Assembly (NCBI GenBank): GCA_034422515.1
Contig: DAOUJP010000020.1
Span: 65,590-129,589, forward strand
DNA length: 64,000 nt
Source of the DNA: Chloroflexota bacterium
GTDB lineage: Bacteria > Chloroflexota > UBA11872 > UBA12225 > JAJDUF01
Direction: 5' to 3'
How positions within the stretch are numbered: position 1 is the stretch's first letter; every line of letters starts with the position of its first letter. Position numbers and translations under genes: made by a program. The notes beneath the pieces are model-generated. The model ran no database searches, had not been told where the DNA came from, and worked only from the letters and a program-made list of their open reading frames with translations. Shown here in pieces: positions 1 through 64,000 of this stretch.

Positions 1-1059
1 CTGCTCGATTTCGGAGTTGGTGATCCCCAGGACCCTACACCTGCCTTTATCCGCCAAGCACTGACTGCCGCGCTGACACCGGAGTCGCGCTATCCCACCT
101 CCGCCGGGCTCCCGGAGCTACGACAAGCCATCGCCGGCTGGTTCGGTCGCCGCTTCGGCGTGACGCTCGATCCCGATGTACACGTCTTGCCGGCGAACGG
201 CTCCAAGGAGGCCCTGTTCAACCTGAGCCTGGCGCTGCTCGATGATCCGCGCCGCGGTCCGCAGGCCGTCGGCGTGCCGGAGTTGGCCTATCAAGTCTAC
301 GCCGACAGCGCCCGGCTCCACCATACCGAGGTCATCTCCCTGCCCCTCGACGCCGACTGGCTGCCCGATCTGAACGCGCTGACGCCCGACGTACTCGGTC
401 GTCTGCGCCTGCTCTGGCTGAACTACCCCAATAATCCCACGGGGGCCGTGGCACCGCCGTCCTACTACCGTGAGGTACTGGCGCTGGCCGAGCGTTGGGA
501 CTTCTACGTGGTCTCCGACGAGGCCTACAGCGAGCTATGGTACGACAGCCCACCGCCGAGCCTGCTGCAAACCGGGCTGGAGCGGGCTATCGTCATCAAC
601 ACGCTCTCCAAACGCAGCAACATGACCGCCTATCGCAGCGGCGTGATCGCTGGTGACGCGCAGGTGCTCGCCACCCTCCGCAACGTGCGCCCGCGGATGG
701 GGGTAGCCACCCCGGAGTTCATCCAGCAGGCGGCGCGCGCTGCCTGGGACGATGAAGCACACGTGACGTCCCAGCGCCTACGCTACGCCGAGCGGCGTCA
801 ACTGTTCATCGAGGTCCTGGCCCGAAAGGGGCTGGTCGTAGAGGCGAGCGCGGCGACGTTCTACCTGTGGGTCCGCGTGCCGGAATGGGTGGCCGGGCGC
901 TCGTCGCGGCAGTTCGCCGAGTGGCTGCTGGAGCGCGGGATTGTCGTGCTCCCCGGCGAGTTCTTGGGCGCGCGTGGCGCCGGGCACGTCCGGCTGGCGC
1001 TGGTACCGCCGCTGGAGACCTGCCAACGCGCGGCCGACATTCTCGATAGCGTGCTCTGA
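1..1059 (+). CDS. Class I/II aminotransferase, succinyldiaminopimelate/LL-DAP aminotransferase-like (5' partial, runs off the window start)
   Basis: Frame 1 is open from nt 1 (LLDFGVGDPQDPTPAFIRQALT...); the track ORF 160..1059 is the same frame. NYPNNPTGAV motif of fold-type I PLP aminotransferases. Sits immediately upstream of a DapD-like gene. Confidence 0.75.
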   Translation: MLDFGVGDPQDPTPAFIRQALTAALTPESRYPTSAGLPELRQAIAGWFGRRFGVTLDPDVHVLPANGSKEALFNLSLALLDDPRRGPQAVGVPELAYQVYADSARLHHTEVISLPLDADWLPDLNALTPDVLGRLRLLWLNYPNNPTGAVAPPSYYREVLALAERWDFYVVSDEAYSELWYDSPPPSLLQTGLERAIVINTLSKRSNMTAYRSGVIAGDAQVLATLRNVRPRMGVATPEFIQQAARAAWDDEAHVTSQRLRYAERRQLFIEVLARKGLVVEASAATFYLWVRVPEWVAGRSSRQFAEWLLERGIVVLPGEFLGARGAGHVRLALVPPLETCQRAADILDSVL

Positions 1060-1083
1060 GCGCGGCAGTGATGAGGCGCGGAT

Positions 1084-1935
1084 GTGTTCGACGAAAGGAG
1101 CGGATTGATGGATCGAGAGAGGATGCAGGCGCTGATCGAGGCTGCGGCCAGCGGCGCGCGCGCGACGGATGATGCTGCGGTCGGCGCGGCGGTCGCAGCG
1201 ACGATTGCGGCGCTCGACGACGGTAGCCTGCGGGTGGCGGAGCAAAGCGGGCCGGGCGAGTGGCGAGTCAACGCCTGGGCCAAGCAAGCCATCCTGCTCT
1301 ACTTCGGTATGCAGGACATGGTGATCCACGAGGTCGGACCGTTCCAATTCCACGACAAGGTGCCGCTCAAGCGCAACCTGGACGCCGCCGGCGTGCGGGT
1401 GGTCCCACCCGGCACGGCTCGGTACGGCTCGTTCTTGGAGCCGGGGGTCATTCTGATGCCCGGTTATGTCAACATCGGCGGTTGGGTTGGTGCCGGGACG
1501 ATGGTGGATACCTGGGCGACGGTCGGATCATGCGCCCAGATCGGCCGCAACGTGCATCTCGCGGGCGGCGTGGGTATCGGCGGCGTGCTGGAGCCACCGC
1601 AAGCGCAGCCGGTCATCGTCGAGGACGATGCCTTCATCGGCAGCCGGTGCATCGTTGTCGAGGGCGCAGTGATCGAAGCCGAGGCCGTGTTGGGCGCGGG
1701 CGTGATGATTACAGCGAGCAGCAGGATCGTTGACGTGCGGGAAGGCGCCAACGGCCGAGTGTACCGCGGCCGAGTGCCGGCGCGGGCAGTCGTCGTGGAC
1801 GGCGTGTATCCTCGGCAGTTCCCCGGCGGCGACGCCTACATCCGCTGCGCCTATATCATCGGCACGCGCAGCGAGCGGCACGACAAGAACCTCTCGCTCG
1901 AACAGGCGCTGCGCGACTACGACATCACGGTCTAA
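1084..1935 (+). CDS. dapD: 2,3,4,5-tetrahydropyridine-2,6-dicarboxylate N-succinyltransferase (DapD-like hexapeptide-repeat acyltransferase)
   Basis: Left-handed beta-helix hexapeptide repeats (GGWVGAGTMVDTWATVGSCAQIGRNVHLAGGVGIGGVLEP...VIVEDDAFIGSRC). The true start may be the second Met at 1108. Confidence 0.7.
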   Translation: MFDERSGLMDRERMQALIEAAASGARATDDAAVGAAVAATIAALDDGSLRVAEQSGPGEWRVNAWAKQAILLYFGMQDMVIHEVGPFQFHDKVPLKRNLDAAGVRVVPPGTARYGSFLEPGVILMPGYVNIGGWVGAGTMVDTWATVGSCAQIGRNVHLAGGVGIGGVLEPPQAQPVIVEDDAFIGSRCIVVEGAVIEAEAVLGAGVMITASSRIVDVREGANGRVYRGRVPARAVVVDGVYPRQFPGGDAYIRCAYIIGTRSERHDKNLSLEQALRDYDITV

Positions 1936-2005
1936 ACGATTATAGGCAGATCGGAGGTGTGGCGCGGGAGCATCCTAGAACGGCTGCTCCAGGCATACGT
2001 AACCC

Positions 2006-2033
2006 TTGACAAGCCCCTGCGATACGGTAGAGT
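2006..2033 (+). promoter_or_regulatory. Candidate sigma-70-type promoter (TTGACA-16 nt-TAGAGT) giving a leaderless transcript for the ZIP transporter gene
   Basis: TTGACA at ~2006-2011, a 16-nt spacer, TAGAGT at ~2028-2033, then ATG at 2041 with no room for an SD sequence. Confidence 0.3.
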
Positions 2034-2040
2034 TACTGCT

Positions 2041-2907
2041 ATGGAACTACTCACCTTCAAGATCATCGCTGCCGCTGCGATGATCGCCATGGCCGTATTC
2101 GGCGGCGTGATCCCCCTCTTTGCGGCCCGCATGGCGGGCAGCCAGCGCTTCTTTTCGCTGGGTAATGCCTTTACCGGCGGCATTTTCCTCGGTCTTGGCT
2201 TCATCCACTTCCTGCCCGACGGAATCCATCAGCTTGAGGAGCTTGTGGACTATCCTCTAGCAGTGCTGATGGCGACAGTGGGGCTGGGCGTGCTCCTGTT
2301 GATTGACCGCGTCATCCTCGGCGACCGCTATGGTGAGGATGACCTGATTAACCAGAATCCCCGGGCGTTCTACCCGTACTTGCTGCTGGCGCTCCTGTCG
2401 GTCCATTCCTTTATCGTCGGGGTCTCGCTCGGCCTTGAGCATCACGTGTTGGCCGCAATCGTCATTGTCGTGGGCGTGCTGGCGCACAAGGCATCGGAAA
2501 CCTTTGCCCTGATGGTGAGCACGCATACGGCCGGGCTGGCAGCAAGAGCACAGAAAATCATCCTGACCATCTTTGCCGCGATGACCCCGGTCGGAGTAGC
2601 GGTAGGCTTGCTGGCTACCAACACCTTAGGAGAAAATGAAACCGCCACGGCCTGGGCTATCGGGATTTTCAACTCGTTCGCGGCCGGAACCTTTATCTAC
2701 ATGGCAATCGTCGAAATGATTGACGCTGAGTTGGCGCGTCGCGACGTGCGTGTGGCGAAGTTCGTGATGAGTGTCATCACCGGCGCCGATGACGTGCCGA
2801 TGCCCACGAAGGACACGGACCGGTGGGTGAAGTTCCTGCTGATTATCGCGGGTGTCGCGCTGATCGCGGTGCTGGCCCAGTGGACCCACGTGCCACATGC
2901 CCATTAG
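2041..2907 (+). CDS. ZIP family (ZupT-like) divalent metal transporter
   Basis: Multi-pass membrane protein with the HSFIVGVSLGLEHH and HK...E motifs typical of ZIP transporters. The track ORF starts at 1957, but the Met at 2041 (MELLTFKIIAAA) precedes the first TM helix. Confidence 0.65.
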   Translation: MELLTFKIIAAAAMIAMAVFGGVIPLFAARMAGSQRFFSLGNAFTGGIFLGLGFIHFLPDGIHQLEELVDYPLAVLMATVGLGVLLLIDRVILGDRYGEDDLINQNPRAFYPYLLLALLSVHSFIVGVSLGLEHHVLAAIVIVVGVLAHKASETFALMVSTHTAGLAARAQKIILTIFAAMTPVGVAVGLLATNTLGENETATAWAIGIFNSFAAGTFIYMAIVEMIDAELARRDVRVAKFVMSVITGADDVPMPTKDTDRWVKFLLIIAGVALIAVLAQWTHVPHAH

Positions 2908-2954
2908 CACCGAGCGGCAACGCACCACCCTGAAAGCCCCACAGCCTCCACGAG

Positions 2955-4466
2955 CTACCCCGACGCGCTGATGGCGAGCACCGTGCCGCGGCCGAACTCG
3001 GTCACGATCAGCGTGCCGTCGGGGGCCACGGTTACGTCGGCGGGCAAGCGTAGTCCCGCGGCGAACTCCCGCACCTCGGCCCATTGGAACGCGCCGGCCG
3101 CATCGCGGTGGAGCACCACGCGATGGAGTTCGCCCGGCAGGAAAAGCACCACAAAGGCGTTGTCGCGGTAGTCCGCCGGGAACTGCGCGGCGGCAGAGAT
3201 CGTGATACCGGACGGCGCGCGGTGTGGTGGCCAGATGGCGATAGGTGGACGGGTGGCCGAGGACGGCGGCGGAAAGCCGAACGCTTCCGGGTAGCCATAG
3301 TGCTCGCCCGGCGAGACGAGGTTCAGCTCATCCACCGGCGCGCCAAGTTGCGTCCATGTGGCATCGCCGGCAAAGGCGTCGGGACCGTTGTCCGTGACCA
3401 GTAGCTCGCCGCGTCCAGTGAACGCCAGGCCGGTCGGATTGCGGAAGCCGCGGGCGAATACTTGCATATTACTGCCGTCGGGGTCGGCTACCAGGATGGT
3501 GCCACCCAGCGGCTCGCGCTCCGGGCCGTGATCCGAGGTGCCGCCCTGGCCCAGATACAGCCGTCCGTCGGGACCGAACGCCAACTGTTGGTTGTGGTGC
3601 CAGAGATAGTGGCCGGCGAGCAGGTCGCGCAGGATCGGCCGCGACTGGTCGGCAGTACCGTCGCCGGTCGTATCGCGCAAGGCGATGACCGCACCGCGTT
3701 GAGCAGCGATAAAAGCGTGCGAGACGTACAACTCATCGCCGCGAAACGCCAGGCCGGTCACGAGACCGAGGCCGGAGGCGAACACGCGGCGATCTGTGGC
3801 TTGTCCCGCCGTGACGGCAAAGCTGAGGATTTCGCCGGCAAAGTCGTCACCGGCAGCCCCGGCCGAGCCGACAACGGTGTGGACGCCGACGTAGAGCCGG
3901 CCAGCCGGGCCGAAACGCACCACCGTCGGGCGCTGCAAGTCCGTGACCAGGCGCTGCACCCGGAAGCCCGCTGGCACCGTCACCCGCGACCGATCAACCC
4001 CTGGCGCTGCCGTGTCGGGCGCCGCCAGCAGCGCCGCGAATGCGCCGGCTACACCGAGCACCACGAACACCGTGAGCGTGAGGAGTAGCAGGGCCAGCCC
4101 TACCACCCGGTCTCGTTGGGCAACGCGAAAGAGTAGCCCGGTTAGGGCGAGGCCCAGCACTACCCCCAGCAGCGTCGCGGCGGCACTCCCGGCCGTTGCC
4201 GGCAGATCGAGCGGCACAACCTGGCCTTCCGGCAGCGCGGCGTCCGGGACGAGTACTTGGAGCACGGTATTGACGAGCAGCGCCGGATAGGTGGTGGTCA
4301 GGAGCAGAAAGGCGCCGGTGCTACCGACGGCCACGACGGCGAGGGTGCCCGCCCGCCCAGGCGTTGTTTCCCCGCGGCGGAGGACCCGGAGCACGCCCAC
4401 GAGCACACCGACGCCGAAGGTACACAGCGCGATGGCGAGAGCCGGTGCTACGGGCATGAGCAGCAT
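2955..4466 (-). CDS. Membrane-anchored PQQ-dependent sugar (glucose/sorbosone) dehydrogenase family beta-propeller protein
   Basis: N-terminal TM helices, then a soluble-glucose-dehydrogenase-like propeller (GFRNPTGLAF, VTDNGPD, LYVSHAF motifs). Confidence 0.6.
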   Translation of the reverse strand: MLLMPVAPALAIALCTFGVGVLVGVLRVLRRGETTPGRAGTLAVVAVGSTGAFLLLTTTYPALLVNTVLQVLVPDAALPEGQVVPLDLPATAGSAAATLLGVVLGLALTGLLFRVAQRDRVVGLALLLLTLTVFVVLGVAGAFAALLAAPDTAAPGVDRSRVTVPAGFRVQRLVTDLQRPTVVRFGPAGRLYVGVHTVVGSAGAAGDDFAGEILSFAVTAGQATDRRVFASGLGLVTGLAFRGDELYVSHAFIAAQRGAVIALRDTTGDGTADQSRPILRDLLAGHYLWHHNQQLAFGPDGRLYLGQGGTSDHGPEREPLGGTILVADPDGSNMQVFARGFRNPTGLAFTGRGELLVTDNGPDAFAGDATWTQLGAPVDELNLVSPGEHYGYPEAFGFPPPSSATRPPIAIWPPHRAPSGITISAAAQFPADYRDNAFVVLFLPGELHRVVLHRDAAGAFQWAEVREFAAGLRLPADVTVAPDGTLIVTEFGRGTVLAISASG

Positions 4467-4485
4467 CGTACCATGTTGCTCATGC

Positions 4486-4650
4486 CCCCCTATGGTCCCC
4501 CGTTCCGACGGGGGGACGGCCGTGGCGCACCTCTCTACGGCACAGCTGCCGCCGTATTCCCGACCCCGTCAGGACAGCACATTCCCTCCCCCGTCGGGAC
4601 GGGGGAGGGCTAGGGAGGGGGCCAGCCCTCCCCACCGGCCCCCTATAGGT
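4486..4650. repeat. Composite GC-rich palindromic REP/MITE-like element, copy A (unit 1 CCCCCTATGGTCCCCCGTTCCGACGGGGGGACGG; unit 2 CCCTCCCCCGTCGGGACGGGGGAGGGCTAGGG)
   Basis: Near-identical units recur at 6373-6545. Unit 2 is a perfect 12-bp inverted repeat (CCCTCCCCCGTC/GACGGGGGAGGG). Strictly intergenic. Confidence 0.8.
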
Positions 4651-4658
4651 CCCGCCGC

Positions 4659-5106
4659 CTAGGCGGCGGCCCGGTGGTCACGGCGGGAGGCGGTGCGGTC
4701 GGGAACCGGGTATTGGACGATCACCGCGTATTGGGCGGGAGCCGCCGGTGTGGCGTGCTCGACGTTGCGGAGGGCAGCCAGCGCCACCAAACTCCAGCCG
4801 AGAACAGCGCCAATGGCGACAATCGCCAGGGCAATGCCTTCCAGCGCAAAGCTCCCCAGCGGCGAGAACGGCATGTCGGCGCTGCCCCACGTCATGGCCT
4901 GCCGGGCCAGGTAGGACACGCTCCACACACCGAGCGCTAACCCCAAGCGGCGCGGCCAGCTCACCACTCGCGCCTTGGTAGTAGTAGCGGGTGCCACTAC
5001 CGACACCGCAGGTAGCGCCGCCGGCAGTGCAGTGCTCTCGTCGCTATAGCGCACCGGAGGCAGCCCCGCCCCGCGTCGCCCGTCCGCTGCTGCTGTCCAC
5101 TCTCGC
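4659..5106 (-). CDS. Hypothetical membrane protein
   Basis: Track ORF 4659..5300; one C-terminal hydrophobic TM segment. The start is uncertain; the Met at ~5106 (MREWTAAADG) is chosen arbitrarily. Confidence 0.3.
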
Positions 5107-5321
5107 ATCGTTGCCGCTCCTAGAACTTGTGGTCTATCGAACTCTCGAACTATAGAACGCGCGTTCTCACGGTAGGTTGCGGCCGCGATGTGGGGAAGTC
5201 CCCACATATCAGCCCGGCACCGAGAGGGACGGCGTGCTATGCTGGCCTTGCCGCGTAACGAGCTACAATCGGCGAGCAACCTCGCAGTGAACCGCAGCAC
5301 ACGAGATGGGGAGAGCAGAGC

Positions 5322-6362
5322 ATGAGCGATGACGGTGATTCCAGAAAGGTGGATCCGAGCGGCCTGGAGCAGCTAGTAACCAAGCTGTTCAGCGCCGCTG
5401 GCGTCGGCGATGAGGACGCGCAGTTCATGGGACACGTGCTCACGGACGCCGACCTGCGCGGAGTTCACACGCACGGGACCCGGTTTGCGCCGCGCTACGT
5501 CGAGGGCCTGCGCGCCGGCGGCATGAAGGCGCAGCCCAATCGCCGGCTCGTGGTGGATGCCGGCGCGGTCGGCGTGTACGACGGCGACGGCGGCTTGGGC
5601 CACGTCGCGGCCGCTGAAGCCATGGAAATTGCCATTCGCAAGGCCAAGGAGCACGGGATGGGCAGTGTGGGCGTCCGGCACAACGGACACTGCGGCGCCA
5701 TCGCCTACTACGCCCAAATGGCCGTGGATGCCGGCTGTCTGGCGTTCGCTGCCACGACGGGAGGCACCGCTATCGCCCCGGTCGGCGGTATCGAGGCGCG
5801 CTGCGGTCTCAACCCGATCTCGTGGGCCGCACCGACGCGCCGCGGCTGGGCGTTCAACTTGGACATGGCGCCGTCGGTCGTCGCCGGCTCCAAGGTGGAT
5901 ATGGTCCGGCAACGCGGCGAGCGTCTGCCCTGGGGCTGGGCCATTGACGCCAAGGGCGAGCCGACGGATGATCCCATCGCTGCGCGGGAGGGGGGTACCT
6001 TGCTGCCCATCGGCGGTTACAAGGGTGTCGGGCTGTCAATGGCGACCGAAATCCTGTGCGGTGTCTTCTCCGGTGGCCAACTCGGAGCAACCGGCCGCGG
6101 CTCAGGACACCTATTCCAGGCGATTGACATCGAGCGTGTCATGCCGCTCGACGAGTTCACCGAGCGGATGGAGCGGATGATCGAGGACGTGAAAAGCTCG
6201 GCGCTGGCGCCAGGATCATCCGGCATCACGCTCCCCGGCGAGCTGGAGTGGCAGAAGCGGCAGGAGCACCTAGCCAACGGCATCCCCCTCGACCGGCCCA
6301 CCCGGCACGGCCTGCGCGAGGCAGCCGATGAGGCCGGTGCTCCCTACGACATCGAGCTATAG
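5322..6362 (+). CDS. Ldh_2 family (malate/L-lactate/L-sulfolactate dehydrogenase-like) NAD(P)-dependent oxidoreductase
   Basis: HTHGTRFAPRYVEGLRAGG...GHVAAAEAMEIAIRKAKEHGMGSVGVRHNGHCGAIAYYAQMA is characteristic of the Ldh_2 fold. Confidence 0.7.
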   Translation: MSDDGDSRKVDPSGLEQLVTKLFSAAGVGDEDAQFMGHVLTDADLRGVHTHGTRFAPRYVEGLRAGGMKAQPNRRLVVDAGAVGVYDGDGGLGHVAAAEAMEIAIRKAKEHGMGSVGVRHNGHCGAIAYYAQMAVDAGCLAFAATTGGTAIAPVGGIEARCGLNPISWAAPTRRGWAFNLDMAPSVVAGSKVDMVRQRGERLPWGWAIDAKGEPTDDPIAAREGGTLLPIGGYKGVGLSMATEILCGVFSGGQLGATGRGSGHLFQAIDIERVMPLDEFTERMERMIEDVKSSALAPGSSGITLPGELEWQKRQEHLANGIPLDRPTRHGLREAADEAGAPYDIEL

Positions 6363-6372
6363 TCGCACCGGC

Positions 6373-6545
6373 CCCCCTATGGTCCCCCCGTCCCGACGGG
6401 GGGACGGGGAGGGCGGCGCACGGCCATGGCTGGCGCGGACCATATCCCCTCCCCCGTCGCCAGGGCTGAGGGCCAAGCAGGCGGCGCAGTCTATCCCCTC
6501 CCCCGTCGGGACGGGGGAGGGCTAGGGTGGGGGCCGGCCCCTCAC
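6373..6545. repeat. Composite GC-rich palindromic REP/MITE-like element, copy B
   Basis: CCCCCCTATGGTCCCCCCGTCCCGACGGGGGGACGG at 6373-6408 and CCCCTCCCCCGTCGGGACGGGGGAGGGCTAGGGTGGGGGCCGGCCC at 6494-6540, matching copy A. Confidence 0.8.
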
Positions 6546-6581
6546 ACCCCTGCGCCGCACCACCCGGTACAATGGCCGGTC

Positions 6582-7529
6582 GTGACTCCTTCCTCTCGGC
6601 GGCCTCTGGTCAAGGCTCAGGCCGCTCCGACGCAGCATCGTCCGCTCACCGCCCCGGCAGCCCTCTTTGCGCTCTTGCTCGCCATCCTGTGGAGTGGCCT
6701 GCCCATCGCCACCAAGGTCGGTCTCGACTACGCCCCGCCCTTGCGCTTGAGCGCGATGCGGTTCATCGTCGGCGGGGTCGTGGTCTTCTGCTGGGCACTG
6801 CTCACCAAGACGGACTTGCGCCTCCGTCCCGGCGAGTGGAAGGCCCTCGCCATCCTCGGCGTCCTGTTCTCCGTACAGATCGCCTTTCTCAATATCGGCC
6901 TCGATCTGACTACCGCCGGGCACAATGTCGTCTTGACCGTTACCTTTCCGATCTGGGTCGCCGTCCTGGCCCACTTCTTTGTACCTGGTGATCGACTCAC
7001 CGTGCCGAAGCTCCTCGGTGTGTTCATCGCCTACGGCGGGATGGTGCTGCTGTTCGCCGACAGCCTCGGGATGCATGCGACGGCGCTCCTCGGCGATGTC
7101 TTCTCGGCGATCTCCGGTTTCTTGCTCGGCGTGCGCCACGTCTACAACGCGCGTATGGTACAGAACCTGCATCCGGCCAAATTGCTGCTGGCGCAGGCTG
7201 TCTGCGGTACTGTGTCGCTCTTGACGGCAAGCCTGCTCTTCGAACCTGTGTCCGTCCGGTGGACGGCCCAGTTGGCGACCTCGGTGTTCTATCAAGGGGT
7301 GGTAGTCGCCGGCTTCTGCTTCATTGGTAGCCTGTGGCTGCTCAAGCGCTACTTTCCTTCGCAGGTGAGCGTCATCTCGCTGGCCCAGCCGCTCTTCAGC
7401 ATCATCGCGGCCTGGATCATCCTGGGCGAGCCGTTAAGCTCGACGCTCTGGCTGAGTGCCGCGCTGGTGATAGCGGGCGCCTGGCTAGTCCGGCAGCGCC
7501 CCCGGCGGGCCAGCACCCCCCCCGCTTGA
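6582..7529 (+). CDS. EamA/DMT-superfamily transporter (10 TM)
   Basis: Two EamA-like hydrophobic repeats. The track ORF starts at 6426, but the N-terminal ~50 aa there translate the REP element. The in-frame GTG at 6582 sits just after a TACAAT -10-like hexamer, suggesting a leaderless mRNA. Confidence 0.55.
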   Translation: MTPSSRRPLVKAQAAPTQHRPLTAPAALFALLLAILWSGLPIATKVGLDYAPPLRLSAMRFIVGGVVVFCWALLTKTDLRLRPGEWKALAILGVLFSVQIAFLNIGLDLTTAGHNVVLTVTFPIWVAVLAHFFVPGDRLTVPKLLGVFIAYGGMVLLFADSLGMHATALLGDVFSAISGFLLGVRHVYNARMVQNLHPAKLLLAQAVCGTVSLLTASLLFEPVSVRWTAQLATSVFYQGVVVAGFCFIGSLWLLKRYFPSQVSVISLAQPLFSIIAAWIILGEPLSSTLWLSAALVIAGAWLVRQRPRRASTPPA

Positions 7530-7636
7530 CAACTTCTGCATTTCTGCGGCGTCTCGGATACGAATTGGTATAACGTAACCGCCTGGTCCATATCGTCGAA
7601 GCATAGCTACACCGCCCCGTCCGATGGAGAACCGTC

Positions 7637-8017
7637 ATGCGCTGCACCGTAGACGATACGTTACTCGCCGAGGCTCAGAAAATCCTGCACACCGACAGCG
7701 CCGAAGAGACGGTTGCGGCCAGCCTGCGAGAAACCATCCGCAGCCGCGCCGAGCCGATGGAGCTACCGCTGTACCTGAGCAGCGATGAGAATTTCGAGCG
7801 ATTTCGCCGCGCGCTCCACCACCCACGCACACCGGCAGAGCTAGAGCGCCGCCGTGAGGCCATAGAGGCAGCGGACCGACTGCGGGCGGAGTTAGGTCCG
7901 GACCCGGATTTTAACACGGTGGATACCATCCGTGACATCCGTGGAGGCTGGGCTGACGATGAACCCGACGGGCAGACGAAGCCATCGGCCGGCAGCCGGT
8001 CTTCCCCGGCCGCTTGA
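7637..8017 (+). CDS. Type II antitoxin-like protein with an N-terminal VapB/DUF2191-type domain (MRCTVDDTLLAEAQKIL...) and a C-terminal extension
   Basis: The N-terminal ~40 aa match the 'MRTTLDIDDDLLAEA' antitoxin signature. No intact toxin gene follows. This is the last core-like gene before the low-GC noncoding stretch. Confidence 0.45.
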   Translation: MRCTVDDTLLAEAQKILHTDSAEETVAASLRETIRSRAEPMELPLYLSSDENFERFRRALHHPRTPAELERRREAIEAADRLRAELGPDPDFNTVDTIRDIRGGWADDEPDGQTKPSAGSRSSPAA

Positions 8018-8089
8018 CATTCGCACTGAGTCCCCGCATACTAGCCGGGAGGCGCTGTCATGGCTTCGCGTCGTGAGGTGGTTCAGCAA

Positions 8090-8118
8090 GGGTTGGAAAA
8101 CCAACCCTTTTCTTTTTT
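8090..8118 (+). terminator. Rho-independent terminator (GGGTTGG-AAAA-CCAACCC followed by TTTTCTTTTTT)
   Basis: Perfect stem with a tetraloop followed by a T-rich tract. This is unusual in such a GC-rich genome and lies in the lower-GC junction region. Confidence 0.6.
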
Positions 8119-8718
8119 GGATCCACCACCGCACGATCTACCAAACTGGACAAAATCCAGAACCTTTATGCTGCGTTTCAAGCTGACGGGACAGAATCGG
8201 TAGTCTGGCCGTCTCAATCTCTCCTGCTCTTGCCGCTCCATTCCTGCCAGGCTGACGCCTTCACGCTGGACCTCAAGGGAAATCTCACAGGACCTCATGT
8301 GAGTTAGTCATAGCACTGCGGCCGTAAGTCTGCTCGTGACACTACCACTCCACGGTCGTCGGCAGGCCGCGTTCTTGCGACTCCCGGCCCCGTCGACATC
8401 GCTAGGTAGAACGAACGGGCCGCAAACTCGCCTGTAGCAGCCCTGGCTGGCTCGGAGTATCATAATGGTGGAGTGGGAAGCGACACCAGCGTGTCCCCTT
8501 CGTCCCTTGGTCTGGGTTCGTCACGTGTGTGGCTGGATACAGCAACCGGATTCGAGCCGCTTTCGGCCCAGTTGTCCCAAGTGCATCGGTTCGGGAAACT
8601 CTCATAGGGGCCTCACGGCCAAAGGCCGCCGCCGCGAAATCGGGGGCAGTTCAGTTGGCATGGCAGACCGTATGCCACTGCCGATGAGGTAGGGACTGTC
8701 ATGGCGGCGTGCGGCTGT

Positions 8719-8733
8719 GATTTCCGGTCTGTC
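8719..8733 (+). promoter_or_regulatory. Conserved 15-nt motif GATTTCCGGTCTGTC (copy 1), ~70 nt upstream of the sigma-factor operon, followed at +30 by GAGAGTTGG
   Basis: Exact 15-mer repeated at 13692-13706 with the same downstream G(A/G)GTTGG box at +30/+31. Both copies are intergenic and precede an operon start. Confidence 0.5.
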
Positions 8734-8804
8734 TTTCTACGCGCGGTTAAAATTGAGAGTTGGTTGCATCTAGTCACCGAGCAGAACACGCTATGAGTTA
8801 GCAG

Positions 8805-9632
8805 ATGGGCCATGTGACCACAGAGCAAGATACATCGTGCTTGCCGGAGCCATTGACGCGCAAGAACGCGGATGGTGAGGTCTATTGCCGCCAGGCGGCT
8901 GTGGACAGGCAGATCCAGACGGCTCTTGGGCTTGACAGTGGGGAACTCCGAACCCGCTCCGAGGTGACGGACAAAGCGTCGCCCGACTTCCTCAAGGAAG
9001 AGGCGCTGGTCTATCTGATTCGACACTACCACCGGGCAGCGGATCAGGGCTGTGTGAACTTCCTGTCGGAGGCCCTACTTCGCCGCTGTGCCACCTGGAT
9101 CAGTCATCAACTGCACAGCTTGGATAATGAAGCGGCAGAGGAAGGGTATTCGGACGTCGTGACGCGACTGTTCGAACGGATCCTCGACTTAGACAGTGAC
9201 CGCGGCGACTTCCTCCAAGTCCGATTCTGGATGGTACTCAAGAAACTTGCCGTGGATGTCTTTGACAGACAGCTACGGCAGCTCACCCGTGGACGAGACA
9301 GCATCCCTCTGACAACTATTGCCGGACATGACGGCGAAGACGACAAGGCGGCAACACGTGGAGCTCGGTTGCGCACGCCGGGCGCGCTCGCGACACGGGC
9401 CGCCGAATCGGAGGCGATCGAGCGCACCGAAATCCGCGAGGCCCTGAGCCAGTTGGACGAGCCTCTTAGGTCAGCGTTCCTGCTACGGCATTTCGTGGGG
9501 TTGCCGATCGAAGATCAGGACCCAGCCGTGCATACGATTAGCCGGCGCTTCGGCAAGACGCCGCGCACCATCCGGAACTGGCTCGCTAGAGCGGGTAAGT
9601 GCTTGGCAATGTGGCGGGGAGGGCAGGGATGA
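8805..9632 (+). CDS. Sigma-70 family (ECF-like) RNA polymerase sigma factor
   Basis: The C-terminal region-4 HTH (LSQLDEPLRSAFLLRHFVGLPIEDQD...ISRRFGKTPRTIRNWLARAG) matches the sigma-70_r4_2 pattern, and the region-2-like segment is upstream. Its stop overlaps the next gene by 4 nt. Confidence 0.6.
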   Translation: MGHVTTEQDTSCLPEPLTRKNADGEVYCRQAAVDRQIQTALGLDSGELRTRSEVTDKASPDFLKEEALVYLIRHYHRAADQGCVNFLSEALLRRCATWISHQLHSLDNEAAEEGYSDVVTRLFERILDLDSDRGDFLQVRFWMVLKKLAVDVFDRQLRQLTRGRDSIPLTTIAGHDGEDDKAATRGARLRTPGALATRAAESEAIERTEIREALSQLDEPLRSAFLLRHFVGLPIEDQDPAVHTISRRFGKTPRTIRNWLARAGKCLAMWRGGQG

Positions 9633-10273
9633 ACAGACCAACCGAGCCTGAGCGGTTGGAGGGTGTACTCGACGCCTATGTGGCGTCTGGTGCCGGCCCG
9701 AATGCCGCGCTTGACGAGTGGATTCGGCGCTATCCGGAGTTTGAGCGAGAACTAATCGAGTTCGCGGCCAGTTGGAGCCTGATGAAATGGTTGCCTCACG
9801 CTCCTGACGCCGAGGAAGTTGACGAGACAACGCTGGTGCTGCGAGGAATGAGTGTCGTTCAGGACTTGCTCCACAGGCAGTCATCAGAGTCAGCCTCAGA
9901 CCCTGTCACGCCCATCGGGAGTCTGATAACGGAAGGGCGAGCACAAGGTTTGGATCCCCGCCGGTTGGCGCAGGCCGTTGGAGTGGGGGACAGCTTGCTG
10001 AGTAAGCTCGACCGCCGCTTAATCACCCCCGCCTCAATCCCGCAAGAGCTGATCGAGCGCCTTGCACAGGTTACGCAACGCAAGGTTACGACCATCACCG
10101 CCTATCTTCAGCAGGGCCCGACATTGACGGCTGCGGCTGAACATCGCTCCGAGCAAGCACCGAAGCTCATGGAGCCGGAGGATTTCTTTGATGCCGTTGG
10201 CGCCGATCCAACAATCAGTCGTGAGCAGGCTGACTACTGGTTCGCACTTGGGCGATCCATGGGTGCATTATGA
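9629..10273 (+). CDS. XRE-type HTH domain protein (ImmR-like repressor / anti-sigma-like adaptor candidate)
   Basis: Central HTH (LDPRRLAQAVGVGDSLLSKLDRRLI). Its 4-nt ATGA overlaps with the genes on both sides suggest translational coupling in a 3-gene operon. The Met at 9629 is preferred over the track start at 9599. Confidence 0.5.
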   Translation: MNRPTEPERLEGVLDAYVASGAGPNAALDEWIRRYPEFERELIEFAASWSLMKWLPHAPDAEEVDETTLVLRGMSVVQDLLHRQSSESASDPVTPIGSLITEGRAQGLDPRRLAQAVGVGDSLLSKLDRRLITPASIPQELIERLAQVTQRKVTTITAYLQQGPTLTAAAEHRSEQAPKLMEPEDFFDAVGADPTISREQADYWFALGRSMGAL

Positions 10274-13200
10274 GCCACTGGGGCGAAATAAGAAGGCGGG
10301 CGAGGGCGCAACGCGCCGAAGTGCTTCGAGAGACTAGGGGAGACTTGTCAGCTGAATCGTTGCTTACCGCGGCCGAAAGGTTGACCGGCTTCGAACGAAT
10401 CGGCCTGCCAGTTGGCGACTCGTTGCTGGACGGCGCTGATGCAAAACTCCAACACAACATGGAGCGGGTTTGGTTCAACCGCGAAGTCGAACCTAGGCTG
10501 GCTCGCTTCAATCAAGCCCACGAGTATGCACATCTCTGGTTACACCCCGAACGGGGCAACCAGCTAGAGTGTGGCCTTGATCCTGAGGCTGTTGAGGAAC
10601 CCCTACCCATTGGCGTGAATCGAGTAGAGGGGTATGGCCCTGAGGAGTTGCGAGAGCGTGAGGCGAACGTCTTTGCGCGGGAGTTCCTGCTCCCGACCGA
10701 TGTCCTACGCGAGTGGTACGAGACCGATAATGCAAGCGCGAATGAAGTTGCAGATAGACTGGGACTTCCAGAGGGGTTGGTCTTGCAGCAGATGGCGCGG
10801 GCGCTTCTTACGCCAGAAATCCCCTCTACGCACGTATCACCTGGCGATACAGACCAACGACCGTTAGACCCCAGCCAGGAGGAAGCTGCTCACGCCCCAC
10901 GCGGCCCCCTACTCTTGGAGGCCGGTCCAGGTACCGGCAAGACCCGTACCCTCATCGGACGGATCGTCTTTCTTCTTAAGCAAGAGGTGCCACCAACCGC
11001 GATACTTGCACTGACGTTCTCGAACCGCGCAGCTGAGGAGATGCGATCACGTGTGGCGGAGGCCGAACCAGCCGCCGCCCTCCGTATCTGGATTGGGACC
11101 TTTCATGCGTTCGGACTTGAGCTATTGCGCAAGTACGGTACACGACTAGGACTGCCGCCCCATATCAGCGTACTCGACCCATCTGAATCGATAGTCCTTG
11201 TGGAGCGCATGCTGCCCGAGTTGGACTTGGATTACTACCAAAACCTATATGACCCCACCTTCTATCTCCGGGACATCATGGCCGCGATCTCGCGCGCCAA
11301 GGACGAGTTGGTGGGGCCAGAGGAATACGCCGCACTCGCCGAGAGCATGCGCAATGAAGCGGCCACCCCCGAGGAGATCGAGAGGGCAGAGCGGACGATC
11401 GAGGTAGCACGGGTTTACACCGCCTACCAAGCAGCGCTTGACTGCGCCCATCTGCTTGATTTTGGCGACCTCATCTTCAAGGCTGTGTCGCTGCTCAGGG
11501 CACACGCCGATGTGCGAAACGCCCTCCGCAGCAGCTATCGTCACGTCTTGGTCGATGAGTACCAAGATGTCAACCGGGCCAGTGCCCTCCTCCTAAGAGA
11601 GATCGCGGGTGCCGGCGCTGGTCTCTGGGTGGTTGGAGATACGCGGCAGGCGATCTACCGGTTCCGGGGTGCTGCTCCGGCGAACATGCGGCACTTTAGC
11701 GAAGATTTCTCTGGCGCGATAGTGAAGACCCTCCGACGCAACTACCGGTCGCAGCCGGTGATCGTCGACGTGTTCGCCGGGCTGGCGCCTGAGATGCGCG
11801 CGGCACGAGGCGGACCGATCTTCATGCCCTGGGAGCCAAACCGATCGCTCTCCGGTGGGCACGTCTTGATGGAGGTTGCCGACGACCTGACTGCGGAGGC
11901 CGAGGGGTTGGCGAGGGAGATTGAGCGCCGGCACGCCGCCGGCATTCCTTACAGCGAGCAAGCGGTCCTGTGCCGCTCGCACACCAACCTTGGTAGGTTC
12001 GGAGCCGAACTCGAGCGTGTCGGTGTGCCTGTTCTGTACCTAGGCAATCTCTTTGAGCGGCCTGAGGTGCGTGACATGCTTGCCCTTTTGTCCCTCGCGT
12101 GCGAACCAGACGGGAACGGCTTGGTCCGCGTTGCGCGCTTTTCCGAATACAGAATCCCGCTCAACGACGTGCTCGCTCTAATTGAGCTGGCTCGCGACCG
12201 AGAGGTTCCCTTTCCGGAGGCTTTGGGCCTAGCGGGAGAAGCCGCGACGGTCTCGGCGCACGGACAAGCGCGGCTCGCCCTTTTGGCTCATCACCTTGAT
12301 GGTTTGCACCACGTTGGGCCCTGGAGACTGCTCGCGCACTACTTGTTCGACCGAAGCGGCTATCTACATCACCTCTTAGCCGACCAGTCCGTAGGGGGAC
12401 AGCAGCGCCTGCTCGCACTCTATCAACTCCTCCAGTTCGCCCACGAGCAGCGACCAGGGGTTCCCGGTGAGCCAGCCGACTCGAAGCTCCGCCTACTTCG
12501 TTACATTCGCCGGCTCGAGATCTATGGCGAGGAAAAGCCACTCCGGCAGGTACCAGTCTGGGCGGACGATATCGAGGCGGTCCGGCTGCTCACTGTCCAC
12601 GCGAGCAAGGGGCTTGAGTTTCGAGCGGTTTACCTACCGGCACTAGGCCGCGGCATCTTCCCGGCGAGCCGCCAAGCACAGACATGTCCGCCACCCACGG
12701 GTATGCTTGCTCCCGACCACGACGACCTGAGCAACCACGACGAAGAAGAGGAGTGCCTCTTCTTCGTCGCGCTATCCCGCGCTAGAGACATACTGTGCCT
12801 CTCCCGCGCCCGCCGGTACGGTGCCCGGAATAGCAATCCGTCAGCTCTGCTCGTCGAGATCGCTGATCTGTTACCTGCCGATCCGGGTGGCCAAGTTACT
12901 TGGCCATCCAGCGCACCGAGTCCGGCTGCTGCACCTGAGCCGATGCCGGCAAACGAGACTTACTTGGCGGCTGACCTGGACGTATACCTCCGCTGTCCCC
13001 GGCAGTACTTCTACGAGTCTGTTCTGGGGCTGAGTCGCCAGCGTGAGGACTCTGGATACGTCGAGTTTCACCGCTGTGTCTATCGCGTACTGCGCTGGAT
13101 GGCGGAGCAGCGTGCCTCCGGACAACCCGCTGATGAAGCCACGGCACTTGCATACCTAGCCCGGGTCTGGGAGGAGCAAGGGCCGCACGGGCATGTCTAT

Positions 13201-13671
13201 GAGGAGTTGTATCGTAATTCAGCTATTGCTCTGGTGCAGCGGGCGGCAAGACGGCCATTCACGTCACGTGGCGCCAAGACCCAGCCCCAGTGGGAGGTGC
13301 GAGTCCCGCTGGGTCGTGTTCGTTTCGTCCCGGACCACGTCGAGGTACTCAATGATGGCACTGAGATCGTTGAACGTATCCGTACTGGGCGTCCGACGAA
13401 GAGCGAAGCAGGAAAGGACATCTACGCCCTGTACGTGATGGCAGCCCGGGATGCCGAGCCACTCGTTCAACGGAGAGTGCAAGTACGATACTTGTCCACC
13501 GATGACGTGGAGCCAATCAACCTCAAGCCGCGAACCATCAAGACTCGGCTAAACCACTACAACGATGCTATCGCTGGGATCCTGCGCGATGATTTCTCGC
13601 CGCGTCCCAATGACCGTGTCTGTCCGCGCTGTCCTCACTATTTCATCTGTCCGCTAGGCGAGGACGCCTAA
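10270..13671 (+). CDS. Fusion protein: ImmA/IrrE-family Zn metallopeptidase (HEXXH) + UvrD/Rep-family SF1 helicase + C-terminal RecB/Cas4-like PD-(D/E)XK nuclease with an Fe-S cysteine cluster
   Basis: HEYAHLWLH (HExxH, DUF955-like) near the N-terminus. Walker A GPGTGKTRT, motif II VLVDEYQDVN and motif VI VHASKGLEFRAVYL of UvrD-like helicases. The C-terminal domain has an early Cys (YLRCPRQYFYE), a DIYALYV (QhxxY-like) motif and a terminal CPRCPHYFIC triad, as in Cas4/AddB nucleases. Confidence 0.7.
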   Translation: MSHWGEIRRRARAQRAEVLRETRGDLSAESLLTAAERLTGFERIGLPVGDSLLDGADAKLQHNMERVWFNREVEPRLARFNQAHEYAHLWLHPERGNQLECGLDPEAVEEPLPIGVNRVEGYGPEELREREANVFAREFLLPTDVLREWYETDNASANEVADRLGLPEGLVLQQMARALLTPEIPSTHVSPGDTDQRPLDPSQEEAAHAPRGPLLLEAGPGTGKTRTLIGRIVFLLKQEVPPTAILALTFSNRAAEEMRSRVAEAEPAAALRIWIGTFHAFGLELLRKYGTRLGLPPHISVLDPSESIVLVERMLPELDLDYYQNLYDPTFYLRDIMAAISRAKDELVGPEEYAALAESMRNEAATPEEIERAERTIEVARVYTAYQAALDCAHLLDFGDLIFKAVSLLRAHADVRNALRSSYRHVLVDEYQDVNRASALLLREIAGAGAGLWVVGDTRQAIYRFRGAAPANMRHFSEDFSGAIVKTLRRNYRSQPVIVDVFAGLAPEMRAARGGPIFMPWEPNRSLSGGHVLMEVADDLTAEAEGLAREIERRHAAGIPYSEQAVLCRSHTNLGRFGAELERVGVPVLYLGNLFERPEVRDMLALLSLACEPDGNGLVRVARFSEYRIPLNDVLALIELARDREVPFPEALGLAGEAATVSAHGQARLALLAHHLDGLHHVGPWRLLAHYLFDRSGYLHHLLADQSVGGQQRLLALYQLLQFAHEQRPGVPGEPADSKLRLLRYIRRLEIYGEEKPLRQVPVWADDIEAVRLLTVHASKGLEFRAVYLPALGRGIFPASRQAQTCPPPTGMLAPDHDDLSNHDEEEECLFFVALSRARDILCLSRARRYGARNSNPSALLVEIADLLPADPGGQVTWPSSAPSPAAAPEPMPANETYLAADLDVYLRCPRQYFYESVLGLSRQREDSGYVEFHRCVYRVLRWMAEQRASGQPADEATALAYLARVWEEQGPHGHVYEELYRNSAIALVQRAARRPFTSRGAKTQPQWEVRVPLGRVRFVPDHVEVLNDGTEIVERIRTGRPTKSEAGKDIYALYVMAARDAEPLVQRRVQVRYLSTDDVEPINLKPRTIKTRLNHYNDAIAGILRDDFSPRPNDRVCPRCPHYFICPLGEDA

Positions 13672-13691
13672 ACCTCACGGTGCCGGGCAGA

Positions 13692-13706
13692 GATTTCCGG
13701 TCTGTC
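13692..13706 (+). promoter_or_regulatory. Conserved 15-nt motif GATTTCCGGTCTGTC (copy 2), ~105 nt upstream of the Ubl-E2-JAB-E1 operon
   Basis: Identical to the motif at 8719-8733 and followed by TTAGGGTTGG at +31. It lies in the intergenic region between the helicase-nuclease gene and the Ubl gene. Confidence 0.5.
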
Positions 13707-13812
13707 CCTGCCCCAGCGATTGTCCTATTAGGGTTGGCAAGTGACACCCTGGCAGTCGCGGAGCGTCACTCACTTCAGCAACCCCACATTCCGTGTGAGA
13801 AAGGACAGACAG

Positions 13813-14334
13813 ATGAGTCAACCTGATGCTACAGACCACATCGAGCTCTTTATCCAGGGCGAGGGGATCCCCAAGATCGCGCTGGTGAAGGTACATCCCG
13901 AGTATACGGTCGCGGACCTCATCAAGGTGGCCCGCGAGCATAGCCTGAGCGTACCCGAGGGATCGGAGGTGTTTGTCCTCCTAGAGAACACCGACGCCCC
14001 CCTGCTGTTGGATGCGAAGATTGATGAGGTCGGCCTAGCCCCACGTAGCCGCGTGCATATCCATCGCTGTCGGCGAGTGGAGGTAACGGTCAATTTCAAC
14101 GCAGATCAACTCAAAGGATTCTTCCCACCATCGGCGACACTCGCGTGGGTCAAGAAGTGGGCAGTCGGCAAGGACGGCTTCGGCATGGCGGATGTGGATG
14201 CCACCGAGCACCTGCTTCAGATGTGCGGCTCGACTGACCGGCCTGACGAGGACGTGCATATCGGCACGCTAGTGAAGCTTTCGAACGGGACCCTTTGTTT
14301 CGATCTGGCCCCCAAACAGCGCGTAGAGGGATAA
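13813..14334 (+). CDS. Ubiquitin-like (tandem beta-grasp, ISG15-like) protein ending in Gly (BilA-like / polyUbl)
   Basis: 173 aa, large enough for two beta-grasp units. The first (HIELFIQGEGIPKIALVKVHPEYTVADLIKVAREHSL...VFVLLEN) resembles ThiS/MoaD/Ub folds. The C-terminal residue is Gly (…RVEG*). It is immediately followed by E2-, JAB- and E1-like genes. Good RBS (AAAGGA) before the ATG at 13813. Confidence 0.55.
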   Translation: MSQPDATDHIELFIQGEGIPKIALVKVHPEYTVADLIKVAREHSLSVPEGSEVFVLLENTDAPLLLDAKIDEVGLAPRSRVHIHRCRRVEVTVNFNADQLKGFFPPSATLAWVKKWAVGKDGFGMADVDATEHLLQMCGSTDRPDEDVHIGTLVKLSNGTLCFDLAPKQRVEG

Positions 14335-14337
14335 GGC

Positions 14338-14826
14338 ATGTCTAAGGGCGTAATGGGGGTAGACGAGCAGGTGTTTCGCGCGCACCTCGCAGCCGGCGCG
14401 TTCCAGAGTGGCGTCGACCGGGGCCGCTGGCGCTTGCTCGCGCTCGACTGGCCACATGCCCTGATCGCCATTCAGGCTGCCGAGAGGGCCGGCGGCCCAG
14501 CCGAATATGCGCTGCGCTTCGAGTGCATGAACTACCCTCAAACACCGCCGACAGCTCAGCCATGGGACGCTGAGAGAAACACGCCGCTTGCACCAGCCCG
14601 CTGGCCAACCGGAACAAGGCGAGTATCGCTTGCCTTCAATCCCGGATGGAAGCACGGGGGCTGCCTATATCTGCCTTGTGACCGGCTTTCGATTGAGGGC
14701 CACGATGCTTGGCGGACCCAGCATCCTTCGATGATCTGGTCGCCAGCGAGCGACATCACACATTACCTGAGGATTGTCCATGATCTTCTCACTTCGAGCG
14801 ATTATTCGGGCCCTCGCGGCGCCTGA
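14338..14826 (+). CDS. E2-like (UBC-fold) ubiquitin-conjugating enzyme homolog (BilB-like)
   Basis: 162 aa with a candidate catalytic Cys in the AFNPGWKHGGCLYLPCD segment (analogous to HPN...C of E2s). Assigned mainly from its conserved position between the Ubl and the JAB/E1 genes. Confidence 0.45.
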   Translation: MSKGVMGVDEQVFRAHLAAGAFQSGVDRGRWRLLALDWPHALIAIQAAERAGGPAEYALRFECMNYPQTPPTAQPWDAERNTPLAPARWPTGTRRVSLAFNPGWKHGGCLYLPCDRLSIEGHDAWRTQHPSMIWSPASDITHYLRIVHDLLTSSDYSGPRGA

Positions 14827-15304
14827 GCACCGGCTGAGTTGTCCCAGAGGAGTCTGGCGACGAGGGATCGCTGAAGTTGCACGCCGGGGAGAGGGACGGC
14901 ACGAGAGTGGCGCCTTCCTGCTTGGTCGCCGGCATGGTCTGCGCGGACACGTCGTGCGATTTGCCTACTACGATGACTTCGACCCATCCTGCCTTAAATC
15001 CGGCATTGTCGTGTTCGATGGAGCGGGGTTCGGACCGCTGTGGCAACTCTGCCGGCAGACCGGGCTGAGTGTCCTTGCCGATCTGCACACGCATGGCGGC
15101 TCTGGCCGGGCACGTCAGAGCGAACTTGACAGGGACAACCCCATGATCGCCCAGCCCGGTCACGTAGCGCTCATCGTCCCGAAATTTGCTCGCGACTTCA
15201 GGATGGAGGATGTGAGTATCTACGAGTACCTCGGTGGTCATAGTTGGCGCGATCACGGCAGTGCCCGTGGTGGGCGCTTCTTCTACACAGGGATATGGGC
15301 ATGA
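14774..15304 (+). CDS. JAB/MPN (JAMM) metalloprotease, deubiquitinase-like (BilD-like)
   Basis: Complete JAMM motif: upstream Glu (HESGAFLLG), then HTHGGSGRARQSELD (HxHx8Sx2D). The ORF overlaps the E2 gene and the true start may be downstream. Its stop overlaps the E1 start (ATGA). Confidence 0.65.
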   Translation: MSMIFSLRAIIRALAAPEHRLSCPRGVWRRGIAEVARRGEGRHESGAFLLGRRHGLRGHVVRFAYYDDFDPSCLKSGIVVFDGAGFGPLWQLCRQTGLSVLADLHTHGGSGRARQSELDRDNPMIAQPGHVALIVPKFARDFRMEDVSIYEYLGGHSWRDHGSARGGRFFYTGIWA

Positions 15305-16701
15305 CAGTTACCTCAAACGTTGGACCGGATCAGTTGCACCGGCTCGTGAAGTTGGCGCTCGACACCGGCGAGGCAGCGAGCCTCGATGAGGCCCAGCGGC
15401 TCTTTGGTAGCTATCGCCTCGGCATCGTGGTCGGAAGCGATATCGCGCATTCCCCGACGCTGCAGGCAGCCGTGTTGACCGCCGTCAACGCGGGCCGTCG
15501 CAGTTTTCTTGGTGGTGTGTCCGTCGACGGCGCAGTTGATGTGCCGCTCCTCATCCCGTGGGGTCGCTGTCGCACGCTAGAGGAAGCCATCGTGGACCTA
15601 CGGGGGACCAGCATGGCTGTTGTCCCCGGGATTCCGCGCATCGTGATCGGCGACACATCCGCACCGTCAGGCGAGGCGGAGTTCGCCGTGCGCGCGACTT
15701 TCGATGGGTGGTGTGGGGGCATCATACCTCTTGACCAAGGTCACCGTCTGCCAGAGCGCCAAGAGTGTGTTCCGGCCGGTGTGCTCGCCGGGGCGCTCGG
15801 AGTTGCCGAGGCATTTCAGTTCGTGCGGGGCGACAGCGCTATTGCGGGCCGGCGGGATGTTGGGCTGTCATTGTGGCAACCTGAAGCCGACACCAATTGG
15901 CTCGCTGCTGGCGAGCGGGGGCCGACTTTGGAGAGGCTGCCAGCGAGAGCTTGGCTGATCGGCCTCGGTCATCTTGGGCAGGCGTTTCTGTGGACACTCG
16001 GACTCCTGCCATATGCGGCGCCTGGAGACGTGAGTCTCGTCCTCCAAGACTTCGATGCACTCGTCGAGGCAAACGACAGTACCTCACTACTCACGACACG
16101 GGCTAGCTTCGGTGTGAAGAAGACACGGGCCATGGCCCGCTGGTGCGAAGCGCGCGGGTTCCGCACTTCGATTGTGGAACGCCGATTCGCTGCCGACTTT
16201 CGGGTTGCGGCAGACGAACCAAGCGTTGCCCTGTGTGGAGTTGACAACGCGCTGGCCCGAGCCGACCTCGAGGATGTTGGCTTCGGCCGCGTCATTGAGG
16301 CCGGGCTCGGCGCTGGCACGCGGGAGTACCTTGCGTTTCAGATACACACTTTCCCGGCACGCCGAGCCGCGAGATGCCGCTGGGGAGCGGACGTAGATCA
16401 CTTGAACGACGGGAATGACAATGCCGATAATCCGGCGTACCGCGCATTAGCCCACGAGGGGCTCGATGATTGTGGAATCACGACGCTGGCCGGACGCACT
16501 GTCGGCGCGTCATTTGTGGGAGCGGTCACGGCCGCAGTGGTCGTCGCCGAACTCATGAGGATGGCAATGGGTGGACCCCGATACGAGGTCGTGGATGGGA
16601 GCCTGCACTCACTTGAACTGCGCCAGGCGGTGGTGTGTGCCGAAGGGGCACCGTTCAATCCAGGAACGGCGGCTGCAACTCTCAAGACCGACGGTCAGTG
16701 A
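15301..16701 (+). CDS. E1-like ubiquitin-activating enzyme (ThiF/MoeB/HesA superfamily; BilC-like)
   Basis: Rossmann GxGxxG (AWLIGLGHLGQAFLWTLGLL) and ThiF-like downstream segments (GVDNALARADLEDVGFGRVIEAGLGAG). Co-operonic with the Ubl, E2 and JAB genes. Confidence 0.6.
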   Translation: MTVTSNVGPDQLHRLVKLALDTGEAASLDEAQRLFGSYRLGIVVGSDIAHSPTLQAAVLTAVNAGRRSFLGGVSVDGAVDVPLLIPWGRCRTLEEAIVDLRGTSMAVVPGIPRIVIGDTSAPSGEAEFAVRATFDGWCGGIIPLDQGHRLPERQECVPAGVLAGALGVAEAFQFVRGDSAIAGRRDVGLSLWQPEADTNWLAAGERGPTLERLPARAWLIGLGHLGQAFLWTLGLLPYAAPGDVSLVLQDFDALVEANDSTSLLTTRASFGVKKTRAMARWCEARGFRTSIVERRFAADFRVAADEPSVALCGVDNALARADLEDVGFGRVIEAGLGAGTREYLAFQIHTFPARRAARCRWGADVDHLNDGNDNADNPAYRALAHEGLDDCGITTLAGRTVGASFVGAVTAAVVVAELMRMAMGGPRYEVVDGSLHSLELRQAVVCAEGAPFNPGTAAATLKTDGQ

Positions 16702-17096
16702 CCCATCCTGCGCTACCGTCACGTGGCAGACTCCAGAGTCTAGGAAGTTCTCAACCTGCGAGTCAACTCAAGGCCGAGCTAGCATCATCACGTGTGATCC
16801 TCAATATGGAGACCGGGGCCGCGACACTCCTACAAGCATGCCACACCCAGGAGCACTCAAGTGCTGACCACCGAAGGGGCCATGGGATCGAAGGAGCATT
16901 TCGCGAAGCGGCATTCCACGCTCCCCGCTTCACTAACTGTGCAAGGGTACTCGTGGGGAGTGGCACTGGACAGTGCATGGCATCCAAACGGTCTCGATCC
17001 ATTATGATGAGGGACTGTAGACAAGGAACTGGTGCCATCCCCATGGGGTTGTGACCGCGCCGGGGTGCTTGCACCGATAGAGAGGACTGATGGCCG

Positions 17097-20000
17097 TTGG
17101 ATACTGCTACCGTGATCTGTGAAGGACAGGTGCTGACCGGGCCGCTGTTCAGCGAGCCGATGCGGGTGGAGACGGTGCGCCCCAACGGCCCCGATTCCGT
17201 GGAGGCCGGCTTGGTCGGGCAGCAGACGGAGCGGTTCCGGCGGGTGACGCTGACGGCAGCCGACATCGCAAGCCTCTCCGTCGCCAGTGCTGCGCTTACC
17301 TACGACGGAGACGGACAACTCCTGCGGCTCGGCCTCCAGGCGTATACCCTCGGCATCGCCCACGAGTTCGACCCCTACTTCGGCCTCTCCATCTCGCGGG
17401 TGGACCCGCTGCCCCATCAACTCGAAGCGGTCTACGACTACTTCATGAAGCTCCCCAGCGTGCGGTTCCTGCTGGCCGATGATGCCGGTGCCGGCAAGAC
17501 GATTATGGCTGGCCTGTTGATCCGCGAGCTCAAGCTGCGTGGGTTGGCCGAGCGGACTCTGGTCGTGTGCCCAGCCAACCTGACCTTTCAGTGGCAGCGC
17601 GAGTTGAAAGAGAAGTTCGATCAGCAGTTCCTGGTACTGAAGGGGAGCGATGTCCGCGACCAGTTTGGCGTCAACCAATGGCTCAGCCAAAAGCAGGTGA
17701 TTACTTCCCTCGATCTGGCCAAGCGCGAGGATATCTTGCCGGGCTTGCGACAGGTGCGCTGGGACCTGGTCATCGTAGATGAGGCCCATCGCATGTCAGC
17801 GCGAGACGAGACGCACAAGAGCCAACGCTACCGGCTGGGCGAGCTCCTCCGGGACAGCGCCGACAACTTGCTGCTTCTGACCGCCACGCCGCACAAGGGC
17901 GATCCGCACAACTTCACCCTCTTCCTGCAATTGCTCGACCAGGACGCCTATGCCGACGTGCAGTCCATCCGCGCGGCGATGGATAAGCAGCAGGCGCCCT
18001 TCTACCTGCGACGGACGAAGGAGGCGATGGTCTACTTCCCAGAACGTCAGCCGGACGGGGAGTGGGCCGCCCGGCCCGTGTTCACGAAGCGGATCACCCA
18101 CACGGCTGGCTTTGCTATCGCCGGGGATGAGTTCGAGCTGTACCAGGAGGTGACGCGGTTCGTGAAGCGGCAGAGTGCCCGCGCGGCGGCGCAGGGTGAC
18201 GACCGGCGAGCACGCGCCGTCGGCTTCCTCATGTCCCTCTACCAGCGGCGGCTCGCTTCCAGCACCTACGCCATGCGCCGCTCCCTGGAAAATCGGGCGA
18301 AGCGCCTGGCGGAGAACCTCAAGCAGGCCGAGGTCCTGGCACGGACAGTACCGCCCGACTTCTCCAACTGGGAAGCGGAGGAGTTCGAGGAGCTAGAGGA
18401 CCACGAACGCGAGCGCTTGGAGCGACTGCTGGACGCCGTCACGCTGGCCCGCAACGCCGAGGAGGTGCGCCGGGAGATCACGGCGTTGCAGGGCCTCGCC
18501 AGCACAGCCAAGTCCCTCGAAGGGTCCGGGAGCGAAGCGAAGTTGAGCCGGCTCAAGGAAATACTGCGCGAGCAAGGATTCTTCGACCACCCGGACCAGC
18601 AGTTGCTCATCTTCACCGAGTTCAAGGACACCCTCGACTACCTCCTGGAACGGTTGCAGGCCTGGGGGTTCCGCGTGGGAAGCATCCATGGCGGCATGAA
18701 GCCGGGGTCACGCGACGAACCAGGCACCCGGCTCTACACCGAGCAACAGTTCCGGGAGGGCGCCATCCAGGTGCTGGTGGCCACCGAGGCCGCCGGCGAG
18801 GGCATCAACCTCCAGTGCTGCCACATCCTCTTCAACTACGATATTCCCTGGAACCCCAATCGGCTGGAACAGCGTATGGGACGTATCCACCGCTACGGCC
18901 AGCGCTTCGATTGTCTCATCTTCAACTTTGTGGCCACCAACACCATCGAGGGCCGCGTGCTCCAGCGGCTGCTCGATAAGCTCCAAGAGATCAGGGACGC
19001 CCTCGAAGATGATGCCGTCTTCAATGTCGTCGGGGAGGTGTTGCCCGCCGCTCACGTGGATCGCGTGTTTCGGGACTACTACGCTGGCCACCTGGGCGAC
19101 GCTGACCTGGAAGACCGGCTCCTGCGGGACGTGGACGAGCGCCACTTCCGGGCCATTTGCCAGAATGCGCTGGAGGGGTTGGCGGCCAAGGGGCTCAACC
19201 TGGAGCTGCTCGTCGAGCGCCGCGCCCGCGCCCAAGCGCGCCGGATGGTGCCCGAGACCATCGCCCGCTTCCTGGCCGAGAGTGCTGGCAGCGCGTCCCT
19301 CCCCCTTCCCCCCGTGCGCCGCTGGCCACACACGTTTCAGCCGGGCCGGACGCCAACCGCCTTGCGGCGCTACGAGGGCGAGCCGGACTGGCAGCTCCCG
19401 GCGCTGGCGGTGCGCTACCCGCGAATTTCGACGGACCGGCACACGGCGGAAGCGCACAATCTGGAATGGGTTACGCCCGGCCATCCACTGTTCGAAGCCC
19501 TGCGCCGCCACGACCTGGAGCTGGCCCGGGAGGCCTTCGCCAGGGGGGCCTGCTTCCACTCCCTCCAACACGAGACCCCGGCGCGCCTCGACTGCTACAA
19601 GGCGCAGATCGTGGACGGCCTCGGCCACATCATCCATGAGCGGCTGTTCACCGTGGAGTTGGCGGAAGGCCGAGAACCCCGCCTCCGGGAGCCGGACATC
19701 CTCGGCAACCTGACGCCTGCCGCCGCCCCGGACGGCTTGCCTGCCGTGGCTACCCTGCCGGAAGCGACCGAGTGGCTGCACTCGGAGACGCTCGGACCGT
19801 TCATTGACGAGGTGCGTGCGGAGCGCCTGCCGGAGGTCGAGCGTATCGCCGATCATGTCGAAGTGGCCTTGGGCGAGGTGCTGTCCCGAGTTGACCAGGA
19901 GGTCGGCCGCGCCGGCGACGAGGTGCGGAATCAGATCACCGGTGCCGAGGGCCGCTTCGCCCAGGCCGAGGCCCGGCAGGATGAGGCACTGGCACGCCGC

Positions 20001-20540
20001 GAGCGGCGACGGCGCGAACTGACCCAGCAACGGGCGCTGACGCTCCAGGGCGTGGAGCGGCTGGCCAGCGTGCTGATCCTCCCACATCCTGAACGGGGCA
20101 GTGACGAGGTCCAACGGCTGCGGCCCAACCCGGAGACCGAGCAGGTCGCCATGCGCGTGGTCATGGCGCACGAGCAGGCCCAGGGACATCTCGTCACCGA
20201 CGTTCACGAGCAGAACCTGGGCTACGACGTGACCAGCTTGAATAAGGAGACCGGCGAGTCGCGCCTGATCGAGGTGAAGGGCTTGGCCGCTGCCGCTGGC
20301 ACTATCCTGCTGACGCCCAACGAGCGCCGCGTGGCGGAAGACCGCCGCGATTGCTACTGGCTGTACGTCGTCACGAATTGCGCCAGAGAGCCGCGGCTCC
20401 AGGACCCGATCCGGGACCCGGCCCGGTTCCCCTGGCACGAGGTCAGCAAGGTGCAGCATTATTGGCTGGAGCTGAACGCCATGACCCAACCCATGCAGAT
20501 CCGAGAGCAACGGGCGCCATACGGAGGACGGGACTCTTGA
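17097..20540 (+). CDS. SNF2-family helicase with a C-terminal DUF3883-like restriction-endonuclease-fold domain ('anti-phage-associated helicase')
   Basis: TTG start with a GAGAGGA RBS. SNF2 motifs: ADDAGAGKT (I), LVIVDEAHRMS (II), LLLTATPHKG (III), helicase-C (QRMGRIHRYGQ). The C-terminal TPNERRVAEDRRDCYWLYVVTNC...DPARFPWHEV matches DUF3883. Confidence 0.7.
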   Translation: MDTATVICEGQVLTGPLFSEPMRVETVRPNGPDSVEAGLVGQQTERFRRVTLTAADIASLSVASAALTYDGDGQLLRLGLQAYTLGIAHEFDPYFGLSISRVDPLPHQLEAVYDYFMKLPSVRFLLADDAGAGKTIMAGLLIRELKLRGLAERTLVVCPANLTFQWQRELKEKFDQQFLVLKGSDVRDQFGVNQWLSQKQVITSLDLAKREDILPGLRQVRWDLVIVDEAHRMSARDETHKSQRYRLGELLRDSADNLLLLTATPHKGDPHNFTLFLQLLDQDAYADVQSIRAAMDKQQAPFYLRRTKEAMVYFPERQPDGEWAARPVFTKRITHTAGFAIAGDEFELYQEVTRFVKRQSARAAAQGDDRRARAVGFLMSLYQRRLASSTYAMRRSLENRAKRLAENLKQAEVLARTVPPDFSNWEAEEFEELEDHERERLERLLDAVTLARNAEEVRREITALQGLASTAKSLEGSGSEAKLSRLKEILREQGFFDHPDQQLLIFTEFKDTLDYLLERLQAWGFRVGSIHGGMKPGSRDEPGTRLYTEQQFREGAIQVLVATEAAGEGINLQCCHILFNYDIPWNPNRLEQRMGRIHRYGQRFDCLIFNFVATNTIEGRVLQRLLDKLQEIRDALEDDAVFNVVGEVLPAAHVDRVFRDYYAGHLGDADLEDRLLRDVDERHFRAICQNALEGLAAKGLNLELLVERRARAQARRMVPETIARFLAESAGSASLPLPPVRRWPHTFQPGRTPTALRRYEGEPDWQLPALAVRYPRISTDRHTAEAHNLEWVTPGHPLFEALRRHDLELAREAFARGACFHSLQHETPARLDCYKAQIVDGLGHIIHERLFTVELAEGREPRLREPDILGNLTPAAAPDGLPAVATLPEATEWLHSETLGPFIDEVRAERLPEVERIADHVEVALGEVLSRVDQEVGRAGDEVRNQITGAEGRFAQAEARQDEALARRERRRRELTQQRALTLQGVERLASVLILPHPERGSDEVQRLRPNPETEQVAMRVVMAHEQAQGHLVTDVHEQNLGYDVTSLNKETGESRLIEVKGLAAAAGTILLTPNERRVAEDRRDCYWLYVVTNCAREPRLQDPIRDPARFPWHEVSKVQHYWLELNAMTQPMQIREQRAPYGGRDS

Positions 20541-22255
20541 CCCCAGAACGCCTCCAGGCACTCATCGCCGGCGGCGAAACCCTCGCCGTAGAGTTCAAAG
20601 GCGAGGCGGCCGCGCCCTTGGGGGATCGGGAGCTTGTCGAAACGGTCGTCTGTCTGGCTAACCGGAGCGACGACGGCCCCGGCTGGCTGCTGGTCGGAGT
20701 TGAGGATGACGGCCACGTGAGCGGCGCCCGTGCCCGCCACGAGACCGGGGGGATCGACCCCGTGCGTATCCAGGCGCTCGTGGCGAACCGCACGCGCCCC
20801 CCGCTTACCACGCGCGTCGCAGTGGATTCGAGCGGCGGACGGGATATCCTCATCATCGAGGTCCCCGCCGTTCACCGGCCCGTCGGTACGGCGGACGGAC
20901 GCTACCTGCGGCGCGCCATCGGCGGAGATGGCAAGCCATCCTGTGTGCCGTTCCACTTCCACGAGATGCAGTCGCAGCAGGCTGATCGCGGGATGCTCGA
21001 TCATGCTGCACTCCGGCTGGACGGCATCGGGATGGACGCGCTCGATCCGCTGGAGTTCGAACGCTACCGGCGCACAATCCGAGAGCACCGGCACCGTGGG
21101 GACAACGCGTTGCTCGATCTCAGCGACGTGGAACTGGCCAAGGCCCTGGGCGCGGTGGAGCACACCAATGGTGCCGTGACCGTCCGGGTGCTGGGCCTGC
21201 TGCTCTTCGGACGGGAGGACGCGCTGGCTGCCGCCCTGCCGGCGCACGAGGTGGCGTTCCAGGTGCTCGCCGGCAACGACGTGCAGGTCAACGACTTCTT
21301 GCGCTGGCCGCTGCTCCGGGTCATGGAAGAGCTGGCGGCCCGCTTTGAGGCGCGCAACCGCGAGCAAGAGGTCCACGTGGGCATGATCCGCGTCGGAGTG
21401 CCCGATTATCCCGCCCGCGCTTTTCGCGAGGGGGTCGCCAATGCCTTGATCCACCGGGATTACACCCGTCTTGGGGCCGTGCATGTGCAGTGGCGGGAAG
21501 ACCGGCTGGAAATCTCGAACCCCGGCGGCTTCCCGCTGGGAGTGCGCCTGGACAACCTGCTGGTCACTGCGCCGCGCCCCCGCAATCCGCTGCTGGCCGA
21601 TGCGTTCAAGCGCGCCGGCATCGTCGAACGCACCGCGCGGGGCATTGATACCATCTTCTACGAACAGCTTCGCAATGGCCGCCCCGCCCCCTCCTACGAC
21701 CGCAGCACCGAGGCCGGCGTGACCCTGGTGCTCCCCGGCGGCGTAGCCCACCTCGGATTCGTGCGGCTCGTGGTGGAGGCGGGCCGGGAGAGCAGCCCGC
21801 TTTCCCCGGACGAGCTGCTGCTCCTGACCGGGTTACAGCGGGAGCAGCACATAACGGCCGGCGAGGCAGCCGCAATGATACAAAGGGGGGCAGCGGATGC
21901 GGAGCATCTCCTGATGCAGTTGGGGCAGCGCGGTCTCGTCACCGTGCGGGGTTCGCACCGGCGGCAGGGGTTCCGGCTATCGGAAGCTGCGGCCCGGCAG
22001 CTTGGTGACCGCGTGGATGCCCAGCGCGGGCGCGCTGCACCAATCCGGCATGACGAGCTGGTGCGCCGGTACGTTGCGAGTCATGGCTCGATTTCACGCA
22101 AGGAAGCCGCGCGGCTCTGCGCCATCTCCGACTCGCGGGCCTATAGACTGTTGAAGCGGCTGGAGTCGGCCGGGGTCCTCCGGCGCATTGGCACACGCGG
22201 CCGGAACGTCCGCTATGAGCAAAACGCCGAGAAACGCACGGCGCGCGTTTCCTAA
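20537..22255 (+). CDS. AlbA_2 (Schlafen-like 'divergent AAA') + HATPase_c_4 domain protein (putative nucleic-acid-binding regulator)
   Basis: The N-terminal ETLAVEFKGE signature is typical of AlbA_2 (PF04326). The C-terminal part is winged-helix-like. The TTG start at 20537 overlaps the helicase stop (TTGA). Confidence 0.55.
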   Translation: MTPERLQALIAGGETLAVEFKGEAAAPLGDRELVETVVCLANRSDDGPGWLLVGVEDDGHVSGARARHETGGIDPVRIQALVANRTRPPLTTRVAVDSSGGRDILIIEVPAVHRPVGTADGRYLRRAIGGDGKPSCVPFHFHEMQSQQADRGMLDHAALRLDGIGMDALDPLEFERYRRTIREHRHRGDNALLDLSDVELAKALGAVEHTNGAVTVRVLGLLLFGREDALAAALPAHEVAFQVLAGNDVQVNDFLRWPLLRVMEELAARFEARNREQEVHVGMIRVGVPDYPARAFREGVANALIHRDYTRLGAVHVQWREDRLEISNPGGFPLGVRLDNLLVTAPRPRNPLLADAFKRAGIVERTARGIDTIFYEQLRNGRPAPSYDRSTEAGVTLVLPGGVAHLGFVRLVVEAGRESSPLSPDELLLLTGLQREQHITAGEAAAMIQRGAADAEHLLMQLGQRGLVTVRGSHRRQGFRLSEAAARQLGDRVDAQRGRAAPIRHDELVRRYVASHGSISRKEAARLCAISDSRAYRLLKRLESAGVLRRIGTRGRNVRYEQNAEKRTARVS

Positions 22256-22343
22256 ACGCACTCGTGCTATTAAACGCACGCGAACGGCTCATTAGCAGCG
22301 GCCGCTCAACTGGAGAGGGCATCCGATTCTCAGGAAGGTTTGA

Positions 22344-23210
22344 ATGAAAAGGATCGACGACAGTACGTTAGAAACGGTCGCTGAGTTGGTGTGTGGCTCA
22401 GGCGAGGGTGCTGGTGGAGGCTATTCGTCTCCGGGTCCTTATCGAACAATGGGCGAAATCAACGCATTCTTCCGCCGTGCGGGAGTGAGGCCTAGGGGTC
22501 AATCGTCAACCAGAAAGTGGTTCGTGTTGGAGTCTTTGCAATCAGTCAATGGGACAAATGGTCTGGAGAAGATACTGCTGAGAATATCATCTCCAAAAGA
22601 GTGTCGTGGCGATTCAGATTTGACGCAAAAAGTGGTTGACCACCTGAACGACGCTCTGCAGGTAGAGGGGCTGGAGGTCTACCTAGTTGGTGTTGATCCT
22701 CGAATTCGGGAGCGCAAGGCCTCTGCAAGTGTTCCCAGGGTGCAAGCGGCACCGTCAGAAGTTGCTCCCGATTTCCATCGCCTAGTAGAGGATAGCTCAT
22801 TGGCGGCAATATTATTACTGCGGTGGGAGGAAGCTCAGAAATGCGTCAATGCAGAAGCTTATCTCTCTGCTGTAGTAATGATGGGTAGCATCTTAGAGGG
22901 TGTGTTATTGCACAAAGTCGAAACAAATCCTGCAGATGCAAACCGAGCCAAGGAATCGCCGAAGAATCCGACAACTGGAAAACCTAAACAGTTCCACGAG
23001 TGGGGTCTCTCTGCCTTGATTGATGTTGCTCACGAATTAGGCTGGCTTCAGGGGGACGTTAGGCGCTTCAGTCATGCGTTGCGGGATTCTCGCAACATCG
23101 TCCATCCTTACATGGAAAGGTTGCTATCCGATAGACCGGATCGTGATACCTGTTCAATTTGCTGGCAGGTTGTTCGTGCGGCTGTTGCCGACTTGTTGGA
23201 AATAGACTGA
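22344..23210 (+). CDS. Hypothetical protein with a C-terminal HEPN-like Rx4-6H motif (RDSRNIVH); noticeably lower-GC gene
   Basis: The ORF sits in the AT-richest stretch of the window and is embedded between defence genes. The motif match alone is weak evidence. Confidence 0.35.
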   Translation: MKRIDDSTLETVAELVCGSGEGAGGGYSSPGPYRTMGEINAFFRRAGVRPRGQSSTRKWFVLESLQSVNGTNGLEKILLRISSPKECRGDSDLTQKVVDHLNDALQVEGLEVYLVGVDPRIRERKASASVPRVQAAPSEVAPDFHRLVEDSSLAAILLLRWEEAQKCVNAEAYLSAVVMMGSILEGVLLHKVETNPADANRAKESPKNPTTGKPKQFHEWGLSALIDVAHELGWLQGDVRRFSHALRDSRNIVHPYMERLLSDRPDRDTCSICWQVVRAAVADLLEID

Positions 23211-23215
23211 ATGAC

Positions 23216-26191
23216 ATGATCCCGAAAGAGTGCAAGCGACTGGCGGAGGTGGACTTCCCCATTTCCGAGGTGTCCAAGCACGCGGCGCGGGAGAAGTCCA
23301 TCCGACACGGTCATCCCTCGACGCTGCACCTGTGGTGGGCGCGGCGGCCTCTGGCCTCGTCGCGTGCCGTATTGCTGGCGCTGCTGCTGCCCGATCCATG
23401 CGAGTCGCTCTGCCCGCAATCATTCCGGGAACGCGCCAGGGAAGCCCTGCTGGCGCTGCGGACGCGGCCCTCCGCGTGGGAGAAACAGGTCCAGACAGAT
23501 GAAGGGCTGCGGGCGGCGCTCCTGCGCTTCATTGCCGACTTTGCCAACTGGGACAACGCCGCGAACGACGACTACCTGACGACGGGACGGGCGCTGGTGC
23601 GGGCCGCGCACCCGGAGCAGTCGCCGCTGGTCGTGGACCCCTTTGCCGGCGGCGGCTCCATCCCGCTGGAGGCGCTGCGGCTCGGCTGCGAGGCCTTTGC
23701 CAGCGACCTCAACCCGGTGGCCTGCCTGATCCTCAAGGTGCTGCTGGAGGACATCCCGCGCCATGGGCCGGGCCTGGCGGATGAGCTGCGGCGGGTCGGC
23801 GCGGAGATCAAGGAACAGGCAGCTAAGGAACTGGCCGACCTCTACCCCCAGGACCCGGACGGGGCAACACCTATCGCCTACCTCTGGGCACGGACGGTGC
23901 GCTGTGAAGCGCCCAACTGCGGTGCAGAGATTCCACTCATGCGCTCGCTGTGGCTGTGCCGGAAGGACAAGCGCAAGCGGGCGCTGCGGACCAGGATCGT
24001 GCGGGCGGACAGCGGGCCACCGCGCGTCGAGTTCGAGATATTCGCGCCGCAGTCCAATAGCGAGGTGGCCGACGGCACCGTGGCTCGCGCCAAGGCGACC
24101 TGTGTCTGCTGCGGTGCTGTGCTGCCGCCGGAGCGAGTACGCGCCCAGTTGTCTGCACAGAAAGGTGGCGCGGACGCAGTGTTCAATGCGGCCGGCCGCC
24201 GCACCGGCGGCGCGCGCCTGACGGCGGTCGTTACGCTCCGTCCTAGTGAAAGGGGCCGCCACTACCGCCTACCGACGGCTGACGACTATTCGGCTGTGCA
24301 TCTGGCACGGGAGCAGGTGAGCCGTATCCTGGATGAATGGGAGCGTGGTGGGAAGCAGGGCCTCTGCCCGGTGCCGGACGAGGTGATTTCGCTGAACGAA
24401 ATCCGGCGAATCAGTGTCCCGATCTACGGTATGCGTCGGTGGGGTGACCTGTTCACAGCGCGGCAGAAGGCAGCACTGGTGCAGTTGGGAAGGTTGGTCC
24501 CAACCTACGGGGAATCACTGAGAAGTTTGCTCGCCATAGCCGTGAGTCGAGTCGCTGGTGGTGGTGCATCCAGTTCCGCATGGCTGGCTTCTGGGGAGGA
24601 GGTCAAGCATGCGATCCCTCGGAATGCTCTGCCAATGGTCTGGGACTTTGGCGAATCGAACTGTCTAGCAACCACGTCGAGAAGCTGGGATAGTGCTCTT
24701 AACTCGATAGTTAATGTACTTGAAGGTGGCTCACTGGGATTAGTCTCCAGCCGAGTTGAACAGGCGGACGCTACCGATCACTCTCTGCACGATCAAGCCG
24801 CCGGAGTGTGGTTCACGGATCCACCTTACTACGACTCCGTACCCTATGCACATCTTTCGGATTTCTTCTTCGTATGGCTCCGACGTTCACTCGAACATAC
24901 GTTACCGGCAAGCCCCTTGAGTGAACACAACAGTACGACACCCAAAGACCGTGAAATTGTAGTGGATCGTCCGCACCACTTGAGCACATCCAAGAAGGAT
25001 GCCCTATTCTACGAGACCGAAATGGTGAATGCTTTCATCGAAGGTCGCAGAGTATTGCGGGAAGACGGGATTGGTTCTGTGGTGTTTGCCCACAAGACCA
25101 CCGAAGGCTGGGAAGCACTACTCTCCGGCCTGATCCGTGGCAGTTGGACTATCACCGGCTCCTGGCCCATTGCGACTGAAATGGGCGCAAGACTCAATGC
25201 GCGCGAGACCGCAGCTCTCGCCACCAGCATTCACCTCATTTGCCGTCCGCGACCCAAGGACGCGCCGGTTGGCGATTGGGCCGACGTACTGCGGGAGTTG
25301 CCTGGGCGCGTCGGGGACTGGATGCAGCGGTTGCAGGGCGAGGGCGTCCGGGGCGCGGACCTGGTGTTCGCCTGCGTCGGACCGGCGCTGGAGATCTACA
25401 GCCGCTACCGCCGCGTGGAGACACCGGCGGGCGACCAGATCGAGCTGCCGGCGTACCTGGAGAAAGTGTGGGAGGTCGTCGGCCGCGAGGCGTTGGAGCA
25501 GGTGCTGGGCACGGCGGAGGCGCAGGCCCGCAACGGCGCAGCCGCCGCACTGGAAGAGGATTCCCGCCTGACCGCGCTATTCCTGTGGACGCGGCAAAGC
25601 ACCGACGAACGGCCTGCTGCTGGGAACGACGCCGGTGATGATGCAGAGGACGGCGAGGCGGCAGCGTCGCGGCGCCGGCCCGCCGGCTACAGCCTGCCGT
25701 TCGACGTGGTGCGCCGCTTTGCCCAGCCGCTCGGCATCCACCTCGAGGCCTGGGAAGCGCGCCTCGTCGAGACCAAGAAGGGTGTGGTGCGCCTGCTGCC
25801 GGTCAGGGAACGCAGCGAACAGCTTTTCGGTGAGGCTGGGGCCGGCACGCTGGCCGACGAGATCGAATGGAACGCGGCGGCCGCGCAGCAGTTGAGCCTT
25901 TTCTCCACCGCACCGCCGCCCGTGCGCGGCCGGCAGCGAGGCCGGGGGCGGATGGCGGCCGTCGCGGACGATCTCGATGCTCCCTCGGCCGCGACGACGC
26001 TAGACCGGGTTCACGCCGCAATGCTCTTGCAGGCGTCGGGCCGCAGTCAGGCATTGCGGAACCTGCTGCGGGCCGAGCAGGAACGCGGCCCTGATTTCCT
26101 GCGCCTCGCCAACGCGCTGACCGCCCTCTACCCGCGCGGCAGCGATGAGAAGCGGCTGCTGGACGCCATGCTGTTGGCGGCGCCACGGTGA
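23216..26191 (+). CDS. DUF1156-domain N6-adenine DNA methyltransferase ('anti-phage-associated DUF1156 protein')
   Basis: N-terminal KRLAEVDFPISEVSKHAAREKSIRHGHPSTLHLWWARRPLASSRAV is the DUF1156 signature. SAM motif I VVDPFAGGGSIPLEA. Motif IV FTDPPYYDSVPY (DPPY) places it in the N6-adenine class. Confidence 0.75.
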   Translation: MIPKECKRLAEVDFPISEVSKHAAREKSIRHGHPSTLHLWWARRPLASSRAVLLALLLPDPCESLCPQSFRERAREALLALRTRPSAWEKQVQTDEGLRAALLRFIADFANWDNAANDDYLTTGRALVRAAHPEQSPLVVDPFAGGGSIPLEALRLGCEAFASDLNPVACLILKVLLEDIPRHGPGLADELRRVGAEIKEQAAKELADLYPQDPDGATPIAYLWARTVRCEAPNCGAEIPLMRSLWLCRKDKRKRALRTRIVRADSGPPRVEFEIFAPQSNSEVADGTVARAKATCVCCGAVLPPERVRAQLSAQKGGADAVFNAAGRRTGGARLTAVVTLRPSERGRHYRLPTADDYSAVHLAREQVSRILDEWERGGKQGLCPVPDEVISLNEIRRISVPIYGMRRWGDLFTARQKAALVQLGRLVPTYGESLRSLLAIAVSRVAGGGASSSAWLASGEEVKHAIPRNALPMVWDFGESNCLATTSRSWDSALNSIVNVLEGGSLGLVSSRVEQADATDHSLHDQAAGVWFTDPPYYDSVPYAHLSDFFFVWLRRSLEHTLPASPLSEHNSTTPKDREIVVDRPHHLSTSKKDALFYETEMVNAFIEGRRVLREDGIGSVVFAHKTTEGWEALLSGLIRGSWTITGSWPIATEMGARLNARETAALATSIHLICRPRPKDAPVGDWADVLRELPGRVGDWMQRLQGEGVRGADLVFACVGPALEIYSRYRRVETPAGDQIELPAYLEKVWEVVGREALEQVLGTAEAQARNGAAAALEEDSRLTALFLWTRQSTDERPAAGNDAGDDAEDGEAAASRRRPAGYSLPFDVVRRFAQPLGIHLEAWEARLVETKKGVVRLLPVRERSEQLFGEAGAGTLADEIEWNAAAAQQLSLFSTAPPPVRGRQRGRGRMAAVADDLDAPSAATTLDRVHAAMLLQASGRSQALRNLLRAEQERGPDFLRLANALTALYPRGSDEKRLLDAMLLAAPR

Positions 26192-26225
26192 TTACTGGAC
26201 GCACTTTGGAACACGGAGGGATGAC

Positions 26226-26483
26226 ATGACGACCAATCCCGAGCTCCTCCAGCGCATCACCGCTCGGCCGGGCGTCTTTGGTGGCAAGCCGATCATCCGC
26301 GACATGCGTATTGCCGTGGAGCATGTGCTGGGGATGCTTGCAGCCGGTGATTCTGCGGAGACGATTCTCCGGGAATATCCGGTCCTGGAACCTGAAGACA
26401 TCCAGGCGTGCCTGCTTTTTGCTCACCGCTCAATGGCCGGCGAGCATGTGTATGAACGTGTACCCGTGAGGGAAGCGTCTTGA
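26226..26483 (+). CDS. DUF433 family protein (antitoxin-like partner of DUF5615)
   Basis: 86 aa, RITARPGVFGGKPIIRDMRIAVEHVLGMLAAGDSAETILREYP, the typical DUF433 fold. Its stop overlaps the next gene's TTG start. Confidence 0.6.
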   Translation: MTTNPELLQRITARPGVFGGKPIIRDMRIAVEHVLGMLAAGDSAETILREYPVLEPEDIQACLLFAHRSMAGEHVYERVPVREAS

Positions 26484-26839
26484 AGTTCCTGCTCGACGTA
26501 TGCGCGGCGTCCCACAGCATGCATACGACGCTAACGGACTTGGGCCACGATGTCCTATCAGCTTTGGAAAGTGCCCCACTAGCCACCGATGAAGAATTGC
26601 TCGCCCTCGCAACTGAGCAGCAGCGGGTGCTTATTACCGAGGACAAGGACTTTGGCGAGTTGGTATTTGTACGTCGCTTGCCGCACCCATGCATCATTCG
26701 CTTTGTCGGCATGTCGGTCGCGGAGAAAGTGGCCGCAATGGGTGATCTGATCGAGTACCATGCGGATGCAATGTATGAGCGGAGTATGATCGTGGTGACA
26801 CAGAGTCGGGTTCGGATACGTCGCGGAGCACGCGGTTAG
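26480..26839 (+). CDS. DUF5615 (PIN-like / Mut7-C RNase fold) toxin-like protein
   Basis: MKFLLDVCAA...VLITEDKDFGEL is characteristic of DUF5615, which pairs with DUF433 in type II TA-like cassettes. Confidence 0.55.
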   Translation: MKFLLDVCAASHSMHTTLTDLGHDVLSALESAPLATDEELLALATEQQRVLITEDKDFGELVFVRRLPHPCIIRFVGMSVAEKVAAMGDLIEYHADAMYERSMIVVTQSRVRIRRGARG

Positions 26840-26954
26840 GGAAGCGGCGGCTAGTGAACCCTTGGTAAGGCGGTCGTAGCGTCCGCGCGTTGGTGTACCG
26901 GCCGCCGTCAGGCTGAAGGACAACCAGAGGCTTCAGGCCGCTGAGGTAGGAGGC

Positions 26955-29753
26955 TTGCTCATGCAACCCTGGTACAGAGTGGTCACGCCCCGTCAGGAAG
27001 TCCGGGAGGGCCGGTCGTTCAGTCCGGACGAGTTTGCGATTGCCCTGGAGCAGGTGGTGGCCGGGACCGCGCCACCGGACTACCGCGACCCGGCGCAGTT
27101 CTTCTCGCGCACGTGCTTTACCCGCGCCTTGACGGAACATGCCGGCATGGTGCTCCGGCGCCTATCCGGCCGGACGGAGAACACGGCGCCGGTGCTGACG
27201 CTGATTACGCAGTTCGGCGGCGGGAAGACGCACACGCTCACGTCGCTCTACCACCTCGCCAAGGCGGGGCCGGCCGCCGCCAAGCTACCCGGTGTCGCGG
27301 CGCTGCTACGCGCGGCGGGTATTGCGGAGGCTCCCGCCGCCCGCGTTGGCGTCTTCGTCGGCAATGCCTGGGACCCCGCGCCAGGACGGGAGACACCCTG
27401 GATTGACCTGGCCCGGCAACTGGCCGGCGATGCCGGCGTCGCCGCGCTCGGCGCAACCGCCCGGACCACGCCGCCGGGAACCGAGGCGCTGGCGCGGGTA
27501 TTCGCCGCCGCGGAGGCGCCGGTGCTGCTGCTCTTCGATGAGGTCCTGAACTTCGTCAATCGCCATCGCCGCCTGGCAGATAGCTTCCATGCCTTTCTCC
27601 AGAACCTGACCGTCGCCGTCACCGGCGCGACCCGCGCGGCAGCGGTCATCAGCCTGCCGCGCAGCCAGGTCGAGATGACCGCGCGGGACCAGGAGTGGCA
27701 GGAGCGGATTACCAAGGTCGTGCGCCGCGTTGCCCGCGATCTCATCGCCAACGACGAGTCCGAGATCAGCGAGGTGGTGCGCCGGCGCCTGTTCGAGGAC
27801 CTCGGGAGCAAGCGCGTGCGCCGGAACGTGGCTCGGACCTATGCCGACTGGTGCTTCGAGCGCAGCGCTAGGCTGCCCGCCGAGTGGACGGCCGTGGACA
27901 CCGCGACCACGGACAAGCGGGCCAGAGACTTCCTCCGCAACCGATTCGAAGCCTGCTATCCCTTCCACCCGGCGACGCTGTCCGTCTTCCAGCGCAAGTG
28001 GCGCGCGCTCACCCAATTCCAACAGACTCGCGGGGCGCTGGCGATGCTGGCGCAATGGATTTCCTGGGCCTCGCGCGAGCAGTTCCAGCAGGCGCGGACG
28101 GAGCCGCTGATTACCCTGGGATCGGCGCCGCTGCATGTGCCCGAGTTCCGCGCCGTGGTGCTCGGCCAGCTGGGGGAGCAACGGCTTGACGTGGCCATTG
28201 ACGCCGATATCGCCGGGGAGCTGGCGCACGCCAAGGCCTTGGACGCGGACACCACGGGTGCGCTGCGCGACATCCACTGCCGCGTGGGCACGGCCATCCT
28301 GTTCGAGTCTTCCGGGGGGCAGGTGGACAGAGTGGCCAGCCTGCCGGAACTGCGGTTTGCGCTGGGGGAGGAGCCTGCTGTCGATACCACAACCGTTGAC
28401 AGCACCGCATTAGCGCTGGAGCGATCCGGGTTCTTTATCCGGAAGATTGGTACGGACGGCTATCGCATCCACCATCAAGCGACGCTACGCAAAGTCGTCA
28501 GCGACCGGCGCGCCTCGCTCGACGAGGAGACAGAGATCAAGCCGGCGGTCCGCAAGCTGGTTCAGGGTGAGTTCGCCCGCGACCCGACGATTCCGGTCGC
28601 CTATTTTCCGGAGGATGGGAGCGCGGTGCCGGATTCGCCGCGCCTGACGCTGGTCGTCGTGGACCCCGCTGAGGATTGGGACGGTGGGGGGCTCCTCCGC
28701 GCACGCATCGGCGAGTGGACCAAGGAGCGGGGCCGGTCGCCGCGGCTCTATCCTGGCTCGCTGGTCTGGTGTGCAAAGAAGCCGGGACGGGAGCTGCGGG
28801 AGCGGGTTGCGCTATGGCTCGCCTGGCAGCGCGTGTCGCGCGAGGTTGCAAGCGGCTCGCTCGGTACCGAGTTCGACCGCGGGGAGCGCACCGAAGTGCA
28901 GACCAGGGTCAGGGAGGCGGAGGCGGAGGCCAAAGAGGAGGTGTGGGCCAGTTATCGCTTCGTTGCGCTGCGGGAGGCCCAAGCGGCGGACGAACTGAAG
29001 GTCATAGACCTCGGCGCGGGCCACTCCAGCGCCAGCGGCACCCTCTGCGATCGGATTGTCACCGCCTTGAAGTCCGAGGCGCTGCTGAACGAGTCCGTCG
29101 GAGCCGGGTACATCGAGCGGCATTGGCCGCCGGCCTTTGAGGAGACGGGTGCCTGGCCACTCAGCGGCCTGCGGCGGAGCTTTCTCGACGGCTCGTTGAC
29201 CCGGCTGCTGGATGCGGATGCGGTGCTGCGCCGGAAGATCGTCGAATTCGTGGGTAGTGGGGACTTTGGGCTGGCCTCCGGGGACCGCGGCGACGGCCAA
29301 TATGCGCGGCTGGAGTACGCAGAACAGATTGGGGAGGAAGCGGTCACGTTTGACGACGACATCTTCCTGCTCACCAAGGCCAGGGCTCAACAGGTCCAGG
29401 CCCCTTCCGGCGGCCGGACGCCGCTGCAACCGGTACTCTCGATGGCCCCGTCCACCACCACTGAGCCGGACCCCGATTCTGGTTTGAGCGGCCTCTCGCC
29501 CACTCCCCATCCGCCATCAGGGGGAAAAACGGCAACGCTGCGGCTCACGGGTACTGTGCCGCTGGAACTCTGGAACGGGATCGGGAGCAGAGTGCTAGCT
29601 AGGCTCCGACCCGCAGGAAGCCGGAGCGTGGATGTAGATGTCGCGCTTGCCGTGACGGTTGACGCAGCGCAGGCCCATCACCAAACGATGGAACTGCGGC
29701 AGGCCCTCGCCGACCTGAGACTGGACGATCAGGTGCAGGTGGAAGCATCGTGA
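26955..29753 (+). CDS. DUF499-domain P-loop ATPase ('anti-phage-associated DUF499 protein')
   Basis: 932 aa. Walker A TQFGGGKTHTLTSL and Walker B LLLFDEV. The size and the N-terminal MxxWYRVVTPRQEVREG segment are typical of DUF499 proteins that co-occur with DUF1156 methyltransferases and DUF3883 helicases. Confidence 0.65.
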   Translation: MLMQPWYRVVTPRQEVREGRSFSPDEFAIALEQVVAGTAPPDYRDPAQFFSRTCFTRALTEHAGMVLRRLSGRTENTAPVLTLITQFGGGKTHTLTSLYHLAKAGPAAAKLPGVAALLRAAGIAEAPAARVGVFVGNAWDPAPGRETPWIDLARQLAGDAGVAALGATARTTPPGTEALARVFAAAEAPVLLLFDEVLNFVNRHRRLADSFHAFLQNLTVAVTGATRAAAVISLPRSQVEMTARDQEWQERITKVVRRVARDLIANDESEISEVVRRRLFEDLGSKRVRRNVARTYADWCFERSARLPAEWTAVDTATTDKRARDFLRNRFEACYPFHPATLSVFQRKWRALTQFQQTRGALAMLAQWISWASREQFQQARTEPLITLGSAPLHVPEFRAVVLGQLGEQRLDVAIDADIAGELAHAKALDADTTGALRDIHCRVGTAILFESSGGQVDRVASLPELRFALGEEPAVDTTTVDSTALALERSGFFIRKIGTDGYRIHHQATLRKVVSDRRASLDEETEIKPAVRKLVQGEFARDPTIPVAYFPEDGSAVPDSPRLTLVVVDPAEDWDGGGLLRARIGEWTKERGRSPRLYPGSLVWCAKKPGRELRERVALWLAWQRVSREVASGSLGTEFDRGERTEVQTRVREAEAEAKEEVWASYRFVALREAQAADELKVIDLGAGHSSASGTLCDRIVTALKSEALLNESVGAGYIERHWPPAFEETGAWPLSGLRRSFLDGSLTRLLDADAVLRRKIVEFVGSGDFGLASGDRGDGQYARLEYAEQIGEEAVTFDDDIFLLTKARAQQVQAPSGGRTPLQPVLSMAPSTTTEPDPDSGLSGLSPTPHPPSGGKTATLRLTGTVPLELWNGIGSRVLARLRPAGSRSVDVDVALAVTVDAAQAHHQTMELRQALADLRLDDQVQVEAS

Positions 29754-30081
29754 TCGCCAGCCCGAACCGCCACAACACGGCGATGCCTGGAGGGAATAGC
29801 CACGTGGTGGGTGTGGGCGGCGGTGGCTTGGCAAGATGCTGGAATCTGTCCGAGCACCAACCGTCCTTGACACCGAGGCTGTGCAGAAACTGAGGCTGGG
29901 CTGCCCCTGGTAGGTCGGGAGGGGCATTCTTCTGGGACGTCAGCGGGGTGGCTACGCTCGTAGTCGTTATCGCCGTGGGCATATAGTTCCAGGAAGAGTG
30001 GGGGATAGTGAACCGTTTCGGTGGAGTTGTCCCCACCGGGACGGGCTTAAACGCAAGAAGCCCGCATATAGGGGGAGGCAG

Positions 30082-30116
30082 GGGAAGCCATCGCTGGCAA
30101 TGCGATGGCTTCCCCT
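30082..30116. terminator. Bidirectional hairpin terminator (GGGGAAGCCATCGC-TGGCAA-TGCGATGGCTTCCCC) between the convergent DUF499 and helicase genes
   Basis: Perfect 14-bp inverted repeat immediately 3' of the minus-strand helicase stop (30127) and ~330 nt after the DUF499 stop. Confidence 0.5.
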
Positions 30117-30126
30117 ACTGGAGCGA

Positions 30127-32427
30127 TCAGCGTCCCGCGCTGACCAACTTGGCCTCCTGCTCTTGAGCCACCAGCCACTCGAAGAGCGGCAGGGTCGCGG
30201 GCGACTGTTTGCGCCGGCCCTTTGGCTTCGCGGGTTCCTGGGCCAGGAACTCTGCCCAGGAGAACAGTTCCTCTTGCTGCGGTGCCGGGTCGTCGTCGTG
30301 CCGACGTTTGCCGTTGACCGCTACCGCTGCTTCACCCTTGCCGTTCGCCCCGCTGGCGGGGGCCGCGACCACCATCGGCTCGCTTGCGACGGCCTGCCAG
30401 CCCTCGTCCACCAGCAACGTCTCGGCGTCGGCTGCGGCTGCCTGCGCTTGGGCGAACACCGCTGCCACCGCCTCGGTTGCCGCCGGCTCATCCCCACTGA
30501 CGATCTGGCGGGCCAGCGCCAGCAGCAGGTCGTCGCCATCGTCCCCGTAGGCGGCCAGCCCCTCCTCCGGCAGCTCCCCCTCCACCGCCAGCGAGCTTTG
30601 CAGCTTCTTCGCCACCAGTGTCAGGGCATCGGCCTGCAAGGTCTGCCGGTAGGCCAGGTAGACTACCTGCACCGGCCGGGTCTGCCCGATCCGCCAGGAC
30701 CGGCGCGAGGCCTGCCGCAGCGTGTAGACCGAGTAGTCCGTCTCGTACCAGCAGACGGTCGCAAAGTCGATCAGGTCCAAGCCCGTCTGCACCAGCCGGG
30801 GATGACACACCAGCACGTCCAGGCCTTCCTCGACCCGCTCCGCCACCCACGCTTCGCGGCGGTCAGGCTTCACCGCGTCCGCCTTCAACACGGCCACCCG
30901 GGCGCCCTGCCGGGTGAGCAGCGCGTGCAGCCGCCCGGTGATGTCCCGCGTGCCGGTATGGGTGACGTAGACCAGCACCCGGCGCCCGGCACGGCGCTCC
31001 GTTGCCACCAGGTCCAGCAAGGCCTGCTCCTTCGGATACACGCGCTCCGCGGACAAGGGCGGTACCTGGACCAGGGGGTGCTGCGTCTGCGGATCGAAGA
31101 CCGTCTCGCCGCGGGTGCAGCCGTCGGGGTAGGCCAGCAGGGTTTGCAGGTAGGCGCCCAGCAGCCGCTTGGACCCCTGGGACAGCGCAGCGGCCAGGGC
31201 CTTGCGCAGCGTGGTGAAGACGGCCTGGTAGGCGCTGCGCTGGGAATACCCCGTCTCATCCGGCGTGTCGTCGAGGTCCACCAGGCGTACCTGCTCGGTG
31301 TAGGGCGGTAAGCCACTGGCCACGTCGGCGAGGCGCAGGAAGACGGTGTGCCCGATGAGGTGGAACAGGGCGGCCGGGGCCAGGCCGGGCCGCTCCCGGA
31401 TCACCGTGCGGTAGCGCCGGCGCCGGCTGTGGCGGCCGTCCTCCAGCGGCTCATCGGCCGGCCGGCGGACGGTGTGCTCGACAAACCCGTAGCGGGCGAT
31501 CCAGCGGGACTCTTCGTGGTGCGCGAACTCCGCCCGCAGGGCCGGGGAGAACCGGTAGAGCAGGTGGAAGAGGGTGCTGGCGTAGCCACCGGCCAGGGTG
31601 CCGGTGAGCGCCAGGGAGGTCCCGCAGACGTCGGCCAGAATGCCGGCGGCGATGCCCTGGGCGGACCCGCGCCCCTTGTATTCATGCACCTCGTCGGCGA
31701 TCAGCAGGTCGAACCAACCCGGCAGCCGCTGCTTGATGTAGTCGGCGAGGGGATAGCGGCGGGGACCGCGGCGGTCGGCCTGCCAGAGGGCGGCGCCGCA
31801 CGCACTACAGCGGCGCTTGCGGCGGGCCAGCTCCGCGTCCGTCAGGGGCACGCCGTCGGAGGTGACTACCTGGGTGGCACAGACGGGGCACGTCGGGACG
31901 CGGAACGGTTCCCCCGTGGCCTCGTCCCGCAGCAGCCGCCCGTCGGCGGTGGCCCAGCGTTGAGTGACAGCGGGCTGCCAGCGGTAGGAGAGCTTGGCGC
32001 GCTCGCGGGACATGATGGCGAAGAGCGGGCCGGGGCCGCTGGCGTGGCGCAGCCGCTCCAGGTCCGTGATGGAGGTGACGATGGCGGCGCGGGCACCGGG
32101 GATGGTGGCTTCCACCTCCCGCTGCCACTTCCGGGTCAGGTGGGGTGGGACCAGCACCAGGATGCGCTGGCAGCCGGCCAGGTGGGCGGCGGCGGTGGCG
32201 ATGAAGGTCTTGCCGGTACCCATCTCGCCGACGACGGTGGTGCCGCGCTGGGTGGTGAGGGAGTGGGCGGTGCCCCGAATGGCGGTTTCCTGGGCCCCCA
32301 GCGGGGTGCGCAGCAACGGGGGCAGCGGCCGGTCGTCCCGGGCGGGCCGGTACTGGGGTGGGTAGGAGTCCACCACCCGCTGGGCGATGGCGTCCTTGTA
32401 GGTGTCGAGGAACGTGCTCAGGTTCAT
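30127..32427 (-). CDS. DEAD/DEAH (SF2, SNF2-like) helicase with an internal zinc-ribbon (phage/ICE replication module)
   Basis: Walker A GEMGTGKTF, DEVH box (LLIADEVHEYKG), a CPVC...CSAC zinc ribbon, and a helicase C-terminal domain (VCHPRLVQTGLDL). Confidence 0.6.
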   Translation of the reverse strand: MNLSTFLDTYKDAIAQRVVDSYPPQYRPARDDRPLPPLLRTPLGAQETAIRGTAHSLTTQRGTTVVGEMGTGKTFIATAAAHLAGCQRILVLVPPHLTRKWQREVEATIPGARAAIVTSITDLERLRHASGPGPLFAIMSRERAKLSYRWQPAVTQRWATADGRLLRDEATGEPFRVPTCPVCATQVVTSDGVPLTDAELARRKRRCSACGAALWQADRRGPRRYPLADYIKQRLPGWFDLLIADEVHEYKGRGSAQGIAAGILADVCGTSLALTGTLAGGYASTLFHLLYRFSPALRAEFAHHEESRWIARYGFVEHTVRRPADEPLEDGRHSRRRRYRTVIRERPGLAPAALFHLIGHTVFLRLADVASGLPPYTEQVRLVDLDDTPDETGYSQRSAYQAVFTTLRKALAAALSQGSKRLLGAYLQTLLAYPDGCTRGETVFDPQTQHPLVQVPPLSAERVYPKEQALLDLVATERRAGRRVLVYVTHTGTRDITGRLHALLTRQGARVAVLKADAVKPDRREAWVAERVEEGLDVLVCHPRLVQTGLDLIDFATVCWYETDYSVYTLRQASRRSWRIGQTRPVQVVYLAYRQTLQADALTLVAKKLQSSLAVEGELPEEGLAAYGDDGDDLLLALARQIVSGDEPAATEAVAAVFAQAQAAAADAETLLVDEGWQAVASEPMVVAAPASGANGKGEAAVAVNGKRRHDDDPAPQQEELFSWAEFLAQEPAKPKGRRKQSPATLPLFEWLVAQEQEAKLVSAGR

Positions 32428-32608
32428 GCTGCTCTCCTTTCTTCCCTTCGGTTGCGGTGAGTCGGTCGGGGGTCGGTCGTGTGCAGTGGGTGGGGGTAAC
32501 TTGGGGGAGGCGCCGGGGTAGGAAAAACGGACGCGGCCCCGCCGTTCCGAGGCCGGAACAACGAGGCCGCGTGGGATCGTAGGACGGTGCCGACTATGGG
32601 GGAACGCG

Positions 32609-33646
32609 CTAGGCGGCGATGTCGGTGATGGCGCCGGTGTGCAGGTCGAGGGCGACCACCGTGGTGTGCAGCCGCTCGCGGCGCACTTCCTGCTCGCGGG
32701 TGCGCTCCACCAGCACCAGCTCCTTGGCCGTGCGCCCCTTCACCAGCAGGCGCTGGCCGTTGGCCTCCAGGCAGAGGTTGTCCAAGAAGCCGGCGGCCAC
32801 CAGCATGGCCAGATGCCCGCGGCGCAGCGGCAGCAGCGGCCGGGGGCGCGGCGTCTCTGGCGGCCAGAGCGCGTCGGTGACGGTGGCGTGGGTCCACAGG
32901 CCGCTGCGCCGGGCCTCGGCCGCCGCGGCCAGCGGATCGACCGTGCGGGTGCTGAACAGCAGGTCGCCGGCCGGGGTGGCCGGCACGGTGTAGCGCGGCG
33001 TGGGCGCCGGCGTCAGTTCCCGTAGCGCCTCTGCCGCCCAGCGGTGGATCTGCCGCTCGGCGGCCGGGTCGGGCTGGGGCCGGGCGCGCCGGCAGCCGGT
33101 GAGCACGACCTGGTCGAAGGCCGCCCGCTCCGGACGGGGGAAGGCCCAGCAGGCCAGGCGCCGGTAGTGGGCGGCAAGGAAGCGAGCCGAGACCGGCAGG
33201 CGGCGCCGGGGGACGATGAAGACGAGCACGCCATGCTCGGCCAGGTAGCGGGTGCAGTGCCGCAGGAAGCGGTGCTCGGACCGCTGCTGTTCGCCGTCGT
33301 GGTCATAGGGGGGATTCAAGAGTAGCAGGCCGAAGGCGCGGTTGGCGATGGCGGCGGCGAAGAGGTCGGTGGCCAGGGTGTGATCCAGGCGGGTGGTGGC
33401 CTGGGCGGACCGCTCCTGGTGCAACTCGACGCCGTAGGTCTCCAGGGACAGGGCGCTGTACGGATGCAGGCGGCTGGCGAGGTGGGCCAGAGCGGCCCCG
33501 GCGCCGCAACAGGGGTCGAGCAGGCGGACGGTGCCGTGAGACCCGGCGGGGCGGCGGGCCGGTGGACGCAGCAGGGTGGCCAGCCGGTCGAGGACGCGCG
33601 GCGGGGTGGGATAGAACCCCCCTTTGGCTTGAGCGGCTAGACGCAT
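32609..33646 (-). CDS. N6-adenine DNA methyltransferase (NPPY class)
   Basis: SAM motif LDPCCGAGAAL and catalytic LLNPPYDHDG. Adjacent to the helicase in a phage-like arrangement. Confidence 0.6.
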   Translation of the reverse strand: MRLAAQAKGGFYPTPPRVLDRLATLLRPPARRPAGSHGTVRLLDPCCGAGAALAHLASRLHPYSALSLETYGVELHQERSAQATTRLDHTLATDLFAAAIANRAFGLLLLNPPYDHDGEQQRSEHRFLRHCTRYLAEHGVLVFIVPRRRLPVSARFLAAHYRRLACWAFPRPERAAFDQVVLTGCRRARPQPDPAAERQIHRWAAEALRELTPAPTPRYTVPATPAGDLLFSTRTVDPLAAAAEARRSGLWTHATVTDALWPPETPRPRPLLPLRRGHLAMLVAAGFLDNLCLEANGQRLLVKGRTAKELVLVERTREQEVRRERLHTTVVALDLHTGAITDIAA

Positions 33647-34332
33647 GGTGGGTCTCCTTTCTCCTCATTGGTGGTGTGACTGGCTGCCGGTGCCGCTGCC
33701 GGCTCGTCCAGGGTGAGCGTGCCGGCGGCGACGGCGTGGGCGAGGTCGGCCTGGAGGGCGGTGGCGTGGGGCCGGCAGTCGTAGGCGACGAGGCCGGCGG
33801 TTTGCAGCGGGGTGATCTCCTCCTGGGCCAGGCCGCGCTGCCAGAGCCAGGCGGCCCAGGAGTGGTGCAGCGGCAGGGGACTGCGCCGGTCCAGGAAGCG
33901 ATGGTGCAACTGGGGTGCGTCCGCTTCGTGTGGGGCCAGCAGCAGGAACTGCTCGCGCTCGGTGGCGTACTCGGCCAGCGTGGTGTAGACCAGCGCGTGC
34001 CAGCCGCCACAGACCGGCAGCCGCGTGAGCTTGGTAGTCCAGGTACCGACGGTGTGGGCGGGAATAACACAACGCTGGAAGCTGCCGGCGAGCGCGGTGC
34101 CCTCGGCGCCGGGGATGAGGTGGGCGACGGCGGGCGGCTGCTTGAGCAGGGCGGCCCAGATGGCCTTGAGGGCGGTTTGGGCGCCGACCAGGGAGAGGAA
34201 CCAGAGGCCGTCGGTGGCCGGGTCGCGGGCGAAGGCGTCGGCGGTGGCGGTGAAGCCGCCGGCCGTGACCGTGTACAGCGTGGCGGGGTCCAGGGTGGTC
34301 GGCGGGGTGGGGTGGGTGCTGGTCATGTCCAT
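33637..34332 (-). CDS. Hypothetical protein (231 aa)
   Basis: C-terminal part of the track ORF 33637..35013. MDMTSTHPT is the first Met after the upstream RadC gene ends. Not low-complexity, unlike the upstream read-through. Confidence 0.35.
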   Translation of the reverse strand: MDMTSTHPTPPTTLDPATLYTVTAGGFTATADAFARDPATDGLWFLSLVGAQTALKAIWAALLKQPPAVAHLIPGAEGTALAGSFQRCVIPAHTVGTWTTKLTRLPVCGGWHALVYTTLAEYATEREQFLLLAPHEADAPQLHHRFLDRRSPLPLHHSWAAWLWQRGLAQEEITPLQTAGLVAYDCRPHATALQADLAHAVAAGTLTLDEPAAAPAASHTTNEEKGDPPCV

Positions 34333-34376
34333 GCTCCTTTCGTTGTTGGGTGGGGTGCCGGACGGGCCCTCGGGTC

Positions 34377-34889
34377 CTAGCTGGGCAGCAGCCCCTGCTC
34401 CCGCAGGCTCACGGCGCGGTCGCCACCGATCACGATGTGGTCGAGCAGCGCGATGTCCAGGAGCTGCGCGGCGGCCATCAACTCCTTGGTGACGGCGACG
34501 TCCGCCGGGCTGGGCGTGGGATCCCCCGAGGGATGGTTGTGGACGACGATGAGGCCCGGGGCGGCCGCGACGATGGCCGGGCGGAACACCTCGGCGGCGC
34601 GGATGCGCGCCGCGTCGACGGTGCCCTGGTAGATCACCCGTTGACCCACCACGCGGTGCTTGGTGTTGAGCAGCAGCACGCGCAGCTGCTCCTGCACCAG
34701 TGGCGCCAACTCCGGCCCCACCAGTTGCTGCACGTCGGCGGGGCCGGAGATCGTGGGCCAGTCGGCGGGCGCACCAGGGGGCTGGGTGTCGACCTCGTAG
34801 CGCAGGGCCAGTTCGCCCAGCACCTGCAGGTTTTGGCGCAGGGCCGCCAGCAGGGAGGCGGTGGGTGGTTCGTAGGTGGTCGTGGTCAT
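34377..34889 (-). CDS. RadC-like JAB-domain protein
   Basis: The HNHPSGDPTPSPAD (JAMM-like HNHPSG) motif defines the RadC/DUF2466 family, common in phage and ICE modules. Confidence 0.6.
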   Translation of the reverse strand: MTTTTYEPPTASLLAALRQNLQVLGELALRYEVDTQPPGAPADWPTISGPADVQQLVGPELAPLVQEQLRVLLLNTKHRVVGQRVIYQGTVDAARIRAAEVFRPAIVAAAPGLIVVHNHPSGDPTPSPADVAVTKELMAAAQLLDIALLDHIVIGGDRAVSLREQGLLPS

Positions 34890-34996
34890 CGCACGCTCCT
34901 TTCAGACGGTGTGGGGGAAAACGAAAGCGGGGCCGCCCCCCGGCAGTGGGAGGCGGCCCCGCGTGGTGGGCAGCTACGACGATCCCGGGGCTGCGG

Positions 34997-35755
34997 TTAC
35001 GGTCCTGGCTCACTCCTTTCAGCCGGACTGACCGGCGCTAGTTTCTGAGCGGCGCCTTCGACCAAGGGCAGCAACTTGGCGGCGGGCACGGCGTCCAGGT
35101 CCTGGCCCAGCCGTTGGCGCACGGCCGTGCGGACCTGCGCGGCGGCGAAGCCCTGTTGGGCGCCCAGGGCCAGCAGCGTCTGGCGCAGTGGCGCGGCCCA
35201 GGTGTCGGTGCCGCCGTTCCCGCCATCACCGGCGAGGTCGTTGCCGAACTGCGCCCCCAGCGTGCGCAGCGCCCGCTTCAATGCGTCGGTCACGGCGCCC
35301 TTGTAGGCCGTCTCGTGGCCCTGGGCGCTCTCCTCGGCCACCACCCGGAAGCCCACGTCGGTGCGCGGGGGCATGCCCGGCACGTGCAGCCGGACGGTGG
35401 CGGTGTAGGCCGTGGTGTGCGCGACGGCGCCGGTCTGGGCGTCGCGGGTGGTGATGTCCCGCGGGGTGACCGCGCCGACGAGGTCATAGCCCCAGCCGCC
35501 GTAGCCGAGCAGGCGGTTGGCCTGCTGGATGGCGACCCGTCCGGGGAGATAGGGGAAGGTGTGCCCGGCGCGACCCTTCCGTTGCGCGACGAGGCTGGGG
35601 TCCAAGGGCGCGTCCAGTTGCTGGGCGACGGCGGGAGCCAGACCGGTCCACTGGCGGTCGGGCGCCAGATCACCGACGGGTTCCGTCCTCGCCAGGGGCG
35701 CGGATGCGGCGGGGATACCATTGCTGCGTTCGTTGCTGCGGGTGACGTTGGACAT
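34997..35755 (-). CDS. Rad52/Rad22-family single-strand annealing protein (phage recombinase)
   Basis: FPYLPGRVAIQQANRLLGYGGWGYDL...RDITTRD...AYKGAVTDALKRALRTLGAQFGNDL matches the Rad52_Rad22 N-terminal annealing domain. Confidence 0.6.
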   Translation of the reverse strand: MSNVTRSNERSNGIPAASAPLARTEPVGDLAPDRQWTGLAPAVAQQLDAPLDPSLVAQRKGRAGHTFPYLPGRVAIQQANRLLGYGGWGYDLVGAVTPRDITTRDAQTGAVAHTTAYTATVRLHVPGMPPRTDVGFRVVAEESAQGHETAYKGAVTDALKRALRTLGAQFGNDLAGDGGNGGTDTWAAPLRQTLLALGAQQGFAAAQVRTAVRQRLGQDLDAVPAAKLLPLVEGAAQKLAPVSPAERSEPGP

Positions 35756-35993
35756 CGGATACTCCTTCCTTCCTTGCTGCGTTGTCGGTTCTCGGTGGAC
35801 AGCGGCGTGCTGGGGCGCGCGGCAGTACGGAGGGACAGCGGGCCGTCAACCGGGGGGGCCGGGCGACGGAGGGTAGGAACCGGCTGGGGATAGCCGGTGC
35901 GCGCGGCGCTGGGACGCGGGAGCGTCAGTCGTGCGCAGCGGTGCCACTGAGGGAAGCGGCCCGGTGGCAGCGTGGCCAGCGGGGGATCGCCGG

Positions 35994-37052
35994 CTACCGC
36001 GGCCGTTGTGCGGTGGCCAGCCGGCGCCGGAACACCGCGCGACCATCCGGCCGGGTGGCCAGGTCGGCCACATCGCTGACCCCTGGCGGGAGGGTGATGG
36101 TGGTAGCCCGCTGCCCCAGCAGTTCGGTGAGCCGCGCCGCGGCTGCCCGACCCGCGGCGTCGGCGTCGAAGGCCAGCACCACGCGGGGGCAGGTGCGCAG
36201 GGCGGCGGCGACCCGGTCCAGGCCCTGGGTGCCCAGCACCGCAGCCGCCGGCAGGCCCCATTCCACCAGCGTGAGCCAGTCGAACAGCCCCTCGGTCAGC
36301 ACCACCCGCGGCGGCGCCGCACCCAGGCGTCCCAGGCCCAGCAGTGGCTTCGGGCCGGGCAGCGTCTGGAAGCGGGGGATGCGTTCCGGCGCGATGGCCC
36401 GCCCCGCCAGCCACCGCACCTGGCGGTCACGCACTGCCGGCACCACCACCATGCCGGCGAACCGCTCGGCACCCCGCCCGACGAACAGTCCCGATGCCCG
36501 CTGCTGCGCCGCGTCGAAGCCGGCAGCAGTCAGGGCGCCACGCAGCCCGCGCCCTGGGGCATAGCCCAGCCCCAGGCGCCTAGCCGTTGCGGGGCTGATG
36601 CCGCGGCTCGCCAGGTATGCCCGCCCTTGGGGGTACCGCCACAGCGCCCGGTGATAGCAGCGGGCCGCCGCCGTCAGCAGCGCCGGGTCGCGCGGGGGCC
36701 GGGCGGTGGCGTGGGGCCGACTGCGGGTGGCTAGGGCCGGGGGCCGCGCGTGTGCTGGTGTGGCCAGGCCCGCCCCGCCGTCGAGGCGCCGGATGGCTTG
36801 GGGCAGGGTCAGGCCTTCCACGCGCTGTACGAAGTCCAGCACGTCGCCGCTGGCGCCACAGCCGAAGCAGTGGAAGCGGGCGGTGTCGCCGTACACCGTG
36901 AAGCTGCCCTCGGTCTCGTCGTGGAAGGGACACCGGCCCTGGCGGACGCGGCCTTGGCCCCGCAGTTGCACGCCGGCCGCCAGGACCACGTCGGCCAGCG
37001 GGTGCCGCTGCTTGAGCGCGGCGAGGTCTACGAACTGCTGGGCTACCACCAT
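35994..37052 (-). CDS. DnaG-like DNA primase (CHC2 zinc finger + Toprim)
   Basis: CPFHDETEGSFTVY...FHCFGCGASGD zinc finger, and Toprim (VVLTEGLFDWL...VVLAFDADAAG). Confidence 0.6.
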   Translation of the reverse strand: MVVAQQFVDLAALKQRHPLADVVLAAGVQLRGQGRVRQGRCPFHDETEGSFTVYGDTARFHCFGCGASGDVLDFVQRVEGLTLPQAIRRLDGGAGLATPAHARPPALATRSRPHATARPPRDPALLTAAARCYHRALWRYPQGRAYLASRGISPATARRLGLGYAPGRGLRGALTAAGFDAAQQRASGLFVGRGAERFAGMVVVPAVRDRQVRWLAGRAIAPERIPRFQTLPGPKPLLGLGRLGAAPPRVVLTEGLFDWLTLVEWGLPAAAVLGTQGLDRVAAALRTCPRVVLAFDADAAGRAAAARLTELLGQRATTITLPPGVSDVADLATRPDGRAVFRRRLATAQRPR

Positions 37053-37816
37053 GCTGCACCTCCTATGTATTGCTCTGCCGTAGGCATCGAAACCTCCTCA
37101 TCGCTGTGGTCAGGGCAGTGCGTCGCGACCGACGGCACTGGGGCCAGGCTGTCCGGGCATGACCTCCTTTCGGGTGGTCCGTGTGGGCAGCGGGCGCACG
37201 GGGACTGCTGACGGGAGCGGCTGGTGCGGGACGCGCGCTACCCCCGGTCGGATGCCTTGCCGTGGGACGCGGTGCGAGGGGGAACCCCGGCCAACGCACG
37301 AGCGGGGTGGCTGCCGTGCGACCAAGGTCTGTGGTGGGGGAATGGAGACGGCGTGCCACGATGCGGGACCGCGCTGGGAGCACGCTGGGAGAGCGACACC
37401 GAGCGGCGCAGTGCGCGCAACGACCAGCAGGTGCTGGTGTCGCTGCCGCGTTGACGAGCGGGCGGCGGGCGGCGGCGGCAACGGGTGGTCAGCGCGCGGG
37501 ACGCCCGCCAACCGTGGTGTCCCAGGAGCGCCGTGCCGGTTGCACGTCACCCGCTGGACTGGGCTGCTGGCGATGGGATTCCTCCCTGCGTCACAGCAGC
37601 GGTGCCCTCATGGGGACCGTCGGGAGAGCAAGGCTCGATCCCGTGCGGTCTCGCCCGGGTCTAGGGCTGGACCCCCAGGTTTCTAAGGCGGGAAATCCTG
37701 GCAAAGCCTGACAATACGCTCAGTATTCCGGCTCCGGCCCACCGGTGACAAGGGGTTGTGGCCTCCCCGCGCCAAGTGCTTGCCCGCCTGGTGCTCCCAG
37801 GCGGCTGTCATGCGGC

Positions 37817-38629
37817 TCACCCCAAGCCCAGCGTGAGCACCCGGCGCAGGCGGCGTCGCCACGCCGCCCGGCGGCGCTCGCCGCGCACCCGCGCCAAAGT
37901 CCGCTGGCGCCAGGCCACCTCGTGCCGCCGGGTGAGGGCATCCCAGGGATACGTCGCCGGCGGCAGCGTCAGGCGGTGGGTTTCGATCAGGGCCAACTCC
38001 AACTCCCGCAGCCGCGCCTCCGCGCGCACGGCGCTCAGGTGGTCGGCCGCCCCGGCCCGCGCCTCCCGTGCCTGCCGCCACGCGATGATGAGTGGGGCCG
38101 CTGCGCCAAATGCCGCCGCTTCCCCCGGCACGGCGTCGGCAGTGACGACTGGGGGAGCGACCTGCTGGGCATCCCTCGTTGTCCGCCCCAGCGGTGTCGC
38201 CCCGCCCCCGGCGCCCTGGCAGGACTCCAGCGCCGCTAACCGTTGCTCCAGGGCCTGGGTGCGCTGCGCGGCTGCGTCCCGCAGTTGTTGGCCCTGCGCG
38301 CTGATGGCCGCCAGCAGCTCCTCCCGTTGGCGCCGCAGCGCCGCCTCTAGGTGCTGCTCCCACTGGCGACGGGCCTCCGCCACGCTTTCGGTCGGAGCGT
38401 CGGTGACCTTCCCCGCCAGCAGGTGCCGCTCCAGGGCGTCCTGCATCCGCCGCGACAACCGGCCGCTGTTCACCGCTGCGGCCACCGTCTTGCGGTGGAC
38501 CCCCAACACGGCGGCGGCTCCCGTCCGCCCCTCTTGCCGCACCAGGTCGTGCAGCAGCACCAGCAGCCGCAGTTCCTGCACGCTCTCCAGACTGGGGGTC
38601 TGCGTCTCCATGCTGCGCTCCTCGCTCAT
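37817..38629 (-). CDS. HTH-domain regulatory protein with a C-terminal coiled coil
   Basis: HTH (GRTGAAAVLGVHRKTVAAAVN) followed by heptad-rich QxxLxALE repeats. Preferred over the overlapping Gly/Ala/Arg-rich 375-aa ORF. Confidence 0.4.
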   Translation of the reverse strand: MSEERSMETQTPSLESVQELRLLVLLHDLVRQEGRTGAAAVLGVHRKTVAAAVNSGRLSRRMQDALERHLLAGKVTDAPTESVAEARRQWEQHLEAALRRQREELLAAISAQGQQLRDAAAQRTQALEQRLAALESCQGAGGGATPLGRTTRDAQQVAPPVVTADAVPGEAAAFGAAAPLIIAWRQAREARAGAADHLSAVRAEARLRELELALIETHRLTLPPATYPWDALTRRHEVAWRQRTLARVRGERRRAAWRRRLRRVLTLGLG

Positions 38630-39025
38630 CTACGCACCGGCCGCGATCCTGTAGGGCCGCGCTTCCCTGGGGCACTTGGCCACCATACTCCGGCTGCGAC
38701 ATGGCCACCGTTGGCCGGTCCCAGGGAAGCACGTGGCGCCTGCCTTGGAACCAGCCCTCGCACCCAGGTGCTTGCTGGAATGGAGCCATCCCACCTGCCG
38801 GTGCGCCCATTTTCTATCTGGTAGCGGGGGGCTCTGACCCACCACGCGGCCAAGCGGTCCCCAGTACGGATTCCTGTACACGTCCATTACAGCGGTAATA
38901 CCCCCGCGCTGACCAGGCCTTTTAAGGGGGGCCGCGCGTGCCCTCCCTCACAAGGCATTCCGCCGGGCACGCTCGGTCGGCATCCTAGTGAGCGGGCACC
39001 GGGCAGCCGGCCGGCCGGTGCTGCC

Positions 39026-39054
39026 TTGACTATACGGCGGAGATGAGGCATAGT
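39026..39054 (+). promoter_or_regulatory. Candidate promoter for the RHH-integrase operon (TTGACT-17 nt-CATAGT, alternative -10 TAGTTA)
   Basis: Within a 455-bp divergent intergenic region. AGGAG RBS at ~39075 before the ATG at 39086. Confidence 0.3.
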
Positions 39055-39085
39055 TATGTAAGACTAAGTCGCATTAGGAGCGGCC

Positions 39086-39310
39086 ATGAAACGGACGACA
39101 AAGACCATCACCTTCTCGCTACCCCCGGCGATGGCGGCCCAGGTGCGGGCCGTGATGCGGGCGGAAGGCCGCACCATGAGCGACCTGGTGCGCGAAGCCC
39201 TGCGTCTCTACATGGAGGAGCGGGAATGGCGCCAGACCGTCCGCTACGAGCGGCTCCAAGCCCGTCGCGCCGCCGAGCAAGCTGACCCAGGAGGCAACCC
39301 CGATGCGTAA
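39086..39310 (+). CDS. Ribbon-helix-helix (CopG/ParD-like) DNA-binding protein
   Basis: 74 aa; KTITFSLPPAMAAQVRAVMRAEGRTMSDLVREALRLYMEE is a canonical RHH. Its stop overlaps the integrase start. Confidence 0.6.
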   Translation: MKRTTKTITFSLPPAMAAQVRAVMRAEGRTMSDLVREALRLYMEEREWRQTVRYERLQARRAAEQADPGGNPDA

Positions 39311-40889
39311 CCAACCGGACCCCACCCCGGCGGCCCTGTATGCCCGCGTGTCCAGCGACCGCCAGGACGTGGACCTCTCCGTGGCGGCCCAACTGCGGGC
39401 CCTGCGGAACTACGCTGCCCAGCATGGCTATGTCGTGGTCCGCGAATACGTGGACGAAGCGGAGAGCGGGCGCGTCGCCGACCGGCCGGAGTTCCGCAAG
39501 CTGCTCGAGGCTGGTGGCCGTCCCCAAGCGCCCTTCCAGGTCATTCTCGTCTGGAAGTTCTCCCGTTTCACCCGCAAGCGTGAGCATGCGGTCGCTTTCA
39601 AGGCCATGCTGCGGCACCGGGGCATCAAGGTGGTCTCCATCACGGAGCACGCCGACGACTCGCCCACCGGGCGGCTGATGGAAGCCATCATCGAGAGCGT
39701 GGACGAGTTCTACTCCGAGAACCTGGCCCAGGAGGTCACGCGCGGGATGCGCGAGGCCGCGGCCCGGGGGTATTTCCTGGGGCCGCGGCCGCCGTTCGGC
39801 TATCGGCGGGTCAAGGTCCGCGACGGGGCGAAGGAACGGCCGACCTTGGTGGTGGACCCGGCCACTGCGCCAGTGGTGCGGGAGCTGTATGCGCAGTCGT
39901 TGCGCGGCCACGGCTTGAAGGAGCTGTGCCGGGACTTGAACGACCGCGGCATCACTAATCGCGGGAAGCGCTGGCGGCGGAATGCGCTGCACTACCTGCT
40001 GACCAACGAAGCCTATACCGGCACCGCCGTCTGGGGGCGGACCACCAAGGGCACCCAGGCGCCGGACCCGGTGCGGGTCCCGGACGCCTGGCCGGCGCTG
40101 GTGACGCGGCAGCTGTTCGAGCAGGTGCAGCAGGCGTTGAAGGAGCGCGCGCCGGCGATGCAGCGGCCCGGCCGGGTGGGCAGCACGTTCCTGTTGAGCG
40201 GGCTGCTGCGCTGCGGGGTGTGTGGCAAGGCTTACGTCGGCCAGGGGGCGAAGAGCGGCCGGTTCGCCTACTATGTCTGTGGCACGTTGCAGCGGGAGGG
40301 TGCCGGCACTTGCACCGCCCGCTACCTGAACGCGCCGAAGGTCGAGGCCTTCGTGGTAGACACGATCAAGGGGCGCATCCTGAACGACGCGACGATCACC
40401 GAGTTGGTGCTGCTGGTGGCGGAGGAGATTGACGCGGTGGCCGGCGAGGTGGCCGGCCGGCTGGAGACGATTGCAGCGGAACTAGCAGACGTCAGCAGCC
40501 GGCTGGAGCGGCTCTACGAGGCCTTGGAGACCAGTGCGTTGACCCTGGAAGCGCTGTCGCCGCGCATCCTGGCGCTGCGGCACCGGCAGGATCAGTTGGG
40601 CGCGGCGCGGGAGGCGGCCGAGCACCAGTTGGCCCAGCGGAAGGTGGAGCTGCCCGGCACGACGGAGATCAAGGGATACGTGGCGGACTTCCGGGCGTTG
40701 TTGCAGCGGGGCACGTTCCCGGAGCGGAAGGCGCTGCTGCGCAACTTCGTGCAGGGGATCGAGGTGGTGGACGACGCGGCGACGCTGACGTACACGGTGC
40801 CCATGCCGGCGGACGGCATGACCAGGGAGGGGGTGCCGGTTCTTGATTTTGTCCAGTCCGGCCTATCGCTACGGGACCGGAGCACATGA
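39303..40889 (+). CDS. Large serine recombinase (integrase)
   Basis: N-terminal resolvase catalytic domain (ALYARVSSDRQDVDLSVAAQ... with the nucleophilic Ser), a recombinase domain, a Cys-rich zinc ribbon (CGVCGK...YVCG) and a C-terminal coiled coil, 528 aa. Confidence 0.8.
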   Translation: MRNQPDPTPAALYARVSSDRQDVDLSVAAQLRALRNYAAQHGYVVVREYVDEAESGRVADRPEFRKLLEAGGRPQAPFQVILVWKFSRFTRKREHAVAFKAMLRHRGIKVVSITEHADDSPTGRLMEAIIESVDEFYSENLAQEVTRGMREAAARGYFLGPRPPFGYRRVKVRDGAKERPTLVVDPATAPVVRELYAQSLRGHGLKELCRDLNDRGITNRGKRWRRNALHYLLTNEAYTGTAVWGRTTKGTQAPDPVRVPDAWPALVTRQLFEQVQQALKERAPAMQRPGRVGSTFLLSGLLRCGVCGKAYVGQGAKSGRFAYYVCGTLQREGAGTCTARYLNAPKVEAFVVDTIKGRILNDATITELVLLVAEEIDAVAGEVAGRLETIAAELADVSSRLERLYEALETSALTLEALSPRILALRHRQDQLGAAREAAEHQLAQRKVELPGTTEIKGYVADFRALLQRGTFPERKALLRNFVQGIEVVDDAATLTYTVPMPADGMTREGVPVLDFVQSGLSLRDRST

Positions 40890-40951
40890 GTAGAAAAAGT
40901 GCTCCGGCATGTTATATGTGCCATCAAGCGGCCTGCCCTGAACATCCGTGA

Positions 40952-41080
40952 GGTTCTGAGACCTCAGCTCAATATCTGTCCGGAGCCGAGCAAGTAGGCG
41001 CGACGTTCATCACTGCCGATAGACGCCTTTACCAGCGCATTGAGCAACTGACCTATGTGCGCTGGCTGGGCGAAGTGTGA
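40952..41080 (+). pseudogene. 3'-terminal remnant (43 codons) of a PIN-domain (VapC-like) gene at the element junction
   Basis: In-frame GSETSAQYLSGAEQVGATFITADRRLYQRIEQLTYVRWLGEV* resembles a PIN C-terminus (xTLITADrrL). It has no start codon and an upstream in-frame stop at 40949, and begins 62 nt after the integrase stop. Confidence 0.4.
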
Positions 41081-41107
41081 CTTGCCGGCGGCGCCCGGCA
41101 AGCTGAC

Positions 41108-43930
41108 ATGAAGCGGCTTATCACGTATGCTATCGGCCAGAAAGTGCAGACAAGGCGTGCGATGAACGTGAATGTCACTGTTGATGGTCGGCAGGTCGCG
41201 GTGGCAGAGACGGCCACCGTCCTCGACGCGGTGTGCGCGGCCGGCATCGAAATACCGCATCTCTGCAAAGATGCCGACCAGCCGCCTATCGGCGCGTGCC
41301 GGACCTGCTTAGTCGAGGTGGAGGGCGGACGCGGCTTTCCGGCCTCGTGCCATACACCAGTGCTTGACGAGATGATTGTCCGCACACGCGGCGCGGCGCT
41401 CGAACGCATCCGCAACGGTGTCCTGGCGCTTACGCGGGCGATGCAGCCGGCAGATGTGGCTGCGCCGGCCGGCGGAGTGGGGAAGGAATTCGGCGATACA
41501 CTTGATCTCTTCCGGCTGGCCGAGCCGCTCGACGGCCTGACGCCCAAGCCCCGGCCGGACGTGGACGACAGCAACCCCATCTTCCAGTTGAACCACGAAG
41601 CCTGCATCATGTGCGGGCGCTGCACCACGGCCTGCGAGGATATTCAGCACATCGGCGCTATCTCCATCGCCGGCACGGCCGAGCAGACTCACATTGCCCC
41701 TTTCATGGATCAAGAACTGATTGAATCGATCTGCACGACGTGCGGTCAGTGCGTCTCGGTCTGTCCCACCGGGGCGCTCCACCCCAAGCCTGTGCTGGGC
41801 CACGATCCGGTAGTGGCCCGCGAGGTCAAGAGCGTGTGCGCCTACTGCGGCGTCGGGTGCGGTATCACGATGCAGGTGGACGAGCATGACCGCCTCATCA
41901 ATGTGCTCGACGATCCCGCCAACCGGTCCAGCCAGGGGATGCTGTGTGTGAAAGGGCGTTTCGGTCTCACCTTCATCCAACACGAGGACCGCCTGACCAC
42001 GCCGCTGATCCGCAAGAACGGTGTACTCACCGAGGCGTCCTGGGATGAGGCACTGGACTTGGTAGCGGAGAAATTTGCCGAGTACCGCGGCTCGTTCGGA
42101 TCGCTGGCCTCGGCCAAGGCCACCAACGAAGACGGCTACGTGCAGCAGAAGCTCGTTCGCCTCCTGATGGGCACCAATAACATTGACCACTGCACGCGGC
42201 TCTGCCACTCCCCCTCGGTCGAGGCGATGATCGCGCAGCTCGGCAGCGGGGCAACGAGCAATTCTTATGCCGACTACCGCAACGCCGGCTGCCTGATGGT
42301 CGTCGGCAGTGATACCGGTTCCAACCATCCGGTGATTGCCTCGCAGCTCCGCCAGGCCATTGACGAGCGCGGCGCCAAGTTGATTGTGATCAATCCGAAG
42401 CGCATTGAACTCTGTAACTACACCGACCTCTGGCTGCGGCCCAACCCCGGCACCGACGTGGCGCTATTCAACGGCCTCGCGCGCGCGGTGCTCGACGCGG
42501 GACTGGCCGACGAGGAGTTCATCCGCGAGCGGACGGAGGGTTTCGCGGCGCTGGAAGCGACCTTAGCGGACTACAGTCCCGCGGTGGTCGAGCAGATTAC
42601 CGGTGTTCCCGCCGCGGACATCCGCCGCGCGGCGGCATTGTTCGCGCAACCGCCGTTTGGCGGCTCCTGCCTGATCTGGGGCATGGGCATCACCCAGCAT
42701 ACGAATGGCACCGACAATGCCTCGGCGTTGCTCAACCTGGCCCTCGTCACCGGCCAGATCGGGAAGCCGGCCACCGGCGTCTCGCCGCTCCGCGGTCAGA
42801 ACAACGTCCAGGGCTGCGGCGACGCGGGCTGCATTCCCGATAAGCTGCCCGGCTATCAGAACCTGACCGCCGACACGCGGGAGCCATTCGAGCGGCGCTG
42901 GGCAGGGCCGCTGCCCAGCGAGGAAGGTCTCGTCGTCACCGACATGATGGCGGCCGCAGCGCAGGGTGCCCTCGCCTGTATGTACATCACCGGCGAGAAC
43001 CCGTTACTCAGCGAGCCGTACCTGGCACACGCGCAGCAGGCACTGTCGAACCTGAAATTTCTCGTGGTGCAGGACATCTTTCCCCACGAGACCTCCGAGT
43101 TGGCCGACGTGGTGCTCCCGGCCACTTCCTTTGCCGAGAAAGAAGGCACGTTTACCAACAGCGAACGACGGGTACAGCGGGTACGGCCAGCCATTTCGCC
43201 CGTCGGCGAGAGCCGGTCCGACTGGTGGATCGTCTGCGAGATCGGCAAACGACTGGCGCGGCGGCTGGGCAGGGATCCGGGGCAGTTCGAGTACACCGGT
43301 CCGGCAGCCATCTTCGACGAACTGGCTGCGCTCACCCCGTTCATGGGCGGTTTGTCACATGAGCGGTTGGACCGCGAGGGCGGTATCCAATGGCCCTGCC
43401 CAACACCGGATCATCCCGGCACGCCGCAGCTTTACACGGACTCCTTCCCGGTAGGCAAAGCCAAGTTCGTGCCCGTGATCCAAGGCCCGCCGGCGGCCGA
43501 GCTACCCTCGCGGCGGTTTCCGCTCATCCTCAACACCGGGCGCGTTCTTTACCACTGGCACGGTGGGACCATCACTCGCCGGGCCGAGGGACTACTAGCG
43601 CGGGCGCCCTACCTGGAGGTCGCCATCAATCCCGATGATGCCCAAGCCGCCGGCCTGAGCGACGGCGATGACGTGCGCGTCGTCTCGCGGCGCGGCGAGC
43701 TAGACGGCAAGGCGCTGGTCAGCGAGACCGTGCAGCGCGGTGAGGTCTTTGTTCCATTTGTCAAGCTGCAAGAATCGGCGGCCAACTTCCTCACCAACGC
43801 CGTTTTCGATCCGAAGTCGAAGATTCCCGAATACAAGGTCTGCGCCGTGCGGCTCGAAAACCCCGCGGCCCCCGCGCGCTGGCGTCGCGGCCGCCGGCGC
43901 ATGGGCCTGCCGGTCGGCACGCGCCGATAA
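41108..43930 (+). CDS. Formate dehydrogenase alpha subunit / molybdopterin oxidoreductase with N-terminal 2Fe-2S and 4Fe-4S domains (FdhA/FdsA-like)
   Basis: 2Fe-2S ferredoxin (CRTCLVEV), 4Fe-4S (CIMCGRCTTAC; CTTCGQCVSVCP) and MopB (CAYCGVGCG) domains. The start may be at 41162 (MNVNV). Confidence 0.75.
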   Translation: MKRLITYAIGQKVQTRRAMNVNVTVDGRQVAVAETATVLDAVCAAGIEIPHLCKDADQPPIGACRTCLVEVEGGRGFPASCHTPVLDEMIVRTRGAALERIRNGVLALTRAMQPADVAAPAGGVGKEFGDTLDLFRLAEPLDGLTPKPRPDVDDSNPIFQLNHEACIMCGRCTTACEDIQHIGAISIAGTAEQTHIAPFMDQELIESICTTCGQCVSVCPTGALHPKPVLGHDPVVAREVKSVCAYCGVGCGITMQVDEHDRLINVLDDPANRSSQGMLCVKGRFGLTFIQHEDRLTTPLIRKNGVLTEASWDEALDLVAEKFAEYRGSFGSLASAKATNEDGYVQQKLVRLLMGTNNIDHCTRLCHSPSVEAMIAQLGSGATSNSYADYRNAGCLMVVGSDTGSNHPVIASQLRQAIDERGAKLIVINPKRIELCNYTDLWLRPNPGTDVALFNGLARAVLDAGLADEEFIRERTEGFAALEATLADYSPAVVEQITGVPAADIRRAAALFAQPPFGGSCLIWGMGITQHTNGTDNASALLNLALVTGQIGKPATGVSPLRGQNNVQGCGDAGCIPDKLPGYQNLTADTREPFERRWAGPLPSEEGLVVTDMMAAAAQGALACMYITGENPLLSEPYLAHAQQALSNLKFLVVQDIFPHETSELADVVLPATSFAEKEGTFTNSERRVQRVRPAISPVGESRSDWWIVCEIGKRLARRLGRDPGQFEYTGPAAIFDELAALTPFMGGLSHERLDREGGIQWPCPTPDHPGTPQLYTDSFPVGKAKFVPVIQGPPAAELPSRRFPLILNTGRVLYHWHGGTITRRAEGLLARAPYLEVAINPDDAQAAGLSDGDDVRVVSRRGELDGKALVSETVQRGEVFVPFVKLQESAANFLTNAVFDPKSKIPEYKVCAVRLENPAAPARWRRGRRRMGLPVGTRR

Positions 43931-43942
43931 GCGCCCGCACAC

Positions 43943-45580
43943 CTATACGGCGCCGGGTTCCTGCGGGAGACGGAGCGTGAACCGGGCGCCGCGGTGAGTA
44001 TTCTCGGCGCCGACGGTGCCCCCGTGGGCCGCGGCGATGGCCTGCACAATCGCCAGCCCCAAGCCGTTGCCCGGCTGTGCAGTGGCGTTACGGCCGCGGT
44101 AGAAGCGGCCGAACAGGTGGGATAGGTCAGTCTCCAGAATGCCACTGCCGTCGTCGGTGACGACGCACGTTACCCATGCCGCATCCTGTTGCAGCGCGAC
44201 CTGCACTGACCCGCCGGCCGGGGTGAACTTGATCGCGTTATCCAGCAGGTTGCCCACCGCTTGCCGGAGCTGCCCGGCCTCGCCGCGCAGCACTACCGGC
44301 TGCGGTGGCACCGCCAGCGCAAAGTCGAGGCCGGCTTGCTCCGCTTGCGAGGCGTACAACTCGGCCACCTCGCGGAGCAGGGCGACCGCGTCAACCGATT
44401 CATGTGCCCCGTTGGTAGCGCCAGCCTCGATACTGGAGAGGTCCAGGAGGCCGCTTGTCAAGGTCTCCAGGCGGCTGACCTGCGACTGCGCGCGTGCCGT
44501 CAGCGTCGCTCGACGTTGCCGGGTTGCTTCCTGCCCCAACAGTTCAAGGTTGGTCTGGAGCGCGGTCAACGGCGTGTGTAGCTCATGGGCAGCATCGGCA
44601 ACAAAGCGACGCAGGGTCAGGACCGTGCTTTCGACGCGCTGGGCCATCTCGTTGAACGCGGCGGCCAACTGCCCGACCTCATCCCGACGGCGCACGTCGG
44701 CGCGCGTGCCGAGATCACCGCGCGCCATCCGCTGTGTGACCCGTGTGAGATCGAGCAGTGGTCCTGTGAGGCGGCGACTAATGAGCCAGCCGACGACCGC
44801 GGCCAGCATCACCGCTATGGCGCTGGCTACCGCCCAGACCCAGGCAACACCGGTGAGGACTTCACGGCCAATATCCGGCCCCTCCGATAGCTCAAGAAAG
44901 CCGCGTAGCTCCCCTTGGGCATCGTAGATGGGCTGCCGGAGCACCACATTGGAACGTGTGGCCCCCAACGGCGTGTCCGGCATGAAGCCGAAGCCGAGGC
45001 GGGTCGCAAGACTGGCGCCGGCATCCAACAGGCCCGGCTCCAGCACTTGGGCGCCGCCGCGCACCACTGCCGCGCGAGATTCGGCATCTACGCCGATCAC
45101 GATGACCTGCCGCGCGATCCGTACCTCTTCTCGCACGGTGGCTACTCCGGCGCCGGCAATGGCAATCTCCGTGCGGAACGTGCCCTGCTGATCGGTAGCT
45201 GCCGCCGCCTGAGTAAAGACCTCCGACAGCCCACCGGACACAAACGTCAGGGAGACGTTCGCCAACGCCCGTACCGCGTCCGGCGCCCCGGAGTCGCCCA
45301 GCACCTCGCTTTCACGGTTCAGCAGCCGCACCCTGGTCTGCGACAAGAAGGACAAGCTCTTGAGCCGACTGTCCAGCGCCGCGGCCGATGGCGCTGATGC
45401 CAGTAGGAGGGGTACGTAGTCGTGCATCGCCTGGGCGTTGGCAACGAGATAGCTCACCTCCTGGCGGCGGTACGTGTCCCGCAGGATGGCCAGGAGCACA
45501 CCGCCAAGCGCCAACGCGGTGAGCAGGGCGATGGCGGCATAGGTGAGCGGCAAGCGCCAGCGGATGGAACTGGGTATCAT
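43943..45580 (-). CDS. Sensor histidine kinase (TM-HAMP-HisKA-HATPase)
   Basis: H-box RFVADAAHELHTPLTAL and N/G boxes (LDNAIKF, DDGSGI, GNGLGLAIV). The Met at 45580 (MIPSSIRW) is chosen because the upstream part of the track ORF translates a REP element. Confidence 0.7.
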   Translation of the reverse strand: MIPSSIRWRLPLTYAAIALLTALALGGVLLAILRDTYRRQEVSYLVANAQAMHDYVPLLLASAPSAAALDSRLKSLSFLSQTRVRLLNRESEVLGDSGAPDAVRALANVSLTFVSGGLSEVFTQAAAATDQQGTFRTEIAIAGAGVATVREEVRIARQVIVIGVDAESRAAVVRGGAQVLEPGLLDAGASLATRLGFGFMPDTPLGATRSNVVLRQPIYDAQGELRGFLELSEGPDIGREVLTGVAWVWAVASAIAVMLAAVVGWLISRRLTGPLLDLTRVTQRMARGDLGTRADVRRRDEVGQLAAAFNEMAQRVESTVLTLRRFVADAAHELHTPLTALQTNLELLGQEATRQRRATLTARAQSQVSRLETLTSGLLDLSSIEAGATNGAHESVDAVALLREVAELYASQAEQAGLDFALAVPPQPVVLRGEAGQLRQAVGNLLDNAIKFTPAGGSVQVALQQDAAWVTCVVTDDGSGILETDLSHLFGRFYRGRNATAQPGNGLGLAIVQAIAAAHGGTVGAENTHRGARFTLRLPQEPGAV

Positions 45581-45653
45581 GGCGTTTTCCTTTAGCTTCC
45601 TCCGGGCACGAGTAGGTCTGCGTGATGCGGGCCTCGCCTGGCCCCCCACCCTG

Positions 45654-45700
45654 ACCCTCCCCCGCAGTGGCGGGAGGGGCCATAGGGGGGGCGGCCCTCG
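45654..45700. repeat. REP-like palindromic element, inverted copy (CCCTCCCCCGCAGTGGCGGGAGGGGCCATAGGGGGGGCGGCCC)
   Basis: Same CCCTCCCCCG/CGGGGGAGGG hairpin and CCATAGGGGG unit as the copies at 4.5 and 6.4 kb. Lies between the RR stop and the HK start. Confidence 0.7.
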
Positions 45701-45721
45701 TCCCACTGCGCTGCCAATGGA

Positions 45722-46420
45722 CTAGCCAACCAGCCGGTAGCCGGTGCCGGGAACGGTGCGGATGAGTGCCGGGTGGCTGGGATCATGCTCGACCTTCTCC
45801 CGCAACCGGCGCACGTGGACGTTGACGGTGCGCTGGCTCTCGACCTCGGCACCGTACCCCCAGACCGCATCCAAGATTTGAGCGCGACTGAGTGCCTGGC
45901 CGGGGTGCTGCGCCAGATAGACCAACAGCCGGAACTCGGTGGGCGTCAGGTTGACCAAGTGCTGCCCACGCCACACCTGCGCTCGACTGCGATCAATCAC
46001 GAGATCACCGGCGTAGAGCACCTCGGCACCGGCGACGGATAGCTCGCCATAGGCACGGCGCAGCAGTGCCCGGACCCGCGAAAGCAACTCGCTCAGGCTG
46101 TACGGTTTCGTGACATAGTCATCGGCGCCCATCTCCAGGCCGAGCACCTTTGCCGTCTCGTCCCGCCGGACGGTTAGCATCAGAATCGGCTGGCGCAGCT
46201 TCAGCTCGCGGAGCTGCCGGCAGAAGTCGAACCCCGAACCGTCGGGCAAACGCACGTCGAGGATGATGAGCTGCACCCGGCCGCTTTGCGCGTAGGCGAC
46301 ACCCTCGGTCCCGGAGGAGCGCCAGACGACCTCGTAGCCTTCCTGCTCCAGTCCGTCTTGCAAGCTCGTCGCTACCGCCGGGTCGTCTTCGATCACGAGA
46401 ATGCGCGTGGATTGATTCAT
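45722..46420 (-). CDS. OmpR-family response regulator
   Basis: REC domain (ILVIEDDPAV...ILDVRLPDGSG...TKPY) and a winged-helix output domain (NLTPTEFRLLVYL...VHVRRLREKV). The track ORF 45722..46900 over-extends upstream. Confidence 0.75.
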   Translation of the reverse strand: MNQSTRILVIEDDPAVATSLQDGLEQEGYEVVWRSSGTEGVAYAQSGRVQLIILDVRLPDGSGFDFCRQLRELKLRQPILMLTVRRDETAKVLGLEMGADDYVTKPYSLSELLSRVRALLRRAYGELSVAGAEVLYAGDLVIDRSRAQVWRGQHLVNLTPTEFRLLVYLAQHPGQALSRAQILDAVWGYGAEVESQRTVNVHVRRLREKVEHDPSHPALIRTVPGTGYRLVG

Positions 46421-46457
46421 GGCTGCACATGTGCGGGCTGCCCGCACCGACTGTGAC

Positions 46458-47123
46458 CTACAGCAGCGCGAGCGCCCGGAGTGCCGCCAGCGTATCGGCA
46501 GTCTGGCCGTCACCGGGCCATAGCCAGCCACGCTCGACAAAGAAGCCGGGTAGCATCTGGGAGTGGTAGCGGCCGTCCGCGTCCGGGGCCAGCGGTTGAT
46601 ATTTTCCGGCCGCATCCAGTACGTACACGTTGATCTGCTCCACGACCGGATTGAGCAGCCAATACTCCGAAACCCCGTAGTGTTCGTAGTCGCGCATCTT
46701 GCTCCCCCAGTCGCGGCCCGCCGTGCTCTTCGATAGCACTTCCACGACCAGATCGGCGGCCCCGGCAATGTGTGTCTCCTGCATCCGCTCGGCGTGCGCG
46801 CTGGCCACGAACGCGACGTCGGGAACATACCGCTGCTCGCCGAGGTGCATTCCGGCATCAATGAACACTCTGCCCAGAGCATGTGACTGAACGAATACAT
46901 CCAGTAACTGCGAGATGGTCAGTTGTGTTCGCCCGTACAGGAGGGTGGCTGGGGGCATAGTGATGATCTCCCCATCAATTAATTCGGCCCTGATCTCCTC
47001 GTCCAGCGCCTCGTACAGCTCCTCCGGTGTCTGAGGCTGTGGCGGAGCGACCACCTCCGCTGGAACAGAGGGCGCCGGTATGGGAGGCGCTGGTGCAGTT
47101 GCGATTGTCTCTACCATGTCCAC
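46458..47123 (-). CDS. Uma2-family (DUF820) PD-(D/E)XK endonuclease-like protein
   Basis: AELIDGEII...PDVAFV...ADLVVEVLSKST...YEHYGVSEYWLLNP matches Uma2/DUF820. Confidence 0.55.
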   Translation of the reverse strand: MDMVETIATAPAPPIPAPSVPAEVVAPPQPQTPEELYEALDEEIRAELIDGEIITMPPATLLYGRTQLTISQLLDVFVQSHALGRVFIDAGMHLGEQRYVPDVAFVASAHAERMQETHIAGAADLVVEVLSKSTAGRDWGSKMRDYEHYGVSEYWLLNPVVEQINVYVLDAAGKYQPLAPDADGRYHSQMLPGFFVERGWLWPGDGQTADTLAALRALALL

Positions 47124-47253
47124 TCCTCAGCGCGGATCGTTCGGCAGCAGCATCTTACCGATCATGAGTATAGACTGTCCTCGCGGGGCCGGGGCGCGGC
47201 CAACCGATAGGCGACGCTGCGGGGGCGGAACGAGTCCCTGAAACCGGTGCTTG

Positions 47254-48228
47254 TCAAGCCTCGCCCCGGGATGGGGCGGCCGTTGCGGTGGTTGCATGGT
47301 GCCCTTCCAACGGTTCCACATGCACCACCAACTCCGTCGCCGGCAGCGCGGCGCGGACGGCCTGCTCGATCTTGGTGGCCCGCCGATGCGCCTCGCGGAC
47401 GCTGTGCTCGCCAGGGACCAAGACGTGGACATCCGCGAACTGGCGGGCGCCGCTACGCCGCGTGCGTAGCTCGTGGAAGGTCATCCCCGGCTCCAGGCAG
47501 TCCTCAATCGCCTGAGCGATCACCGCCGTATCCGACGGGGACAAGGCCGTGTCCATCAGCCCCTGGAAGGAGCGCCAGAGCAAGCGTCCCCCGGTACGTA
47601 AGATATGGAGGCCGACTGCTAGGGCCAAGAGTGGGTCCAGCCAGGTGAGGCCGGTCAGGAGCACCAGCCCCAGCCCGGCAACCACCCCCATGGTCGTCCA
47701 GACATCCGTCATTAGATGTTGAGACTCCGCCTCCAGCGTGATTGAGCGGCTCCGGCGGCCAACGCGCCGGAGTACTTGTGACACGGCGAGGTTGATCGCC
47801 GCTGCGCCGAGCGAGAGCGCCAGGCCGGTGCCAAGCGCCGTCAGTGGGGCCGGGTTGAAGAGGCGAGCGCCAGCCACAAAGAGGATGCCACCGCCCGCGA
47901 GCAGGATCAGCACTCCTTCAACGCCGCTGGCAAAGTATTCGATCTTGCTGTGGCCATAGGTGTGGTCGCGGTCGGGTGGGTGCGCCGCGTACCACAACGC
48001 GAACAGCGCCAGCAGCGCCGTGGCGAGGTTGACGAGCGATTCGCCGGCATCGGAGAGCAGCCCCACCGACCCCGTAAGCTGGACGGCCGCGAGCTTCAGG
48101 GCTATCGTAGCTAGGGCCGCGGCCACGGAGAGCAGGGCATACCGCGGCAGCGGCGTGCTACGACTACTCTCTGCCGCCGCACTATGACCCTGCATTGGAC
48201 TAATAGCTCTCTTCCTGCACCATAGCAT
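47254..48228 (-). CDS. Cation diffusion facilitator (CzcD-like) transporter
   Basis: Six TM helices plus a C-terminal cytoplasmic domain; HxxxD-type motifs (LSDAGESLVNL). Confidence 0.65.
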   Translation of the reverse strand: MLWCRKRAISPMQGHSAAAESSRSTPLPRYALLSVAAALATIALKLAAVQLTGSVGLLSDAGESLVNLATALLALFALWYAAHPPDRDHTYGHSKIEYFASGVEGVLILLAGGGILFVAGARLFNPAPLTALGTGLALSLGAAAINLAVSQVLRRVGRRSRSITLEAESQHLMTDVWTTMGVVAGLGLVLLTGLTWLDPLLALAVGLHILRTGGRLLWRSFQGLMDTALSPSDTAVIAQAIEDCLEPGMTFHELRTRRSGARQFADVHVLVPGEHSVREAHRRATKIEQAVRAALPATELVVHVEPLEGHHATTATAAPSRGEA

Positions 48229-48333
48229 ACCAAATGCGGCGATTAGATGCCTATACAGGCACAGAAAGCGTTAATGCAAAGTGATAGCAACTGCGTTACG
48301 ATGCTGCTGCGTGCGGCGCGGCAACGCGGTGGG

Positions 48334-49452
48334 CTAGGGGAAGGTGATGCCGAGCTTGATGGACTGCTCCGGGTGCCGGTCAATGGCGGCGTAGGCGGCG
48401 GCGCTCTCTGCAAACGGCACAATCGGCGAGACAATCCCTTCCGTCCGCACGCGACCGTTAAGGAGCCAGCGTAGTCCCAGGTCGGCGAGGCGGTGCAGGT
48501 CCCAGGCCGGATAGTCGCGCGATGGCAGGCTCTCGGCACGCACCGACACCAGCGTGAGCTGATTGAGATGGAACTCGTGTCCCAGGTGGACACCGCTGGC
48601 GTCGCGGCCATAGAACGAGATCAGGCAGATCGTGCCGCCGAAGCGGGTAGCGCGGATCGCCTCGTGCAGCGCGGCGGGATTGCCGCTGACCTCAACCGCA
48701 ACATCCACCCCGCGCTGACCCCATTGCGTGGGCCGCTCGGTGTAGCCACCCACAACGTGCGGAAACGGCGCGGCCGGCTCGTGCTGCCGGCCCGCCGGGG
48801 CGGTCAATTCGCGGATGGCGTGTCCCACGTCGCCGGTGAGCGGGTCAAGGGCAGCATCGGCGCCGAGCGCCAGCGCAAGGTCGCGCCGCGCCTTGATCGG
48901 GTCCACTGCGATTACTTGATCGGCGCCGGCCAGGCGGGCCAACTGCACGGCCATTTGACCGATAGCGCCCAATCCGAACACCGCCACCCGGTCGCCCAAC
49001 CGGACGTTGCCCTCGCGCAGCGGCAGGGCCATGACCAGCGGATCGAGGCAGACGGCCGCCTCCGGGGTCAGGCCGGTTGGCAGCCGGTCTACGCGGCCGG
49101 CCTCGACCGTGTGCGTCTCGCGGATGGGTAGGTGGCCGAAGACCCGCTCACCGACGCGGAAATCGGTCACGGCGGCGCCCACCTCCGTCACGACGCCGAT
49201 AGCCATATTGCCCAGGGGGGCCGGGCGAAAGGTCTGCTCCGCGTCCGCTGACGGTGGCACGGGCAGAAAGCAGCCCCACGCCGCGTCATAGCGCCGGTCG
49301 GTGTGCCCGGCCCGGTAGCTGACCATCTCGGTACCGTGTTTGGGTGCGGCAAACTCGCTGCGGATGCGAATCTGCGTATCCCCCAGCGGCGGCTCGGCGT
49401 ACTCGCGGAAGTCCGGCGTGCGCGGGGCGACGGTGACTAACTCGCGCGGCAT
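48334..49452 (-). CDS. Zinc-binding medium-chain alcohol/polyol dehydrogenase family protein
   Basis: GHLP...GxGxxG (VFGLGAIGQMAV) Rossmann fold, MDR architecture. Confidence 0.55.
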   Translation of the reverse strand: MPRELVTVAPRTPDFREYAEPPLGDTQIRIRSEFAAPKHGTEMVSYRAGHTDRRYDAAWGCFLPVPPSADAEQTFRPAPLGNMAIGVVTEVGAAVTDFRVGERVFGHLPIRETHTVEAGRVDRLPTGLTPEAAVCLDPLVMALPLREGNVRLGDRVAVFGLGAIGQMAVQLARLAGADQVIAVDPIKARRDLALALGADAALDPLTGDVGHAIRELTAPAGRQHEPAAPFPHVVGGYTERPTQWGQRGVDVAVEVSGNPAALHEAIRATRFGGTICLISFYGRDASGVHLGHEFHLNQLTLVSVRAESLPSRDYPAWDLHRLADLGLRWLLNGRVRTEGIVSPIVPFAESAAAYAAIDRHPEQSIKLGITFP

Positions 49453-49638
49453 CGGTTCCTACTCCCCGGCTGCATAGCTGCTGACGATGGTGCCACAGGC
49501 GCGATCTCCAGTGTCCCAGCCGCAAGGAGATTGCGCTCGTCGCCACCTGATTCACAGTAGCCGGCGCGTGCTGACGTCCGGCTGGCCGCCGATGCAGCCT
49601 ATACTGAAAGTAGGGACACGCACGGAAGCGGAGGAACG

Positions 49639-51048
49639 ATGCTCCCGATTGGTGATGAGAACTTTGGCCGCCGACGCCGGCCGATTGTCAACTATGCGCT
49701 GATCGGGACGTGCATTGCAGTCTTTGTACTGCAAGGGCTGGCGTCGGTCGATTCGGAGGCCCTCGTCCGTACTTGGGGACTGGTACCAGCACGCTTGCTG
49801 CACGACGGTCCGTTCGCCGCCCACACGCTCATCACCCACATGTTCCTCCACGGCAACCTCCTCCACATCGGCGGCAACATGCTCTTTCTGTGGGTTTTCG
49901 GTGCCAACATTGAGGATGAGTTCGGGCACGTACCCTATCTGCTTTTCTATCTGGGTACCGGCGTCCTCGCCGGCCTGGCGTCGGTGGCGCTGCGCTCCAC
50001 GTCCGACGTGCCGGGGATCGGGGCGTCGGGGGCGATCTCCGGGGTGCTCGGTGCGTACCTGGTGTTATTCCCGCTCCACGAGATTCGCGTGATCATTCTG
50101 CATCCCTTCACCGTGCTACTCTGGCTCGGCTCGATCTTTCTGCAAAACCGTCCGGAGCTACCCAAGATCGGTATCTCGGCGCTCTACGTGCTGTTGTTCT
50201 ACGTCATCTACAACTTTGTCGGCGCGCTCGCGGGTATTGTCAGCCCTTCGAGGGTAGACTCGGTGGCCCACTTGGGCGGTTTTCTCGGCGGGTATCTCAT
50301 CGTGCTGATCTTGCGGAGGCGGTTCGGTCTATGGCCGGATACGGCGGCGGACGCCGAGGGGCCAGCCGCGGCCGCGCGCACTGGGATGGCCGACCGACGG
50401 ACCGAGGCGGAGCGGTTGCAGGCAGTGGGCAACTGGGCGGAAGCACGCGAGACGCTGGAAGCGGCGCTGGCGCAGGATGAGCCGGGTGACGATGTACGCG
50501 GCCGGGTCTCCGTATACCTCCACCTGGCCGAGGTCTTGACACATCAAGGGGAGCTAGACGTTGCCGCAGAGCGCGTCGCTGCCGGGCGAGCGTTAGCCCA
50601 GGCCCACGAATACGCTGATTTGGTGGCGCACGCCGACCTCACTGCCGGGCACGTGGCGCAGCAGGCCAACGATGCCGCCGGTGCGGAGCGGCTCTTGCAG
50701 CGGGCGCTAGAGTGGGCACGCGCCGAGACTATTCAGGCCCTCCCGGCGGCGCAAGTCGTGCTGGCGGCCGCCGACCTTGCCGACCGACTGGGGCCGGTCG
50801 AACAAGGGCTGGCGCTGCGCCGCGAGGCGGTGCGGATGCTCATTCAGGCCCGCGACCGGCGGAGCGCGGTTGACGCTTTGATAGAGATCGGTGAACGGCT
50901 GGTGGCAGCGGGGGATACGGCCGGCGCCTATGCCGCTCGGCGGGAAGGGTTGCGCCACGCGCGAGCAATCTACTATCTTGATGCCGTCGAGCGCCTGACC
51001 GCGGAGCTAACGGCACGCCGGGCGAGCACCAACCGCGAGTCGCCGTGA
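49639..51048 (+). CDS. Rhomboid-family intramembrane serine protease with a C-terminal TPR-like domain
   Basis: GASGAISGVLGAY (GxSG) and AHLGGFLGGY (catalytic His) in TM helices, then Ala/Leu-rich TPR-like repeats. Confidence 0.65.
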   Translation: MLPIGDENFGRRRRPIVNYALIGTCIAVFVLQGLASVDSEALVRTWGLVPARLLHDGPFAAHTLITHMFLHGNLLHIGGNMLFLWVFGANIEDEFGHVPYLLFYLGTGVLAGLASVALRSTSDVPGIGASGAISGVLGAYLVLFPLHEIRVIILHPFTVLLWLGSIFLQNRPELPKIGISALYVLLFYVIYNFVGALAGIVSPSRVDSVAHLGGFLGGYLIVLILRRRFGLWPDTAADAEGPAAAARTGMADRRTEAERLQAVGNWAEARETLEAALAQDEPGDDVRGRVSVYLHLAEVLTHQGELDVAAERVAAGRALAQAHEYADLVAHADLTAGHVAQQANDAAGAERLLQRALEWARAETIQALPAAQVVLAAADLADRLGPVEQGLALRREAVRMLIQARDRRSAVDALIEIGERLVAAGDTAGAYAARREGLRHARAIYYLDAVERLTAELTARRASTNRESP

Positions 51049-51094
51049 GTTGGGCGAGGGGAGTGGTCATCTCGGAGGAGCGAGGTATAGCGCG

Positions 51095-51793
51095 ATGGAA
51101 CAGTTATCTCAGCGGTACTCTGCCCCGTTTTTGGTCATCGCTGCCGTGTTTGCGACGACGCTCGTCGTCTCCAACATTATCGCCGTGAAGATAGCGGGGT
51201 TCGCCGGGCTAACCATCTCCGTGTCTTTCGTCCTCTTTCCGATCAGTTACATCTTCGGCGACATTCTGACCGAGGTGTATGGCTATGCCGCCGCGCGCCG
51301 GGTCATCTGGCTCGGCTTCGCCTGCAACGTGCTGGCGGTCATTGCCATTTGGTTGGGCCAAATCCTCCCATCGGCCTCCTTCTGGGAGAATCAGGCGGCT
51401 TACGAAACCATCCTCGGAGCCACGCCGCGGCTCCTGATCTCTTCATTTATCGCGTACCTGTTCGGCGAATTCTTGAACTCCTTTGTCCTGGCAAAGCTGA
51501 AGATCGCTACCGCCGGCCGCTGGCTCTGGCTGCGGACAATTACCTCCACGGTGGTCGGTCAGGGCGTGGATAGCCTCATCTTCTACACGTTGGCCTTTGC
51601 CGTACTGCCAGTTATTGGTGGAGTGATGTCCGGAGGGGACCTCGCCGTGACTATTATCACCGCATGGCTCGTCAAGTCGGCGTATGAGGCGCTGGCCACA
51701 CCGCTGACCTATGCGGCCGTGAGTTACTTCAAGCGGCTGGAGGGGGTTGACACCTACGACCGCGACACCAACTTCAACCCGCTCTCCGTGTAG
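51095..51793 (+). CDS. Queuosine-precursor transporter (YhhQ/DUF165, VUT family)
   Basis: FLVIAAVFATTLVVSNIIAVKI...LFPISYIFGDILTEVYGY is characteristic of YhhQ. Confidence 0.6.
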   Translation: MEQLSQRYSAPFLVIAAVFATTLVVSNIIAVKIAGFAGLTISVSFVLFPISYIFGDILTEVYGYAAARRVIWLGFACNVLAVIAIWLGQILPSASFWENQAAYETILGATPRLLISSFIAYLFGEFLNSFVLAKLKIATAGRWLWLRTITSTVVGQGVDSLIFYTLAFAVLPVIGGVMSGGDLAVTIITAWLVKSAYEALATPLTYAAVSYFKRLEGVDTYDRDTNFNPLSV

Positions 51794-51833
51794 CCGGCCA
51801 GCGAGGCGCCAAGACGAGGAGGCGAGAACCGAG

Positions 51834-52661
51834 GTGGTTGGGAAACTGGCGCTCATCGGCGGCGGCTTCATGGGTGAGGCGATTCTCTCTCGTCTCATCA
51901 CCGCTGTCGTGGTGGCGCCCAGCGCCGTGTCCGTGGGTGAGCCGGTCACCGAGCGTCGAGAGACGCTGACCCGGCAGTATCAGGTCCAGGCCGTCGCGGA
52001 CAACCGCGCAGCGGTCACGGACGCGGCCGTGGTGCTGCTGGCCATCAAGCCCCAGCAGACCGAGGCGGTGCTGGCCGCGCTGCGCGGCACCCTCGGCCCC
52101 GACACGCTGGTCGTCTCGATTATCGCCGGGACGGCGCTCTCCGTCCTGACGGCTGGTCTCGATCATCAGCCGGTGGTGCGTGCGATGCCGAACACGCCGG
52201 CGACGGTCGGGGAGGCCATGACCGTCTGGACCGCGACACCCGCCGTCTCCGCGGCGCAACTGGCCACGGTGCGGGAAATCTTCCGGGCCATCGGGCGCGA
52301 AATTCAGGTGGACGGGGATCGGTACGTAGATATGGCTACGGCCGTCAACGGGAGCGGGCCGGGCTACGTCTTCCTTGTGATCGAGGCATTGATAGATGCG
52401 GCGGTGCAACTCGGCTTGGCACGACCGGCCGCGCACGAACTGGTGGTCCAGACGGTGTTGGGCGCGGCCGCGTTGGCGCGAGACACCGGGGAGCATCCGG
52501 CCGAGTTGCGTAATCGGGTGACAACCCCCGGGGGGACAACGGCGGCTGGCCTGTTGGCCATGGAAGCCGGCGGCCTCCGCGCGGCGCTGGCGCACGGGGT
52601 CATCGCCGCCTACGAGCGCAGCGTGGCGTTGGGCGCTGGTACCCAACCCGGCTCCCGGTGA
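51834..52661 (+). CDS. proC: Pyrroline-5-carboxylate reductase
   Basis: LALIGGGFMGEAI (NADP-binding) and RAMPNTPATVGEAMTVW, the P5CR signature. GTG start at 51834 with an upstream AGGAGG. Confidence 0.65.
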   Translation: MVGKLALIGGGFMGEAILSRLITAVVVAPSAVSVGEPVTERRETLTRQYQVQAVADNRAAVTDAAVVLLAIKPQQTEAVLAALRGTLGPDTLVVSIIAGTALSVLTAGLDHQPVVRAMPNTPATVGEAMTVWTATPAVSAAQLATVREIFRAIGREIQVDGDRYVDMATAVNGSGPGYVFLVIEALIDAAVQLGLARPAAHELVVQTVLGAAALARDTGEHPAELRNRVTTPGGTTAAGLLAMEAGGLRAALAHGVIAAYERSVALGAGTQPGSR

Positions 52662-52812
52662 GGCCAGCGGTGTCCCACACCTCCCCGGCGGACAGCGCTG
52701 ACTGCTGAAGACCGGCCGCCGCTGGTATACTGCCGAAAGAGGCGCCACCGGCAACGTCCGGTATTCGCTCGGTCCAAGCCTACCCGACAGTGCAGTTCAC
52801 CGGTGCAAGCCC

Positions 52813-53490
<678 letters not shown>

Positions 53491-53552
53491 CCGCCGCGCG
53501 GCGCTTCTCCAGGCTCTCCGGTCGGACCGAGGCACGTGAACGGAATCAGCGC

Positions 53553-54473
53553 ATGAACTGGATCGGCCGGGCGTGGGAGGTGTTCGACTACGCAGTGGTG
53601 GCCGCGCTCGTGGGCCTCTGGCGCCATCGCTTTATGACGGGCGCCACGGTGCTGACGACTGCGCTGATGCTCTTGATGCTCAACGTCTTTGTCGTGCTGG
53701 TCACGCACCTGAACGTGGCGCTGGAAGCGTTGGAGCAGCGCGTCAACGTCATCGCGTACATCCGTGAAGATGCCCCCCCCGGTGAGGTACTCGCCTTGCG
53801 ACGCACACTCCAGAACCGCTCGGACGTGCTCGAAGTGATCTACGTGACGAAAGATGAGGCGCTGGCCCGGCTGCGTGAGCACTTCGCCGACCGGTCGGAG
53901 CTACTGGACATGGTATCGGACAATCCCTTGCCGGCATCCCTGGAAATCCGTGCCCACGATCCCGAAAACCTCGGGGCCATCGTCTCGCTACTACGGGCAA
54001 ACTCCGTAGCGGAACGGGAAGACGCGGTGTTGGAAGAGGTGACTTTACAAGAGGACATCGTGGAGCATTTGCTGCGGCTCACTACGGCCACGCGCGTCGC
54101 CGGTATGGCGATGACCGGGGGACTGGCGGTCGCCAGTCTGTTTATCGTCATCAACACCATTCGCATCGCTGTATACTCTCGCCGGCAAGAGATCGAAGTG
54201 ATGAAGCTGGTGGGTGCAACGGACTGGTTTGTACGCTGGCCCTTCGTCTTCGAGGGGATACTCTACGGGCTGCTGGCTGCGCTGCTGACGCTGTTGATCG
54301 TCGTCCCGGCCTACGATCCGGTCGTGGAGAACTTCTGGGCGCTCCTGTCGTTCTTACCGGTAGAGCGCGATCCACAGTTCGCTACCAAGCTGGCGCTGAT
54401 GACGATAGTGGTGGGGACCGCTCTCGGCGCTGCGGGGAGCTACATCTCGGTGCGCCGGTTCCTGGAAGTATAG
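53553..54473 (+). CDS. ftsX: FtsX-like permease
   Basis: Four TM helices with a large periplasmic loop; follows ftsE. Confidence 0.6.
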   Translation: MNWIGRAWEVFDYAVVAALVGLWRHRFMTGATVLTTALMLLMLNVFVVLVTHLNVALEALEQRVNVIAYIREDAPPGEVLALRRTLQNRSDVLEVIYVTKDEALARLREHFADRSELLDMVSDNPLPASLEIRAHDPENLGAIVSLLRANSVAEREDAVLEEVTLQEDIVEHLLRLTTATRVAGMAMTGGLAVASLFIVINTIRIAVYSRRQEIEVMKLVGATDWFVRWPFVFEGILYGLLAALLTLLIVVPAYDPVVENFWALLSFLPVERDPQFATKLALMTIVVGTALGAAGSYISVRRFLEV

Positions 54474-54476
54474 ACC

Positions 54477-55154
54477 ATGATCGTACTGCGTAACGTGTGG
54501 AAATGGTACGACGACGACACGGTGGCCTTGCGCGGCATCACCCTCACGGTGCCGCGCGATGACTTCGTGTTTCTCGTGGGTCCGAATGGCGCCGGCAAAA
54601 CGACTTTGCTGCGCCTCCTGAATTGCGCCGAGACGCCGAGCGACGGTTGCATTCTGGTCAATGGTCAGGACGTGGAGGACCTCGACGAGCAGGAAGTCTC
54701 CAAGTTCCGCCAACGCATCGGGGTCGTGTTCCAAGATACGCGCCTCTTCGCGGACAAAACCGTGTACGAGAACGTCGCCGTCAGTCTGCAAGTGTCGGGA
54801 GATGGGCGTGCCAGCGAGCTTGTATGGGAGGCGCTGGAAGTCGTGCAGCTGGCCGATCATGCCAAGCGTCTGCCGAGGGAGCTTTCGGGTGGCGAGGCCC
54901 AGCGGGCCGCCATTGCACGGGCGATTGTGCGGCAGCCACAGCTCCTGCTGGCCGACGAGCCGACCGCCAACCTCCCGCCGGCGATGGCGTGGCAGGTGCT
55001 CCAGGTGCTCACCGACATCCATCGCTACCATGGCGTGACCACCCTCATCGCGACGCACGACCGGGAGGTCGTTGATCGGATGCGCCAGCGGGTCGTGGAG
55101 TTGGCGCACGGATCCATTGTGCGCGATCAGCGCGGAGGCCGCTTTGCCGCCTAA
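54477..55154 (+). CDS. Second FtsE-like ABC ATPase
   Basis: Walker A GPNGAGKTT, signature LSGGEAQRAAIARAI, Walker B LLLADEPTANL. Confidence 0.6.
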   Translation: MIVLRNVWKWYDDDTVALRGITLTVPRDDFVFLVGPNGAGKTTLLRLLNCAETPSDGCILVNGQDVEDLDEQEVSKFRQRIGVVFQDTRLFADKTVYENVAVSLQVSGDGRASELVWEALEVVQLADHAKRLPRELSGGEAQRAAIARAIVRQPQLLLADEPTANLPPAMAWQVLQVLTDIHRYHGVTTLIATHDREVVDRMRQRVVELAHGSIVRDQRGGRFAA

Positions 55155-55212
55155 CGTGTGCCGGCCATACTCCACGCGCCGACGGCTGTCGGGGCTGCTG
55201 CGTGCCGTCACC

Positions 55213-56472
55213 ATGCTCCTGCTGCTCATCACCTTGGGCGGCCCGGCCGCCACGCCCGTGGCCGCCAACCCTTTCGATGACGCCGTTGAGGCGGCCAAAG
55301 AGGCGGTTGACGCCGCCAGGAGCCGGATACAGCAACTGACCCAGCAAAAGGAGCAGACTCAGCAGCAGCGCGAGCAGAAGGAAGCAGAGCTGCGGCAGCT
55401 CCAACGAGAAGGGGAGACGGCGCGGGCGGCCCTTGAACGGGTCCGGGGCGAACTGAACGTGGCCGAGCTGCGTCTGGCAGCGATCAAGACGGAGTTGGAC
55501 AAGATCGAGGTGCATATCCGCGATCTCGAAGCACAACAAGAAGAGTTGCGCGCGGAGCTATTCCGGCGTTCTGCTGCCTATGGGTCGCGTCTGCGCGTGA
55601 TCTATAAATGGACGCAGCAACCGCCGTTGGTTCTGATCCTCGGGTCTACCGACCTCCACGATTTCTTGAAGCGGCTTAATGGTTTCACCGCCTTCGCCCG
55701 TGAAGACAGCCGGCAGGTCGCCGCCTTGCGGCGGGATCACGAACAGGCGGAGCGGGTTCGGCAGGAGCTTGACGCGGAAAAGGCCCGGGCCACGGAGCTG
55801 CGCGACGAGGCAACGGAGGTCAAGCAGACTCTGGACATCAAACGCGACCAGCGACAGCAGTTGCTCGCACAGATCGAGGCCGATGAAGCGCGCACGCGAG
55901 AAGAAATCACCGAAATGGATCGGCAGGCCGAGCGCTTGACCGAGCAGATCCGGCACCAAGTCGAAGTCGAGCTACCCAGACGGCAAGAAGAAATCCGGCG
56001 TCGAGAAGAGGCGCGCCGCCGCGCGGCCGCGGGCCAAGCTGGGATCCAGGTAGTACCGGCGCCGAGCGGCTCCTTCATCTGGCCGGTTAGCGGGCCGATT
56101 ACCGCCGTCTATGGACAACGCACGTTTGCCCAGCGCTTCCACACGGGCCTCGACATTGCCGCCAACCTACGGGTGCCGATCCGGGCGGTCGCGACCGGCA
56201 GCGTCCTGTACGTGGGGTATGCCGTGCCAGGGAATCGCCGGGCGTCGTATGGGATGTATGTGACCCTGTTGCACGGTGACGGGAAAGTGACCTTGTACGC
56301 ACACCTGGATGACCGCGTCAGCCCGCCACCGGTCGAGAAGGGCCAGATTATAGATCAGGGCACGGTGTTGGGCGCAATCGGCATGACCGGTATTACCAGC
56401 GGGCCACACCTCCACTTCGAGGTGCGCGAGCCGGACGGGAGAACCCGCAATCCGCAGGAGTTCCTGCCCTAG
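55213..56472 (+). CDS. M23-family peptidoglycan endopeptidase with an N-terminal coiled coil (EnvC-like)
   Basis: Signal peptide, long Q/E/R-rich coiled coil, then a C-terminal M23 domain (HTGLDIA...GMTGITSGPHLHFEV). Confidence 0.7.
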   Translation: MLLLLITLGGPAATPVAANPFDDAVEAAKEAVDAARSRIQQLTQQKEQTQQQREQKEAELRQLQREGETARAALERVRGELNVAELRLAAIKTELDKIEVHIRDLEAQQEELRAELFRRSAAYGSRLRVIYKWTQQPPLVLILGSTDLHDFLKRLNGFTAFAREDSRQVAALRRDHEQAERVRQELDAEKARATELRDEATEVKQTLDIKRDQRQQLLAQIEADEARTREEITEMDRQAERLTEQIRHQVEVELPRRQEEIRRREEARRRAAAGQAGIQVVPAPSGSFIWPVSGPITAVYGQRTFAQRFHTGLDIAANLRVPIRAVATGSVLYVGYAVPGNRRASYGMYVTLLHGDGKVTLYAHLDDRVSPPPVEKGQIIDQGTVLGAIGMTGITSGPHLHFEVREPDGRTRNPQEFLP

Positions 56473-56583
56473 CGACGCGGCGACATCGTGTTTCGCCGGG
56501 CAGTGCTCGGCGCCTACCCGGCAGGCTCCCGCTTCCTCTGCCGGATCACGCCTGGGTACGGAGGAGAAAGCGCCGAACTGCGG

Positions 56584-57945
56584 TCAGGACACCGTGACGC
56601 TGCCGTGGGGCAGGGGCACCGTTTCCACCCAGATTTTACCCGGCTGCAAGTACACTTCCTGGCCGGAGCGGTCATAGAACACGGTGCGCGACCGGCGCGT
56701 TGCCTTCTGCCAGGTACCCTCAATGACCTGTCCCTGCTGGATGATCTGCGCTCGCCCGGTGCCGAGCGTGCCGTACAGCAAGCGCACATTGCCGGGGTAG
56801 CCGTCGTCGGCCGGCGACTCCTCCTGGAATTGCACCAAAATCGTGGCGGCCCTGATCTGCTGGCCGGTGCCTGGGTCCACGTGCGGCACCCCGCCCATGA
56901 TCCGGCGATATAAACCCGTCGACGCTTCATAGCGCCACTGTACCGCGTAGCCTGAGGCACTCGGCCAGAAGGCGATATGCACTGCCGTATGTGTCGCGCT
57001 CGCCGGAGGTGGTTGCTCCGCATCCGCGAACTGCCAGGCCCGGAAATCCCGGTTCCAGCTTTCCCCTGCTGCGTCAACGGCGGTGAGGCCGCGCCGCGCC
57101 GCGACGCCCCAGAGCCGTTGGGTATCGGTATACATCGTATGCTCCAGCGAGACGTTGCGGCTCCTGTCGCGCCAATACACCGGCGCGCCAATCCGGAACT
57201 CATCGAGGTCGCTGTAATCTGCCCAGCCGTAGCGCTTGATCTGTCCCAGCGCGTCTGCACGGGCACCGTTTTGGCACCCGATACCCGTCCGCTGGTCGCA
57301 ATAGGCGGCTCCTACGTGGGCGTAGAGCGGGAAACGGCCATACTCGGATATCCAATCGAGGAAGTACGTCCGGGCGCTGCGTACCGGTCCGGCGCGGACC
57401 GCCTCCATGCCACGGTCGCAATAGAACACGGCCAGAAAGCGCGTGATTCCACCTTCAGCGACCGCCTCGTAGACCACGTCGGCCGAGGCCAGTCCGTATT
57501 GCGGTCGCGCATCAGGATGGTTCTCGATCATCACGCCGAGCGGACGTCGTGTCTCCCAAGCCGTGCGGTAGGCTTCGGGGTAGCGGATGCCGTTCAACGG
57601 ACATTCATCACTGTCTCGCACTTCATGGACCACCATGGTCGGTATGGCGTACGGCCGGGTTTCTTCCGCCGGGATGAGGCGCACCGAGTCGAACGGGAAC
57701 CCGAGACTCGTGGTCTCCGGTAGCTCCGCGGACAAGGAGCTATCGTTAGCGACTGCTGGCGGCGCGTGGTCGTGAGCACAGAGCGGATCGAGCAGGTCCG
57801 CTTGCAACGGGAAGCGTCCCAGTCCGACCGCCGGCTCCAGATAGGCACACGTCACTGCAACGGCCGGCGGTGCGGCCACCGTGAGCACCAGCCCGAGCGC
57901 CACCAGGGCCAGCGCCAGCCGCGACCATCGAGATTGCGTAGTCAA
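56584..57945 (-). CDS. Secreted hypothetical protein (possibly DUF3048/YerB-like)
   Basis: N-terminal signal peptide (ALALVALGLVLTVAAPPAVA). The family assignment is tentative. Confidence 0.3.
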   Translation of the reverse strand: MTTQSRWSRLALALVALGLVLTVAAPPAVAVTCAYLEPAVGLGRFPLQADLLDPLCAHDHAPPAVANDSSLSAELPETTSLGFPFDSVRLIPAEETRPYAIPTMVVHEVRDSDECPLNGIRYPEAYRTAWETRRPLGVMIENHPDARPQYGLASADVVYEAVAEGGITRFLAVFYCDRGMEAVRAGPVRSARTYFLDWISEYGRFPLYAHVGAAYCDQRTGIGCQNGARADALGQIKRYGWADYSDLDEFRIGAPVYWRDRSRNVSLEHTMYTDTQRLWGVAARRGLTAVDAAGESWNRDFRAWQFADAEQPPPASATHTAVHIAFWPSASGYAVQWRYEASTGLYRRIMGGVPHVDPGTGQQIRAATILVQFQEESPADDGYPGNVRLLYGTLGTGRAQIIQQGQVIEGTWQKATRRSRTVFYDRSGQEVYLQPGKIWVETVPLPHGSVTVS

Positions 57946-58282
57946 CCTTCCTCCTTTGCAGCACCGCTATGTACGCGATAGTTAACGCAGCGGCCGGCGC
58001 CCCGGATACAGAAACCCGGCGTGCTGGAACAGAAGCCGGCCTAGCGACCATCGGGACCATCGCTGCCGCGGCCGGCCGGGCGCGACGGTATACTCCCGGT
58101 GCTCGGAGGCGCGGCGGCATCCCTTCCGAAAGCGGAGTTGCACGACTGCGCCCGCTCGCCTCCTGACACTGCAAGATTACCTCGCACTCCCTGAGGGCAA
58201 TGGCCTGGAGCGCGAGATTATCCGGGGGAGATTATTCGAGTCCCCACGACCACGCATCCTGCACCAACACCTGCTTGGCGAG

Positions 58283-58756
58283 TTGTTTGCACTGCTGAGT
58301 CACTACACACGCCAGCGTGGTGGGCATCCCATTCAGGTCATTCTGGATGCTGACTTGCTGATGGATGCCCTGCATACGTACCTCTCGCCCGATCTAATGT
58401 ACTTCCCACCCGAGGCCGTCCCAACACTGCTGGACCTAATGATGCGCGGCCACCGCATCCATCTCCGGGACGCTCGACCAGAGTTGGTCGTCGAGGTGCT
58501 CTCACCCCGGAGCGAGGGGCGTGACCTCGTGGAGAAGCGGGCAGTCTACACCGCGGCCGGCATTCCCCACTACTGGGTTCTCGACCCGCAAGAGCAGACG
58601 TTCCGGGAGTGTGTGCTCGACCCGGGGCGCGGCGAATATGTCGAGTACCGGCACGAGCAAGCAACGGTGAGGCCATGGCTCTTTGCCCACGCGCAGCCGC
58701 CGCTCACTCTGGACCTGCCGCGCCTCTGGCCAGTGGACCGGTACCCATCGGCCTGA
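58283..58756 (+). CDS. Uma2-family (DUF820) endonuclease-like protein
   Basis: PELVVEVLSPRSEGRDLVEKRAVYTAAGIPHYWVLDP matches the Uma2 core. Confidence 0.5.
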   Translation: MFALLSHYTRQRGGHPIQVILDADLLMDALHTYLSPDLMYFPPEAVPTLLDLMMRGHRIHLRDARPELVVEVLSPRSEGRDLVEKRAVYTAAGIPHYWVLDPQEQTFRECVLDPGRGEYVEYRHEQATVRPWLFAHAQPPLTLDLPRLWPVDRYPSA

Positions 58757-58838
58757 CCTGACGCGGGCAGCGTGGTAGTGGTACAATAGAAAAGTGCCGG
58801 TCGTAACCGGAGCCGCAAGGTTCGCGGGTACGGCCAGA

Positions 58839-58921
58839 GGAGGGATGGCTGAGCGGCCGAAAGCGGCGGTCTTGAAAACCGTTGGTCGAAAGACCCGGGG
58901 GTTCGAATCCCTCTCCCTCCG
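58839..58921 (+). tRNA. tRNA-Ser (anticodon TGA), long variable arm
   Basis: Acceptor GGAGGGA/TCCCTCC, anticodon loop CTTGAAA, extra arm GGTCGAAAGACC, T-loop GGTTCGAATCC. The ends are approximate. Confidence 0.7.
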
Positions 58922-58959
58922 CCGGAAGCCTAAGCCGGACTTGCCAGGCAGCAGTCTAT

Positions 58960-59050
58960 GGAAGGGTCGCATAGTTGGCCTAGTGCGGCGGTTTGCTAAA
59001 CCGCTACAGGGGAAACCCTGTCGTGGGTTCGAATCCCACCCCTTCCGCCA
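58960..59050 (+). tRNA. tRNA-Ser (anticodon GCT) with encoded CCA
   Basis: Acceptor GGAAGGG/CCCTTCC, anticodon stem GCGGT/ACCGC with loop TTGCTAA, long variable arm, T-loop GGTTCGAATCC, 3' GCCA. Confidence 0.75.
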
Positions 59051-59288
59051 CTACACCGCTCAAGCGTGTTCCCAGCAAGGGCACGCTTCCTCTTTGGCCT
59101 AGTCCCCCAGCCACACCGCCTCGCACGCGCGAGACTACGCCGCCGTGGCACTTTGTCGCTCGCGCAGGATACATATGCTACTATAATCCTAGCTCATGCG
59201 GCAGCGGCAGTGCGCTCGCAGCCCCGCTGCCGCCGCACACGCGGTCCGCCCCCTACCACCGGCACATTGTTGACTCGCCGATGACAGA

Positions 59289-60410
59289 TTGCTGCCTATG
59301 AACCACCCTCCGGCACCCGACGACGAGCGGCGCTTTTGGCTGGCCCTCCATCGCCTGCCCGGTGTGGGGCCAAAGCGGTTTCGACAACTGCTCGACCACT
59401 TCGGCGCTATCGAGGCTGCCTGGAAAGCCACTCCGACTCAGCTCGGTCAAGCCGGGATTGATCGTCGGACGGCGGCGGCTATCGTTGAGGGACGCGGACA
59501 GGTAGACCCGGAGCGAGAAGTCGAACGGCTGGCAGCGGCGGGGATCACGGTGCTGACCTGGCTGGACGAGGACTGCTACCCGCCGCTGCTCCGCACCATT
59601 GCCGCGCCGCCGCCGGTGCTGTACGTCCGTGGCGAGCTTACTGCCCAGGATCGCAGCGCCATCGCCATCGTCGGCACGCGGCGCCGCACGACCTACGGTC
59701 GCACCGTCGCCACGAAACTGGCCGGGGACCTGGCCAGCGCCGGGCTGACCATCGTGAGCGGCCTGGCGCGGGGGATTGACGGCCACGCGCACCGGGCAGC
59801 TCTCCAGCACGGCGGGCGCACATTGGCGGTGCTCGGTCACGGCCTCGACACCATCTATCCAGCCGAGCACCGCTCCCTCGCCGCAGAGGTGGCCGCGCAG
59901 GGAGCGCTCCTGAGCGAGTATCCGCCCGGCGTTGGACCGGCGGCCGAGCATTTCCCGGTCCGCAATCGGATCATCAGTGGCTTGGCGCTGGCGACGGTGG
60001 TCGTCGAGGCCGGTGAAGCCTCGGGCGCACTCATCACGGCACGCGCCGCAGCGGACGAGGGGCGCGACGTGTTTGCGGTGCCGGGGCCGATCACCTCACC
60101 CGCGAGCCAGGGCTGTCACCAGCTCATTCAGGAAGGGGCCGGGCTGGTCAGCGCGGCGCAAGACATTCTGGACGCGCTCAACCTCCACCTGGCGCCGGCG
60201 GCCCATCAGCTGGCGATGGCGATGCCGGCCAACGACGAGGAAGCGCAGGTCCTGGCAGCCCTCCAGCGCACGCCAGGAGCACCCTGCCACATTGACGACA
60301 TCATCCGCGACTCCCAGCTTCCGGCACACACGGTCGGGAGCACGTTGACGGTGCTGATACTGAAAGGCTTGGCGCAGGAGCTGGGCAACCAGCACTACGC
60401 CAGCCTATGA
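59289..60410 (+). CDS. dprA: DNA-processing protein DprA (Smf)
   Basis: ALHRLPGVGPKRFRQLL (SAM-like) and a Rossmann-like DprA domain (IAIVGTRRRTTYGRTVA...IVSGLARGIDGHAHRAAL). Confidence 0.7.
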   Translation: MLPMNHPPAPDDERRFWLALHRLPGVGPKRFRQLLDHFGAIEAAWKATPTQLGQAGIDRRTAAAIVEGRGQVDPEREVERLAAAGITVLTWLDEDCYPPLLRTIAAPPPVLYVRGELTAQDRSAIAIVGTRRRTTYGRTVATKLAGDLASAGLTIVSGLARGIDGHAHRAALQHGGRTLAVLGHGLDTIYPAEHRSLAAEVAAQGALLSEYPPGVGPAAEHFPVRNRIISGLALATVVVEAGEASGALITARAAADEGRDVFAVPGPITSPASQGCHQLIQEGAGLVSAAQDILDALNLHLAPAAHQLAMAMPANDEEAQVLAALQRTPGAPCHIDDIIRDSQLPAHTVGSTLTVLILKGLAQELGNQHYASL

Positions 60411-60561
60411 ATGTGAGCGAGTCGGTTGCAGTGAGTATCAGTGAGCAGGTAATAAGCCGGTCCGCTACCGATGCACCGATTGCCCGTTACGGAACTGAGC
60501 AGCGCCGTTGCCCCGGCGGGCAGCGCGTCGCTGCCGCGATGCACCGAGGGGATAACGGGAG

Positions 60562-61512
60562 ATGGCAGCACGCGAGCAGGTCCAGATCGGCGCACACCTC
60601 AATGGTGGCGTGAACAAGGCCACCGCCCACGCCGACCGGATCGGTTTACGCGCCGGACCAATTCAGCTCTTTGCCCGTAGCCCTTCCGGCTGGCGCACAC
60701 CCAACCACAAAGACACGGCGGTCAGCAAGTTCCGCGCCGCGTGTGCGGAGCGCGAGCTTGGTCCCGCCTTCATCCACGGCATCTACTTGATGAACTTTGC
60801 GTCCCTCGATGAGCGCATCTACGGGAACAGTCTCGAAGCGTTGACCGCCGAGTTCCGCGTCGCGGCGCGTCTGGGCGTTGCGGGAATCGTGATCCACCCC
60901 GGCGCGGCCAAGGGCCAATCGGTGCCGGAGGCGCTGGATCGCGCGGCGGGCGCCCTCCGGCACTGTCTCGATGCGACCGCTGACGACGCCGGCGAGGTCG
61001 AGTTGCTGCTGGAGACGTGCGCCGGTCAAGGCACCACGCTCGGTCGCACGTTCGAGGAGTTGGCCGGGCTGCTGGAGCGCCTCGATCACGATCCCCGGGT
61101 CGCCATTTGCCTCGACACGTGCCACATGCACGCCGCCGGTTACAGCCTGACGCCGCAGGCCCAGCAATCGGACGCGGCGCCGGAAGCGGCCGATGCACCG
61201 GCTGCCGGGAAGTCGCGCAGCGCCGTCGTGCGACAGACCGCCTCGCTCGAAGAGACGGTGGCAGTCTGCGACCGGACGGTGGGGCTATCACGGCTGCGCT
61301 TGGTTCATGCCAACGATTCCAAGGTGCCGTTCGGCACCAATCGTGACCGCCACGAGAACATCGGCCACGGCTCAATTGGCGAGGCGGATTTTGCAGCGGT
61401 GCTCGCCCACCCGGCGTTGCGGCGCCTGCCGTTCGTCTTGGAGGTGCCGGGCTTCGACAAGAAGGGGCCGGACGCGCCCAACCTAGAGGCGCTGCGGCGC
61501 CTCGCGGGCTAG
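60562..61512 (+). CDS. nfo: Deoxyribonuclease IV (endonuclease IV, AP endonuclease family 2)
   Basis: IGAHLN..., IVIHPGA, LLETCAGQGTTLG, CLDTCHMHAAGY and HANDSK..G...DRHENIGHGSIG match the Nfo signatures. Confidence 0.7.
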   Translation: MAAREQVQIGAHLNGGVNKATAHADRIGLRAGPIQLFARSPSGWRTPNHKDTAVSKFRAACAERELGPAFIHGIYLMNFASLDERIYGNSLEALTAEFRVAARLGVAGIVIHPGAAKGQSVPEALDRAAGALRHCLDATADDAGEVELLLETCAGQGTTLGRTFEELAGLLERLDHDPRVAICLDTCHMHAAGYSLTPQAQQSDAAPEAADAPAAGKSRSAVVRQTASLEETVAVCDRTVGLSRLRLVHANDSKVPFGTNRDRHENIGHGSIGEADFAAVLAHPALRRLPFVLEVPGFDKKGPDAPNLEALRRLAG

Positions 61513-61570
61513 GCGACCTCACCTCAACCTTGTTTCACGGAGAGAGCACGCCCACATCCAGGTGCCGGTG

Positions 61571-62428
61571 CTAACTCGCCATGCTGCGTGGGCTGTGTCG
61601 CTCCGCGAACGTCACAGGCAAGGCGGCCAGTCGCGCACGCATGACCCGCACGGCCTCGGCGTTGTTGTCAATGAGGATGAAGGAGCGGCCGAGTTGGGCT
61701 GCGGCGATGCCGGTTGTGCCGCTGCCGGCGAAGAAGTCCAGCACCACGTCGCCAGGGTGCGAGGAGGCGCGGATAATCCGTTCCAGGATGCCGAGCGGCT
61801 TCTGTGTTGGGTAGCCGGTCTTCTCCTTGCCGTTCGGGCTGACAATCGTGTGCCACCACGTATCGGTGGGCAGTTTGCCGCGCGCCGCCTTCTCCGGCCC
61901 GACCAGCCCCGGTGCCATGTAGGGGATGCGGTCAATGTCGTCTACGTTGAAGGTGTAGCAGCCGGGGTCCTTGACGTAGAACAGGATGTTGTCGTGCTTG
62001 GCCGGCCATTTCTTGCGCGTGCGGGCGCCGTAGTCGTAGGCCCAGATGATCTCGTTCAGGAAGCACGCGCGCCCGAAGATGTCATCGAGCAGTACTTTGC
62101 AGTAGTGGACTTCGCGGTAGTCAATGTGGAAGTAGAGCGAGCCGGTCGGTGTGAGCACACGATAGGCCTCGACCAAGCGCGGGTGTAGAAAGGCGAGGTA
62201 GTCGTCGAACCGGTCGGCAAAGGACTTGGTGCCGAGTGTGGTCGTCTCGTAGCGCCGGCCCTGAAAACCCGTGCGGTCGCCGGTCTCGCTACGCACGGTC
62301 TTGAGTTGGGTACGGGTCTGCGTGGTGCCGGTGTTGAAGGGCGGGTCAATATAGATCAGGTCTACGGACTCGCTCGGCAGCGTTTCGAGAATCGGCAGGT
62401 TGTCGCCGTAGTAGATCGTGTTGGGCAT
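61571..62428 (-). CDS. Beta-class N4/N6 DNA methyltransferase, orphan (no adjacent restriction enzyme)
   Basis: DPPF motif near the N-terminus (LIYIDPPFNTG) and a C-terminal SAM-binding FFAGSGTTGIAA, the permuted motif order of beta-class MTases. Confidence 0.65.
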   Translation of the reverse strand: MPNTIYYGDNLPILETLPSESVDLIYIDPPFNTGTTQTRTQLKTVRSETGDRTGFQGRRYETTTLGTKSFADRFDDYLAFLHPRLVEAYRVLTPTGSLYFHIDYREVHYCKVLLDDIFGRACFLNEIIWAYDYGARTRKKWPAKHDNILFYVKDPGCYTFNVDDIDRIPYMAPGLVGPEKAARGKLPTDTWWHTIVSPNGKEKTGYPTQKPLGILERIIRASSHPGDVVLDFFAGSGTTGIAAAQLGRSFILIDNNAEAVRVMRARLAALPVTFAERHSPRSMAS

Positions 62429-62637
62429 GGAACGTCCCTCATTGATGGAGGCCAGGATAGTCAGGATAGTCAGGGCAGCCCGGTCGCCACGCTGGCGGTA
62501 GTGTACCGCGCCCGGCAGCCGCAGCGCCGGACACCGCGGTTGCCGGCGCTAAATTGCGCTGACTCCTTGACCGACTGCGCCGACCGCGCTACAGTCTGGC
62601 AGGCACGGAGCGACAAACAGCAGAGGAGCGGTACACA

Positions 62638-63597
62638 ATGAGCGATTCCGGTCGTCCGGCGTATCTCTGGCTTGACGGTGAGCTAATGCCCTGGGAGCAG
62701 GCGACGGTGCATGTCAGTATCCTGGGCTGGTCCACGATGGGCGGTGTGTTCGAGGGCATCAAGGCGTACTGGAATGCCGACCACGAGCAACTCTACGGCT
62801 GGCAGTTTTTGGAGCATTTCGAGCGGCTCGACGACTCCATGAAGATGCAGCGCATGTCGGTGCCGTACAGTCCGCAGGACTTGGCGGCGGCGGCCGTGGA
62901 CGTGTTGCAGGCCAACAACCATCGTGGTGATGCCTACGTGCGTCCGCTGGCCTACCATGCCGACGCCGATTGGTTCGGCACGCTGGAGGATAGTAGCACC
63001 AGCGTGCTGATTTGGACCAAGCCGTTCGATACCGTCTTGGGCACTGGGACCGTGGTCAAGGCCGGGGTTAGCTCGTGGACGCGCGTCTCGGATAACTCGC
63101 TCTCGCCGCGGATCAAGTGCATCTCCAACTACCAGAACAGCCGCATCGCGCTGATCGAGGCCAACCGGCACGGCTACGACCAGCCGATCTTGCTCAATGC
63201 CGACGGGAAGGTCACGGAGGGACCGGCCTCCTGCCTATTTATTGTCCGCGACGGCGTGGCGATTACGCCGAGCACGACGAGCGGTATTCTGGAGAGCATC
63301 ACCCGCCGCACGCTCTTGCACCTCTGCGAGGAAGAGTTGGGCATCCCGGTGGCCGAGCGCGAGGTGGACCGCACCGAGCTGTATATCGCAGATGAGGTGT
63401 TCTACTGCGGAACGGGCGCGGAGATAACACCCGTCGGCTCGGTTGACGGCTACCGGATCGGTGACGGCGGGATTGGCTCCATCACCACCCGGATCGAGCA
63501 CCTGTTCCACGACCTCGTGCGCGGTCGCCATGCGCGCTCGGCGGAGTGGTGTACCCCGATCTATAGCACGGCGCCGGTCAGCGCAGCCGCCGGCTGA
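62638..63597 (+). CDS. Class IV (branched-chain/D-amino-acid) aminotransferase
   Basis: LWLDGELMPWEQATVHV...GVFEGIKAY and the fold-type IV PLP pattern. Confidence 0.6.
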   Translation: MSDSGRPAYLWLDGELMPWEQATVHVSILGWSTMGGVFEGIKAYWNADHEQLYGWQFLEHFERLDDSMKMQRMSVPYSPQDLAAAAVDVLQANNHRGDAYVRPLAYHADADWFGTLEDSSTSVLIWTKPFDTVLGTGTVVKAGVSSWTRVSDNSLSPRIKCISNYQNSRIALIEANRHGYDQPILLNADGKVTEGPASCLFIVRDGVAITPSTTSGILESITRRTLLHLCEEELGIPVAEREVDRTELYIADEVFYCGTGAEITPVGSVDGYRIGDGGIGSITTRIEHLFHDLVRGRHARSAEWCTPIYSTAPVSAAAG

Positions 63598-63640
63598 CGG
63601 TGCTGCCGAACGTTCGGCCCCGGCTTGGCCCCCACCCGCA

Positions 63641-63668
63641 CCCTCCCCCGTTGCGACAGGGGAGGGAG
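63641..63668. repeat. REP-like hairpin (CCCTCCCCCGTTGCGACAGGGGAGGGAG)
   Basis: Same CCCTCCCC/GGGGAGGG arms as the other copies, immediately 3' of the aminotransferase gene. Confidence 0.6.
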
Positions 63669-63732
63669 TTGCCGTCCGACCGTGTGGCGTGCTGGGGGGT
63701 GCCCACCACCCACCACCGCCCGGAGGGACGCC

Positions 63733-64000
63733 ATGTCGGCACCGCCCAGTGTAACCCAATGGACGCAGCTCGTCGCCACGCAGTTGCCGCCCTTGAGCCG
63801 GCCCCAGGCCCGCGTGCTCGCCCTGTGGAGCCTGAGGCTGGTGCTGGCCCGCTCGTGTGGCCTCACGGCCGTCAGTGTGTTCGTGGCCAGCCTGCAGGAT
63901 CGCCAGGAAAACACCGTGCGCCAGCAACTCCGCGAGTGGTGCTACGAGGCGCCCGCCAAACGGGGGCACCAGCGCCTGGCGCTGGCGCTGGAAGCCTGGT
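63733..64000 (+). CDS. Partial ORF running off the window end (possibly a transposase N-terminus)
   Basis: ATG at 63733, open to the end (MSAPPSVTQWTQLVATQLPP...RQENTVRQQLREWCYEA). The function call is a vague recollection of IS701-like N-termini. Confidence 0.2.
   Translation, partial: MSAPPSVTQWTQLVATQLPPLSRPQARVLALWSLRLVLARSCGLTAVSVFVASLQDRQENTVRQQLREWCYEAPAKRGHQRLALALEAW

Follow-up and report, generated by a model that had tools for sequence, protein, structure and literature searches.

G/C-rich intergenic repeats of a Chloroflexota genome: a probable family of intrastrand-triplex motifs of the BoxC/PIT/TMECO kind

Introduction

In a 64,000-nucleotide stretch of DNA from a Chloroflexota bacterium (hereafter the window, with positions counted from its first letter), short G/C-rich palindromic repeats lie between the genes. 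To which class of repeats do they belong, and does their distribution separate host from acquired DNA? An earlier note called them palindromic and REP/MITE-like; the palindrome is real, but the third, mirror segment that defines the units had been missed, and assignment to the REP class is unlikely, that to MITEs not tenable. We argue below that they probably belong to a lineage-specific family whose members are class II (pyrimidine-purine-purine) intrastrand triplex motifs rich in G/C, of the same kind as BoxC/PIT/TMECO of Escherichia coli.

Repeat units and their sites

About eight units of one G/C-rich repeat family occupy four intergenic sites of the window (about 4482–4658, 6370–6537, 45639–45697 and 63625–63669), and the sequences are indeed present where the earlier note had placed its copies. 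Three extra sites of the family are found on the same scaffold within 10 kb outside the window, at -1177..-1143, 68045–68116 and 68714–68797 in window coordinates. Two subtypes can be distinguished, with the consensus C3TC5 / G5AG3 / G3WG5 for type B and TC6 / G6A / AG6, with a CCAT loop, for type A. The features of the window are as follows.

4482–4519, minus strand: type A unit, minus-strand reading GTCCCCCC-G tcggaa C-GGGGGA ccat AGGGGGG (C-rich arm, G-rich arm, mirror segment); structural scan, and nhmmer type A profile E=1.4e-9.
4581–4625, plus strand: type B unit, CCCTCCCCC-G tcggga C-GGGGGAGGG cta GGGAGGGGG cc; structural scan, and nhmmer with the type B profile at E=9e-13; DNA folding energy of the hairpin, -14.3 kcal/mol.
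4626–4658, no strand given: degenerate fragment (CCCTCCCCAC..GGCCCCCTATAGGTCCC) seen in the sequence, with a weak nhmmer match (E about 2); it adjoins a hairpin containing the stop codon of the upstream gene (4659).
6370–6407, minus strand: type A unit, mismatch-free in hairpin and mirror segment (TCCCCCC / GGGGGGA / ccat / AGGGGGG); structural scan, and nhmmer E=9e-9.
6443–6475, plus strand: degenerate type B hairpin CCCTCCCCCGTCGCCAGGGCTGAGGG; nhmmer E=0.03; weak fold, -5.4 kcal/mol.
6492–6537, plus strand: type B unit, CCCTCCCCC-G tcggga C-GGGGGAGGG cta GGGTGGGGG cc; structural scan and nhmmer.
About 7942–40972, no strand given: defence and recombination island of 33 kb, inserted in a vapBC module; empty sites in relatives and Pfam matches.
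45639–45697, no strand given: fused unit, both strands of which carry a mirror segment; nhmmer E=2e-8 for type B and E=4e-4 for type A.
63625–63669, minus strand: lone type B unit, minus-strand reading CCCTCCCCT gtcgcaac GGGGGAGGG tgc GGGTGGGGG; structural scan, and nhmmer E=7e-13; it starts 28 nt past the stop codon of an aminotransferase gene.

The fused unit is an imperfect hairpin with a C-rich mirror on its left (type B, minus reading, 45639–45684) and a G-rich mirror on its right (type A, plus reading, 45656–45691). The two subtypes pair as inverted A+B composites, and the family is partly composite, as had been claimed; the arrangement is identical and outward in all seven pairs, taken from the window, the scaffold flank and two further loci (L001 and L025). 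The units at 6370–6407 and 6492–6537 make up such a composite of about 180 nt, which the closest relative lacks.

That these repeats are a genuine family, distinguishable from generic G/C runs, is borne out by shuffle controls: CCCTCCCCCG occurs 7 times against 0.61 expected, and the hairpin CCCTCCCC-N-GGGGAGGG 3 times against 0. A structural scan for a C-rich arm, a G-rich arm and a mirror G-rich segment returned 6 motifs, all at the claimed repeat sites, versus 0.055 in 200 dinucleotide shuffles, and the nhmmer profiles of the family reach E-values as low as 1e-13. The word CCCCCTATGGTCCCC has two exact copies. At 65% G+C, the genome might produce such runs by chance without any family existing, and the loose search with this 15-mer, which at 3 mismatches gave no enrichment (6 versus 3.2 expected), could be read that way; but the exact arms, hairpins, three-segment motifs and profile matches above make this reading virtually impossible, and the shuffles had already refuted it.

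Position relative to genes and turnover among relatives

All seven sites are intergenic, as the earlier note stated, and begin 5–29 nt past a stop codon. They were also said to lie between convergent or tandem genes; only the second term applies, since the flanking genes are co-directional at each of the seven sites and convergent at none. The units show no strand bias (5 plus, 7 minus). The repeats also affect gene calling, and the suspicion that the N-termini of the EamA and histidine-kinase ORFs were artefactually extended through them was well founded: the EamA ORF, starting at 6426, reads through a repeat block missing from relatives, and the called start of the histidine kinase is 45580 instead of 45706; the site 45639–45697 lies between the start at 45580 and the response-regulator stop (45722).

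Comparison across relatives, which the earlier note had suggested, was informative. In relatives of 86–92% nucleotide identity the repeats are absent, or swapped for another repeat, at three of three comparable sites, which indicates a quick turnover. For example, one relative (L128) has a 7-nt stretch instead of the 182-nt block at window 6367–6548. Where relatives offer an empty allele, at two sites, no target-site duplication can be seen.

A mirror segment that covaries with the hairpin

Each unit is built on a single strand: a short loop separates a C-rich arm from its G-rich complement, and after another loop of 3–4 nt comes a further G-rich segment, the mirror image of the G-rich arm, in which A or T faces the A of that arm. 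Units of the window depart by 0–1 mismatch from this antiparallel mirror rule (G opposite G, A/T opposite A). Six strict motifs of the window have the layout of a class II G/C-rich intrastrand triplex motif as defined for ITxF, i.e. a pyrimidine stem, a complementary purine stem and a second purine stem on one strand; the ITxF definition takes stems of 6–15 nt and loops of 1–6 nt, whereas the first loop reaches 8 nt here.

The arms are shared with other genomes: their hairpin was matched in at least 120 contigs from genomes of many phyla and in at least 120 viral ones from IMG/VR, and plasmids of Azospirillum and Rhizobium carry it too. The design of hairpin plus mirror segment is likewise present in viral contigs and in at least seven phyla. 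Contigs were gathered by the fixed hairpin sequence alone, a sampling neither random nor phylogenetically independent; among the matches listed, from more than 200 genome and viral contigs, the hairpins are flanked by G-runs in the order (3–4)-W-(5–6), mirroring the 5-A-3 of the arm, in about 190 cases, and by the direct order 5-W-3 in none. Of the matches listed, 187 have T or A as the interrupting base and 3 have C. In 2.7 Mb of fetched DNA, 29 cases are mirror-only and 5 direct-only. Moreover, other asymmetric stems carry matching mirrors (GGGGGAAGG with GGATGGGGG, GGGGGGAGG with GGAGGGGGG, GGGGGAGAG with GAGAGGGGG, GGAGAGGGG with GGGGAGAGG), which shows covariation between stem variants and mirror segments. 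A mirror repeat is not accounted for by Watson-Crick pairing, and we know of no protein-recognition mode that needs one. Since every unit has a third segment mirroring its G-rich arm, we place the family with BoxC/PIT/TMECO and not with RAYT-type REPs or MITEs defined by TIRs and TSDs.

Likeness to BoxC/PIT/TMECO

BoxC/PIT/TMECO elements are known from E. coli and other Proteobacteria (Holder et al. 2015, with earlier work of Hoyne and Maher cited there; PMC4666352). CD and NMR show that the E. coli motif, of the same three-segment design, folds into a stable triplex that melts at 70–82 °C; the motif is always intergenic, shows no strand bias, occurs in heterotypic inverted pairs and marks hypervariable loci (PMC4666352). 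The repeats described here are probably a Chloroflexota version of these known bacterial intrastrand-triplex repeats. Both have three segments on one strand, with the second G-rich segment able to pair antiparallel via G·G and A/T·A triads, stems of about 9 nt, and a pyrimidine-rich second loop of 3 nt (TTA, CCG or CTA). Both are strictly intergenic on unbiased strands, with two subtypes in inverted heterotypic pairs, at loci that differ among close relatives; the counts here are 7/7 sites intergenic, 5 plus and 7 minus units, 7/7 pairs of A with B, and 3/3 sites variable.

On the other hand, the two families differ in several respects. The TMECO consensus is CCCTCNCCC N3-6 GGGNGAGGG N3 GGGNGAGGG, and this exact pattern does not occur in the window, where the third stems are GGGWGGGGG (B) or AGGGGGG (A) and the first loop is 8 nt when counted TMECO's way. 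Only one copy comes close to the consensus, at 68045–68076, outside the window, and its second loop has 2 nt. The first loop of the Chloroflexota family measures 6–8 nt, its pairs face outward in 7/7 cases versus inward in 4/5 of the E. coli pairs, and its host is an uncultured Chloroflexota lineage. Its local density is also much higher, 7 sites in about 45 kb versus 23 units in 4.6 Mb. H-DNA mirror repeats share the homopurine mirror symmetry and the purine-motif triads, but the duplex here would come from a local one-strand hairpin, in a double fold-back, and not from a long homopurine-homopyrimidine mirror tract in duplex DNA.

By analogy with the E. coli relative, whose triplex is established in vitro, the Chloroflexota units may form triplexes as well. 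Whenever replication, repair or transcription leaves the DNA single-stranded, the hairpin would form; the mirror segment could then fold back, antiparallel to the purine arm, and pair with it in reverse-Hoogsteen G·G:C and A/T·A:T triads. For TMECO itself, in vivo DMS footprinting in E. coli revealed no protection (PMC4666352), so that stable triplexes in cells are unproven. We propose that the elements are non-coding structural repeats, probably selfish or neutral, which would pile up in the intergenic DNA a short way downstream of genes, in many cases as inverted pairs of A with B. They might make their sites structurally unstable, and this instability could lead to the fast gain, loss and exchange of the repeats between related genomes.

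Alternative explanations

REP, BIME and REPIN elements, mobilised by RAYTs, are likewise short, G/C-rich, intergenic, palindromic and multicopy, often in inverted doublets and often just past stop codons. The units could thus be hairpin substrates of a RAYT (a ssDNA tyrosine transposase), or of another IS-derived enzyme encoded elsewhere, with the inverted A+B composite as the mobile unit. The density of short intergenic hairpins (7 sites in about 45 kb of core DNA), the inverted doublets with reverse-complementary loops TCCCGA and TCGGGA, and the clean differences from a close relative, such as the 182-nt block versus 7 nt, would all fit. Nevertheless, the gene calls of the 78 kb examined include no Y1 transposase (Y1_Tnp). 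RAYT-type REPs are imperfect palindromes of 20–40 bp headed by a conserved tetranucleotide (GTAG/CGTC type); here the palindrome is present but the head is absent, the units starting with CCCT or GTCC. REPs, defined by a hairpin and an associated RAYT gene, also lack the mirror third segment, the conserved extra of the present units, and recognition of a hairpin leaves this segment and its covariation unexplained. In E. coli, Holder et al. (PMC4666352) found no link between TMECO and mobile elements. Altogether we consider mobilisation as REP-like hairpins unlikely. As for MITEs, the composites of 45–180 bp have mutually inverted ends (GGCCCCCC ... GGGGGGCC), their outer ends being C6 and G6; this candidate was rejected, as filled-versus-empty comparisons at the two empty-allele sites reveal no target-site duplication, and no parent insertion sequence is known.

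An extension of the intrastrand-triplex assignment should also be mentioned. Across many phyla and viruses, the hairpin with its mirror segment might be the recognised substrate of a mobilisation or copying process that acts on the triplex folded in single-stranded DNA, copying or inserting it, as a rule a short way downstream of genes; the outward A+B composite would be the active form in Chloroflexota. If the folded triplex is what gets copied or inserted, the conservation of the mirror geometry would follow. We regard this as a long shot; if true, triplex motifs would be pan-bacterial, structure-defined selfish DNA and not passive by-products.

A role at the RNA level, in which stable stem-loops of intercistronic or 3' untranslated RNA would end transcription or shield the upstream mRNA from exonucleases, is suggested by the position of the sites, 5–29 nt past a stop codon between co-directional genes, which suits an RNA 3'-end hairpin. 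The hairpins are stable (-9 to -15 kcal/mol as DNA), and the intergenic region 6363–6582 folds as RNA at -133 kcal/mol (z=-2.3). The earlier note had proposed folding to see whether the hairpins are terminator-like: they do fold, but an intrinsic terminator is rejected because no T-run follows any of them, and a terminator scan of 4000–8000 is blank at the repeats. Both orientations relative to transcription are used, and close relatives do without the units at the same sites. Rfam gives no match at E <=1 in 4300–6700, and over the window only two tRNAs at the gathering score. PIT elements have neither terminator nor promoter activity in E. coli, and RNA does not form purine-motif triplexes (PMC4666352). 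We thus hold a role in RNA to be quite improbable.

The four G-tracts formed by the G-rich arm and the third segment could also fold into a quadruplex competing with the hairpin. Kaplan et al. (2016, PMC5100583) proposed such a G-quadruplex-hairpin-duplex switch (HPG1/HPG2) for GGGAGAGGG-TTA-GGGTGAGGG in E. coli, the same sequence as BoxC read as a G-quadruplex. Type B, GGGGG-A-GGG-cta-GGG-W-GGGGG, likewise sets four G-tracts beside a complementary C-rich arm and follows the canonical motif (four G-tracts of at least 3, loops of 1–7 nt); type A (G6-A ccat A-G6) does not, having no four separated tracts of three. A quadruplex would leave type A units unexplained, as well as two regularities that it does not need: the mirror order (3-W-5 versus 5-W-3, about 190 to 0 among the matches listed) and the A/T at the interruption (187 versus 3, same matches). 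For TMECO, 18 imino signals in NMR indicate a triplex rather than a quadruplex (PMC4666352). The switch is therefore a very improbable account of the family, for which the intrastrand-triplex assignment is retained.

Repeats and the island

No copy of the family occurs at 7942–40972, in agreement with the claimed absence at 8–41 kb, by three independent scans: the fuzzy word search found none, the structural scan none (relaxed settings gave only 6–7-nt noise), and the best match of the two nhmmer subtype profiles in the island has E >5. Repeats are present in 7 of 39 intergenic regions of the core versus 0 of 17 in the island, a depletion with p of about 0.017 by intergenic base pairs and about 0.046 by the count of regions of at least 100 bp. 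The absence had been taken to support the foreign origin of the island; the absence itself stands, but as a sign of foreign DNA it is only weak, being nominally significant (p about 0.02–0.05). Nor are the repeats, in general, the convenient marker of host versus acquired DNA that had been proposed: with the hairpin in at least 120 genome and 120 viral contigs and on plasmids, such a marker is unreliable. The foreign origin is shown far more directly by the empty site in three relatives (L128, L131 and L134), which independently proves the island; a large serine recombinase gene lies inside it, at 39303–40889.

The repeats as a triplex-type family

The G/C-rich intergenic repeats of the window are best filed as a lineage-specific addition to the known G/C-rich intrastrand-triplex repeats. 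At the four stretches where an earlier note, made from the sequence alone, had placed them, the sequences are as it described. The arm CCCTCCCCCG is found seven times in the window against 0.61 expected from dinucleotide shuffles, and the hairpin CCCTCCCC-N(2-16)-GGGGAGGG three times with none expected. Two exact copies of the word CCCCCTATGGTCCCC are present in the window; with three mismatches allowed this 15-mer shows no enrichment there, so that the loose search was dropped as a criterion for the family. Profiles built from oriented units (nhmmer E-values as low as 1e-13) gave the refined coordinates.

Repeat units in the window
4482-4519, minus strand: type A unit (nhmmer profile)
4581-4625, plus strand: type B unit (nhmmer profile)
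4626-4658, no strand given: decayed fragment (nhmmer profile table)
6370-6407, minus strand: type A unit (nhmmer profile)
6443-6475, plus strand: decayed hairpin (nhmmer profile table)
6492-6537, plus strand: type B unit (nhmmer profile)
45639-45697, both strands: fused unit (nhmmer profile)
63625-63669, minus strand: type B unit (nhmmer profile)

The window belongs to a 1.02-Mb metagenome scaffold (ENA ERZ23495174 scaffold_4), of which about 14 kb of additional flank were covered; three further sites lie there, at window coordinates -1177..-1143, 68045-68116 and 68714-68797.

The label of plain palindrome does not fit these units, which also carry a third, mirror G-rich segment. Type A reads, on its own strand, TCCCCCC-G tcggga C-GGGGGGA ccat AGGGGGG, and type B CCCTCCCCC-G tcggga C-GGGGGAGGG cta GGG(A/T)GGGGG. 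In both, a hairpin made of a C-rich arm and its complementary G-rich arm is followed by a G-rich mirror of the first G-rich arm, and the A or T of the mirror segment stands opposite the A of that arm. A purpose-built scan was set to stems of 7–12 nt and tolerated a single mismatch in the hairpin and another in the third segment, whose G·G and A/T·A pairs were read antiparallel to the purine arm. It detects six motifs in the window, every one at a repeat site, whereas 200 dinucleotide shuffles yield 0.055. The motif is distinct from generic G/C runs.

Relation to known triplex motifs

The same architecture is that of a class II intrastrand triplex motif, the earlier BoxC or PIT element, which Holder et al. 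(2015, PMC4666352) named TMECO; they give it the consensus CCCTCNCCC N3-6 GGGNGAGGG N3 GGGNGAGGG and counted 3610 copies across 262 proteobacterial genomes. Escherichia coli MG1655 has 23 copies, all intergenic and without strand bias, among which five inverted pairs each associate both loop subtypes (PMC4666352). The TMECO triplex is stable by CD and NMR, DMS protection in vivo was absent, and the sequence around the motifs is more variable than at control sites (PMC4666352); as cited in the same paper, the Maher laboratory found no promoter or terminator activity for the E. coli elements. The same E. coli sequence has also been interpreted as a G-quadruplex-hairpin switch (Kaplan et al. 2016, PMC5100583).

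The A and B units of our family are also paired in inverted orientation, with mirror segments outward in seven pairs out of seven (the window contributes three, locus L025 two, and the flank and locus L001 one each), whereas four of the five E. coli pairs are inward. Since the partner loops, TCCCGA and TCGGGA, are reverse complements, the A and B partners are diverged inverted copies. L025 (OZ241866.1) and L001 belong to other Chloroflexota MAGs, and both subtypes are present in each; L025 reaches 7 units per 8 kb, being a locus chosen for its match to the family. Its own consensus, two subtypes and consistent outward pairing set the Chloroflexota family apart.

About 4 kb past the window end, at 68045-68076 on the plus strand (15409-15440 of L125, the locus spanning the window flank), lies CCCTCACCC ca CCCTCTCCC gcg GGGAGAGGG, which nearly matches the E. 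coli TMECO consensus and directly adjoins a type A unit; at least two triplex-motif families thus coexist in this genome. Some units also travel within longer composites, because a 65-nt block, made of the hairpin TTCCCGC..GCGGGAA and a type A unit, is shared with 86% identity by two non-orthologous sites in two relatives (68077-68141, and 1013-1075 of L375, a locus from a relative).

Conservation of the mirror rule across phyla

A hairpin-only scan of one genome per species matched at least 120 contigs, whose record titles, among the matches listed, name Pseudomonadota, Chloroflexota, Planctomycetota, Actinomycetota, Acidobacteriota, Gemmatimonadota, Saccharibacteria and others. GGG(T/A)GGGGG lies at most 6 nt from the hairpin, on one or both sides, for 88 of 137 hairpins in the genome contigs and 69 of 136 in viral contigs from IMG/VR (at least 120), both among the matches listed. 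In these two sets together, again among the matches listed, about 190 flanking segments have G-runs ordered (3-4)-W-(5-6) and none 5-W-3, with T or A as interrupting base in 187 and C in 3, counts to be read with the hairpin sequence fixed in the scans and with lineages that are not independent samples. Other asymmetric stems of the same contigs carry each its own mirror: GGATGGGGG for GGGGGAAGG, GGAGGGGGG for GGGGGGAGG, GAGAGGGGG for GGGGGAGAG and GGGGAGAGG for GGAGAGGGG. Considering distinct asymmetric hairpins other than the query in 2.7 Mb of DNA, 29 are mirror-only versus 5 direct-only.

A mirror repeat is not explicable by Watson-Crick pairing, and an antiparallel purine-motif triple helix requires one; we know of no mode of protein recognition that would require it. 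Compared across the contigs, mirror order, A/T rule and covarying variants argue that triplex geometry, rather than a mere hairpin or G-tracts, would be conserved across phyla. The hairpins were collected without regard to the third segment, which makes this argument independent; it says nothing on what the elements do.

Two other searches were set aside. The 220-nt composite gave by BLAST against plasmids only motif-level matches of 55-90 nt, which fall in intergenic stretches, free of annotation, of Azospirillum and Rhizobium replicons, so that homology of the composite was rejected in favor of motif spread only. The type A 17-mer GGGGGACCATAGGGGGG was left out of the statistics as not specific to the family: in a metagenome scan a TCCCCC arm lies at most 60 nt upstream in only 74 of 126 matches.

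Turnover among relatives

Homologues of two flanking proteins place the organism in the Chloroflexota and also led to orthologous contigs, the best named relative being a MAG labelled Dehalococcoidia bacterium (GCA_002688445.1). L128, a contig with 86-88% nucleotide identity, has 7 nt in place of the 182-nt composite 6367-6548 of the window, and an unrelated 110-nt spacer in place of the composite 4474-4657. In L131 (about 80% identity) the Ldh_2-EamA spacer contains a different triplex-type motif. In L375 (92% identity) a type A-like element, resembling the copy at 68.1 kb, replaces the type B unit of the post-aminotransferase spacer, at which synteny stops. Thus the repeats differ at all three comparable sites, in agreement with the instability reported for TMECO loci.

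Besides the architecture, covariation and turnover that we observe, we infer a triplex in cells: hairpin and triplex would fold back on transiently single-stranded DNA and would make the repeat-bearing intergenic sites unstable. Fold-back with the resulting instability is the most likely mode of action. The earlier note was sound in its observation and partly right in its interpretation. With this family the BoxC/PIT/TMECO kind reaches an uncultured lineage of Chloroflexota, in which its local density is high.

The 12-mer GAGAGGTGAGTG is found in both orthologous spacers of a close relative devoid of triplex repeats (L128 380-400 and, on a second contig, L129 2010-2030), and may be a separate small repeat family of that lineage.

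Position and tests for an RNA role

Each of the seven sites separates co-directional genes and starts 5-29 nt downstream of the upstream stop codon; of the proposed location "between convergent or tandem genes", only the second term is retained. Of the core intergenic regions that measure 100 bp or more, 16 of 23 are co-directional; seven sites out of seven in this class corresponds by our arithmetic to p ~0.047. Five units are on the plus strand and seven on the minus strand, irrespective of the direction of transcription. The hairpins are stable (-9 to -15 kcal/mol, folded as DNA) but without a following T-run, and the terminator scan gave no match at the repeats. Hairpin energy alone was rejected as a diagnostic, because shuffles of such G/C-rich sequence fold too (single-unit z-scores of only -1 to -2). 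Rfam returned only tRNAs at gathering score, and nothing else at E <= 1.

Absence of repeats from the island

Fuzzy word search, structural scan and nhmmer profiles all found zero copies in the island, as the earlier note had it. Repeats are borne by 7 of 39 core intergenic regions (5185 bp) versus 0 of 17 in the island (4092 bp). By our arithmetic this depletion reaches p ~0.017 when base pairs are counted and ~0.046 when regions of 100 bp or more are. The core-only distribution is suggestive but thin: for foreign origin, repeat absence is a weak auxiliary signal at best, and the comparison with empty sites in relatives decides. Nor can one rely on the motif as a mark of host DNA in general, since its kind is also found in viral contigs and plasmids.

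The island extends over about 7942-40972, because the alignment of L128 to the window stops at 7941 and restarts at 40973, and because the Fdh-like gene (41108-43930 in the window) immediately follows EamA at the empty site of L131 and L134, another relative's locus. It interrupts a vapBC module (7637-8017 and 40964-41077, junctions near 7942 and 40972) that retains VapB residues 1-102 and PIN residues 112-149; about 377 nt of L128 are absent from the window there. A large serine recombinase gene (39303-40889) occupies the right end.

The 9-mer ACATCCGTG, at 7935 and 40942, adjoins both junctions, with one other copy at 53758, and may be a recombination core. A 31-nt inverted repeat with 81% complementarity (8134-8164 / 40838-40868) lies just inside both ends, its right copy within the 3' end of the recombinase gene; these could be recombinase-binding half-sites. 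They were rejected as the island boundary, being inside it, ~190 and 105 nt away from where the relatives place the junctions. The cargo at 10270-33646 consists of stacked defence-type genes.

Island cargo
Within 10270-33646: M78 peptidase-UvrD-PD-(D/E)XK fusion
Within 10270-33646: BilA/BilB/BilD-like ubiquitin-like system genes
Within 10270-33646: SNF2 helicase with NOV_C domain
Within 10270-33646: Schlafen/AlbA_2 protein
Within 10270-33646: DUF1156 and DUF499 proteins, with a DUF433/DUF5615 pair between
Within 10270-33646: another helicase and a DUF6094 methyltransferase-like gene
34377-37052, after the defence-type cargo: RadC, Rad52 and primase genes

In core DNA, two tRNA-Ser genes (anticodons TGA and GCT) stand 36 nt apart at 58839-59050, with no integrase gene or repeat adjoining them.

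Effect on ORF calls

The repeats inflate ORF calls, as had been noticed from the sequence, and flag intergenic sites of fast turnover. EamA is called at 367 aa against 284-332 aa in relatives, and the histidine-kinase ORF is stretched through a repeat (587 aa versus 545 aa called). Upstream of EamA a TACAAT box is followed 8 nt on by an in-frame GTG (window 6568-6584; L128 ~2222-2240), an arrangement that L128 and L131 conserve along with the window. It would fit a promoter near the start codon of EamA, whose mRNA is possibly leaderless, and suggests a true start at or after 6582, not 6426.

Follow-up and report, generated by a model that had tools for sequence, protein, structure and literature searches.

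An ECF-like sigma factor encoded beside Bil genes probably reads two near-identical promoters, one before its own operon and one before bilABCD

Why does the same 15-nt sequence stand in front of two neighbouring operons in a Chloroflexota genome? The DNA analysed here, referred to as the window, is a stretch of 64,000 nt from the forward strand of contig DAOUJP010000020.1 (positions 65,590–129,589; Chloroflexota bacterium, GCA_034422515.1). A preliminary description of this DNA had pointed out two copies of GATTTCCGGTCTGTC, at 8719–8733 and at 13692–13706, and these are the only ones in the window; both copies are exact, lie on the forward strand and are intergenic. The first copy ends 71 nt before the ATG of a sigma factor gene (8805) and the second 106 nt before the ATG of bilA (13813). 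Their identity reaches 19 of 21 nt (GGCTGTG.../GGCAGAG...). This identity by itself was discarded as evidence, as 17 exact direct repeats that are 15 nt or longer occur in the window (about six in Markov-1 simulations). The sites are significant because they are conserved in other loci. Conservation and geometry make it likely that each 15-mer forms the -35 half of a promoter of the ECF type and that the two promoters, which are nearly identical, would be read by the sigma factor of the cassette and would drive its own operon and the Bil genes.

The two operons make up a cassette of seven co-directional genes on the forward strand, with the sigma gene in the first position. It encodes an ECF-like sigma factor (8805–9632, 275 residues, about 100 of which form an N-terminal extension), a protein here called P2 (9629–10273, 214 residues), a fusion of an M78 (IrrE/CapP-like) peptidase, a UvrD-type SF1 helicase and a PD-(D/E)XK nuclease (10270–13671, 1133 residues), the ubiquitin-like BilA (13813–14334, 173 residues), the E2-like BilB (14338–14826, Pfam DUF7665), the JAB deubiquitinase-like BilC (14774–15304) and the E1-like BilD (15301–16701, 466 residues, P0241). 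The bilA–D genes form one operon in the canonical order, and all four match their PADLOC models (E-values of 7.8e-47, 1.5e-66, 6.8e-61 and 6.5e-170 for BilA, BilB, BilC and BilD, respectively). The start of BilD, which overlaps the BilC stop codon, was set at 15301 because the database copy is 466 residues long. ATGA overlaps join the three regulator genes, with the start of P2 on the stop codon of the sigma gene and the start of the fusion gene on that of P2. Overlaps of this type are common for sigma/anti-sigma pairs and are counted here in favour of a sigma switch. The cassette is kept in about 60 loci of Chloroflexota, Acidobacteriota, Gemmatimonadota and Actinomycetota; complete genomes with the cassette include OZ240207.1, OY761449.1, OY760104.1 and OZ253578.1. 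Of 26 genome loci, about 22 preserve the order from the sigma gene to bilD, as do most Bil loci of metagenomes that have enough upstream DNA.

Both sites have the layout of a promoter. In the site upstream of the sigma–P2–M78/helicase/nuclease operon (P_sig), the 15-mer contains a -35-like block, TTTCCGGTCT (8721–8730; consensus cTTTCCGGTcTg in 24 sigma-upstream sites, present in 43 loci), which is followed by a -10-like block, CGGTT (8744–8748), located 16 nt after TTCCGG and differing from the consensus CGATT by one mismatch. The position of a third, weaker block with the consensus TAGG is taken by AGAGTTGG (8756–8763). The site before bilABCD (P_bil), housed in a gap of 141 nt, has the same -35-like block, TTTCCGGTCT (13694–13703; consensus ATTTCCGGTCTGtC in 22 sites), CGATT at the same distance of 16 nt from TTCCGG (13717–13721) and a third block, TAGGGTTGG (13729–13737), in which TAGG occupies 13729–13732. 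In ECF promoters, transcription starts some 6–9 nt after the -10 block. Transcription from P_sig and P_bil would probably start at the purine-rich TAGG block, about 7 nt after CGATT, with predicted start sites near 8756–8758 and 13729–13731. A search for TTTCCGGT-N15-CGATT with at most one mismatch returns three matches in the window, with 0.05 expected, and two of them are P_sig and P_bil. The third near-match (22954–22981, reverse strand) lies inside an open reading frame, has no obvious target and counts against the promoter reading. No sigma70-type promoter is predicted in the gap before the sigma gene or in that before bilA, and an Rfam scan of 8000–17500 gave no relevant match. No terminator is predicted between the two operons, so P_bil may add to read-through transcription instead of being the sole driver of the Bil genes.

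The second element of the sites differs from the one proposed originally. The preliminary description had paired each 15-mer with a G(A/G)GTTGG box lying 30–31 nt further on at a fixed spacing. Both boxes are present, GAGTTGG at 8757–8763 and GGGTTGG at 13731–13737, but, counted from the first base of the 15-mer, they begin 38 and 39 nt further on (23 and 24 nt when counted from the last base), so the distance has to be corrected and the spacing differs by 1 nt between the two sites. In other loci GTTGG is not conserved at both sites, and the true second box is CGATT (CGGTT and CGATT in the window). GTTGG was consequently rejected as a -10 element; the box reaches into the TAGG block, where transcription is predicted to begin, with its leading AG(A/G)G only.

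Other features of the two gaps were considered and set aside. A terminator-like hairpin at 8713–8729, found by a consensus scan, is weak, and the second site has nothing equivalent. A promoter on the reverse strand, with CCGGAAA as a GGAA-type -35 element, would face away from the conserved genes, and the sequence to the left of the motif shows no conservation. A small stem-loop (CACAU-UCC-GUGUG, 13785–13797) lies immediately before GAAAGGA (13799–13805), the Shine-Dalgarno sequence of bilA, and is stronger in other loci, where the stem has a different sequence. Only this stem-loop looks conserved; the bilA leader as a whole folds no better than shuffled sequences (z of +0.74).

In anchored alignments, the motif consists of TTTCCGGTYT, CGATT at 16 nt after TTCCGG and the weaker TAGG about 7 nt further on. 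It is found upstream of both operons in 43 loci, always oriented towards the downstream genes, and has no dyad symmetry beyond CCGG. The distance between TTCCGG and CGATT is 16 nt in 81 of the 86 sites and 15 or 17 nt in the others. This arrangement holds at both sites even where the sigma factors are only 35% identical, while the spacer sequence and the upstream flank are not conserved and the intergenic surroundings of both positions are fully diverged among the 43 loci.

The two sites of a locus also vary together. The -10 pentamer is alike at both in 15 of 23 distinct combinations (7.3 expected; reached in one of 20000 permutations), and rare variants of the -10 block (CGACT, CTATT, CGAAT, GGATT, GGACT and GTACT) and of the -35 block (TTGCCGG, TTCCTT and TTCC(G/T)C) are found at both sites of one locus. 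This co-variation could partly reflect gene conversion. Outside the core blocks, the sites share 16.8 of 45 positions within a locus and 14.6 of 45 between loci (0 of 20000 permutations), a weaker similarity that was given little weight because base composition varies between lineages and could account for it.

The motif accompanies the sigma gene. It is absent from the Bil loci that do not have the sigma module (L032, L041, L046, L100, L036 and L067), and in one of these, L067, a TTGACT-17-TATAAT promoter is found in its place. In L049 the helicase is missing, and both the sigma gene and the motif are kept. They are likewise kept in the L056 group, in which a P2-like protein still adjoins the sigma factor and shares with P2 its N-terminal domain only, with no detectable similarity in the HTH region.

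The sigma factor itself is divergent and atypical, which counts against the promoter reading. ECF sigma factors (group 4 of the sigma70 family) consist of sigma2 and sigma4 joined by a linker and have neither sigma1.1 nor sigma3. In the cassette protein, Pfam recognises region 4 (Sigma70_r4_2, 33.6 bits, above the cutoff) and does not detect region 2. The NCBIfam ECF superfamily profile TIGR02937 aligns over its positions 25–159 with an E-value of 1.8e-7, and the score of 30.9 is below the cutoff of 42.9. The best Foldseek matches of the AF2 model are all members of the sigma70 family with ECF sigma factors first (sigmaE, AlgU, SigL and SigH; alignments of about 190–215 columns, E-values from 6e-4 to about 1e-2). 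The protein has 316 homologues. Its regions 2.3–2.4 (GDFLQVRFW) and 4.2 (PRTIRNW) are nearly invariant. They match a nearly invariant promoter, which was counted in favour of the motif being read by this sigma factor. An AAC core is typical of the -35 element in many ECF promoters; its absence from the -35 block TTTCCGGT is a further point against an ECF promoter.

P2 is made up of an N-terminal helical domain, an XRE HTH (residues ~99–160), a conserved disordered linker and C-terminal helices. The P2 sequence has no significant match in the PDB or Pfam, and only fold comparison was informative. It shows that the HTH is of the CapH/DdrO/ImmR-like XRE type, with CapH being structurally the closest. 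A helical fold is predicted for residues 6–86 with moderate confidence. In ASD anti-sigma proteins, an N-terminal helical domain binds sigma2 and sigma4 of the cognate sigma factor. The disordered segment contains a conserved EHRSEQAPxL sequence (residues ~166–180), which is a candidate cleavage site. The fusion protein carries a Pfam Peptidase_M78 domain at residues 60–173 (E-value of 5.5e-12), and its HEYAH, GPGTGKT and DEYQD motifs and C-terminal Cys cluster are intact.

Could the conserved blocks be an operator for P2 in the main, as CapH-like repressors have in CapH/CapP immune operons, with the sigma-like protein doing something else? An operator for the HTH protein was the other candidate of the preliminary description, and part of it stands: P2 has a CapH-like HTH and could bind some of the conserved DNA, for example by covering the TAGG/+1 block of a promoter that depends on sigma. 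However, the motif consists of two unlike blocks that are asymmetric, oriented and set 16 nt apart, which is the geometry of a promoter, whereas a dimeric XRE repressor would be expected to use a dyad. Furthermore, the -35 and -10 blocks persist with the sigma gene where the P2-like protein has only the N-terminal domain in common with P2 and where there is no M78-helicase. An operator as the main function is therefore unlikely. Binding of P2 and recognition by a sigma factor are compatible with each other.

A promoter could also serve an alternative sigma factor or an activator encoded by the host. The atypical Pfam and NCBIfam scores of the cassette sigma factor speak for a reader of this kind, but the motif accompanies the cassette in four phyla or more, is missing from Bil operons that have no sigma gene, and shifts to rare variants at both sites together, as expected for a reader encoded in the locus. 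A host reader is very unlikely. A chance repeat, or a functionless relic of a local duplication, is barely credible and is already contradicted by the data. Exact repeats are common in the window (the 17 pairs mentioned above), and bare TTTCCGGTYT-N13-CGATT has at least 120 single matches in viral contigs. None of the latter is linked to cassette genes and only three have a TAG[GA] box, which is why they were taken to be chance matches; against chance in the cassette, the bipartite motif occupies both homologous positions in 43 independent loci with diverged surroundings. The first suggestion of the preliminary description, a shared element that is a promoter for the sigma factor of the island and serves autoregulation and activation of the ubiquitin-like operon, is thus the one that the oriented bipartite motif of 43 loci, the variants shared by both sites and the tracking of the sigma gene support best.

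How might a switch built on these promoters work? The sigma factor would read P_sig and P_bil, so that its release would result in positive autoregulation and expression of the Bil genes. P2 may hold it inactive through the N-terminal domain, repress the promoters through the CapH-like HTH, or do both, and the M78 domain may cleave P2 once the helicase-nuclease meets phage or damaged DNA. The roles of P2 and the M78 domain are assigned by analogy with CapH/CapP, DdrO/IrrE and ImmR/ImmA, and on this ground the sigma switch is probably gated by M78 cleavage of P2. The complete scheme is a tentative one that may well turn out otherwise: the cassette would be a horizontally portable, self-contained switch in which a RecB/AddA-like M78-helicase-nuclease senses phage or broken DNA and cleaves P2, a protein with a sigma-binding domain and an HTH, thereby freeing a private sigma factor for two promoters.

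The way in which anti-phage systems are silenced and switched on is an active question. The regulator modules of immune operons described so far are CapW/BrxR, CapH/CapP and CapK/CapS, plus one ECF pair, DdvS/DdvA. The cassette points to a different solution, in which a private sigma factor, two private promoters, a CapH-like protein and an M78-helicase-nuclease fusion appear to be hard-wired to a large Bil clade in several phyla. If the complete scheme is true, immune operons would gain a fourth class of regulator next to CapW, CapH/CapP and CapK/CapS, anti-phage defence would have its first cytoplasmic sigma switch gated by a protease, and the large Bil clade would be redefined as a seven-gene system. 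The parts are precisely delineated (promoters of ~28 bp, a candidate cleavage segment and catalytic motifs) and, if the switch is orthogonal, would offer a compact sigma/promoter pair for synthetic biology. The published descriptions of Bil that were searched name neither a sigma factor nor a UvrD-type helicase as a part or regulator of Bil. A literature search for links between Bil and either a sigma factor or an M78-UvrD fusion found no paper; since it covered few subscription journals, such a paper may exist nonetheless.

The two sites resemble autoregulated ECF promoters in their bipartite -35/-10 structure, rigid spacer of 16–17 nt and CG-containing -10 block, and also in that one copy precedes the sigma gene (43 loci), another precedes a small regulon and a partner gene overlaps the sigma gene. 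The usual ECF -35 element is of the GGAAC/GAAC type. Here it is TTTCCGGTYT, and the sigma factor, unlike ECF sigma factors, has an N-terminal extension of ~100 residues and falls below the curated ECF threshold, while P2 is not a recognisable member of an anti-sigma family. The Bil genes themselves, with their canonical order and strong PADLOC matches, agree with Bil Type I (Millman 2022; Hor 2024).

In CapH/CapP, as in DdrO/IrrE and ImmR/ImmA, an M78 peptidase activated by DNA damage cleaves an XRE repressor beside immune operons, and Bil operons are known clients of CapH/CapP. In pairs of the CapH/CapP type, ssDNA stimulates this cleavage. The cassette similarly encodes an M78 peptidase whose HExxH motif is intact (HEYAH) and an XRE-type HTH protein next to an immune operon. 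CapH and CapP, however, are two small proteins, usually divergent from the operon and sharing its promoter region, and act by de-repressing an ordinary promoter. In the cassette, the M78 domain is not a stand-alone small gene but the N-terminus of a helicase-nuclease of 1133 residues, P2 has an additional conserved N-terminal domain, there is also a dedicated sigma gene, and the genes are co-directional and overlapping.

In Myxococcus xanthus, the ECF sigma factor DdvS activates four promoters in a CBASS/type III-B CRISPR island, its own included, and is controlled by the transmembrane anti-sigma factor DdvA (PMC11506125). The cassette would likewise be a defence locus with its own ECF sigma factor and dedicated promoters, one of them that of the sigma gene, as proposed here from sequence. 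DdvS is kept off by its cognate partner until a signal arrives (PMC11506125), and the same is proposed for the cassette sigma factor. Unlike P2, DdvA sits in the membrane, has a periplasmic TPR-CHAT module and probably undergoes regulated intramembrane proteolysis (PMC11506125). In the cassette, all parts are cytoplasmic: the partner is an XRE-HTH protein, the predicted M78 protease forms one protein with a UvrD helicase and a nuclease, and the target is Bil.

In the window, the 15-mer GATTTCCGGTCTGTC has two exact copies, at 8719–8733 and 13692–13706, both on the + strand. An exact search bore out the preliminary description in that there are only these two and both are intergenic; identity between them extends to 19 of 21 nt. 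The first copy (P_sig) is upstream of three genes whose neighbouring ends overlap by ATGA: an ECF-like sigma factor of 275 residues (8805–9632; Pfam Sigma70_r4_2 above the cutoff, TIGR02937 at E = 1.8e-7 with a score below the cutoff), P2, a 214-residue protein without family assignment (9629–10273), and a 1133-residue protein that, according to Pfam, is a fusion of an M78 (IrrE-like) peptidase, a UvrD-type helicase and a PD-(D/E)XK nuclease (10270–13671). The HEYAH, GPGTGKT and DEYQD motifs and the C-terminal Cys cluster of the fusion are all intact. The second copy (P_bil) is within the 141-nt gap preceding bilA-bilB-bilC-bilD, which match the PADLOC models of Bil, a ubiquitin-like anti-phage system, with E-values of 7.8e-47 to 6.5e-170. 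No sigma70-type promoter is predicted in the sigma-upstream or the helicase–bilA gap, and no convincing terminator candidate was found between the two gene groups. Taken alone, the exact pair is unremarkable, because exact direct repeats of 15 nt or longer number 17 in the window (~6 in Markov-1 simulations).

Database relatives of the sigma protein number 316. Scanning a single genome for each species gave 26 loci, ~22 of which keep the order sigma–P2–M78/helicase/nuclease–BilA–BilB–BilC–BilD. The hosts are Chloroflexota (mostly Dehalococcoidia), an Acidobacteria MAG, a Gemmatimonadaceae MAG and an actinobacterial MAG. In nearly all of these loci, a version of TTTCCGGTYT is the longest string common to the sigma-upstream region and the helicase–bilA gap. 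In alignments anchored on TTCCGG a further block, CGATT, is invariant and lies exactly 16 nt downstream; ~7 nt after it comes a weaker block, TAGG, and neither the spacer nor the upstream flank is conserved. The consensus is cTTTCCGGTcTg...CGATTA...TAgG upstream of sigma and ATTTCCGGTCTGtC...CGATTGTCcTAGTAgGG upstream of bilA. A second scan, of metagenomes by BilD alignment, added 80 loci with a BilD 48–77% identical to that of the window, and the sigma module is present again in most of those having enough upstream DNA; because this sample was chosen by BilD similarity to the window's cassette, the description ‘nearly universal’ holds for that clade alone.

Since the −10-like blocks in the window are CGGTT at P_sig (8744–8748) and CGATT at P_bil (13717–13721), the 15-mer contains the −35-like block. 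The preliminary description had paired it with a GTTGG box 30–31 nt later at fixed spacing. G(A/G)GTTGG is present at both sites (GAGTTGG at 8757–8763, GGGTTGG at 13731–13737), but it starts 38 and 39 nt past the first base of the 15-mer, i.e. 23 and 24 nt past its end, a one-base difference in spacing between the sites. As a conserved partner GTTGG was rejected: the cross-locus alignments give CGATT instead, the common GTTGG is particular to the window's locus, and the TAGG block, where transcription is inferred to start, is overlapped only by the AG(A/G)G start of the box. A search for TTTCCGGT-N15-CGATT that tolerated up to one mismatch gave three matches in the window against a chance expectation of 0.05, and two of them are P_sig and P_bil. 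The third (TTTCCAGT...CGATT, one mismatch; 22954–22981, − strand) is antisense inside an ORF (22344–23210) with low GC3 and no Pfam match, and has neither a TAGG block nor a downstream minus-strand gene.

Both sites are present in 43 loci, and 81 of these 86 sites have a 16-nt spacer; in the others it measures 15 or 17 nt. The two sites of a locus carry the same −10 pentamer in 15 of the 23 distinct combinations (7.3 expected), a value reached by 1 of 20,000 permutations. The rare pentamers shared in this way are CGACT (L026, L072), CTATT (L030, L033, L038, L076), CGAAT (L065), GGATT (L021, L091), GGACT (L077) and GTACT (L056), and rare −35 variants also recur at both sites: TTGCCGG (L108), TTCCTT (L048) and TTCC(G/T)C (L044). 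Such within-locus co-variation would be expected if a locus-encoded reader co-evolved with the sites it recognises; gene conversion may play a part too.

In six Bil loci without the module (L032, L036, L041, L046, L067, L100), the 300 nt ahead of bilA contain no TTTCCGGT-like motif, and in one of them, L067, TTGACT-17-TATAAT stands in its place. The motif is kept in L049, which has sigma and P2 without the helicase (6843–8212), and at both sites of L056 (TTCCGG-N16-GTACT), which has no M78–helicase. In L056 (780–2572), sigma is followed by a ~328-residue protein that shares only the N-terminal 84 residues of P2 (36% identity); its C-terminal part is unrelated to that of P2 and has no Pfam match. 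L054, L060 and L071 are of this type too, on contigs that are truncated. Persistence of the motif in L049 and L056-type loci, together with its absence from module-less Bil loci, means that it follows the sigma gene and neither the helicase nor the HTH region of P2. Because of these variant cassettes, the regulatory module seems to appear in several sensor versions. Three other cassettes look decayed: L019 (10753–19020) has a ~3.8-kb insert between P2 and a split helicase, L013 has the sigma module but lacks Bil genes and any recognisable motif, and L018 has only sigma and a truncated P2.

The bilA leader carries a small stem-loop (13785–13797) 1–3 nt ahead of the Shine-Dalgarno sequence, also found just upstream of bilA in L001–L026. 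It is kept in distant loci though the stems differ (UCCCAC/GUGGGA in most, GCCCGCC/GGCGGGU in L015, GUGCAC/GUGCAC in L021, UGCCCC/GGGGCA in L023–25; a weak CACAU/GUGUG in the window), which is suggestive of a conserved RNA element that serves stability, processing or the control of translation. The stability of the leader overall is not unusual (z = +0.74). Downstream, Bil is adjoined by an apparent further defence cluster (17097–29753) that encodes a DrmD-like SNF2 helicase with a NOV_C domain (17097–20540), a Schlafen/AlbA_2–HATPase_c_4 protein (20351–22255), a DUF1156 protein (23159–26191) and a DUF499 protein (26955–29753). The GC content of 8–18 kb is ~0.59–0.64, below that of the flanks, consistent with an acquired island. 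Its left edge may be marked by a VapB-like antitoxin ORF (7637–8017; Pfam VapB_antitoxin, E = 2.6e-5) and the strong terminator-like hairpin that follows it (AAGGGTTGG-AAAA-CCAACCCTT and a T run, 8088–8109); ~700 nt without an assigned gene separate the hairpin from P_sig. Farther left, an Ldh_2 gene (5322–6362) is flanked by G+C-rich palindromic repeats (4484–4615 and 6371–6527) that resemble a REP-like intergenic family; among them are the 32-nt CCCTCCCCCGTCGGGACGGGGGAGGGCTAGGG (4584 and 6496) and an 18-nt repeat (4484 and 6371).

The AF2 models of sigma and P2 are of moderate confidence. The best PDB matches of the sigma model (mean pLDDT 73.7, residues 165–208 disordered) are all sigma70-family proteins, ECF sigmas first (sigmaE, PDB id: 1or7, E = 6e-4, then AlgU, SigL and SigH; ~190–215 aligned columns). 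Its likely DNA-reading segments, GDFLQVRFW (region 2.3–2.4) and PRTIRNW (region 4.2), are nearly invariant through the family, which fits a near-invariant promoter. In P2, EHRSEQAPxL (residues ~166–180) is almost invariant and predicted to be disordered (pLDDT < 50), a pattern typical of short linear motifs; it is a candidate site for cleavage or docking by M78.

As the comparison of loci shows, two oriented, co-varying −35/−10-like elements travel with the sigma gene. We propose that the cassette sigma reads both, which would give positive autoregulation and Bil induction. P2 would hold the system off until the helicase–nuclease engages phage or damaged DNA and its M78 domain cleaves P2, possibly in the conserved disordered segment, by analogy with CapH/CapP, in which ssDNA activates CapP and CapP cleaves CapH. 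P2 might act as an anti-sigma through its N-terminal domain, the sole part retained in the L056-type variant, or its HTH might bind DNA and repress, perhaps by covering the TAGG block; P2 might also do both.

Conservation of the motif across loci excludes chance or neutral duplication as the origin of the 15-mer pair. That the blocks are purely a P2 operator is disfavoured by their asymmetry and fixed spacing and by their persistence in L056-type loci, although such a role is possible for the third block. Reading by a host sigma factor is likewise disfavoured, as the same motif occurs across phyla, is missing from Bil loci without the sigma gene and co-varies within loci.

In the searchable literature on Bil and on immune-operon regulators, neither a sigma factor nor a UvrD-type protein is mentioned in connection with Bil, and targeted searches also came up empty; as the coverage of that literature is incomplete, the novelty of the proposed sigma switch is provisional. 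The putative cassette promoters have the same architecture as autoregulated ECF promoters. For the system as a whole, the closest precedent is DdvS/DdvA of Myxococcus xanthus, whose ECF sigma acts on four promoters in a CBASS/CRISPR island, its own included (PMC11506125); the anti-sigma of that system is a TPR-CHAT protein in the membrane. In its protease/HTH pair the cassette is similar to CapH/CapP, which accompanies ~15% of Type II Bil operons and is almost always divergent. Unlike in CapH/CapP, the peptidase of the cassette is fused to a helicase–nuclease, the HTH protein carries one more domain, a sigma gene is present as well, and all genes are co-directional.

Follow-up and report, generated by a model that had tools for sequence, protein, structure and literature searches.

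A sigma factor, an XRE-type HTH protein and a peptidase-helicase fusion form a putative control cassette for an adjacent BilABCD operon

Three co-directional genes, encoding an ECF-like sigma factor, an XRE-HTH protein and a fusion of an M78 peptidase with a UvrD-type helicase, are probably a self-contained signalling cassette that governs transcription of the neighbouring BilABCD operon (we put the probability of this at roughly 60%). They are best read as a defence-operon switch similar to CapH/CapP, in which a helicase takes the place of the usual GAF sensor, with a dedicated sigma factor that regulates its own synthesis as the output. A regulatory role of the cassette had been proposed in an earlier, sequence-only reading of this DNA and, as an idea, is supported by the analysis.

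Layout of the locus

8088 to 8118, + strand: intrinsic terminator, a 9-bp stem with 5 GC pairs followed by a T-run
8805 to 9632, + strand: sigma gene, ECF-like (group 4), 275 aa (Pfam, Foldseek, profile-versus-PDB search)
9629 to 10273, + strand: gene of the HTH regulator, 214 aa, the predicted peptidase substrate
10270 to 13671, + strand: gene of the fusion protein, 1133 aa, a predicted DNA-sensing protease (Pfam domains, homologs, invariant motifs)
13813 to 14334, + strand: bilA, ubiquitin-like protein (PADLOC BilA 1.1e-46, aligned from ORF residue 33)
14338 to 14826, + strand: bilB, E2-like (PADLOC BilB 1.5e-66; Pfam DUF7665 1.5e-61)
14774 to 15304, + strand: bilC, JAB deubiquitinase-like (PADLOC BilC 6.8e-61; Pfam Prok-JAB E=0.001)
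15244 to 16701, + strand: bilD, E1-like (PADLOC BilD 6.5e-170)

The three ORFs of the cassette lie on the same strand, and both the sigma/HTH and the HTH/fusion junction are ATGA overlaps that are seen directly in the sequence, in agreement with the translational coupling of all three genes claimed before. The terminator ends the upstream unit and the cassette is hence the start of a new transcription unit. No sigma-70-type promoter was found adjoining the cassette. About 140 nt after it, contiguous and on the + strand, follows a complete BilABCD ubiquitin-like defence operon (13813-16701) with the gene order bilA-B-C-D (Ubl, E2, JAB, E1) by which a Bil system is recognised. For bilA, the ATG at 13813 was favoured over the GTG at 13741; a Shine-Dalgarno-like GAGAAAGGA is located upstream. 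The window, i.e. the whole 64-kb stretch of DNA that was analysed, is a defence island with an Hma system further downstream. The BilABCD operon, the bipartite motif pair described below and the conservation of cassette and motif pair in relatives were absent from the sequence-only reading.

The sigma factor

The 275-aa protein is predicted to fold like the sigma factors of group 4 (ECF-like), with an N-terminal extension (residues ~1-60), helices resembling sigma2 (65-165) and, past a disordered linker (166-207), sigma4 (208-273). Sigma4 is present according to Pfam (Sigma70_r4_2, E=2.9e-8, 33.6 bits with a cutoff of 25.7), and the family profile matched the sigma4 of SigL in the PDB with an E value of ~1e-3. 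A Pfam match to Sigma70_r2 was not obtained for the protein, and TIGR02937 scored 30.9 bits, below its cutoff of 42.9. In a Foldseek search with the AF2 model (pLDDT 76), the best matches were all ECF sigma factors, led by sigmaE (1or7_A, E=3.9e-4, 208 columns) and followed by AlgU, SigL, SigH and SigK. The 208-column alignment to sigmaE, AlgU and SigL, at a probability of 1.00, is longer than the sigma4 domain alone. The alignments behind the structure models were shallow, with members that share at least 50% identity with the query, and the models reach pLDDT values of 76-78.

A promoter-like motif pair before the sigma gene and before bilA

8713 to 8748, + strand: P_sigma, promoter-like (copy of a 15-mer that is the top direct repeat of the region; also seen in relatives)
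13686 to 13721, + strand: P_bil, promoter-like (second exact copy of the 15-mer)

The region upstream of the sigma gene and that between fusion and bilA share a motif that also occurs in dozens of relatives, and hence the sigma factor most likely drives the adjacent defence operon. Exact copies of the 15-mer GATTTCCGGTCTGTC are found only twice in the 64 kb, at 8719 and 13692 on the same strand, and each is followed after 9 nt by GCG(G/A)TT. In P_sigma, the -35-like 15-mer (8719-8733) is paired with the -10-like GCGGTT (8743-8748), 57-92 nt before the sigma ATG. In P_bil, which extends from 15 nt past the stop codon of the fusion to 92 nt before the ATG of bilA, it occupies 13692-13706 and is paired with GCGATT (13716-13721). 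The bipartite promoter-like motif TTTCCGGTyT-N11-CGATT is likewise present exactly twice in the window, before the sigma gene and before bilA.

The consensus, TTTCCGGT(T/C)T-N11-CGATT(A), is identical for 27 sigma-upstream and 47 post-fusion sites. TTCCGGT was detected in 22 of 37 sigma-upstream windows and, among metagenome loci, in 40 of 63 post-fusion windows, each of ~280-290 nt, where a background of 0.135 per kb-strand predicts ~1.4 and 2.5 windows by chance. The site pair also exists in relatives from Acidobacteriota, Chloroflexota, Caulobacter, Collimonas and gammaproteobacteria, and a third conserved block, TAGGG, lies directly downstream of the -10-like element.

That the promoter-like site of the sigma gene carries the motif of its presumed target site P_bil, and keeps it in relatives, suggests autoregulation. 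In Bub-linked relatives the second motif copy is located inside the sigma ORF, which complicates simple autoregulation. In principle, an operator and not a promoter could be what the motif represents. The Hma system has no motif copy. The proposal that the sigma factor turns on the adjacent defence operons is thereby confined to a single one, bilABCD, with its shared motif.

Conservation in relatives

The synteny survey covered 91 loci with relatives of the fusion. The M78 domain was found in all 67 loci in which the fusion N-terminus lies inside the contig, and the sigma gene upstream in 57 of 60 relatives and the HTH gene in 59 of 60 identify both as conserved partners of the fusion, as the sequence-only reading had required for its proposal to stand. 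Downstream, 54 of 63 loci have a ubiquitin-like operon (Bil in 48, Bub-type in 6), with which the fusion is always co-directional and within ~150 nt, while a few loci instead have Wadjet, a SMODS-domain (CBASS-like) gene or an SNF2 helicase and no ubiquitin-like genes. Overall, an immune operon follows downstream in nearly all loci, irrespective of phylum, and the cassette is the commonest neighbour of the Bil operons of the fusion family. By analogy, such linkage to several different immune operons resembles the behaviour of the known Cap regulators. The cassette is spread over bacterial phyla and also occurs on clinical plasmids; where it adjoins Bub operons on plasmids of Klebsiella and Acinetobacter, the sigma and HTH genes are annotated as 'hypothetical'.

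The bias to ubiquitin-like systems is also compatible with a functional, not purely regulatory, link. The fusion could be a working part of the pathway, e.g. guide Bil/Bub conjugation towards phage DNA or nucleoprotein, or serve as a conjugation target itself, with sigma factor and HTH protein only regulating the fusion; its almost exclusive association with two ubiquitin-like systems and its constant orientation and proximity would fit. We consider this improbable, as relatives occur beside other immune genes, control at the level of transcription is indicated by the shared promoter motif and by the resemblance of peptidase and HTH protein to CapP/CapH, and the known regulators CapK/CapS are similarly biased (231 of 443 adjoin Bub). 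Moreover, BilABCD alone protects E. coli (Hör et al.), which places the cassette outside the effector chemistry.

The fusion protein

10447 to 10788, + strand: M78 (CapP/IrrE/ImmA-type) Zn-peptidase domain (Pfam PF06114, profile-versus-PDB search)
10864 to 12873, + strand: UvrD/PcrA-type SF1A helicase core (Pfam, PADLOC, NCBIfam, motifs)
12973 to 13653, + strand: AdnA/AddB/Cas4-like Fe-S domain with degenerate active site (Pfam, family profile versus PDB)

More than 120 full-length homologs have the identical domain set. In an alignment of 12 homologs (54-100% identity), the HExxH motif (H84/E85/H88), GPGTGKT, DEYQD, the cysteines C909/C1118/C1121/C1127 and the helicase motifs I, Ia, II, III, IV, V and VI are invariant. 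Peptidase_M78 was matched at residues 60-173 (E=5.5e-12, 46 bits with a cutoff of 22). Its HEYAH (nt 10519-10533) is followed by E..ANVFAREFLLP, and all of 16 diverse members keep H84/E85/H88, E129 and E138. In the PDB, the family profile matched CapP (7t5t, E=9.7e-6) and IrrE (3dte, E=9.8e-5) with HExxH and E..AN.FA..LLP aligned. A GAF domain gave no Pfam match in the fusion; from residue 199 onward, the protein consists of UvrD-helicase (199-480, E=1.6e-69), UvrD_C (E=1.8e-28) and PDDEXK_1. The helicase motifs are intact (Walker A GPGTGKT, DEYQD, VGDxRQAIYRFRGA, NYRS and TVHASKGLEF). NCBIfam PcrA was matched with 2.4e-95, yet below its cutoff, as were the UvrD and Rep equivalogs, and the fusion is hence not an orthologue of these proteins.

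The C-terminal domain was matched by PDDEXK_1 at residues 902-1128 (E=3.3e-13), and its family profile matched the nuclease domain of AdnA in the PDB (E=2.5e-4). The four cysteines and D1022 of motif II are invariant in 17 diverse members. Motif III, by contrast, reads R1036-I-R1038 (nt 13375-13383) in place of (D/E)xK: the catalytic VVVDLKTGK of mycobacterial AdnA aligns with vvrRlRTGr of the fusion family, with Arg in at least 90% of members at the position of the catalytic Asp and R, K or Q at that of the Lys. With both the acid and the lysine replaced by Arg, the domain probably binds DNA without acting as a nuclease. Of the architecture read from the sequence, the M78 peptidase and the UvrD helicase are thus confirmed by Pfam, but the active nuclease is not, and the suggested mutation of a nuclease Asp is moot.

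The best PADLOC match of the helicase, GajB (1.4e-77), the AdnA-like C-terminal domain and the location in a defence island could indicate an independent helicase-based defence or repair system, similar to GajB of Gabija or to AdnAB, that merely neighbours Bil. We give this very little credence. Beside the helicase lie the sigma gene, the HTH gene and BilA-D but, in the PADLOC search, no GajA; a second, AdnB-like subunit is lacking as well. Motif III of the nuclease is lost, and an M78 peptidase, an HTH protein and a sigma factor have no known role in Gabija or AdnAB systems. The conserved synteny and the shared promoter motif also argue against such independence.

The HTH protein

9923 to 10111, + strand: XRE/Cro-C1-type HTH domain (residues 99-161 of the HTH protein)
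10145 to 10162, + strand: disordered loop R173-S-E-Q-A-P178 of the HTH protein, with a near-invariant Pro

In agreement with the DNA-binding fold expected from the sequence, the 214-aa protein, a length common to most of the ~120 close homologs among those listed, contains an XRE/Cro-C1-type HTH domain. The domain is central, preceded by a conserved helical region of ~90 residues; conserved helices were located at the N-terminus (6-54), and further helices at the C-terminus (186-211). Structurally, it is nearest to the DNA-binding domains of CapH, SinR, P22 c2, ImmR and DdrO. With the peptidase nearest to CapP/IrrE and the HTH domain nearest to CapH/ImmR/DdrO, the two are consistent with the protease-substrate pair that had been suggested. 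A conserved loop (residues 162-180), for which disorder is predicted, is the candidate cleavage region; P178 is kept in 61 of 63 HTH-protein sequences.

The suggestion that the HTH protein acts as an anti-sigma factor found no direct support. No anti-sigma Pfam family was matched at E<=1 in 22 members, hhalign revealed no similarity to the RseA N-terminus (probability 0.3%), and no dyad operator above shuffled controls was detected around the promoters. Following the classical CapH/CapP logic, the HTH protein could be an operator-bound repressor of P_sigma and P_bil that is removed by cleavage, with a sigma factor that is never sequestered and only provides orthogonal promoter specificity. The canonical XRE HTH, the lack of a detectable anti-sigma domain and the TAGGG block just past the -10-like element agree with such wiring. 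We nevertheless regard it as rather unlikely: no dyad symmetry was detected around the promoters, and the HTH part is only moderately conserved, whereas the N-terminal helices are among the most conserved parts of the protein, as expected for a conserved protein partner. The order of sigma gene and translationally coupled regulator is also that usual for sigma/anti-sigma pairs.

Proposed mechanism

From the sequence we infer DNA sensing, cleavage of the HTH protein, its restraint of the sigma factor and activity of the latter. In the resting cell, the HTH protein would keep sigma-dependent transcription off, either through contacts of its conserved N-terminal helices with the sigma factor or through attachment to DNA. 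The helicase/Fe-S module would load on DNA ends or ssDNA originating from phage genomes or damage, and loading would activate the fused peptidase, as ssDNA does for CapP and IrrE. The peptidase would then cut the HTH protein, likely in the disordered loop around R173-S-E-Q-A-P178; CapP and IrrE cleave immediately before Arg. The freed sigma factor would transcribe its own operon, a positive feedback, and bilABCD. A more far-reaching proposal is that of a distinct controller class, in which DNA ends or ssDNA are read by an ATP-driven helicase, whose fused CapP-like peptidase destroys an HTH inhibitor and thereby lets a private, autoregulated sigma factor activate Bil/Bub; we put it forward tentatively, with a chance that falls just short of even.

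Comparison with known systems

No description of the three-gene cassette was found in the searchable literature; the nearest is the remark 'sigma-70 present' for some CapH/CapP CBASS loci. The view that it is not a described system stands to this extent, with a partial precedent in the 24 CBASS loci that combine CapH+CapP with a sigma-70-family factor (Lau et al. 2022).

The cassette shares with CapH+CapP (Lau et al. 2022), DdrO/IrrE(PprI) and ImmR/ImmA an M78 HExxH Zn-peptidase and an adjacent XRE-HTH protein, with CapH+CapP the location beside an immune operon and with CapH+CapP and its relatives the (here putative) logic of DNA-triggered proteolysis of a transcription regulator. Where CapP and IrrE have a GAF sensor, however, the fusion has ~950 residues of UvrD helicase and probably inactive AdnA-like Fe-S domain. 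CapH, ImmR and DdrO consist of an N-terminal HTH and a C-terminal oligomerisation domain, whereas the 214-aa protein has a central HTH and extra N- and C-terminal regions. Unlike CapH+CapP, the cassette has a near-constant third component, a dedicated sigma factor that has a promoter motif to itself, and is co-directional with and upstream of the regulated operon instead of divergent.

The UvrD-type SF1 motor followed by a RecB/Cas4-like domain with the four-Cys Fe-S signature (AdnA) is reminiscent of AdnAB/AddAB. In the Gabija defence system, DNA termini are sensed by GajB, which is UvrD-like. In contrast to AdnAB, AddAB and GajB, the fusion is a single polypeptide with no partner subunit and no GajA and has an N-terminal peptidase; at the motif III positions where AdnA has Asp and Lys, it has Arg at both. 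As in sigmaE-RseA-type pairs, a putatively two-domain sigma factor is co-transcribed and translationally coupled with the next gene, its promoter is apparently under its own control and proteolysis of an inhibitor would set it free. Here, though, the presumed inhibitor is cytoplasmic, an XRE HTH protein with no recognisable anti-sigma domain, the protease is a soluble DNA-helicase fusion, and the promoter pattern TTTCCGGT / CGATT differs from the AAC / CGT usual for ECF factors.

CapW/BrxR and CapK+CapS are likewise small regulatory cassettes before many defence operons, including Bil and Bub, with DNA damage or ssDNA as the signal. The chemistry by which they sense and act (a WYL domain in CapW/BrxR, a kinase with a STAS-wHTH partner in CapK+CapS) is unrelated to that of the cassette; all act by de-repression, with neither a helicase nor a sigma factor in any of them. 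The cassette bears on the open question of how the silencing and later induction of costly anti-phage systems is achieved, and directly on when bacterial ubiquitin-like immunity is deployed. If our reading is true, it would be the natural regulator of Bil systems, hitherto studied only as four-gene operons, and synthetic biology could gain from it an orthogonal sigma/promoter pair that DNA damage or phage induces. To our knowledge, the known controller families number three so far (CapW/BrxR, CapH+CapP and CapK+CapS), all based on de-repression, and we know of no earlier sigma-factor switch gated by a DNA-translocating sensor, so that the cassette, if true, would be the first. It would add a fourth, mechanistically distinct class of defence-operon controller, with a positive, sigma-based output from a defined, easily testable promoter and a motor protein as the sensor instead of a passive ssDNA-binding domain.

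Gene organization and genomic setting

The cassette comprises the genes of a sigma factor, a helix-turn-helix (HTH) protein and a fusion of an M78 peptidase, a UvrD helicase and an Fe-S domain. The sequence-only reading had described these genes as one operon. In agreement with this, three plus-strand ORFs are present, an ATGA overlap forms both gene junctions, and Pfam recognizes the domains of the fusion; the three-gene cassette is real, far beyond chance.

Features of the cassette and its surroundings (window positions)
8713-8748, plus strand: P_sigma, promoter-like site upstream of the sigma gene, from intergenic reading; GGCTGTGATTTCCGGTCTGTC (8713-8733), then 9 nt, then GCGGTT
8805-9632, plus strand: sigma factor gene, 275 aa
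9629-10273, plus strand: HTH protein gene, 214 aa, start ATG at 9629
10270-13671, plus strand: fusion protein gene, 1133 aa
13686-13721, plus strand: P_bil, promoter-like site between the fusion stop and bilA, from intergenic reading; GGCAGAGATTTCCGGTCTGTC (13686-13706), then 9 nt, then GCGATT
13813-14334, plus strand: bilA, PADLOC Bil model match
17097-20540: HmaA, SNF2 and NOV_C (PADLOC 4e-175)
20351-22255: gene of a Schlafen AlbA_2 / HATPase_c_4 / HTH_28 protein, between HmaA and HmaB
22344-23210: 288-aa ORF without family match, between HmaA and HmaB
23159-26191: HmaB, DUF1156 methylase (6.6e-115)
26955-29753: HmaC, DUF499 (6.3e-96)

The upstream transcription unit is ended by an intrinsic terminator (8088-8118). 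No sigma-70-type promoter was found adjoining the cassette, and tRNA and Rfam searches gave no match inside or beside it. The G+C content is ~0.60 at roughly 8-14 kb (~0.62 up to 18 kb), compared with ~0.65-0.69 in the preceding 8 kb. Between the terminator and P_sigma, ~600 nt (8119-8712) lack a convincing ORF, tRNA or Rfam match; given the fall in G+C, this segment may be the left border or scar of an acquired island.

Directly downstream of the cassette, bilA, bilB, bilC and bilD extend to 16701, and all four match PADLOC Bil models (E 1e-47 to 6.5e-170), a neighbour that the sequence-only reading had missed. Bil, the bacterial defence system of ISG15-like ubiquitin conjugation, has been studied as an operon of four genes, which suffices to protect E. 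coli (Bil paper). Beyond bilD lies a candidate Hma (helicase-methylase-ATPase) defence system (17097-29753). Bil and the Hma candidate downstream of the cassette mark the region as a defence island.

An intact peptidase and helicase joined to a degenerate nuclease domain

The proposed HEXXH peptidase and UvrD helicase were both recovered by Pfam (Peptidase_M78, residues 60-173, E=5.5e-12; UvrD-helicase, residues 199-480, E=1.6e-69; UvrD_C, E=1.8e-28), and more than 120 full-length database proteins with 54-100% identity have essentially the same domain set. HExxH (H84, E85, H88), Walker A, DEYQD and the other SF1 motifs are invariant in an alignment of twelve homologs, as are C909, C1118, C1121 and C1127. 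A single-sequence PDB search with the peptidase domain gave just a weak CapP match, and a family profile was required: the profile of the N-terminal 195 residues matches CapP (7t5t, E=9.7e-6) and IrrE (3dte, E=9.8e-5), with HExxH and the E..AN.FA..LLP motif aligned to both. In CapP and IrrE the peptidase runs on into a GAF sensor domain, whereas the helicase is found in that place in the fusion.

The claim of an Fe-S nuclease has to be revised, as the PDDEXK_1 match (residues 902-1128, E=3.3e-13) stands, yet the domain is degenerate. Here, too, a family profile was required, a single-sequence PDB search giving no match; the profile matches the nuclease domain of mycobacterial AdnA (E=2.5e-4), with VVVDLKTGK of AdnA aligned to RxRTGR of the fusion family. 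At the position of the catalytic motif III Asp, at least 90% of the family members have Arg, and R, K or Q is found where AdnA has Lys, while the family keeps the motif II Asp and all four Cys. Judged from these substitutions, the domain is most probably an Fe-S module without catalytic activity, and plausibly binds DNA ends or single strands. Another deposited AdnA sequence has Ala at the same Asp and is probably a nuclease-dead construct.

Three other assignments were rejected: an active Cas4-like nuclease, because the motif III Asp and Lys positions are substituted; AdnAB-type repair, because nuclease motif III is lost and there is no second AdnB-like subunit; and membership of Gabija, since the helicase matches GajB models but no GajA match was found.

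The sigma factor and the HTH protein

Pfam detects region 4 only in the 275-aa sigma protein, and its TIGR02937 score is under the cutoff. The AlphaFold2 model (pLDDT 76) consists of a helical domain (65-165), a disordered linker (166-207) and a C-terminal HTH domain, and its best Foldseek matches are ECF sigma factors, led by sigmaE (1or7_A, E=3.9e-4, 208 aligned columns) and followed by AlgU, SigL, SigH and SigK. On the predicted fold, we take the protein to be a divergent group-4 sigma factor that carries ~60 extra residues at its N-terminus.

The HTH protein, whose length of 214 aa is common to most of the ~120 close homologs listed, gave no significant Pfam match. In its model (pLDDT 78), residues 6-54 form a helical N-terminal region and residues 99-161 a domain of five helices with pLDDT above 90; residues 162-180 are a disordered loop, which two helices follow at the C-terminus. 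Conservation among 63 distinct family members is highest at V13, L14, Y35, P36 (60/60) and L42 in the N-terminal region, at A/S174 and P178 (61/63) in the loop, and in a W-L pair at the C-terminus.

A promoter-like element shared by the cassette and the bil operon

P_sigma and P_bil contain a 15-mer that has exactly two perfect copies in the 64 kb and ranks first among the direct repeats of the region. Relatives have motif pairs in the same arrangement, each locus with its own variant: an acidobacterial locus (L003) carries TTTCCGGTTT...CCGGTTGACT upstream of the sigma gene and TTTCCGTTCG...CCGGTTGACT past the fusion stop, a Chloroflexota locus (L005) TTTCCGGTTT-N12-CGATTA at both sites, and a Caulobacter locus (L011) CTTCCGGTTTTT-N..-TCGCT at both sites; a pair is present in Collimonas too. 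In metagenome loci, 27 sigma-upstream and 47 post-fusion sites yield the identical consensus TTTCCGGTTTt-N11-CgAtT(a). The heptamer TTCCGGT occurs in 22 of 37 sigma-upstream and 40 of 63 post-fusion windows of ~280-290 nt, with ~1.4 and ~2.5 expected from a background of 0.135 per kb-strand.

The element has a long -35-like box, with 15 nt between CCGGT and CGATT, and lies 50-110 nt upstream of start codons. As far as sequence can tell, box, spacing and position fit a sigma-70-family promoter, and the pair fits the expected appearance of an autoregulated ECF-type sigma factor with one target operon. The earlier suggestion that the sigma factor turns on the adjacent defence operons is thus narrowed: the bil operon shares the motif, but none was found upstream of the Hma genes (17097-29753).

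In both promoter sets, a third conserved block, TAGGG, follows the -10-like CGATT at a distance of ~7 nt (~13729-13735 in the window); it could be a start-site region or a regulator contact.

Loci linked to Bub, another ubiquitin-like defence operon, have the second motif copy within the sigma ORF, ~215 nt before its stop (L004:4992, L006:6972, L008:6956, L013:7077, L079:6990), overlapping the codons for D-P-x-[Y/F]-R...A-A-I-D. Intra-ORF and intergenic copies co-vary in the same locus (TTTCCGGTT twice in L004, TTACCGGTC twice in L006), which suggests an internal promoter embedded in the sigma coding sequence.

Conservation of the cassette and its neighbourhood

In the genome collection, the order sigma-HTH-fusion is conserved in Alpha-, Beta- and Gammaproteobacteria, Acidobacteriota and Chloroflexota. 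BilABCD follows the cassette in L001, L003, L005, L007 and L011, while L004, L006, L008, L009 and L079 have a different ubiquitin-like operon in this place (multiubiquitin, Prok-E2_E, JAB-ThiF or ThiF, DUF6527), an operon family known in the literature as 'Bub'. A metagenome scan with a family-specific C-terminal motif gave 464 relatives, the best 80 of which were scored together with the genome loci. In this set, the M78 domain is present in all 67 loci with the fusion N-terminus inside the contig, and the sigma and HTH genes, predicted to be conserved partners, indeed lie upstream of the fusion in 57/60 and 59/60 loci. Downstream follows Bil in 48 of 63 loci and a Bub-type operon in 6 of 63. 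Nine loci lack a downstream Bil or Bub operon; genes found in this place are, among others, Wadjet (DUF2397/DUF2398, and DUF3375), a SMODS-domain gene and an SNF2 helicase, and in two of these loci a Bub-like operon lies upstream in divergent orientation. The cassette is hence linked to several kinds of immune operon; the rare members located 5' of Wadjet, a CBASS-like gene with a SMODS domain or an SNF2 helicase are L101:1212-4057, L120:8877-10367, L088:2665-3624 and L087:2475-5827.

Plasmid-borne cassettes
L161, 5922-13671: Rhizobium phaseoli pRphaN831c (NZ_CP013566), cassette and Bil
L162, 130573-137480: Klebsiella pneumoniae IncFII/IncU plasmid CP120875, cassette and Bub
L163, 14143-21350: Acinetobacter johnsonii plasmid NZ_CP043309, cassette and Bub

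Clinical and rhizobial bacteria thus also carry the cassette with a ubiquitin-like operon on plasmids that are conjugative or mobilizable, and the K. pneumoniae copy adjoins Tn7-like transposition genes. The C-terminal domain has homologs on a total of 44 Acinetobacter plasmids, and none was found among 50,697 phage records. In the plasmid records the sigma and HTH genes are labelled 'hypothetical protein'.

A proposed protease-gated sigma factor as a candidate controller

The conserved promoter pair and the synteny counts anchor the regulatory model of the sequence-only reading, which is largely borne out, with the bil operon as its specific target; for the HTH protein it had proposed an anti-sigma or repressor role, and the anti-sigma one is no more than a candidate. 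We put the probability that the cassette controls transcription of the downstream operon at about 0.75. The sigma factor would recognize TTTCCGGT/CGATT and drive its own operon and bilABCD, and the HTH protein would keep sigma-dependent transcription off. By analogy to CapP and IrrE, detection of DNA ends or ssDNA by the helicase/Fe-S module would activate the peptidase. The HTH protein would then be cleaved, and a plausible site is the position immediately before R173 in its conserved disordered loop; the IrrE cut likewise precedes an Arg. The CapP cut site lies between F82 and R83, and CapP and IrrE are activated by ssDNA (Lau et al. 2022). This protease-gated model as a whole appears probable to us, with somewhat less confidence than the controller function.

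The HTH protein may restrain transcription in either of two ways. Its conserved N-terminal region and the gene order, sigma followed by regulator, point to anti-sigma sequestration, as does the finding that inverted repeats around the promoter-like sites are no commoner than in shuffled controls. Operator binding is suggested by the CapH-like HTH and by the lack of an anti-sigma signature: Pfam searches of 22 members at E<=1 returned just weak HTH_31, HTH_26 and HTH_3 matches, and hhalign against the RseA N-terminus (approximate query sequence) was negative.

Comparison with known systems

In the searchable literature no description of the cassette was found, Bub supplementary tables aside. 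The sole near-match is the 'Sigma-70 present' entry of Lau et al., who noted a further sigma-70-family factor at 24 CBASS loci and left these unstudied. Neither a helicase nor a sigma module is mentioned in the published surveys of Bil type II, Bub and CapK/CapS regulators, and the Bub-survey tables may have silently counted such loci as CapH+CapP.

CapH+CapP, an HTH repressor and M78 peptidase pair controlling CBASS operons (Lau et al. 2022), is the closest known system, with its relatives DdrO/IrrE and ImmR/ImmA. Peptidase family, partner class and kind of genomic neighbourhood are all alike. However, the cassette has a helicase and a dead Fe-S nuclease domain instead of the GAF sensor of CapP, a sigma factor with its own predicted promoter is an almost constant third component, the cassette is co-directional with the downstream operon, and the HTH protein is longer and organized differently. 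The cassette would join the known protease-gated controllers of defence operons as a distinct variant.
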